From the NCBI GenBank assembly GCA_009781965.1, contig WQUS01000115.1, forward strand, positions 1-28,743: a stretch of 28,743 nt of DNA, read 5' to 3'. Source of the stretch: Bacillota bacterium. Lineage in GTDB: Bacteria; Bacillota; Desulfotomaculia; Desulfotomaculales; Desulfallaceae. Under the pieces are notes generated by a model. That model was not told the DNA's origin, did no database searches, and saw only the letters and a list, made by a program, of their open reading frames with translations. A program made the position numbers and the translations under genes. This document shows positions 1 through 28,743 of the stretch, piece after piece. Positions within the stretch are counted from its first letter, which is position 1. Every line of letters begins with the position of its first letter.

Positions 1-32
1 AAAGAACAAAGAATTAAGCAAAGAATTAAATA

Positions 33-1031
33 ATGGAGGAAAGAAAAATGCCGACATTTGAAGAATCAAAACCAATGCTGCGCCCCACCGGGATTCGGAA
101 TGGCATTATGAAAGTGGATAAAGACATTTGTACCGGCTGTGGACTTTGCATTGATAGCTGCCCATTTAAATGCTGGGAAATGGGCGCCGATAATTATCCG
201 CAAATGAAATCGGAGTACATTTGCATTTCCTGTTCCAATTGCATGATCCCCTGTCCTGTCGGGGCGGTTTCCGTGGAGCAGACTTATCATGTTCAGGAAG
301 GCTTCTTTGCTACTGACTTTCCGGCGAGCAAACCGCCGCTAAGTCCGGAAGACGCGGACGGTCAGCCGGCCGAGTGGACAGAGACCGAGCGGTTGATTCT
401 GGAACGCCGCAGTGTCAGGCACTTTAAGTCAACCCCGGTGGCGGAAAGTTTAATTCGCCGGGTCCTTGAGGCGGGCCGCTTTGCGCCAAGCGGCGGCAAC
501 CACCAGCCCTGGAAGTTTACGGTCGTGACTGACCCGGCGTTTATTGCCCAGCTGGAGGAAACAATTCACGGGGTTTGGCACGGGCTGTATCAGGCTTATT
601 CTAACGACGAATCGGCCGTGGGTTTGGTGGGGAACCTGCCCGTCGGCAGTTTTGACCCGCGGACCCAATACGGCATCCGCTGTATTGCGAAAAAGGAACT
701 GCCGATATTTTTCCAAGCGCCGGCCGTGATCTTCCTGGGCGCCCACGAAAAGATGAACAACCCGGAGATGAGCATCGGGATCTGCGGCCAAAATATGAAT
801 TTAGCCGCCATGTCTTTAGGGCTCGGGTTTGTATGGACCAATTTCGGCGGGGTGGGTGTGAACCTCATCCCGGAGATGAAGGCCAAACTTGGTTATGGCG
901 AAGGCTGGCAGATTCAAACGGCCGTTTGTCTGGGTTATCCAAAATATAAACAAAAAGGCATGGTTTCCCGTCATTTCCGCCCGGTGACCTGGTTTCGTCC
1001 CGGGGTTGGGGGACCGGAAACAGAGGGATAG
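33..1031 (+). CDS. Nitroreductase-family flavoprotein with N-terminal 2x[4Fe-4S] ferredoxin domain
   Basis: Two CxxCxxCxxxCP motifs (CTGCGLCIDSCP, CISCSNCMIPCP), then nitroreductase signatures RRSVRHF, APSGGNHQPWKF, and QNMNLAAMSLGLG. Confidence 0.92.
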   Translation: MEERKMPTFEESKPMLRPTGIRNGIMKVDKDICTGCGLCIDSCPFKCWEMGADNYPQMKSEYICISCSNCMIPCPVGAVSVEQTYHVQEGFFATDFPASKPPLSPEDADGQPAEWTETERLILERRSVRHFKSTPVAESLIRRVLEAGRFAPSGGNHQPWKFTVVTDPAFIAQLEETIHGVWHGLYQAYSNDESAVGLVGNLPVGSFDPRTQYGIRCIAKKELPIFFQAPAVIFLGAHEKMNNPEMSIGICGQNMNLAAMSLGLGFVWTNFGGVGVNLIPEMKAKLGYGEGWQIQTAVCLGYPKYKQKGMVSRHFRPVTWFRPGVGGPETEG

Positions 1032-1034
1032 ATG

Positions 1035-2654
1035 ATGAAAACTTACCCATTTGAGCAGCAGACCCTGGGACAAATTATCGAAGACAAAGCCGGCGTCTGC
1101 GGCGACAAGGTGTTTCTCCAGTATGAAAAAGGGCGGCAGGTTACTTACCGGGAGTGTAATGAGCTGGCCGACCGGATTGCCAATGGCTTAAACAGGCTTG
1201 GCTTGACGGCGGGAGATATGCTGGCCACCTTTTTGCCCAACAGCTTGGAAGCGGTCTTTCTCTGGCTGGGGGCGGCCAAGGCCGGTGTCGTGGATGTTCC
1301 CATCAACCTGGCCAATAAAGGTTATTTTCTTTCCCACATCCTTAACGATTCCAGAGCCAGGGTGTTGGTAATCGACAGCCAGTTATTAGATCGGATTAAG
1401 TTTATCGAAGACGAATTGCCTTATCTGGAGAAAATAGTGGTCTGGTCTCAATCTTCAGCCCGGGAAGATTTGGCCCGGGAAAACATCCCGGCGTTGAAAT
1501 TTGAGTTTGTCCGGTATCAGGAGTTGATTGACAGTCCGGCCGATAGACTTCCGGCGCCGGTTCAGGCCAGCGATCCCCTGATGATGATTTACACCTCCGG
1601 CACTACCGGGGCCGCCAAAGGAGTGCTGCAGCCGAATTCCATGGTTTATTATTCCGCCCTGGAATATGTCGAGGCCGTGCGGGGCAATGCGGATGATATT
1701 TTTTACACCTGTTTGCCCCTGTTCCACGCTAACGCCAGGATCTTGTGTCTATATCCGGCCCTGCTTCTGGAAACCAAAGCGGTGATTTATGAAAAGTTTA
1801 GCGCCAGCCGTTTTTGGGAGCAGATTAAAGACGCGCAAGCGACCATCTTCAACTCCTTGGGGACGCTGGCCAGCTTTCTCTATAACCAGCCCCGTCAGGC
1901 GGATGACGGCGACAACCCGGTCAGGGTTTGCGCGGCCTTTCCGATGCCCCCGCAGATATACGACGACTTTGAAAAAAGATATCGCCTTAAAGTGGTGGAG
2001 GGCTATGGATTAACGGAAGTGGCCATTATCACCTATAATCCCTACGATCAACCCAAAATCGGTTCCTGCGGCAAGGGGACCAGAAATTTTGAAGTGCGGA
2101 TTGTTGACGAGCGTGATTATCCGGTGGGGCCCGGAGTGGTGGGGGAAATTGTCGCCCGGGGCACAATACCCTGGGTCACCGCTTTAGGGTATCACAATAT
2201 GCCGGAAAAGACCGTTGAACTGACTAAAAATCACTATTATCACACCGGGGACGGCGGCTACCTGGACGAGGACGGTTATTTGTATTTTGTGGACCGGATC
2301 AAGGATTACATTCGCCGGCGCGGAGAGAATATCTCTTCCGCGGATATCGAACGGGTGATTAATACCCATCCCGGGGTGGCGGAATCTGCCGCTGTCTCCG
2401 TTAAATCGGAGTTATCCGAGGATGAAGTCAAGATTGCGGTGGTCTTAAAAGATGGTGCGCAGATAACCCCGGAAGAATTGCTGGCTTTTTGCGAGGACCG
2501 GATGCCTTATTTTGCCATCCCCCGGTATGTGGAGTTTTTAGCTGCTCTGCCGAAGACCCCTAACGAAAAGGTGCAGAAGAATAAACTCCGGGAAGAGGGT
2601 ATTACGGCCGGCACCTGGGACCGGGAGAAAGCCGGGTATCAGGTCAAGAGGTAG
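1035..2654 (+). CDS. AMP-binding acyl-CoA synthetase (CaiC/crotonobetaine-carnitine CoA ligase-like)
   Basis: ANL motifs YTSGTTGAAKG, EGYGLTE, YHTGDGG, DRIKDYIRRRGENISS and PKTPNEKVQK. SD GAGGGA at 1023-1028 favours ATG 1035 (ATG 1032 is also in frame). Confidence 0.92.
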   Translation: MKTYPFEQQTLGQIIEDKAGVCGDKVFLQYEKGRQVTYRECNELADRIANGLNRLGLTAGDMLATFLPNSLEAVFLWLGAAKAGVVDVPINLANKGYFLSHILNDSRARVLVIDSQLLDRIKFIEDELPYLEKIVVWSQSSAREDLARENIPALKFEFVRYQELIDSPADRLPAPVQASDPLMMIYTSGTTGAAKGVLQPNSMVYYSALEYVEAVRGNADDIFYTCLPLFHANARILCLYPALLLETKAVIYEKFSASRFWEQIKDAQATIFNSLGTLASFLYNQPRQADDGDNPVRVCAAFPMPPQIYDDFEKRYRLKVVEGYGLTEVAIITYNPYDQPKIGSCGKGTRNFEVRIVDERDYPVGPGVVGEIVARGTIPWVTALGYHNMPEKTVELTKNHYYHTGDGGYLDEDGYLYFVDRIKDYIRRRGENISSADIERVINTHPGVAESAAVSVKSELSEDEVKIAVVLKDGAQITPEELLAFCEDRMPYFAIPRYVEFLAALPKTPNEKVQKNKLREEGITAGTWDREKAGYQVKR

Positions 2655-2657
2655 CCA

Positions 2658-3092
2658 ATGGCCGGGCCAGAGGAGGAAGTCATAGTGGACAAAGTTCCCT
2701 TTAAGGAAGGTATTTTCAGGGCCGACAGGGCTGACGCAGATACCGGTAACGGTACCTTGCTGGGCAATAAATGCGCTTCCTGCGGGCGGATTTATTTCCC
2801 CCCGGCGGATTTTTGCTTTGATTGTTTTGGTCAGGCTATGGCAGAGGCGCCGCTCAGCCAGCGGGGCAAGCTTTATTCTTATACCCTTTGCCATATGCCG
2901 GCCAGCCGCTTTAAGCCTCCGTTTTTCGTGGGCCTGGTGGACATGCCGGAAGGAGTGCGGGTTTTTGCGCCATTAAAAGCAGCGGCCGGCCGGCCATTCC
3001 ACATCGGCATGGACATGGAGGTAAAGATAGAGGAATTGTGGCAGGAGAAGGATCAGCAGGTCATCGGATATGTTTTCGAGCCCGTTAAATAA
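2658..3092 (+). CDS. DUF35 Zn-ribbon/OB-fold protein (thiolase partner)
   Basis: CASC...FPP..CFDC Zn ribbon followed by GKLYSYT and a C-terminal OB fold (IGMDMEV). Lies directly upstream of a thiolase. Alternative GTG start at 2685 has a strong AGGAGG at 2671-2676. Confidence 0.9.
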   Translation: MAGPEEEVIVDKVPFKEGIFRADRADADTGNGTLLGNKCASCGRIYFPPADFCFDCFGQAMAEAPLSQRGKLYSYTLCHMPASRFKPPFFVGLVDMPEGVRVFAPLKAAAGRPFHIGMDMEVKIEELWQEKDQQVIGYVFEPVK

Positions 3093-3111
3093 CCAGGAAG
3101 GAAGAATATTC

Positions 3112-4260
3112 ATGCGAGAAGTGGCTGTAATCGGGGTTGGACAAAGCGTGTTCGGCAAGTTTCCGGGCCGCACCGCCGCTTCCCTGGGCGGCGAGGCGGT
3201 GGCAGCGGCGCTCAAGGATTGCGGCATGCATCCCAAAGATATTCAGGTTGCCTATGCCGCCAGAGCTTACGACGCCAACTGCACGGCTCAAGCGGTGCTG
3301 AAGGAAGTGGGCGTCACCGCTTTTGAGATGATTAACGTGGAAAACGCCTGTGCCGGCGGCGCCACCGCTTTCCGGGGGGTCTGGAAAGAAATTGCCTGCG
3401 GCCGCTATGATATCGGCATCGCCATTGGGGTGGAGTCCATGACCACCAGCCCCATTGCCGGCAAACTGATTCCTCCGGAGAAGGACGACCTGGACGGCTA
3501 CCTGGGGATGACCATGCCCGCCATGTTTGGGATGGTCGCCAGAAGGCAGATGGAGGAATACGGCGCGACGGCTGAGGATTTTGCTCTGGTGTCGGTGAAA
3601 AACCATCATCATGGCTGCCTGAATCCGCAAGCCCAGTACCGGAAGGAATTCACCGTGGAAGAGATCTTGCAGTCCCGGATGATCAGCGAGCCCATCACCT
3701 TGCTGATGTGCTGTCCCAACACAGACGGGGCGGCGGCAGCCATTCTATGCTCAATGGAGGTGGCGCGAAAATACACGACCCAGCCGATCAAAGTGATTGG
3801 CTCGGCTTTGCTGACCGGCGACTATAAATACTTGCAAAAAGATATTTGCGCCTCGCCGGTGGGCGTAAAGGCAGCGCAAATGGCTTACGAAATGGCCGGC
3901 TGCGCGCCCAAAGATATTGACCTGGTGGAAATGCACGACGCTTTTGCCAATGAAGAAATACTGCGCTATGAAGATTTAGCTTTGTGCGCGCCGGGAGAGG
4001 GTTTGGACTTGCTTCGCTCGGGGGCGACGGCCATCGGCGGCCGGATCCCCGTTAACCCCAGCGGCGGTCTCCTGGCTTTGGGACATCCGCTGAGCGCGTC
4101 GGGGGTGCGCACTGTCTGCGAAGTAGTGCTGCATCTTCGAGGGCAGGCGGGGGCGCGGCAGACGCCTAACGCCAAGGTTGGTTTGGCCCAGATGCTGGGC
4201 GGTCTGGTTACCGGACTGGAGCATGGCGTAACGGCCGGCATCCACATCCTGGCCCGGTAG
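3112..4260 (+). CDS. SCP2-type/non-canonical thiolase family protein
   Basis: VENACAGG (nucleophile Cys), EMHDAF, NPSGGLLALGHPLSASG and C-terminal QMLGG. Start at ATG 3112 (MREVAVIGVG) after a purine-rich SD. Confidence 0.9.
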   Translation: MREVAVIGVGQSVFGKFPGRTAASLGGEAVAAALKDCGMHPKDIQVAYAARAYDANCTAQAVLKEVGVTAFEMINVENACAGGATAFRGVWKEIACGRYDIGIAIGVESMTTSPIAGKLIPPEKDDLDGYLGMTMPAMFGMVARRQMEEYGATAEDFALVSVKNHHHGCLNPQAQYRKEFTVEEILQSRMISEPITLLMCCPNTDGAAAAILCSMEVARKYTTQPIKVIGSALLTGDYKYLQKDICASPVGVKAAQMAYEMAGCAPKDIDLVEMHDAFANEEILRYEDLALCAPGEGLDLLRSGATAIGGRIPVNPSGGLLALGHPLSASGVRTVCEVVLHLRGQAGARQTPNAKVGLAQMLGGLVTGLEHGVTAGIHILAR

Positions 4261-4281
4261 GGAATAACGGTGACACTTTAC

Positions 4282-4328
4282 TCGATGTTCGAAGTTTGAG
4301 GTTCGAAGTTCGATGTTCGAAGTTCGAG
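4282..4328 (+). repeat. Heptamer tandem array T(C/T)GA(A/G/T)GT, 6 units plus a partial
   Basis: tcgatgt tcgaagt ttgaggt tcgaagt tcgatgt tcgaagt tcgag, read directly. Confidence 0.95.
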
Positions 4329-4334
4329 AATATG

Positions 4335-4469
4335 CAGTGTTTGTTAGTACTCATAGTGACTACGGCACGCAAAACTATTAACCGTAAGCGATTTCTCGGA
4401 GAGCATGAGCGCACGGTTAATAGTTTTGCGTGCCGGCTCGATGCTGAACAGTAACGTGTGAACAGTAAC
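4335..4469 (+). repeat. Structured dispersed repeat, copy 1 (REP/MITE-like hairpin element)
   Basis: Perfect 23-bp inverted repeat 4363-4385/4413-4435 around AAGCGATTTCTCGGAGAGCATGAGCGC. Right end is TGAACAGTAACGTGTGAACAGTAAC. The left terminal motif is missing next to the heptamer array. Confidence 0.92.
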
Positions 4470-4514
4470 GGTAACACGTTGAAAAACAATTTAAATAAAG
4501 CGAAGTGTTGACCG

Positions 4515-4937
4515 GTGATTAAAAGATTGAACCATGTTGGCATCGCCGTTAAAGATTTAGACAGCGCCATTGCCTTCTTCGAGCAAACATACGGCGCCAG
4601 TTTGGTTTGGCGGATTAAATATGAGGACCAGCAGATCGAATCGGCTTTAATCGCCATTGGGGAAGTCCGTTTCGAGCTTACCGCCGGCCTCGACCAGGGG
4701 AGCAGCGTGGCCAAATTTATCGCCGCCAGGGGCGAGGGGATGCATCATGTTTCTTTAGAAGTGGAAGGGTTTGAGCAAGTACTGGCGGGGCTCAAAACGA
4801 AGGGGTTAAAGATCCTGGCGGAAGCCGACACGGAGGATTTTAAAGCGGCGTTTGTACATCCCAAAAGCAACCTGGGTTTGTTGATGGAAATCATCGAACC
4901 GAAAAAGGACGAACGCTCCTGGGGAGGTAAAGGGTAA
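4515..4937 (+). CDS. VOC/glyoxalase family protein, methylmalonyl-CoA epimerase-like
   Basis: NHVGIAVKDL, FELT, RGEGMHHVSLEV and AFVHPKSNLGLLMEIIE match the MCE/VOC metal-ligand pattern. GTG start. Confidence 0.85.
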   Translation: MIKRLNHVGIAVKDLDSAIAFFEQTYGASLVWRIKYEDQQIESALIAIGEVRFELTAGLDQGSSVAKFIAARGEGMHHVSLEVEGFEQVLAGLKTKGLKILAEADTEDFKAAFVHPKSNLGLLMEIIEPKKDERSWGGKG

Positions 4938-5036
4938 AGCATAGCTTCACAAACAGTGGTATTTGTTGCATAATAACTAAAAAGGAATGGTTCGAACTTC
5001 CTAATCCAAAAGACAACGGAAATGTGAGGTGTGCAT

Positions 5037-6791
5037 ATGAGTAACCTGCCCAAAGGGGGAAGCTTCGTCTTTGGTCAAACAACTCCCCAAGCTGTCTTTA
5101 CGCCGGAAGATTTTACTGACGAGCACAAAATGATTTTTCGCACCGCCGCCGGTTTTGTCGCCGACGAGGTATTGCCCAGAATGGAAGAATTGGAGGCCAA
5201 AAAAGAAGGCTTAATCCGGGAACTACTGGAAGCCTGCGGCGAATTAGGTTTACTGAGCGCCGATGTTCCGGAGGAATATGACGGCATGGCCATGGACAAG
5301 ATCAGCTCCACGATTATCGCCGAGTGCATGGGCCGGGGCGGTTCCTTTGCCATGACCCAGGGCGGTCAAACCGGTATTGGCAGCATGCCCATCGTGGTTT
5401 TCGGCAATCACGACCAAAAGCAAAGGTATCTGCCCGATATCGTCAGCGCCAAAAAAATCGGCGCTTACGCGCTCACCGAGCCGGAAGCCGGAACGGACGC
5501 CATGGCTATTAGAACCAAGGCTGTTTTAAGTCCCGACGGCAAGCATTATATTTTGAACGGCGCCAAACAGTTCATCACCAATGCCGGCATGGCCGATGTG
5601 TTTATCGTTTACGCCAAGATAGACGGAGACAAGTTTACCACTTTTATTGTTGACGCTGATTCCCCCGGCCTGTCCACCGGCCCGGAAGAAAAGAAAATGG
5701 GGATTAAAGGTTCGTCCACCCGCACGGTGATCCTGGAAGACGTGCAAGTTCCGGTGGAAAACCTGCTGTTTGAAATTGGCCGCGGTCATATTGTGGCGTT
5801 TAATATCCTGAATCTGGGCCGCTATAAGTTGGCCGCCAATTGTTTGGGCCACGCCAAATATGCTTTGGAACTGTCCGCCACCTACGCCAACGACCGTAAA
5901 CAGTTTAAAGTCCCGATTGCCAGTTTCGGACTGATTAAAGAAAAACTGGCCGAGATGGCCATTAAGATTTACGTGGCCGAAAGTATGGTTTACCGCACCG
6001 GCGGAATGTTGGAAGACATCCTGCACAGCCTGGATACTTCCGGTGAAAACGGCGCCCGGATTGCCGCCAAGGGCATCGAAGAATACGCTTTGGAGTGTTC
6101 CATAAATAAAATCTTTGCCACCGAAGCAGTGGCTTATTGCGTGGATGAGGGAGTGCAGATCCACGGCGGTTACGGATTTAGTTCCGAATATACCATTGAG
6201 AGGCTGTACCGGGACGCCAGGATTTACCGTATTTTTGAAGGGACGAATGAAATCAACCGGACCCTGATTCCCATTATCATGCTGCGCAAAGCGGCCCAAG
6301 GGGATTTGCCGCTCCAGGAAGCTATCGACAGGCTGCGGGAACAGCTCGCCGCGGGGGTACCGGTCAGGTCAGGGGAAGCGGAACTGGTGCAGGCGGCAAA
6401 AGATATTTTCCTGCTGACCATAGTCACCGGACTGAAAAAATATGGCCAGGACCTGTCCAAAGAACAGGAAATCCTGGGCCGGCTGGCTGATTTGGCGATC
6501 AGCGTTTTTGGCATGGAGTGCGCCTGGCTGCGGGCCTGTAAGGCATCGGACAGTCAAGGGGAAGCGGAGGCGCGGCTCAAACTCAATCTGGCTGCCGCTT
6601 ATATTAACCATACCTTGAGCGAAATGGTTCATATCGCCCAAGAAACCCTGGCGGCCCTTGCCGCGGGCAGTGAACTGACCAGTCTTTTGGCTCATCTGCG
6701 GCAGCTGTCCGCATATATTCCCAAGGACACGGTGGCGTTAAGGAAGGAAATAGCCGCGGCTGTTTCGGAAGCCGGCAAGTATGTGGTGTAA
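5037..6791 (+). CDS. Acyl-CoA dehydrogenase (long FadE/AcdA type with C-terminal extension)
   Basis: AYALTEPEAGTDA, GAKQFITNA, KMGIKGSST, QIHGGYGF and RIYRIFEGTNEINR. SD GAGGT before ATG 5037. Confidence 0.95.
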   Translation: MSNLPKGGSFVFGQTTPQAVFTPEDFTDEHKMIFRTAAGFVADEVLPRMEELEAKKEGLIRELLEACGELGLLSADVPEEYDGMAMDKISSTIIAECMGRGGSFAMTQGGQTGIGSMPIVVFGNHDQKQRYLPDIVSAKKIGAYALTEPEAGTDAMAIRTKAVLSPDGKHYILNGAKQFITNAGMADVFIVYAKIDGDKFTTFIVDADSPGLSTGPEEKKMGIKGSSTRTVILEDVQVPVENLLFEIGRGHIVAFNILNLGRYKLAANCLGHAKYALELSATYANDRKQFKVPIASFGLIKEKLAEMAIKIYVAESMVYRTGGMLEDILHSLDTSGENGARIAAKGIEEYALECSINKIFATEAVAYCVDEGVQIHGGYGFSSEYTIERLYRDARIYRIFEGTNEINRTLIPIIMLRKAAQGDLPLQEAIDRLREQLAAGVPVRSGEAELVQAAKDIFLLTIVTGLKKYGQDLSKEQEILGRLADLAISVFGMECAWLRACKASDSQGEAEARLKLNLAAAYINHTLSEMVHIAQETLAALAAGSELTSLLAHLRQLSAYIPKDTVALRKEIAAAVSEAGKYVV

Positions 6792-6818
6792 ATAGTTTAA
6801 CTTATTGCAGATTAGTTT

Positions 6819-6931
6819 GTTACTGTACAGTGTTTGTTGATCCTCAAAGTGAATACGGCGCGCCAAACCGTTAACCGTAAGCGATTTCTCAGCGAGCATG
6901 AGCGCACGGTTAACGGTTTGGCGTGCCGCTC
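6819..6931 (+). repeat. Structured dispersed repeat, copy 2 (right end truncated)
   Basis: Starts GTTACTGTACAGTGTTTGTT. 23-bp stem 6856-6878/6906-6928 has one G-T pair and the same apical segment. Similarity stops at the stop codon of the convergent repressor gene. Confidence 0.92.
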
Positions 6932-7806
6932 TATTTTTTGCTTAATTCCCAGTGCATGTCCAGGATGGCTTTAACCTTTTCCGGTTTGATGTGGTAGCTC
7001 CCGGCGGCTTCAATAATCTCAACCCACTGTTTTTGGGCGGTGCTTTTAATCTGCAGCAGGTTTAAATAATCTCCCAAGCCGGGCGCCTGTTCTCTGAGCA
7101 AACCCACCATCACGCCGACGATGCGGTGCTGCGGTCCGAAAAGGATATCTTCGTAGTCCGGGTTGGCGGAACGAAGGAAAGCCTGGTCGCCCTGCTGGAT
7201 GTAAATCTTCAGGTAAGCGTTCCAGACGGTATCCTCCAATCCGGCGGCTACGATTTGACCGCTTTGCGCGATGGAGCTTTGTTTAAACAGCGCCAGATCC
7301 CCTTGGTTAATGCCGGCGTAAATCATACTGTTGCCGTTAACCCGGAGGAGAAAGTCAGCCTTGGTGTGTGAGGGTATCTCTACCTGGCTTTCCCAGTTTT
7401 GCTCCGCCAAAACCGGAAGGCCGGCATGTATCTGGCCCAGCACCGGCTTAAACTTTAAATAGACCGCCGGCTCCTCCAACGCCCGCATTACGGCCAGGCG
7501 CTGCTCCCGGCTGAGCGGAATTTCATCGATCGTTAACCGGATATTTTCATTGCTCATCAGGTGGCGCAGATCAATGCTGTCCAGCGACTGCCGGATATTG
7601 GTGCGGCCGAGCAAATAATCAGCGGAAACATTAAAAAAGTCTGCGAAATTGCTCAGCGTTTCAAAGTCCGGTTTGCGGCTGCCCTGTTCGTAATTGGCAA
7701 TGAGACCCCGCGAATACGGAAGCAATTCAGCCATTTTATATTGGCTGATATTTTTTTCTTTTCTCAAGGCGGCCAAACGCCGGCCGAAGCTATTATCATG
7801 CAACAT
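6931..7806 (-). CDS. CI/LexA-like repressor: XRE HTH + S24 autopeptidase + C-terminal SinI/SinR-like helical hairpin
   Basis: N-terminal HTH (LRKEKNISQYKMAELL..SRGLIANYEQGSRKP), cleavage-site-like IHAGLP, catalytic Ser in VNGNSM and Lys in AYLK, extra C-terminal segment WVEIIEAAGSYHIKPEKVKAIL. Confidence 0.88.
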   Translation of the reverse strand: MLHDNSFGRRLAALRKEKNISQYKMAELLPYSRGLIANYEQGSRKPDFETLSNFADFFNVSADYLLGRTNIRQSLDSIDLRHLMSNENIRLTIDEIPLSREQRLAVMRALEEPAVYLKFKPVLGQIHAGLPVLAEQNWESQVEIPSHTKADFLLRVNGNSMIYAGINQGDLALFKQSSIAQSGQIVAAGLEDTVWNAYLKIYIQQGDQAFLRSANPDYEDILFGPQHRIVGVMVGLLREQAPGLGDYLNLLQIKSTAQKQWVEIIEAAGSYHIKPEKVKAILDMHWELSKK

Positions 7807-7822
7807 GTTACCACCTGATCAT

Positions 7823-7851
7823 ATTATAAGAAACAATCAGTTTCCATACTA
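7823..7851 (-). promoter_or_regulatory. Putative sigma-A promoter for the repressor (perfect -10, weak -35)
   Basis: Minus strand TAGTAT(7851-7846)-N17-TATAAT(7828-7823). Overlaps operator O1. Confidence 0.5.
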
Positions 7852-7901
7852 CGTTAGAAACAAATAGTTTCTAATAATATTGACAGAAACGTAACGTGTC
7901 T
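7829..7901. promoter_or_regulatory. Three palindromic operators AGAAAC-N5-GTTTCT in the divergent region
   Basis: O1 7829-7845 AGAAACaatcaGTTTCC; O2 7854-7874 TTAGAAACaaataGTTTCTAA (perfect arms); O3 7885-7901 AGAAACgtaacGTGTCT. Confidence 0.8.
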
Positions 7902-7909
7902 ATTAAAAT
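7880..7909 (+). promoter_or_regulatory. Putative sigma-A promoter for the cro-like gene
   Basis: TTGACA(7880-7885)-N18-TAAAAT(7904-7909), with O3 occupying the spacer. Confidence 0.65.
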
Positions 7910-7949
7910 AAGGTAATCCTGTTATTTAGTTATATAGAAGGTGAAATAA

Positions 7950-8162
7950 ATGACTGAACTGGCGGCGCTTATAAAGCTTCGGGCCGGCAGGCCGCGTTCC
8001 AAGGTGGCCAAAGAGCTGGGCATTACGACGCAAATGCTGGGCGCCCTTGAAAGGGGCGACAGGTTGCCGTCGCTTATGCTGGCCAAAAAAATTGCCGTAT
8101 ATTACGGGGTTACCATTGATGATCTTTTTTTTCAAGAGCGGGGAAACAAAACGTCTCCTTGA
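7950..8162 (+). CDS. Small XRE-family HTH protein (Cro-like)
   Basis: 70 aa, SKVAKELGITTQMLGALERGDRLPSLMLAKKIAVYYGVTIDDLFF. SD GAAGGTG. Divergent from the repressor. Confidence 0.88.
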   Translation: MTELAALIKLRAGRPRSKVAKELGITTQMLGALERGDRLPSLMLAKKIAVYYGVTIDDLFFQERGNKTSP

Positions 8163-8187
8163 GTCAGGCTAAGGGGGCGATGCGGGG

Positions 8188-8388
8188 ATGGTTAAAAAGA
8201 CCTGTCCCAACTGTAACCGGGACAGCTTCAGCACTATGCTGCCCGCTCAATGGTACTGTCCTTATTGTAATGCGGATATTAGCCAGGCGGCAGCAAAGGC
8301 TTTGCTGTTATCCTCTATTTCATTGCGGGATTTGTCACGGCGCAGGGAGGCCGACAGGAATGTAAAGGCGGAAGAGATGCAAGCTTAA
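8188..8388 (+). CDS. Small Zn-ribbon protein of unknown function
   Basis: CPNC-x13-WYCPYC in 66 aa, G-rich SD, co-oriented with the cro-like gene. Confidence 0.7.
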   Translation: MVKKTCPNCNRDSFSTMLPAQWYCPYCNADISQAAAKALLLSSISLRDLSRRREADRNVKAEEMQA

Positions 8389-8435
8389 CGGAACCAATAA
8401 TTAGGCGCCGCTAAAAAAGTTGGATTTTCACCAAG

Positions 8436-8467
8436 GCCCACAATCATTTGCCATACGGATTGTGGGC
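8436..8467 (+). terminator. Inverted repeat after the Zn-ribbon gene, possible terminator
   Basis: GCCCACAATC-N12-GATTGTGGGC followed by an AT-rich tract. Confidence 0.5.
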
Positions 8468-8564
8468 TTAATTATTATTATAGGTTTTATAATTGCCGCG
8501 GAATTGGTAAAATAACTTAAAGTTAATCCTTTAGGCAACGGTTTTAACCGCGGAGGAGTGTAGG

Positions 8565-9374
8565 ATGAGAATAATTGTTTTAATTAAACAGGTTCCCGGC
8601 ACTGCGGACAGCCGCATGGATCCCGAAACAGGGGTGATGATCCGCGACGCGGGCGAAAGCATCATGAATCCGCTGGATGAACATGCGGTTAGCGAAGCGG
8701 TGAGCATAAAGAAAAGCCATCCCGGTACGGAAGTCGTGGCCCTGAGCATGGGCCCCCCGGCGGCGGAAAAGGTTCTCCGGGAAGCTTGCGCCAGGGGCGC
8801 CGACAGGGGGATTTTGCTTTCCCATAAAGCTTTCGGCGGTTCCGACACTATTGCTACCTCCCGGGTACTGGCGGCGGCGATCCGCAAAGTCGGCGATGTT
8901 GATTTGGTTTTGGCCGGGGAGAAAGCCACCGACGGGGAAACCGGGCAAACCGGGCCCATGACGGCGACGCTGCTGGATATGCCGGTGATTACCTTTGTGC
9001 ACCGGCTGACCGTAAGCGACAAACATATTATCGCCCAGCGCATGGTGGAAGAGGGCGTCGAAGAGCTGCAGGTCAATTTGCCGGCGCTGGTAACGGTGGT
9101 TAAGGATATCAATAACCCCCCTCTGCCCACCATCAGAGGCTATGTTCTGGCCAAGAAACAAACCTTCCCCGTCTGGGGGCCGGCGGATCTGGAAATTGAC
9201 GCGGGGGTGCTGGGTCTGAAGGGGTCGCCGACCCGGGTGGTCAAAGTATTCACCCCCAAGCTTTCCCGGCAGACTGTCTTTTACACTGCCGATACTGAAG
9301 AACTGGCCTCGGCCGCGGCGGCGGCTGTGTTAAAAACGATCCGGGAGCGGGGGCTGGTGAAAAGGGATGAGTGA
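8565..9374 (+). CDS. etfB: Electron transfer flavoprotein beta subunit (EtfB/FixA)
   Basis: MRIIVLIKQVP, MNPLDEHA, LSMGPP, GADRGILL, GSDTIATS, GEKATDGETGQTGP and GLKGSPTRV. Confidence 0.95.
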   Translation: MRIIVLIKQVPGTADSRMDPETGVMIRDAGESIMNPLDEHAVSEAVSIKKSHPGTEVVALSMGPPAAEKVLREACARGADRGILLSHKAFGGSDTIATSRVLAAAIRKVGDVDLVLAGEKATDGETGQTGPMTATLLDMPVITFVHRLTVSDKHIIAQRMVEEGVEELQVNLPALVTVVKDINNPPLPTIRGYVLAKKQTFPVWGPADLEIDAGVLGLKGSPTRVVKVFTPKLSRQTVFYTADTEELASAAAAAVLKTIRERGLVKRDE

Positions 9375-10383
9375 TCTGGAACAGCAACCAAGAGTAATGA
9401 TCCTGGCGGAAATCCGCAACCGGCAGATCCATGACCTGACCTTGGAACTGCTCGCTTGGGGCCGGAAACTGGCCGATCAGTTGGGGGCGGCGGTTGATTG
9501 CGTGACGCCCGGTGTTGAGCAAGGAGATTTTAATAAGTTGATTCAGGGCGGCGCCGACCGGGTGCTGGCGGTGCGCGGCGACAGCCGGGACGGTTTGGTG
9601 ATCACTGACGCGGCCCGGTTGCTGGTGGCAACTATCCGGGCCGAACAACCGGAGATCGTGATTGCCGCGGCCACCACCTTCGGCCGGACCGTTATGCCGG
9701 TGGCAGCCGCCAGGCTGGCTACCGGGCTTACCGCGGACTGTACCGCTCTGGATATCGACCCCAAAGACAACCTGCTGCTGCAAACCCGCCCGGCCATTGG
9801 CGGCAATATTATGGCCACCATTAAAACAGTGCAAACCAGGCCGCAGATGGCCACTGTCCGTCCCCGGTCCATTAAACCGGGCGGCCTTGATCCGGACCGG
9901 CGGGGCGAGATTGTATTGCGGCAATATGATATCGGCGCGGACGCCCGGGAAGTGTTATTATCTTTTACGCCTGATGCGGAGCAGGGCGGCAATCTGGAGA
10001 ACGCCGCTATTGTTGTCAGCGGCGGCAAAGGGATGAAGAGCAAGGAAAACTATCAGCTGCTGGAGGAACTGGCGAGCCTGCTTGGCGCCGGACTGGGCGC
10101 TACCAGAGATGCTGTGGAGGCAGGCTGGGCTCCTTTCAGCCGGCAGATCGGCCTGACCGGCAAAACCGTGTCGCCCAAGGTTTATCTTGCCGCCGGAGTG
10201 GCCGGTAAAATACAGCACCTGGCCGGCATATTAACTGCCGAGTACATCATTGCCATCAATGAAGACCCGGAGGCCCAGATTTTTAAAGTGGCCGACCTTG
10301 GCATTGTCGGGGATGCGCCCGGGGTGGCGGCGCAATTGATCCAGGCTCTTAAAGCGCGGCAAGCAGACGGGAGGGAAAATTAA
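9367..10383 (+). CDS. etfA: Electron transfer flavoprotein alpha subunit (EtfA/FixB)
   Basis: TGLTADCT, TRPAIGGN, VVSGGKG, GATRDAV, QIGLTGKTVSP, AGKIQHLAG and AINEDPEAQIF. Overlaps etfB by 8 nt. Confidence 0.95.
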   Translation: MSDLEQQPRVMILAEIRNRQIHDLTLELLAWGRKLADQLGAAVDCVTPGVEQGDFNKLIQGGADRVLAVRGDSRDGLVITDAARLLVATIRAEQPEIVIAAATTFGRTVMPVAAARLATGLTADCTALDIDPKDNLLLQTRPAIGGNIMATIKTVQTRPQMATVRPRSIKPGGLDPDRRGEIVLRQYDIGADAREVLLSFTPDAEQGGNLENAAIVVSGGKGMKSKENYQLLEELASLLGAGLGATRDAVEAGWAPFSRQIGLTGKTVSPKVYLAAGVAGKIQHLAGILTAEYIIAINEDPEAQIFKVADLGIVGDAPGVAAQLIQALKARQADGREN

Positions 10384-10384
10384 A

Positions 10385-11419
10385 ATGGCGGATCAATACG
10401 GGTTAATCACGTCGCAGCTGGTAGCTCTGCTGGGCGAGCCAAATGTTACCGTGGCTGACGATACTATTGTGGTCAGGCCCTCTTCCGGCGAAGAAATAGC
10501 CGCCGTGTTTGCTTTGTCCGCCCAGGCGGGCATGAGCGCCAGGTCCGTCGGTTATGCGGTGGGCCCCGCCGGCGAAGACAGCGGCCCGGCAGACATCTTG
10601 ATTTCCTTGGAAAAAATGAATCAGATTATTTTTGACCGGCAAACCACCACCATTACTGTTCAGCCCGCGGCCGAGATGGCTAAGATTGTTGACGCGGCCC
10701 GGGAAAGCGGCTGTATATTTAAGGGCGCCACCTGCCGGCATAAAAAAGGGACGGTGGGGGAAAACGTAGCCGCTTGTTTCAGCAGCGGCGAACCGGATTT
10801 TCAATGCGCGACTCCCTGCCTGTGCGGTCTGGAGCTGGTGCTGACCGACGGCAGTATCATCACGGTGGGAGAAAAATTGGTCAAAGATTTAAACGCTTAC
10901 CAGCTGACTTACCTGATGGGCGGGAACAGGGAAGAGCAGGCGGTGCTGAGCGGCATCCATCTGAGACCGCTGCCGGCGGAGCAGGAGGAATTTTGGTTGG
11001 TGACAAGTTTACAGGCGCCGGATGGTTTGCCTGGCCTCTGGCGGCTGCTGAACCGGGAATATCGCGGCGCCATGGAAGCCGCCCTTGACCTTAAGTTGGA
11101 ACGGTATCCTGAGCTGGGGGAAATAGTGCCTTGGCCACAATTGCCGCCGGCTTGCTCGCTGGTGTCTCTGCGCTGCCGTCCGGCGGAACTGGAGCAGCTC
11201 CTGCCGCTGCTTAACGATGATACTTTTGTAGCCAGCGGCGCCTATCAGAAACAGCTTATTGCGGCCTTTTGCGGCAATCTGGCGGCTAAACTTAAGGCAG
11301 ACCCGCAATTGACCTGTGTTGAGGTTGACGAGGAAGAGCGGGACATTAACAGCGCCGGTTTGGAGGCTGCTTACTGGCGCAAAGAAGAAGGAAAGTTTAG
11401 TTTATTTTACGCTGTTTAA
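10385..11419 (+). CDS. FAD-binding PCMH-type oxidoreductase, divergent GlcD/LctD/GlcE-like
   Basis: N-terminal half follows the GlcD pattern (VVRPSSGEEI, ISLEKMNQII, ITVQP, TVGENVA, LCGLELVLTDGSII, VKDLNAYQLTYL). Several conserved motifs are altered and the protein is short (344 aa). Confidence 0.72.
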   Translation: MADQYGLITSQLVALLGEPNVTVADDTIVVRPSSGEEIAAVFALSAQAGMSARSVGYAVGPAGEDSGPADILISLEKMNQIIFDRQTTTITVQPAAEMAKIVDAARESGCIFKGATCRHKKGTVGENVAACFSSGEPDFQCATPCLCGLELVLTDGSIITVGEKLVKDLNAYQLTYLMGGNREEQAVLSGIHLRPLPAEQEEFWLVTSLQAPDGLPGLWRLLNREYRGAMEAALDLKLERYPELGEIVPWPQLPPACSLVSLRCRPAELEQLLPLLNDDTFVASGAYQKQLIAAFCGNLAAKLKADPQLTCVEVDEEERDINSAGLEAAYWRKEEGKFSLFYAV

Positions 11420-11450
11420 GCAAGCTTGGCCGATTATTGGAGATAGAATT

Positions 11451-11459
11451 TGGTATAAT
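11451..11459 (+). promoter_or_regulatory. Extended -10 promoter (TGnTATAAT) upstream of proA
   Basis: TGGTATAAT at 11451-11459, about 25 nt before the proA start. No clear -35. Confidence 0.5.
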
Positions 11460-11484
11460 TAGATATCTTGGAGGGGGAATGGGG

Positions 11485-12780
11485 ATGAACATGACGGAGC
11501 TGGCCCGCCGGGCCAAGGAAGCTTCCATAAAACTGGCCGCCGCGGACACCGCGCTGAAGAACAAGGCCCTGGCCCAAATTGCCTGGTCCTTGGAGCAACA
11601 TCAAGAGGAAATTATCAAGGCCAACCGGGAGGATTTAGCCAGAAGTGAACAGGAGCACCTGGCCGCGCCTCTTTTAAAGAGGCTGAAATTTGATGAAGCA
11701 AAAATTCAGGACGTGGTGGACGGGATCCACAGCTTAATCGAACTGGAGGACCCGGTGGGTAAAACTATGCTAGCCACCGAACTGGACGACGGCTTGGAGC
11801 TGTACCGGGTGACCTGCCCGATTGGCGTCATTGGGGTGATTTTTGAGTCCCGGCCGGATGCCTTGGTGCAGATTTCCACCCTTGGTTTGAAGAGCGGCAA
11901 CAGCGTGCTGCTGAAAGGCGGCTCCGAAGCTAGGGAGACCAACCGGGTGCTGGCGGATCTGGTGGCCGGGGCGTCGGTGGAGGCCGGTATGCCGGACCAC
12001 TGGCTGGCGCTGCTGGAAACCCGTGCGGATGTAAACGAAATGCTGAAGATGGACCGGGATATTGATTTAATCATTCCCCGGGGCTCCAATGATTTCGTCC
12101 GCTATATCATGGATCACTCCAGGATTCCGGTGATGGGTCATGCCGACGGCATTTGCCACTGTTACGTGGATCAAGCGGCGGATATTGACATGGCGGTGCA
12201 GGTGGTGACAGACTCCAAAACCCAGTATGTGGCTGTCTGCAACGCTACGGAAACCCTGTTGGTCCATGAGCAGATCGCCCCGGCCTTTTTGCCTGTTTTA
12301 CAGCAGGCCTTGACGAACAAAAACGTGGAGTTATGCGGCTGTCCTAAAACCAGAGCCATTATTCCGGTGGCGCCGGCTACCGAAGAGGACTGGCGGACCG
12401 AATACCTGGACTATAAGCTGTCGATAAAAGTGGCGGCGGACTTGGACGAAGCCATTGAGCATATCAATACCTACGGTTCCGGCCATACCGACAGCATTAT
12501 TACCGGGGACAAACAGGCGGCGGCCCGGTTTATGGACTATGTGGATTCGGGTAATGTGCTGTGGAACTGTTCCACCCGGTTTAGCGACGGCTTCCGTTAC
12601 GGCTTCGGGGCCGAGGTGGGGATCAGCACCGCTAAGATTCACTCCCGGGGCCCGGTGGGCCTGGAGGGGCTGCTGATCTACAAATACAAGCTGCTGGGCA
12701 ACGGCCATATCGTGGCCGATTACTCCAACCGGGTCAGGAATTTTAAGCATCAAAAGCTAAACCAAGCATGCCCGATTTGA
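11485..12780 (+). CDS. proA: Gamma-glutamyl phosphate reductase
   Basis: PIGVIGVIFESRP, LLKGGSEA, IIPRGS, HADGICH, CNATETLLVH, SGHTDSI and STRFSDGFRYGFGAEVGISTAKIHSRGPVGL. SD GGAGGGG. Confidence 0.96.
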   Translation: MNMTELARRAKEASIKLAAADTALKNKALAQIAWSLEQHQEEIIKANREDLARSEQEHLAAPLLKRLKFDEAKIQDVVDGIHSLIELEDPVGKTMLATELDDGLELYRVTCPIGVIGVIFESRPDALVQISTLGLKSGNSVLLKGGSEARETNRVLADLVAGASVEAGMPDHWLALLETRADVNEMLKMDRDIDLIIPRGSNDFVRYIMDHSRIPVMGHADGICHCYVDQAADIDMAVQVVTDSKTQYVAVCNATETLLVHEQIAPAFLPVLQQALTNKNVELCGCPKTRAIIPVAPATEEDWRTEYLDYKLSIKVAADLDEAIEHINTYGSGHTDSIITGDKQAAARFMDYVDSGNVLWNCSTRFSDGFRYGFGAEVGISTAKIHSRGPVGLEGLLIYKYKLLGNGHIVADYSNRVRNFKHQKLNQACPI

Positions 12781-12919
12781 TTGGCTATGATTTAGCACAG
12801 CTTTAAGTGTAACAGTGGTGGCCATGGCCATAGCCGGGCGCACAACGCATAGATTTACACAATCAGGGACTGACCTGCTCCCTGATTGTGTAAATCTATA
12901 TCCACAGGGGGACAGCAAT

Positions 12920-13663
12920 ATGAAAATGTTTTGGCCAGTCCTGCTTATTGTGGTGATATTTGCGATTGATGGCTGCTCTTTCCGCCCAAGTGATACAACA
13001 CAAAAAGACTTGTCTAATGAAAAACAAACGACCATAACCACTAGTTAAAATACTGATACGACTGATAATGATATAGGATACCCTCCCCTTACAGTATTAG
13101 CTCGTGGGCACTATTATACTATTTACAAAGGTAGTAATAATGTTTATTATATCAACGGTATTGACCTACCGGAGCTAATGTATACTAATTGGCTGGCTGA
13201 TGATTTGCATGTAAAAGGTCTGGAAGGTGATACAACAAAATATTTAGATTATGTCCCGATGGGCGCAGAAAGAGAAACATTACTGGCTGCTTTTTATCCT
13301 GACGGCACGGTTAGAATCATTTGTGAGATGCCAAATATTATGACATATTTGGAAGTTAGAGACGGTTATTTATATTTTACTAATGATCTATTGAACAATG
13401 GCTATTGTTTGCATCGAATAAATCTCAATATCCCCAAAGAGCAACCTTTTAAAATAGAAAACCTGGGAGAGAAGGGCTATTTATATGGTTTAGGTGATAA
13501 CGGTGATGGTGAGAACATTTTTGATTTTAAGGAAGATGGCATTTATAGTTATGGTGAATCAAATGACGCTCCTTTTTTTAGTTGGACTATGTATAAAATA
13601 TTTTACAATGGTATTGGGCATGAAAAAGTGGGCCCCACCAAAACCACGAATCCAAGCAACTGA
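12920..13663 (+). pseudogene. Lipoprotein (possible DUF5050/beta-propeller-like) interrupted by one in-frame TAA at 13046-13048
   Basis: SD AGGGGGA, then ATG 12920 MKMFWPVLLIVVIFAIDG-C (signal peptide and lipobox-like Cys). After the TAA the same frame stays open and joins ORF 13178..13663. AT-rich. Confidence 0.75.
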
Positions 13664-13704
13664 GTAAATAATATGGCACCACTTCATGGTGGAGGAAAGA
13701 AATC

Positions 13705-14139
13705 TTGAACGTTAAGATAGCACTGAAGACGCAAAAATTGATTTGCCTGATAGTGCTCTCATTATATATATTGTTCCTATTGCATTTAACAATTTTTAGA
13801 TTCAACGTTCACTATGCTCAGCGGCAACTTAATTTAAAATTGTTTGTCAGCTTAATACATGTGGGCCAAAATATTGGGATCAGAGAATTTTTAAGGCAGT
13901 TTTTAGGAAACATAGGCTGGTTTGTTCCGTTGGGATTCTTATTGCCGATGCTGTTGAAAAGAAAAAGTTTGTTTATCACGATGGCTATTGGCTTGTTATT
14001 TTCGTTTTTTATTGAAACTACGCAATTTGTTTTTTATAAAGGTGTGGCTGAGCTGGACGATTTTGTTCTAAACGCGCTGGGCACTGCTATTGGATATTGG
14101 TTGTTGGCTATGATTTGGCCAAGGGCAGACGGACGGTGA
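13705..14139 (+). CDS. VanZ family membrane protein
   Basis: GNIGWFVPLGFLLP, SFFIETTQF and ELDDFVLNALG. TTG start with GGAGG SD. The 3' end overlaps the convergent kinase gene by 32 nt. Confidence 0.88.
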   Translation: MNVKIALKTQKLICLIVLSLYILFLLHLTIFRFNVHYAQRQLNLKLFVSLIHVGQNIGIREFLRQFLGNIGWFVPLGFLLPMLLKRKSLFITMAIGLLFSFFIETTQFVFYKGVAELDDFVLNALGTAIGYWLLAMIWPRADGR

Positions 14140-15529
14140 AAATGCTGCCGCCGCCGGGGCGGTTGGCGGCTTGAATGTTGCCCTGGTGCTGCTCGGCGAT
14201 CCAGCGGGCAATGGCCAGGCCCAGGCCGGAGCCTTCTCTGGGCCTGGCTTCCTCGCCGCGGTAAAACCGGTTAAAGATTAATGACTCGTCGCCGGGCGCG
14301 ATGCCCGGCCCCCGGTCCGCCACGGTAAGGGCCAGCCAGCCGGGCGGGTTTTCCTCCATGGCCAGTTCCACGCCGGTATCCGGCAAGGAGTACTTCAAGG
14401 CGTTGTCCAGCAGGATAAAGACCAGTTGGCTTAAATAATCGGCGTTGGTGGCCACCTGTTTGCCGGCCGGTAACTGACAGGACAGGTCCAAGACCCGGCC
14501 TCCGGCCCAGAAGCGGGCCTGTCTGGCGATCTCCGGCCACAATTCATCCACCGGCACGAGATGCTTCTCCATCTCAAAGCCCGCGTCGGCCCGGGCCAGA
14601 GCCAGCATATGGTCCAGCAGCCTGGTCAGCCGGCGGGCTTCGCCGGCGATATCTTCCATGGCTTCCCTGGCTGTTTCGGTCTCCAGGTTGGGCAGCTGCA
14701 GCAAAAATTCGGTATTGCCGCGGATGGTGGTCAGCGGCGTGCGCAGCTCGTGGGAGGCGTCGGACACAAAACGGCGCTGCAGGTCGTAGCTTTCCTGCAG
14801 CCGGTTATACATAACCTCCAAGCGTCCAAACATGTTGTTTAAAGTGTTGACCATGCGGCCCAGCTCATCCTGGGGGCCGGAGTAGTCGATGCGTTTGCTT
14901 AAATCGCCGCCCTCCCGGATGGACAGGGCGGTGCGGCTGATTCTTTCCACCGGATGCAGGGCCGCCCGGGCCAGGAACCAGCCCAGCAGACCGGCGATGA
15001 ACACCGTGGCGGCGCCGCCGGTAAAAACAATTAACCTTATTTTGTCCAGCAGCAAATCAACGGTGGCCAGGGTCCGGCCCACCTGCAAGATGCCGATCAG
15101 CCGTCCGTCTACTGACAGGGGCACATTATAAACCCGGATACTTTGCGTGCCGGCGCGCACGGTTTCGTAAAAGGCCTTGTTTTGGCCGGCGGCTTGCAGG
15201 GTGTCTTCGCTCAGGGGCAGGTACTGACGGCCCAGGTTGTCGGACCGGCTGATGGTCAGCCCCCGGCTGTCCACCACCTGCAGGTAAGTATCCGGCGTGG
15301 CGAAAACGTTGATGTTGGGCAGGGTGATTTCCTGCAATGAAAAGGGTGATTGTCTAACGGCGACGGACCTGACCACGGAAGCGGCGGTGGACGATATGCC
15401 GGCGTCCACATCCCGGTACAGGATGCGCCCGGCGGTAAAGATGATTGCTAGGGCAAAAAGCGCCAGGGCCAGGCACAAAACGCCGGTGTACAGCATGGTT
15501 AGCTTTAAACGCAGGGACAACCTGAACAT
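14108..15529 (-). CDS. Membrane sensor histidine kinase (HAMP-HisKA-HATPase_c)
   Basis: Two TM segments, HAMP (DELGRMV), H-box SDASHELRTPLT, N-box LLDNALKY, DRGPGI and GSGLGLAIA. ATG overlaps the regulator stop (TGATG). Confidence 0.95.
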   Translation of the reverse strand: MFRLSLRLKLTMLYTGVLCLALALFALAIIFTAGRILYRDVDAGISSTAASVVRSVAVRQSPFSLQEITLPNINVFATPDTYLQVVDSRGLTISRSDNLGRQYLPLSEDTLQAAGQNKAFYETVRAGTQSIRVYNVPLSVDGRLIGILQVGRTLATVDLLLDKIRLIVFTGGAATVFIAGLLGWFLARAALHPVERISRTALSIREGGDLSKRIDYSGPQDELGRMVNTLNNMFGRLEVMYNRLQESYDLQRRFVSDASHELRTPLTTIRGNTEFLLQLPNLETETAREAMEDIAGEARRLTRLLDHMLALARADAGFEMEKHLVPVDELWPEIARQARFWAGGRVLDLSCQLPAGKQVATNADYLSQLVFILLDNALKYSLPDTGVELAMEENPPGWLALTVADRGPGIAPGDESLIFNRFYRGEEARPREGSGLGLAIARWIAEQHQGNIQAANRPGGGSIFTVRLPLAKS

Positions 15530-16203
15530 CACTCCTTTAAGCTGTACCCGACGCCCCGCATGGTATGGATTAATCGCGGCCGGCCGCTATGTTCCAGCTT
15601 TTGCCGGATATTGCCGATATAAACTTCCAGCACGTTTGATTCGCCGGCAAAGTCATAGCCCCAGATGCGCTGCATGATTAGGTCCCTGGTCAGCACCTGA
15701 CCAGGGTGTTCCATAAAGAGACGGAGCAGCTCAAATTCCCTGGCGGTGAGCGGAATAACCTGCTCACCGCGCTGTACTTCTCTTCTTTCAATGTCCAGCA
15801 GCAGATCGGCGAAAGTTAAAGTTAGCTTGTCCCGGCTGTCCCGGGGCCGGGCGCGCCGCAGCAGCGCCCGCACCCGGGCCAGCAGTTCCTCCAGGGCGAA
15901 CGGTTTGACCAAATAGTCGTCCGCGCCGGCATCCAGACCACGCACCCGGTCCGCCACCTCGTCCCGGGCCGTTAAAAGCAGGATGGCCACGTTGCTTTCC
16001 ATCCTCAGCCGGCGGCAAACCTCCCAGCCGTCCATACCAGGCATCATGATGTCCAGGATCACCAGCGCCGGCTTAAACTGCCCGGCGGCGCGCAAACCCT
16101 CTTCCCCGTTGTGGGCGGTCATTACCTCGTGCCCCTCGAAAACAAGCACCCTTTTCATCATGGCGGTAATCTTCAAATCGTCGTCAATCAGTAAAATACG
16201 CAC
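15529..16203 (-). CDS. OmpR/PhoB-family response regulator (MprA/CssR-like)
   Basis: [27 protein letters not shown] and winged helix (IHTMRGVGY). GTG start at 16203 with GGGAG SD 8 nt upstream. Confidence 0.93.
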
Positions 16204-16222
16204 AAAATCAACTCCCGCTAAC

Positions 16223-16248
16223 TCGAGGTTCGAAGTTCGAGGTTCGAG
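16223..16248 (+). repeat. Heptamer tandem array TCGA(A/G)GT, 3 units plus a partial
   Basis: tcgaggt tcgaagt tcgaggt tcgag, between htrA and the regulator. Confidence 0.9.
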
Positions 16249-16262
16249 ACTATGCACCAGGT

Positions 16263-17399
16263 TTATTTTTCCGCCAGGGTGATGATCACTATTCTGGGGC
16301 CGGTTTTATTTTCTACCTGGAGCCGCACTTGATCGCCTACTTTACTTTTGGCGATCAAGTCGGTGATATCGCCGGCGGTATTAATCTTCTGCCCGTTTAT
16401 TTTCAGAATGGCGTCTCCTTCCGCCAGGCCGGCTTTTTCGGCCGGTGAACCTGGTACCACTCCGGCCACGATAGCGCCGGTGTTGTCGGAGAGACCCAAA
16501 TTGGCGGCTAAATCGGCGTTGTTGTTTTGTAAATAAACGCCCATGTAAGGCCGGGAAATTTTGCCGTTGGTGATAAGCGTATTCACCACGCTCTTTACTG
16601 TGCTAGAGGGGATGGCAAAACCGATGCCCTGGGCATTGGCGTTGATGGCGGTATTAATACCGATTACGTCGCCTTTGAGATCCAGCAGCGGGCCGCCGCT
16701 GTTCCCGGGGTTGATGGCGGCGTCGGTTTGCAGCAGGTTTTTATACTGCCGGTTCTCAATGGTAATCGGCCGGCCTTTGGCGCTGAGTACGCCGCTGGTT
16801 ACGGTATGGTCCAGTCCGTAGGGATTGCCGATAGCGATTACCCATTCGCCCACCCGGGCGGCGTCCGAATCGCCGAATACCAGGGAAGGCAGATTTTGAC
16901 CCGCTTTCACTTTAAGCACAGCCAGATCCAACTCGGCGTCCGAGCCAACCAGAGTGGCCGGCAGCGGTTTATCCTGTTCGGAAAGGTAAACCTGGATATC
17001 CGTGGCCTGACTGACTACATGTTCGTTGGTTAGGATATAACCGTCTTTGTTGATAATAAAACCGGAACCCAATCCTTGCTGCATTTGTTGACCTTGGCCG
17101 GGGGCGCCGAAAAACTGCCGGAAAAAAGGGTCCATGTTTGGCGAAACCGGCTGGGTTGTTTCAATTTGCACTACCGCCGGGCTGCACCGGTCTACCACGC
17201 CGGCTATAACATCAGTGCCTTCCGGTGAGGGAGAAGAAGCATAGGCCACCGGCTCAGCGGCGCCTGCTCTGACGGAAAGGGCACTGTCTTTGGGGGCAAA
17301 GAAGAATACCCCCGTGATTAAGAGAATCTGCAGTACCAAGGCTACTGTCAGGCCGGTGGCCAAGCTTAACCGGTACTTGTCTTTGAACATCATGATCAC
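16263..17399 (-). CDS. htrA: HtrA/DegP-like serine protease (TM anchor, trypsin domain, one PDZ)
   Basis: [14 protein letters not shown] (His), DLAVLKV (Asp), [15 protein letters not shown] (Ser) and [16 protein letters not shown]. Confidence 0.95.
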
Positions 17400-17442
17400 C
17401 TTCCAAATAAAATTTTTATGATCATCATGATGACATCAACGG

Positions 17443-17459
17443 CTTAAGATAACCTGAAA
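17443..17459 (-). promoter_or_regulatory. Candidate OmpR-family tandem box TTTCAG-N5-CTTAAG upstream of htrA
   Basis: 11-bp-spaced hexamers on the minus strand, resembling CiaR/MprA-type direct repeats. Lies about 45 nt upstream of htrA. Confidence 0.4.
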
Positions 17460-17511
17460 ATAAAATAAAAAAATTTTCAGGTAACAAATTTCAGGCGCCG
17501 CATAATAAAAT

Positions 17512-17657
17512 GTTACTGGTCAGACCCTGTGTTTGTTATTACTCATAGCCCAGGCCCGTAAAGTTATTAACCGTAAGCGATTTCTCGAAGAGTATGAGCG
17601 CACGGTTAATAACTTTACGGGCCGGATGATGCTGAACAGTAACGTGTGAACAGTAAC
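17512..17657 (+). repeat. Structured dispersed repeat, copy 3
   Basis: Starts GTTACTGGTCA. Perfect 22-bp stem 17553-17574/17602-17623 has a different arm sequence. Apical AAGCGATTTCTCGAAGAGTATGAGCGC. Ends TGAACAGTAACGTGTGAACAGTAAC. Confidence 0.93.
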
Positions 17658-17911
17658 AATAAAACGCCACCTACTGTTATCTTAAAATTTTGTTCCTTCT
17701 TTTGTCAACCAAAACAACAAATTCCCCTGCTGGGTTTGAAGCGGCATTGCGGTTTTGCAGCAATTATTATATTATGTAAAGATATAATCCAAAATAAATA
17801 ATTAATAGATAAGTTAGAAGTCAAAACGAGCGACTTTGTGAAAATTATTCCAATGTTGGCTGAAATCTGATGTGGGCTGGAATATGATTGCGCATGAAAG
17901 GGGGGAACATT

Positions 17912-19603
17912 ATGGGGTCGGTAATGATTTTGAGCGTTATTGGCGGCATGGGGCTTTTGTTATACGGGATGTATATTATGAGCGAAGCCCTGCAAAAGAT
18001 AGCCGGACACAGGCTGCGGGACGCTCTTGGTTCGATAGCTCAGAACAGAGTGCTCAGCTTAATCATGGGCGCCTTGATTACAGTATTGTTTCAAAGCAGT
18101 ACCGCTACCACTGTAATTTTAGTGGGACTGGTAAACGCAACAATTATCACGCTGAAACAAACTTTGGGCATTATTCTGGGGGCTGATATCGGCACCGCCG
18201 TCACAGCCCAACTGATTGCCCTTAAAGTGACGGAGATCGCGCTGCCTGTGGTGGGTTTTGGCGCCATCATTATTTTCTTTGCCAAACGGGATAAATACCG
18301 CCGCATCGGTCAGGCGTTTTTAGGTTTTGGCCTATTGTTTTTGGGTTTGAAGATCATGGCCGACGCCATGTCTCCCCTTCGCGATTCGCCGTTTTTTACC
18401 AATCTTTTTTTGCATATGAGTGATAATCCCCTCTTAGCCATTTTTACGGCGGCGGTGTTTACCTTTTTGGTCCACAGCAGCGCGGCCACCATCGGCATTA
18501 TGATGGTGTTGGCTATGCAGGGCATGTTGCCCCTGGTGAGCGCCATCTATTTGATTTATGGCGCCAATATAGGCACTTCTTTTACCGCCGTACTGAGCAG
18601 TCTCAGTTCTACCAGAGAAGCCCAAAGAGTTGCCGCGGCCCACGTTATTTTTAAAGTAGCCGGGGTATTGCTGTTTCTGCCTTTTTCCATTCCCTTTGCC
18701 AAATTGCTGGCCTCCGTTTCTTCGGATCCCGGTTTTCAAGTGGCCAACGCCCATACTTTTTTCAATATCGCCATCGCGGTGATCTTTCTGCCCTTTACGA
18801 ACTACTTTGCTGTTTTTTTGGAAAAAATTTTACCGGCCAAGAAAGGTTTCACCGGCGAGCCCATTTATCTGGATGATTCTTTGATTGGGACCCCTTCTAT
18901 TGCCATCGGGCTGGCTTTAAAAGAAGTTATTTATATCTCCGATAACGCGCTGAATATGTTAAAGGAAGTAAAAATGGTCTTAGAAAGTTATAGCGCCGAT
19001 CGGGCGGAATCAATTTTAAAGCTTGAAAACAGGGTGGACCAGCATACGTTGGCCACCAGGTATTATCTGACCCGGATCTTGAGAAACGCTCTGTCCCGGG
19101 AGGATTTTACCAGATGCTTAAGGCTGATTAATATCGTTAACGAGTTGGAAAAAATAGGCGATGTGATTGAAAAGGATTTGCTTTACCTGGCCGAAAGCAA
19201 AGAAATTAATAACGCCAAGTTCTCTGAAGAAGGCAAAAGAGAGCTGGAGTTGATGTACAATAATATTTATAAGCTGGCTAACATGGTGAACAATATTATT
19301 ATGACCAATGATTCCCGGACTACTTATGAGGCCTTGTGCCTGCAGGAGGAAATTACCGATCTGGAGTTCAGATCGCGTATTTCGCATATTCAGCGGCTCA
19401 GTAAAGGGATCAGCGAATCCGAGAACAGCAGCGCCATTCACTTGGAGTTAATCAACGCTTATTTGAGAATTGGGCAGCATTTGTTCCAGATTATTGAAAT
19501 TGCCAATGATCCGGAAATATTGGATACGAAAAACATGCATGATTTTTATACCGGCGATAATATTTTCGATGCGGCGGTTCCCAAACAGGTTACTAAGCAG
19601 TAA
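17912..19603 (+). CDS. Na+/phosphate cotransporter family protein with C-terminal PhoU-like domain
   Basis: Duplicated motifs QSSTATT...ILGADIGT and HSSAATI...GANIGT, AHTFFN, and a PhoU-like helical C-terminus (ELEKIGD). Confidence 0.93.
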   Translation: MGSVMILSVIGGMGLLLYGMYIMSEALQKIAGHRLRDALGSIAQNRVLSLIMGALITVLFQSSTATTVILVGLVNATIITLKQTLGIILGADIGTAVTAQLIALKVTEIALPVVGFGAIIIFFAKRDKYRRIGQAFLGFGLLFLGLKIMADAMSPLRDSPFFTNLFLHMSDNPLLAIFTAAVFTFLVHSSAATIGIMMVLAMQGMLPLVSAIYLIYGANIGTSFTAVLSSLSSTREAQRVAAAHVIFKVAGVLLFLPFSIPFAKLLASVSSDPGFQVANAHTFFNIAIAVIFLPFTNYFAVFLEKILPAKKGFTGEPIYLDDSLIGTPSIAIGLALKEVIYISDNALNMLKEVKMVLESYSADRAESILKLENRVDQHTLATRYYLTRILRNALSREDFTRCLRLINIVNELEKIGDVIEKDLLYLAESKEINNAKFSEEGKRELELMYNNIYKLANMVNNIIMTNDSRTTYEALCLQEEITDLEFRSRISHIQRLSKGISESENSSAIHLELINAYLRIGQHLFQIIEIANDPEILDTKNMHDFYTGDNIFDAAVPKQVTKQ

Positions 19604-19678
19604 TGCTGCCATAAGCCGGGAATCCAACGGACACTGCGTCATGGCCAATCTGATCAAAGAATGAGATGCAACAAGAGC

Positions 19679-19722
19679 AAAGCCGGTTTAATCCACTAAT
19701 TTTAGTGGGTTAAACCGGCTTT
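19679..19722. terminator. Intrinsic terminator hairpin
   Basis: AAAGCCGGTTTAATCCACTA-attt-TAGTGGGTTAAACCGGCTTT, 20-bp stem with one G-T pair. Confidence 0.8.
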
Positions 19723-19803
19723 TAACTTACTTTCTTTTAGCTCCATTTAGAGCTGGGTGTAAAATAATTAGCCTCCGTTTTTGAGCTTGGTGCTAGCTGA
19801 AGT

Positions 19804-19851
19804 GGCAGTGAATAGTAACGGCAGTGAATAGTAACGGCAGTGAATTGTAAC
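19804..19851 (+). repeat. 16-bp tandem repeat GGCAGTGAAT(A/T)GTAAC x3
   Basis: Read directly. Each unit ends in a variant of the element terminal motif TGAACAGTAAC. Confidence 0.9.
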
Positions 19852-19971
19852 GGTAAAAATGGCGTTTTTTGCCTACAGCTTTTTTATCATTGATTTGCCA
19901 TTGGCGGGCAGAATAGCAAAGTGAGCTTTGCACAATTACTAATTACTATTGAGGGGAAGGGAGGTGTAACG

Positions 19972-20433
19972 TTGAAAAAAACATTGGTTTGTTTATCTGT
20001 GGCAGTGCTTTTGTTGTTTGGCGTTATACAGGCGGTTTCGGCGGCCGGAATGGAGTGGGACGGCGGCCGGCAGATGAAGAATAATAGCATGAAGTTTAAC
20101 CTGCCGGAAAAGTTAAACCTTACCGAACAGCAAATCACTAAAATTAAAGAGGTGGCGCAAAAGAACTACGAGCAGACCCGCGGCTTGCGCATTAAACTGA
20201 TGGACAGCCGCCAGGAGCTTAAACAACTCAAGCTGCAGAAAAATCCCGATCAGGCGCAAATTGACGCCAAAACAAAAGAAATTACGGATCTGCAGAAACA
20301 ACTGCACGACATTATGCAGCAGAACAAAGAGCAGTGTCTGTCGTTACTGACCAAGGAACAACGGGAACAGATAAAACAGCTGCACGGTAACTGCCGTGGT
20401 TTTGCCGGTGGTTCAGGAGCGGCCAAACAGTAA
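19972..20433 (+). CDS. Spy/CpxP-like (LTxxQ) secreted helical protein
   Basis: TTG start with GGAGGT SD, signal peptide (AVSA-A), LNLTEQQ and LLTKEQR repeats, Gln/Lys-rich helices. Confidence 0.85.
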   Translation: MKKTLVCLSVAVLLLFGVIQAVSAAGMEWDGGRQMKNNSMKFNLPEKLNLTEQQITKIKEVAQKNYEQTRGLRIKLMDSRQELKQLKLQKNPDQAQIDAKTKEITDLQKQLHDIMQQNKEQCLSLLTKEQREQIKQLHGNCRGFAGGSGAAKQ

Positions 20434-20489
20434 TACTCTTTGCATTTATACTACGGTGCAGAATTTTGCAGAGCAAAACTCCGCAGCCA

Positions 20490-20521
20490 AAAAGCCTTCC
20501 CGGCTAGCCGGGAAGGCTTTT
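20490..20521. terminator. Bidirectional terminator between convergent genes
   Basis: Fully palindromic AAAAGCCTTCCCGGCTAGCCGGGAAGGCTTTT. Confidence 0.88.
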
Positions 20522-20543
20522 AAGATCGCGATTAGCAGCTGGT

Positions 20544-20843
20544 TTACCAGTTATTGCGGCGCTGTTGGAAACATTCCTTGCAATAGACCGGTTTGTCGCC
20601 GCTGGGCTTGAAGGGTACGGTGGTTTCCCTGCCGCACTCAGAGCAGATCGCTTCGTGCATCTGGCGCGGTCCGCGGTCGTAACCGCCTCTGTTTCTGTTT
20701 TGGGCCTTTCTTGCCGCCCTGCATTCGGGGCAACGGCCAGGCTCGTTGGTGAAACCTTTTTCCGAGTAAAATTCCTGTTCGGAAACCGTAAAGATAAAGT
20801 CGCGGCCGCATTCCTTGCAGTTTAAATTTTTGTCACTGTACAT
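20544..20843 (-). CDS. Double zinc-ribbon protein (CxxC-x17-CxxC type)
   Basis: CKECGRDF..EQEFY.EKGF..EP.RCPECR, then CSECG...VPFKP....PVYCKECF. ATG 20843 with GGAGG SD. Confidence 0.92.
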   Translation of the reverse strand: MYSDKNLNCKECGRDFIFTVSEQEFYSEKGFTNEPGRCPECRAARKAQNRNRGGYDRGPRQMHEAICSECGRETTVPFKPSGDKPVYCKECFQQRRNNW

Positions 20844-20961
20844 AAAAAAACCTCCACTACTAGTATTGCCCGTTCCGGGGAAGGTATTCATAAACTCTCC
20901 CAGGCTGGACAATCGGAAGGTTTCTGTACTTCACTTCACCAGTATTAACGAGCTTTTTCTA

Positions 20962-20990
20962 AGTATAATTTCAGGAGCAAAAAAAATCAA
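20962..20990 (-). promoter_or_regulatory. Putative sigma-A promoter for the Zn-ribbon gene
   Basis: TTGATT(20990-20985)-N17-TATACT(20967-20962), implying a leader of about 110 nt. Confidence 0.55.
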
Positions 20991-21087
20991 GCAATATTAT
21001 CTTTTTATAATATTTTTATGTTCCCGGTTGAGGATGTATAATGTAGTTGAGCAAGAATGTGGAAAAATAGATTAACGGAGGGCTGGT

Positions 21088-21867
21088 ATGTTTAAAGTAG
21101 CTACTTATAACGCCAATTCCGTCCGGGCCAGGCTGCCGATCATCATGGATTGGCTGGCGGCAGAAAAACCGGACGTGTTGTGTCTGCAGGAAACCAAGGT
21201 GGAAAACCACAATTTTCCCGCCGCTGATTTTAACGACCTCGGTTACCGGGTGCTTTATAAGGGACAAAAATCATATAACGGGGTAGCCGTTGCCAGTGTT
21301 CATGAATTGACGGAACTGTCAATTGATATTTCAGCTTTTGCCAGACCGGGGGAAGCGCGGCTGATTGCCGTGCAGGTTAAAGGCGTCAATATTATCAATA
21401 CCTATATCCCCCAAGGCAAAGCGCCGGACACCGATGAGTTTGCATACAAGCTCAATTGGCTCAGAGGCATGCGCGATGTCTTTGCCCGCGATTTCAGCCC
21501 CGACGCCTATTTGCTTTGGACAGGCGATTTTAATGTCGCTCCCGAGCCTATCGACGTACACAGTCCCGAAAAGCTGCTGGGTCATTTGGGTTATCATCCC
21601 ATGGAGCATCAGGCGCTGCAGTATGTGAAAGACTGGGGTTTTGAGGACATTTTCCGCCGTCATGTGCCCGAAGGCGGCCACTACACCTTTTTCGATTACC
21701 GGGTGCCCAACGGCGTAAAAAGAAAAATGGGCTGGCGGATCGACCATATCTGGACCACCGGGCCGCTGGCAGCATTATCCCGCGCCGCCCGTATTGATAT
21801 GGCGCCAAGGCTGAAAGAAAAACCGTCGGATCATACTTTTCTGGTGGCTGAATTTGAACTGGATTGA
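21088..21867 (+). CDS. xth: Exodeoxyribonuclease III / AP endonuclease
   Basis: ATYNANS, LCLQETK, YNGVA, NTYIPQG, TGDFNVA, YTFFDYR, GWRIDHIW and PSDH. Confidence 0.96.
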   Translation: MFKVATYNANSVRARLPIIMDWLAAEKPDVLCLQETKVENHNFPAADFNDLGYRVLYKGQKSYNGVAVASVHELTELSIDISAFARPGEARLIAVQVKGVNIINTYIPQGKAPDTDEFAYKLNWLRGMRDVFARDFSPDAYLLWTGDFNVAPEPIDVHSPEKLLGHLGYHPMEHQALQYVKDWGFEDIFRRHVPEGGHYTFFDYRVPNGVKRKMGWRIDHIWTTGPLAALSRAARIDMAPRLKEKPSDHTFLVAEFELD

Positions 21868-21953
21868 AGCAGATTGAACTGGATTGAAGTAAATTGAACT
21901 GGATTGAAGCAGATTGAACCGGATTGAAGTAGATTAAACTGGATTGAGCCGAT
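21854..21953 (+). repeat. 10-bp tandem array (TTGAANNNGA consensus) x10 with 20-bp higher-order period
   Basis: ttgaactgga alternates with ttgaag(c/t)a(g/a)a. The array begins inside the last xth codons and includes its TGA stop. Confidence 0.95.
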
Positions 21954-21988
21954 TTACACTATGAAAGTAACAAACGGGGAATGATCTT

Positions 21989-23113
21989 ATGCCGGATGAT
22001 AAACATGGGCCGCCAGCCGAGGCAAACCCGGGGGGCGCAAACGATGGCGGCGAAAACGAAGACCTGCGCCAAGGTCAAAATCGTAATGACGATAACGATG
22101 GCCATGCCGGCGACGACGGCTATGCTAACGGCGATGGCGGCAGCTATGATGACGACGATGGCGACAGCTTTGCCGATGATGACGGCGACGGTGATAGCTA
22201 TGACGATGATGACGGCGACGGTGATAGCGATGACGACGATAATGGCTATGAAGACGGCGATGCCGATGATTATGACGATTATCTGGAGGACGGTTACGAG
22301 GATGACCGGGATAAAGATTACCCGGCGGCTTACGATTTGGAATATCTGAAACAGCTTCCGGATGACGATGACGACGATTGGGAGGCTGAATCGGCAAAAG
22401 CGGCTAAACCTCCTTGGCTGCGCCTGGTGGCCCTTGGGACAGTGCTGATTTTTTTTGCCCTTGCCTTTGTGGTATCCTGGGCGGCGCTGCCCTTTCCATT
22501 GGCCGATCTGGTCAACCGTTCCCTGGAACTGCAGAAGGGCGGCGGCGTCCGGCAGCTGCAGGCGCCGGTAGTGCAGATAAATGTTGTCGCCCGGCAGGGG
22601 GCCGCTATTGGCGCGGAAAACAAGTCCGGCACCGGGTTCAATATCAGTCCGGAAGGATTGATCGTCACCAATCGCCACGTTATTGAGGGCGCGCTTAACA
22701 TGACCATTACTTTTTCCAACGGTAAAATCTACAAGGCCCAAAGCTGGCACACCCAGTCTGACTATGATTTGGCCGTGATCAAACTGCAGGGGGAAAACCT
22801 GCCGGTGGCGCCGGTTAACCAGGGCGGCTATCCCCAAATCGGGGAGCAAATCACCGTGGTAGGTAATCCGCTGGGCTTGAATAAGGTGGTGGCGGACGGG
22901 ACAGTAGACGGTTATCTGCGCGTGGGGGACAGCCCCGGACCGGTGTTCAGCATCGATGTTCCGGTTTACCCCGGCAACAGCGGCAGCCCGGTGTTTAACA
23001 GCAGCGGCCAAGTAATCGGGGTGGTTTTCGCCAACTACCAAAAGGAAGTTAACGGTCAAACCAAAACCTGTGGTCTGAGTGTGCCCATTAGGTTTTTAAA
23101 GACGCAGGCTTAG
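21989..23113 (+). CDS. Trypsin-like (S1C) serine protease without PDZ, with long Asp/Gly-rich N-terminus and TM anchor
   Basis: GTGFNI, TNRHVI (His), YDLAVI (Asp), GNPLG and PGNSGSP (Ser). TM helix near residues 144-167. Low-complexity acidic N-terminus. Confidence 0.9.
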   Translation: MPDDKHGPPAEANPGGANDGGENEDLRQGQNRNDDNDGHAGDDGYANGDGGSYDDDDGDSFADDDGDGDSYDDDDGDGDSDDDDNGYEDGDADDYDDYLEDGYEDDRDKDYPAAYDLEYLKQLPDDDDDDWEAESAKAAKPPWLRLVALGTVLIFFALAFVVSWAALPFPLADLVNRSLELQKGGGVRQLQAPVVQINVVARQGAAIGAENKSGTGFNISPEGLIVTNRHVIEGALNMTITFSNGKIYKAQSWHTQSDYDLAVIKLQGENLPVAPVNQGGYPQIGEQITVVGNPLGLNKVVADGTVDGYLRVGDSPGPVFSIDVPVYPGNSGSPVFNSSGQVIGVVFANYQKEVNGQTKTCGLSVPIRFLKTQA

Positions 23114-23131
23114 TAAATGGGAGGACCAGCG

Positions 23132-23806
23132 ATGTCAAGAGTAGCGCAAGTACTGGCGCTGCCCAAACAGTTTGGCAAAACCGGCGGTTATGATCTTCAG
23201 GTTGTCAGCTCTCAAGCGTCGGTGCAGGATTACCTCGATGCTTTAAACCGGGCGGTGGAGGAATTGCCTTTAAGCCGCAGCCGGAACAAAGGGACCGACT
23301 GCGCCGGCTGCGATTTGTGCTGCGGGGAACGTGCGCCCCTTACCTGGCCTGACATAGGGAGACTAAGAAAACATCTTGGTTTGAACGGGGAGCTCCAGAG
23401 CCTGCTGGATCGGGTGGCCCATATTGCGGTAGACGGCCCGGTGGTCGACATTACTCTTCGCCGTGCAGAGGACGGCCACTGCTGTTTCCTGGACCGAAGC
23501 AAAAAACTGTGCACCATTTATCCGGCCCGACCGCTGGTTTGTCAAACCTTTATCTGCTGTAACGGAACCGGCCGGGCGGCCGGAGTGCGTAAATGGGTGG
23601 TTAATTTGGGTGAAGACGAGTTGGTGCGCCAGTGGCTGCAGCAGGCCGCGGCGCGAGGGGAAAAACCGCGTTATCATTGGGGGAACCGGCCCAATCTGCG
23701 GCTTGACGACTGGCAGCCTAACGCCTTTACGGGCCTTAAGCAGTACTGTCAAGTACTGCTTAAGGATATTTTGCCGCCTGATTTATGGCATAAGTTGTTA
23801 AAATGA
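23132..23806 (+). CDS. YkgJ-family Cys-cluster (Zn/Fe-S) protein
   Basis: CAGCDLCC, CCFL and CTIYPARPLVCQTFIC. GGAGG SD before ATG 23132. Confidence 0.88.
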   Translation: MSRVAQVLALPKQFGKTGGYDLQVVSSQASVQDYLDALNRAVEELPLSRSRNKGTDCAGCDLCCGERAPLTWPDIGRLRKHLGLNGELQSLLDRVAHIAVDGPVVDITLRRAEDGHCCFLDRSKKLCTIYPARPLVCQTFICCNGTGRAAGVRKWVVNLGEDELVRQWLQQAAARGEKPRYHWGNRPNLRLDDWQPNAFTGLKQYCQVLLKDILPPDLWHKLLK

Positions 23807-23832
23807 CACTGGGAAATGGCGCTGTTAACTGC

Positions 23833-24996
23833 TTAACGCACTTTTCTGCTGAGCCTGGCGGTGTGCTTTTTCAACAGCAGTTTATATTTATCGTATTGTT
23901 CTTGCAGATATTCCCGGCCTTTAAACTTGGGATTGTTCAGCACCGTGAAGCCGAGCAGCGCCAGCAGGAGGAGCAAAACCAGGAACAAGGCTGTTTTCCA
24001 GCTTTGGCGAATGCTGGCCGGGCTGTTGATACCCTCAGTGGCGGTATTTCCATTGGCGCTGTTCTGCAGCTGATCAGCAGGCGGCGGATCCAGACCCAGC
24101 AATATCGGTACTGATTGTGCCAGTAGGCTAATACCGTTTTCGGCCGCCCTTTTTTCGTTGGTGTAAGTGCCGGCCTCAATAAGCAGGGCGGTGGAGAGCA
24201 GATCCTGGTTATAATTACCATGGGCAATATAAATTTCCTTCACCAGTTTAGGGTTTTGTTTATTGCTAAAAGCCAGCAGCCGCTTGGCGAAATCCAGGTT
24301 AGCAGCCATTTTGGGGTTCTGCCGCCCAACCACCAACCGCAGTTGGGTGGCTTGCCGATCAGCGGCGTGCTCGTAAAATTTGGGGTTGTCCACACCGTCC
24401 CGGTGCACGTCAAACATGGCCGCCGGTCTTTTTTTGAGCAATTTGAACGCGGTCCGGCGGGAGCGGTAGTAAGCGTTGGCGTCATGGGGGTCGTGGGGCG
24501 TGCGATCGTAAAGGACATTAACCTGTTCCTTTTTTAAAGCGGTGCTTAAGGAATTGCCCACCTGATAAATGCCCCCCTTAAAAGGGATGGTGTAGGTGCC
24601 GTCCGAAGGCAGGTAGGATTCATCCGAATGAGTATGATATATGGCGATCGGGCGTTTGACCCATTCGTCTTTAGCCGCTGCCGGTATTGTAAGATGGTCA
24701 TAATATTTAACCATGGCCAGATAATCTTGATCCCGGCCCATCAGTTCCACCCGGGCAATTTTTTTCCTTATTGCCGTCACCCGGTAATGCAGCCCGCCGG
24801 CGCTAATAATTTCGTCGCCGATATAGGGATGGCGCGAAGTTATGGTCACCAGACCGCCCTTTTGATTGACGAAACGGTAATTGTTGCCGGTTTGATGGTC
24901 GTTGTTTGCTTTATTGCCGCCTTGCACAATCAGGAATAATAGCGCCAGCAGTAATAATAAACCCAACGGAAAAACAGTTTTAAATTTGCACATCAC
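23833..24996 (-). CDS. spoIIP: Stage II sporulation protein P (amidase/endopeptidase)
   Basis: N-terminal TM, IYHTHSDESY, HDANAYYRSR, FDVHRDG, LVVG, GNYNQDL and LLIEAG. Confidence 0.92.
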   Translation of the reverse strand: MMCKFKTVFPLGLLLLLALLFLIVQGGNKANNDHQTGNNYRFVNQKGGLVTITSRHPYIGDEIISAGGLHYRVTAIRKKIARVELMGRDQDYLAMVKYYDHLTIPAAAKDEWVKRPIAIYHTHSDESYLPSDGTYTIPFKGGIYQVGNSLSTALKKEQVNVLYDRTPHDPHDANAYYRSRRTAFKLLKKRPAAMFDVHRDGVDNPKFYEHAADRQATQLRLVVGRQNPKMAANLDFAKRLLAFSNKQNPKLVKEIYIAHGNYNQDLLSTALLIEAGTYTNEKRAAENGISLLAQSVPILLGLDPPPADQLQNSANGNTATEGINSPASIRQSWKTALFLVLLLLLALLGFTVLNNPKFKGREYLQEQYDKYKLLLKKHTARLSRKVR

Positions 24997-25168
24997 GCCA
25001 CAACTCCCTGATTATACCTGAAAGATGCTTGAAATAACTTAACTTAAAAGAATTTTTCCCCGAACCGGCGGAGAATTATTATCCTTTTGCCGAGAAAAAA
25101 ATATAATGCTGTATCTAGTGTTGTGCCATTTGCGCGGAATAAAAACAAGCTCCGGGAGTTGGTTGCTG

Positions 25169-25507
25169 ATGAATAACCAAGAAACGCCGCCTTGTCCCAG
25201 CGGACGTTACTTAAAGATTGCCGCAGGCGACACCCTTTACCTGATTGCCCAGCGGGTGGGCACCACAGTTTCCGAATTGCTTTTGTTAAATCCTGGTCTG
25301 GATCATTTGCAGCTGCAGATCGGGCAACTGCTGTGCATCCCTCAGCGACCCTGTCCTTCCATGGTTTTCTGGGAAGTATCACCGGGCGATACTCTTTTTA
25401 CTATCGCCAAAGCCTCCGGTACCACCGTAGGGAAGCTGTTGGAGTTAAATCCGGGCATTGATCCCTTGAGCTTGCAGATTGGGCAGGCGGTTTGCCTGCC
25501 CGGGTAA
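25169..25507 (+). CDS. Two-LysM-domain protein (SafA-like spore coat/cortex protein)
   Basis: Two repeats of CP...GDTL..IA...GTTV..LL.LNPG.D...LQIGQ..C.P. GGGAG SD before ATG 25169. Confidence 0.88.
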   Translation: MNNQETPPCPSGRYLKIAAGDTLYLIAQRVGTTVSELLLLNPGLDHLQLQIGQLLCIPQRPCPSMVFWEVSPGDTLFTIAKASGTTVGKLLELNPGIDPLSLQIGQAVCLPG

Positions 25508-25515
25508 GCAAAGTC

Positions 25516-25548
25516 TCGAGGTTCGAGGTTCGAAGTTCGAGGTTCGAT
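25516..25548 (+). repeat. Heptamer tandem array TCGA(A/G)GT, 4 units plus a partial
   Basis: tcgaggt tcgaggt tcgaagt tcgaggt tcgat. Confidence 0.92.
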
Positions 25549-25568
25549 TTAAAGCTACTGGGCAGTGA

Positions 25569-25636
25569 GTTTACTGTTCACGCGTTACTGTTTGGCGTGC
25601 CTGGGCTTAGAGTACCAACAAACACTGAACAGTAAC
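25569..25636 (-). repeat. Internally deleted copy 5 of the structured repeat (opposite orientation)
   Basis: Minus strand reads GTTACTGTTCAGTGTTTGTTGGTACTCTAAGCCCAGGCACGCCAAACAGTAACGCGTGAACAGTAAAC: both ends present, most of the hairpin absent. Confidence 0.85.
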
Positions 25637-25816
25637 AGCCGATTTGATCGGGGCAGACAAATTTACTTTCCAGCCAGGAAAATAAATTCGTCATGCAGAA
25701 AAGGACATGCATATGACGATATCTGACGACATCTGGCGTTCGACAATTCATCAACAATTCTTCAAGACGAACAGCACTTATAGACGCAACGCGCCGCTAA
25801 ACTGGAGGAGAGTAGA

Positions 25817-27280
25817 ATGGAAAAGGTTAGAGATAGGGATAGGGATTTAAAGCGCTATACGCTGCTGGTGTCATCCGCCGCCGGTTTTCTGGCGCCTTTT
25901 ATGGGCAGTTCGGTCAACCTGGCGATCCCGTCCATCGGTCTGGCATTTAACGCCAGTACTTATATGTTAAGCTGGCTGGCGACCAGTTATATCCTGGCCT
26001 CGGCAGCCTTATTGCTGCCCTTTGGACGCTTGGCCGATATTATCGGCCGGAAGAAAATATTTGTCATTGGTATAATTACTTTCTGCCTTTTTACGCTGCT
26101 GTGCGGGCTGGCTTGGTCCATTGAGTCCCTGGTAGTCTTCCGTGTCCTGCAGGGTATTGCCAGCGCCATGCTTTTCAGCACCAGTATGGCCATCCTCACC
26201 TCGGTATTCCCGCCCTATGAACGGGGTAAGGTGTTGGGCATCAACGCGGCTGCCGTATATGTAGGCTTGTCTTTGGGACCGGTTTTGGGCGGGGTAATTA
26301 ATCACAACTTTGGCTGGAAGTACATTTTTTTAATGACCGCGTTGATTTCCCTTGGTGTTGTTGTGCTTGCTTTGGGCAAGCTGAAAGGCGAATGGACCGG
26401 CGCCCGGGGTGAAAAATATGACTTTGGCGGCGTGGCTTTATATGTGGTCGGTCTGGTGGCGCTGACCTATGGGTTTTCGTCGGTGGCCGCTTCCCAATGG
26501 GCCTGGCTCTTTATGGGAGTCGGCCTGGTTTTGATAGTATTATTTGTCATGTGGGAGGTGCGTGTGCGGCAGCCGATGATAGACATGCACCTGTTCACTA
26601 ACAACCCCCCCTTTGTTTATTCCAATCTGGCGGCGCTTATAAATTACAGCGCCACCTTTGCGGTGGGTTTTCTGCTTTCTTTGCACTTGCAATTAGTAAT
26701 GGGTTATAATTCCCAGGCTGCCGGACTGATTCTGCTCGCCCAGCCGGTTTTAATGGCGGTGGTATCGCCAATTTCCGGCAGATTTTCCGACTTGGTGGAA
26801 CCACGGATCTTGTCCTCCTGGGGCATGGCCCTGACCGCTTTGACCCTGGTTTGTCTTTGTTTTATTAGCGCGACTATGCCCTTGTGGATCTTGATAGCCG
26901 ATCTGGCCGTTCTGGGCATTGGCTTGAGTTTGTTCTCCACCCCCAACAGCAACGCGGTAATGAGCGCGGTGGAAAAAAGTTATTATGGGGTTGCCGCTTC
27001 TGCCCTGGGGACTATGCGCATGGTCGGACAAGCTTTAAGCATGGCGATTGTGACCATGGCCTTGGCAATGTATGTGGGGCATACTGAGCTCACCGCCGTT
27101 AATGGCGAACATCTTTTGGCCGGCGCCAGACTGGCGTTAATTATTATGTCCGTGCTTTGTTTTGTGGGTATCTTTGCCTCCCTGGCCAGAGGCAAAGCCG
27201 GAGGGGCGAAAGACACAGCCGCCAAATTGTCCCGGGCCGGCGGCCGGGCTGGCAATGCCGGCCCAAAGGGCGAAAATTAA
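25817..27280 (+). CDS. MFS transporter, DHA2 (14-TMS) type
   Basis: Motif A GRLADIIGRKK, FRVLQG, motif C GLSLGPVLGG, and about 14 hydrophobic segments. Confidence 0.93.
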   Translation: MEKVRDRDRDLKRYTLLVSSAAGFLAPFMGSSVNLAIPSIGLAFNASTYMLSWLATSYILASAALLLPFGRLADIIGRKKIFVIGIITFCLFTLLCGLAWSIESLVVFRVLQGIASAMLFSTSMAILTSVFPPYERGKVLGINAAAVYVGLSLGPVLGGVINHNFGWKYIFLMTALISLGVVVLALGKLKGEWTGARGEKYDFGGVALYVVGLVALTYGFSSVAASQWAWLFMGVGLVLIVLFVMWEVRVRQPMIDMHLFTNNPPFVYSNLAALINYSATFAVGFLLSLHLQLVMGYNSQAAGLILLAQPVLMAVVSPISGRFSDLVEPRILSSWGMALTALTLVCLCFISATMPLWILIADLAVLGIGLSLFSTPNSNAVMSAVEKSYYGVAASALGTMRMVGQALSMAIVTMALAMYVGHTELTAVNGEHLLAGARLALIIMSVLCFVGIFASLARGKAGGAKDTAAKLSRAGGRAGNAGPKGEN

Positions 27281-27405
27281 ATTTCAATCTTTTTTAATCA
27301 CTTCTTGCAATTAAGCTAAAATGTGTCACACATACTCGATAGATTTGAGGGAACCATAACATTGAAAGTGAGAAACAACTAATTGACAAAAGGGGGTTAT
27401 TTTAA

Positions 27406-27651
27406 TTGGCTACAGGACAAAGGAGTAATCGTAAACTGGTCCCACAGGCTTCCCAAGCGATGGAACAATTTAAATATGAAACAGCGGCCGAACTGGGCAT
27501 TCCCAACTATCACGGTTATCTTGGCGACGTACCTTCCCGGATCAACGGTTCGGTAGGAGGCAACATGGTCAAGAAAATGATTGCCTCTTACGAACAGAGT
27601 CTGGCTCAAGGTCAACAACCGCCGACTCCCCAGATGACCAACAAGCTTTAA
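27406..27651 (+). CDS. Alpha/beta-type small acid-soluble spore protein
   Basis: FKYETAAELG (GPR cleavage region) and SRINGSVGGNMVKKMI. TTG start after AAAGGGGG. Confidence 0.93.
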   Translation: MATGQRSNRKLVPQASQAMEQFKYETAAELGIPNYHGYLGDVPSRINGSVGGNMVKKMIASYEQSLAQGQQPPTPQMTNKL

Positions 27652-27659
27652 GACAAGTA

Positions 27660-27702
27660 ATCAAAATACTGCCGGCCTGAAGAAGGCCGGCAGTATTTTG
27701 AT
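27660..27702. terminator. Terminator hairpin after SASP
   Basis: ATCAAAATACTGCCGGCCT-gaaga-AGGCCGGCAGTATTTTGAT, 19-bp perfect stem. Confidence 0.85.
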
Positions 27703-27703
27703 C

Positions 27704-27846
27704 GTTACTGTTCAGTGTTTGTTGATCCTCAAAGTGAATACGGCACGCCAAACCGTTAACCGTAAGCGATTTCTCAGCGAGCATGAGCGCACGGTTAACG
27801 GTTTGGTGTGCCGCTCGATGCCGAACAGTAACGTGTGAACAATAAC
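27704..27846 (+). repeat. Structured dispersed repeat, copy 4 (most complete)
   Basis: GTTACTGTTCA left end, 23-bp stem 27741-27763/27791-27813 with one G-T pair, conserved apical segment, right end CGAACAGTAACGTGTGAACAATAAC. Confidence 0.93.
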
Positions 27847-27943
27847 TTTCTATCGGGAACTTTGGAAAGGGATGGGTAGCCTGCTTGGCATATATTTGCA
27901 TAAATTTTTATTTTTCGGATACCATAGCCATGGAGGTGAAAAA

Positions 27944-28093
27944 ATGGCCAATATCAAATGTAATGTTACGGAGTGCGGTTTTAATAATTCCGTGGAATGC
28001 GCGGCTCCGATGATCCACGTGGATCGGAACAGTACCAAAAGCGCCGGCACTTCGGAACACACCAAATGTGAAACTTTCAAGCCCAAGAAATAG
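27944..28093 (+). CDS. DUF1540-like small Cys-rich protein
   Basis: IKCNVTECGFN...CAAPMIHV...TKCETF. GGAGGTG SD before ATG 27944. Confidence 0.85.
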   Translation: MANIKCNVTECGFNNSVECAAPMIHVDRNSTKSAGTSEHTKCETFKPKK

Positions 28094-28112
28094 GATGATA
28101 ATCTACCAGAAG

Positions 28113-28143
28113 AAACCGGCACAATGGGGTGCCGGTTTTTTTT
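28113..28143 (+). terminator. Intrinsic terminator
   Basis: AAACCGGCAC-aatggg-GTGCCGGTTT followed by a T run. Confidence 0.85.
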
Positions 28144-28211
28144 CTTAACAGTCATTCTTTTTAGCAGTAACCATTTAAGGATTGTTTTTCTCAAATCTTT
28201 TCTGCTAAGAC

Positions 28212-28240
28212 TTGATTTAATGTGCTGTTATAATTAAAAT
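28212..28240 (+). promoter_or_regulatory. Putative sigma-A promoter
   Basis: TTGATT-N17-TAAAAT, with an additional TGnTATAAT at 28226-28234. Confidence 0.5.
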
Positions 28241-28319
28241 ATATTTGTTAGTGGTTACGGGGTTAAATTGTTTTTCATAGTCGCATTATATAAAATAACC
28301 AGATTAAGGGGGAATTAGT

Positions 28320-28631
28320 TTGAGTTTTGAAGTTTACAGACCGAGATCTACCAGAGATAACATGGTGGCTTTAACCAAGCACCACATCAGGTTGGGCGGC
28401 AAACTGGCAGAAAAATTAGGCAGCGGACGGGTGGAGGTGGCCTATGATAAGGAAACAGGCAAACTCAGGATCCGTGGCGTGAAAGAGGGCGGCATGCTGC
28501 TGAATAAAAACAAAATTGGCGCCCGGGGTATTTTTAGCTTTTTTAATATCGAAGACAAAAAAGGCAATTATCGCGCTGATTATGATGAAAAGACCAAAGT
28601 GGTTTATGTTTACCTGCATCCGGCGGACTAA
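28320..28631 (+). CDS. Hypothetical basic 103-aa protein
   Basis: TTG start after AAGGGGG SD, own promoter and terminator, beta-rich basic sequence. Family not recognised. Confidence 0.75.
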   Translation: MSFEVYRPRSTRDNMVALTKHHIRLGGKLAEKLGSGRVEVAYDKETGKLRIRGVKEGGMLLNKNKIGARGIFSFFNIEDKKGNYRADYDEKTKVVYVYLHPAD

Positions 28632-28634
28632 ACA

Positions 28635-28680
28635 GCTGCTGCTAATACCAGTTTAAAATGTGTATTAGCAGCAGCCTTTT
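28635..28680 (+). terminator. Intrinsic terminator
   Basis: GCTGCTGCTAATAC-N13-GTATTAGCAGCAGC followed by CTTTT. Confidence 0.75.
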
Positions 28681-28743
28681 TACGATTAACAATTTAGTGG
28701 ACCGGCGCGACAAGTGTTTGGCCTGGCGCCGAAAACCTGTCGC

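Follow-up and report, generated by a model that had tools for sequence, protein, structure and literature searches.

Four intergenic copies of a long hairpin with an almost invariant apex lie in the window, by which we mean the whole 28,743-nt stretch of DNA analysed here. They raise the question of what kind of sequence this is, which type of enzyme moves it and why the arms of the hairpin stay paired while their sequence changes. An earlier note on this DNA described a dispersed family, perhaps of non-autonomous elements, and this description was borne out by copies spread through the whole genome with no gene inside them.

Copies and remnants in the window

All four hairpin copies are present where, and with the layout in which, they had been described. 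The features of the window are as follows.

4282–4328, plus strand: heptamer array TCGARGT of 6.6 units (tandem repeat finder), which replaces the left terminus of copy 1 and equals the dimer linker
4329–4469, plus strand: copy 1, without the left inverted repeat, in place of which stands the junction TATGCA-GTGTTTGTT (heptamer linker)
4364–4385, 4386–4412 and 4413–4434, plus strand: left arm, apex and right arm of copy 1
4445–4455 and 4459–4469, plus strand: the two right terminal motifs of copy 1
6819–6931, plus strand: copy 2, left terminal repeat at 6819–6829, right terminus absent
6857–6878, 6879–6905 and 6906–6927, plus strand: left arm, apex and right arm of copy 2
16220–16254, plus strand: heptamer linker standing alone (TAAC, four heptamers, TATGCA), without a hairpin unit, where a short gap separates two minus-strand ORFs
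17504–17511 and 17658–17665: target duplication of copy 3, AATAAAAT and AATAAAAC, matching at 7 of 8 positions
17512–17657, plus strand: copy 3, complete monomer, left terminal repeat at 17512–17522 in the variant GGTCAGACCCT
17553–17574, 17575–17601 and 17602–17623, plus strand: left arm, apex and right arm of copy 3
17633–17643 and 17647–17657, plus strand: the two right terminal motifs of copy 3
19780–19853, plus strand: lone right-end remnant, a stretch like the right spacer and then a 16-mer three times in tandem
25516–25547, plus strand: heptamer array of 4.6 units, adjoining the deletion remnant at 25569–25636
25569–25636, minus strand: internally deleted remnant without apex, its left end, with the first part of the left arm, fused directly to the doubled right terminus
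27704–27846, plus strand: copy 4, complete monomer, directly after a terminator-like hairpin
27704–27714, 27742–27763, 27764–27790 and 27791–27812, plus strand: left terminal repeat, left arm, apex and right arm of copy 4
27836–27846, plus strand: the second of the two right terminal motifs of copy 4
Flanks of copy 4: TTTTGATC and TTTCTATC, matching at 6 of 8 positions

The doubled right-end motif TGAACAGTAAC was found again, as were the truncated ends of copy 1, which lacks its left terminus, and of copy 2, which lacks its right end and abuts the stop codon of a minus-strand gene. The apex is identical at 23 of 27 positions in the four copies, the variable ones being the 3-nt inner loop and one Y. 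Between copies 1 and 3 there are four arm differences, every one mirrored on the opposite arm as claimed; for copies 1 and 4 the three mirrored differences also hold, and there is one extra change, which gives a G-T pair. The copies are more than simple terminators, in agreement with the earlier view. To that description the window adds the terminal inverted repeat, the 8-bp duplications, the two remnants and the lone heptamer linker; the 16-mer core of the remnant at 19780–19853, GTGAATAGTAAC, shares 11 of 12 positions with the right terminal motif.

Copy number and distribution

In the fragmented genome (2.56 Mb, 86.6% complete) the apex pattern was matched 289 times with up to two mismatches and its reversed control not once, and 352 units were counted when an inner loop of 3–6 nt was allowed, a density of about one unit for every 7 kb assembled. 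The family takes several forms: non-coding monomers of 125–150 bp, mobile dimers of 245–272 bp (about 260 bp) whose units are linked by a captured heptamer array, and a smaller sister family, B, with the same termini, a related apex and an unrelated stem. Genome-wide, 129 of 173 heptamer arrays have an apex no more than 120 bp away. Nearest-neighbour identity among the assembled monomers is only 82–97%, which speaks against current movement, although the youngest copies are probably those that break the assembly. Of 299 fixed-loop apex matches (up to three mismatches), 138 are no further than 200 bp from a contig end, and the poor state of the assembly can be attributed to the element itself.

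Searches by apex pattern, BLASTN and terminus pattern did not find the family in 161 further species of the order, and neither did a covariance model in 150 of them. Nothing similar was seen in the plasmids, phages and viral contigs searched. The family does occur in termite-gut material, in contigs from two further metagenome assemblies and in sequencing runs. An extra run (X3, of unknown kind) contains short pieces only, at low depth, and the locus was found in no RNA run. Comparison with Rfam gave no match at the gathering threshold, in keeping with the earlier failure to recognise a named family; below threshold there were only generic hairpin (miRNA precursor) matches of 18–27 bits against thresholds of 80–107. 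A metagenome scan with the doubled terminus returned copies of the element and three human-gut contigs only. In the latter the doubled 11-mer stands between response-regulator and kinase genes, and we take these contigs to be unrelated to the family.

Termini, target duplications and the search for a transposase

The sequences GTTACTGTTCA and TGAACAGTAAC are inverted copies of each other and thus form a terminal inverted repeat. The element ends in the 11-bp repeat GTTACTGKTCA, direct at the left end and as reverse complement at the right, and at one end the motif is usually doubled and sometimes tripled in tandem; genome-wide it is matched 567 times and its reversed control 19 times. Of 102 complete monomers 28 are flanked by a perfect 8-bp target-site duplication, and in 64 at least six of the eight positions match where about two copies would be expected to do so. 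No other length works, perfect matches occurring only at 8. Dimers carry the same duplication (11 of 21), and perfect 8-bp duplications were read by eye in the printed flanks of several family B copies.

Empty sites, which the earlier note had proposed to look for at orthologous loci, were found on contig C385 and not in the window, where copies 2 and 3 lie at synteny breaks against the nearest same-genus relative and the Desulfocucumis contig is non-syntenic upstream. Three elements at two C385 sites are absent from the syntenic region of a same-genus genome (G019), in which the target of both sites is present once. The position of copies 2 and 3 at synteny breaks suggests that the family may have driven genome rearrangements.

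Terminal repeats of 11 bp together with an 8-bp duplication are what a DDE-type transposase working in trans leaves behind. We therefore consider it highly probable that this is a gene-less MITE moved by such an enzyme. The duplication would arise from cuts staggered by 8 bp at intergenic targets that are AT-rich and often terminator loops, and the cognate transposase would be encoded outside the assembled part of the genome. In one termite-gut Desulfotomaculia lineage the family would have expanded to at least 350 units as monomers, transposing dimers and family B. The intact hairpin with its core would be required in cis for mobilisation, for example as a second binding site or as a structure in single-stranded or cruciform DNA, so that only lineages keeping the core would amplify while inserted copies decay.

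The enzyme had been expected to be encoded away from the copies, and indeed no transposase gene in the assembly is bounded by the termini of the element. An autonomous element with these termini was found neither in the 86.6%-complete assembly, a fragmented genome in which absence is weak evidence against such a partner, nor in 161 related genomes or the metagenome scan. Genome self-BLAST revealed no high-identity multi-copy insertion sequence, and Pfam searches of the genome gave no Y1_Tnp, IS256, ISL3, IS1595 or IS6. The resident transposases (an IS66, two IS3, one IS1634-like and one IS5-like) do not have the terminal repeat of the MITE. Two convergent pairs of terminal motifs 350–6000 bp apart enclosed ordinary genes. 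An IS3 beside a right terminus on contig C239 was rejected as partner, since it is inserted in the heptamer linker of a dimer with a 3-bp duplication of its own. The likeness of the apex (GTAAGCG, CGCTCATGCTC) to the resident IS66, which starts with GTAAGCGTCAAA, is at chance level, as are all its matches to the MITE.

The hairpin and its core

The covariation of the hairpin, claimed from the four window copies, holds in a wider sample. Across 49 copies 96.2% of stem cells are paired and 11 of 28 pairs change on both sides; the covariation score of 0.228 was reached in none of 500 shuffles (0.109 ± 0.006) and fell to 0.017–0.064 when the partners were slid. This covariation is mainly between sublineages, which suggests that an intact hairpin with an invariant core of about 45 nt is needed for propagation. 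The distal 14 bp of the stem vary freely yet remain paired, and the proximal 8 bp with the apex, which make up this core, are constant across sublineages and common to family B, the shared motif being AGCGATTT, a 3-bp mini-hairpin and YATGAGCG. Family B and one hybrid copy, on C205, share these termini and this core but have a stem of unrelated sequence, and both families have one overall fold with z-scores from −7 to −10. Rare changes in place consist of 45 single-side changes and three independent compensated doubles. A K-turn-like internal loop at the apex was considered and dropped, the required tandem G-A pairs being missing by eye.

Other explanations were weighed against these data. The earlier note had favoured a REP/REPIN-like or IS200/IS605-derived palindrome whose hairpin is read in single-stranded DNA by an HUH enzyme (RAYT/TnpA) or an integron-type recombinase. 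A long hairpin whose stem changes are compensated and whose sequence-specific apex contains unpaired bases would suit such an enzyme, and Bertels and Rainey are said to have reported REPINs with compensated stems in 2011. With REPIN/REP sequences and their RAYT the family has in common high-copy intergenic hairpins with compensated stems and signs that pairing matters for the spread of the element and not for the locus. It differs from them in its terminal inverted repeats, its 8-bp duplications and its conserved apex, and no RAYT was found; in the analysed copies the part near the apex is constant and the distal arms vary, whereas in REPINs the REP arms are conserved. Y1_Tnp (PF01797) had no match in the incomplete 86.6% assembly, while control genomes matched, and in place of the cassette array beside an integrase, with R/L core sites and no target duplication, that marks integron attC sites we found copies dispersed singly between unrelated genes, with 8-bp duplications. 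Neither HUH nor integron systems leave such an exact duplication, with the target present once at empty sites, and because of it this recognition is largely refuted and extremely improbable. The hairpin might instead serve the host chiefly at the RNA level, as an mRNA stabiliser, a processing site, an attenuator or a small RNA, and be carried about by the MITE, its apex selected locus by locus. The copies are intergenic and often beside terminators, and RNA-level effects have precedents in Correia and ERIC elements. Per column, the hairpin has private changes at about half the rate of termini and spacers (32 over 71 columns, compared with 52 over 54), although the apex count is biased, and its depletion partly an ascertainment artefact, because copy detection needed a recognisable apex. 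Despite the asymmetric apex the copies are not clearly biased in orientation relative to neighbouring genes (97 in the same and 123 in the opposite direction, and 101 against 132), Rfam gave no match and stem changes in inserted copies are mostly uncompensated. The suggestion of an ncRNA family gains no support from this, and such a role is very unlikely.

It is also conceivable that the arms of a MITE stay complementary without selection, through mismatch correction, template switching or recombination of hairpin blocks, the core reflecting recent ancestry. Compensated differences per stem pair track the per-column divergence outside the stem (for example 0.065 and 0.065), and with a compensated rate about equal to the rate of single changes outside, block recombination or arm-to-arm conversion could suffice. 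Some copy pairs have four compensated pairs and only three outside positions changed, which resembles block exchange, and several pairs of variable stem sites show all four allele combinations. However, a full change of stem and a shift from CTC/GAG to AGC/GCT have left the core and its mini-hairpin in place in both family B and the C205 hybrid, and the core is constant where its adjacent spacers differ between sublineages. Arm-to-arm correction must be weak at best, since the in-place changes are so rarely compensated, and we regard maintenance without selection as somewhat unlikely. A further account is that mobilisation depends on a double recognition, in which a DDE enzyme cuts the terminal repeats, and so leaves the 8-bp duplication, while the central hairpin with its sequence-specific core of about 45 nt is read by its structure. 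Such a transposition system, with DDE-type ends and hairpin recognition combined, seems to us unlikely as well and slightly more so. Its driver would be a transposase or an accessory protein, and its footprints would be the core common to two stem-unrelated families and the compensated stem evolution between sublineages.

Returning to the gene-less MITE moved in trans, the kind of element is well known; it is the central hairpin that is unusually constrained. Correia/NEMIS elements of Neisseria are 100–150 bp long, gene-less, moved in trans and bounded by terminal inverted repeats with a fixed-length duplication, and hundreds of intergenic copies, folding as long hairpins, occupy a few percent of a small genome. 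The MITE resembles them in its small size, lack of genes, inverted-repeat ends, fixed duplication, hundreds of intergenic copies, share of a few percent of a small genome, long hairpin and probable mobilisation in trans. Unlike them, it duplicates 8 bp and not TA, contains an internal 22-bp hairpin of its own, distinct from the terminal repeats and with an invariant core, doubles its terminal motif at one end and forms mobile dimers with a heptamer-array linker. It has no sequence similarity to anything searched. ERIC/IRU of enterobacteria, like the MITE, are imperfect intergenic palindromes, of about 127 bp, with internal indel size variants and reported conservation of pairing; they are not known to have a clear target duplication or repeats of a terminal motif, and they are spread over many genera, whereas the MITE family is confined to one lineage. 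Duplications of 8 bp are also made by the IS66 family, the ISBst12 group and the IS6 family. IS66 ends start with GT (GTAA...) and IS6-family ends contain ACTGTT or TCTGTT, and the ends of the MITE are like both. The length of the duplication would fit a derivative of the IS66 family, whose one member present in the genome carries other ends and is not significantly similar to the MITE. No IS6 transposase was found in the genome.

The family is a clear lineage-specific MITE burst in an uncultured termite-gut Firmicute, with none in about 160 related species. Its hundreds of copies, two families and dimers amount to a natural experiment on a central hairpin in a DDE-mobilised element, whose wider relevance grows if it is true that the hairpin is a cis requirement. 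The dimers, for their part, spread a host heptamer repeat.

Anatomy, abundance and distribution of the element

The dispersed hairpin element is a new, very abundant and lineage-specific MITE family. The type of element is ordinary, though some of its features are uncommon: an inner hairpin that covaries around an invariant core, a core that two families with unrelated stems have in common, a doubled terminal motif, and a captured heptamer repeat carried by mobile dimers. The four copies in the window (4335-4469, 6819-6931, 17512-17657 and 27704-27846) have exactly the positions and layout described in the earlier note. A complete monomer is 125-150 bp long and consists, from left to right, of:

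left terminus, 11 bp, GTTACTG(G/T)TCA
GTGTTTGTT, with three variants at the left end
spacer, 15-18 nt
left arm, 22 nt
apex, 27 nt
right arm
spacer, 9 nt
terminus in reverse complement, in most cases as two tandem copies and sometimes as three

Left and right ends together make up a terminal inverted repeat, a feature absent from the earlier description, and single-strand folding of whole elements predicts that the termini pair around the long inner hairpin (z-scores of -7 to -10). About two dozen lone exact 11-bp terminal motifs (2-3 expected by chance) adjoin ordinary sequence on many contigs of the window's own genome and may be truncated copies or footprints. Elsewhere in the window, a 20-bp tandem repeat of 4.7 copies (21854-21947) lies directly upstream of an ORF, inside which 15-, 24- and 30-bp repeats (22114-22241) correspond to a predicted Asp/Gly/Ser-rich stretch.

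The host is an uncultured member of Desulfotomaculia from a termite-gut metagenome, with a Desulfocucumis MAG as the top protein match (82%), and its genome comprises 2.56 Mb in 425 contigs (51% G+C, 86.6% complete). At up to 2 mismatches the apex pattern gave 289 matches in this genome and 0 for the reversed control, rising to 352 when the inner loop was allowed 3-6 nt. The assembly was broken by the repeat, as 138 of the 299 fixed-loop matches at up to 3 mismatches are within 200 bp of a contig end. In the source run the summed contig depth of the apex was ~16,600 vs ~7 on the flanks, a figure which is not a copy number and which suggests copies far more numerous than those assembled. Around the copy at 17512-17657 (window 16800-18400), hairpin-core summed contig depth was ~2000-fold (sequencing run X1) and ~700-fold (run X2) that of single-copy flanks, ratios far exceeding the assembled copy number; the gut sample may include additional strains or species that carry the element.

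Neither the apex pattern, the whole element (BLASTN) nor the doubled terminus was found in the genomes of 161 other species in the order, 4 of the same genus included. The covariance model built here had no match in the 150 of these genomes on which it was run, Rfam gave no match above threshold, and no element was found in the plasmids, phages and viral contigs searched. In a metagenome scan, contigs from two additional termite-gut metagenome assemblies contained the element. Three human-gut contigs (L151, L154 and L161) contain a doubled 11-mer (GTTACTGTTCA, CGC, GTTACTGTTCA, CGC) between OmpR-type response-regulator and sensor kinase genes; their host is an unrelated gut bacterium, and this repeat is probably a regulator's direct-repeat operator, matching the MITE terminus by chance.

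Insertion signature and candidate mobilisers

Perfect 8-bp direct repeats flank 28 of the 102 complete monomers, and in 64 of them the 8-bp flanks are alike at at least 6 of 8 positions, where shuffled pairings would give about 2. Perfect flank matches occur at length 8 only, and the duplicated target sites are AT-rich. Comparison of orthologous loci did reveal empty sites: contig C385 is syntenic with the same-genus genome G019, which is without the three elements found at two C385 sites and holds each target once, one of them within the loop of a terminator hairpin. Together, the duplications and empty sites are the signature of staggered-cut, DDE-type insertion. This differs from the signature of the HUH or integron mechanism to which the fold had been tentatively linked, and that proposal is therefore not borne out.

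No Y1/HUH, IS256, ISL3, IS1595 or IS6 transposase was detectable in the 86.6%-complete genome. None of the transposable elements it contains (one IS66, two IS3, one IS1634-like and one IS5-like) carries MITE ends. Among families with 8-bp duplications, we take IS66-type (GTAA...) and IS6-type (ACTGTT) ends to be the closest to the MITE terminus, as a lead only. The IS66-family element (L131, contig C314) looks complete; its left end starts GTAAGCGTCAAA and it encodes tnpA (131 aa), tnpB (123 aa), tnpC (577 aa) and a 92-aa ORF.

Orientation relative to neighbouring genes has no clear bias (97 vs 123; 101 vs 132) and copies are somewhat enriched between convergent and divergent genes, which counts against a simple terminator or strand-specific RNA role and agrees with the earlier remark that the copies are not simply terminators. 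The window copies at 6819-6931 and 17512-17657 are situated exactly at synteny breaks in relation to G019, the closest same-genus genome. The acyl-CoA dehydrogenase cluster and the repressor gene are on different G019 contigs. In G019 and in G016, another same-genus genome, 6.7-9 kb separates the genes that flank the copy at 17512-17657. These breaks suggest MITE-associated rearrangement or deletion.

Stem covariation and a sister family

The stem covariation noted in the window was also evident among 49 copies, in which 96.2% of stem cells are paired and both-side changes occur at 11 of 28 stem pairs (86 cells). The covariation score was 0.228 vs 0.109 +/- 0.006 after shuffling, with 0 of 500 shuffles reaching 0.228, and the slid-partner control gave 0.017-0.064. 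Compensated variation is confined to the distal 14 bp of the stem. Hardly any change occurs in the proximal 8 bp (TTAACCGT / ACGGTTAA) or in the apex. Across 188 hairpin copies, 78 different left arms were counted.

Rare single-copy changes are mostly uncompensated, with 45 single-side changes vs 3 independent compensated doubles (0.24 expected by chance), so compensated differences lie mainly between sublineages, which fits selection on what can amplify. It is also possible that compensation is mainly caused by inter-copy recombination or arm-to-arm conversion. Between copies, compensated pair changes keep pace with single changes outside the stem and some copy pairs resemble whole-hairpin swaps, which indicates that such exchange contributes.

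The smaller sister family, B (~135 bp, ~11 copies), has the termini of the main family, A, and 8-bp duplications that are, read by eye, perfect at several copies. Its 19-bp stem is unrelated to that of A, while its apex has AGCGATTT, a 3-bp mini-hairpin and YATGAGCG in common with it, the mini-hairpin being AGC/GCT in B and CTC/GAG in A. One copy, on contig C205, is a hybrid in which a B stem carries an A apex.

Multimers and the heptamer array

The 352 units are arranged as 259 singles, 40 dimers, 3 trimers and 1 tetramer, with a multimer period of ~123 bp. In multimers the right arm of the upstream unit is cut to its first 9 nt and followed by a heptamer array (TCGARGT, 3-6 units) and then by the next unit. 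Dimers (245-272 bp) bear their own 8-bp duplications, matching at at least 6 of 8 positions in 11 of 21, and thus move as units. Of 173 heptamer arrays in the genome, 129 are within 120 bp of an apex, while same-genus genomes have only 3-6 heptamer-pattern matches each (~3-4 intergenic loci), without the MITE. Most likely a host heptamer repeat was captured and spread by the MITE. Some arrays in the same-genus genomes G016, G017 and G019 (L191-L200) are situated between tRNA genes, some are followed by inverted heptamers so that a hairpin is possible, and two pairs of loci look orthologous across species. In one MITE dimer (locus L135, contig C239:8252-10836) an IS3-family element (~1020-2490 in locus coordinates) is inserted into the heptamer linker. 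This element has orfA and orfB with a frameshift site at an A-run; its ends are TATAATGGACCC...GGGTCCATCATA and its 3-bp duplication is GTT.
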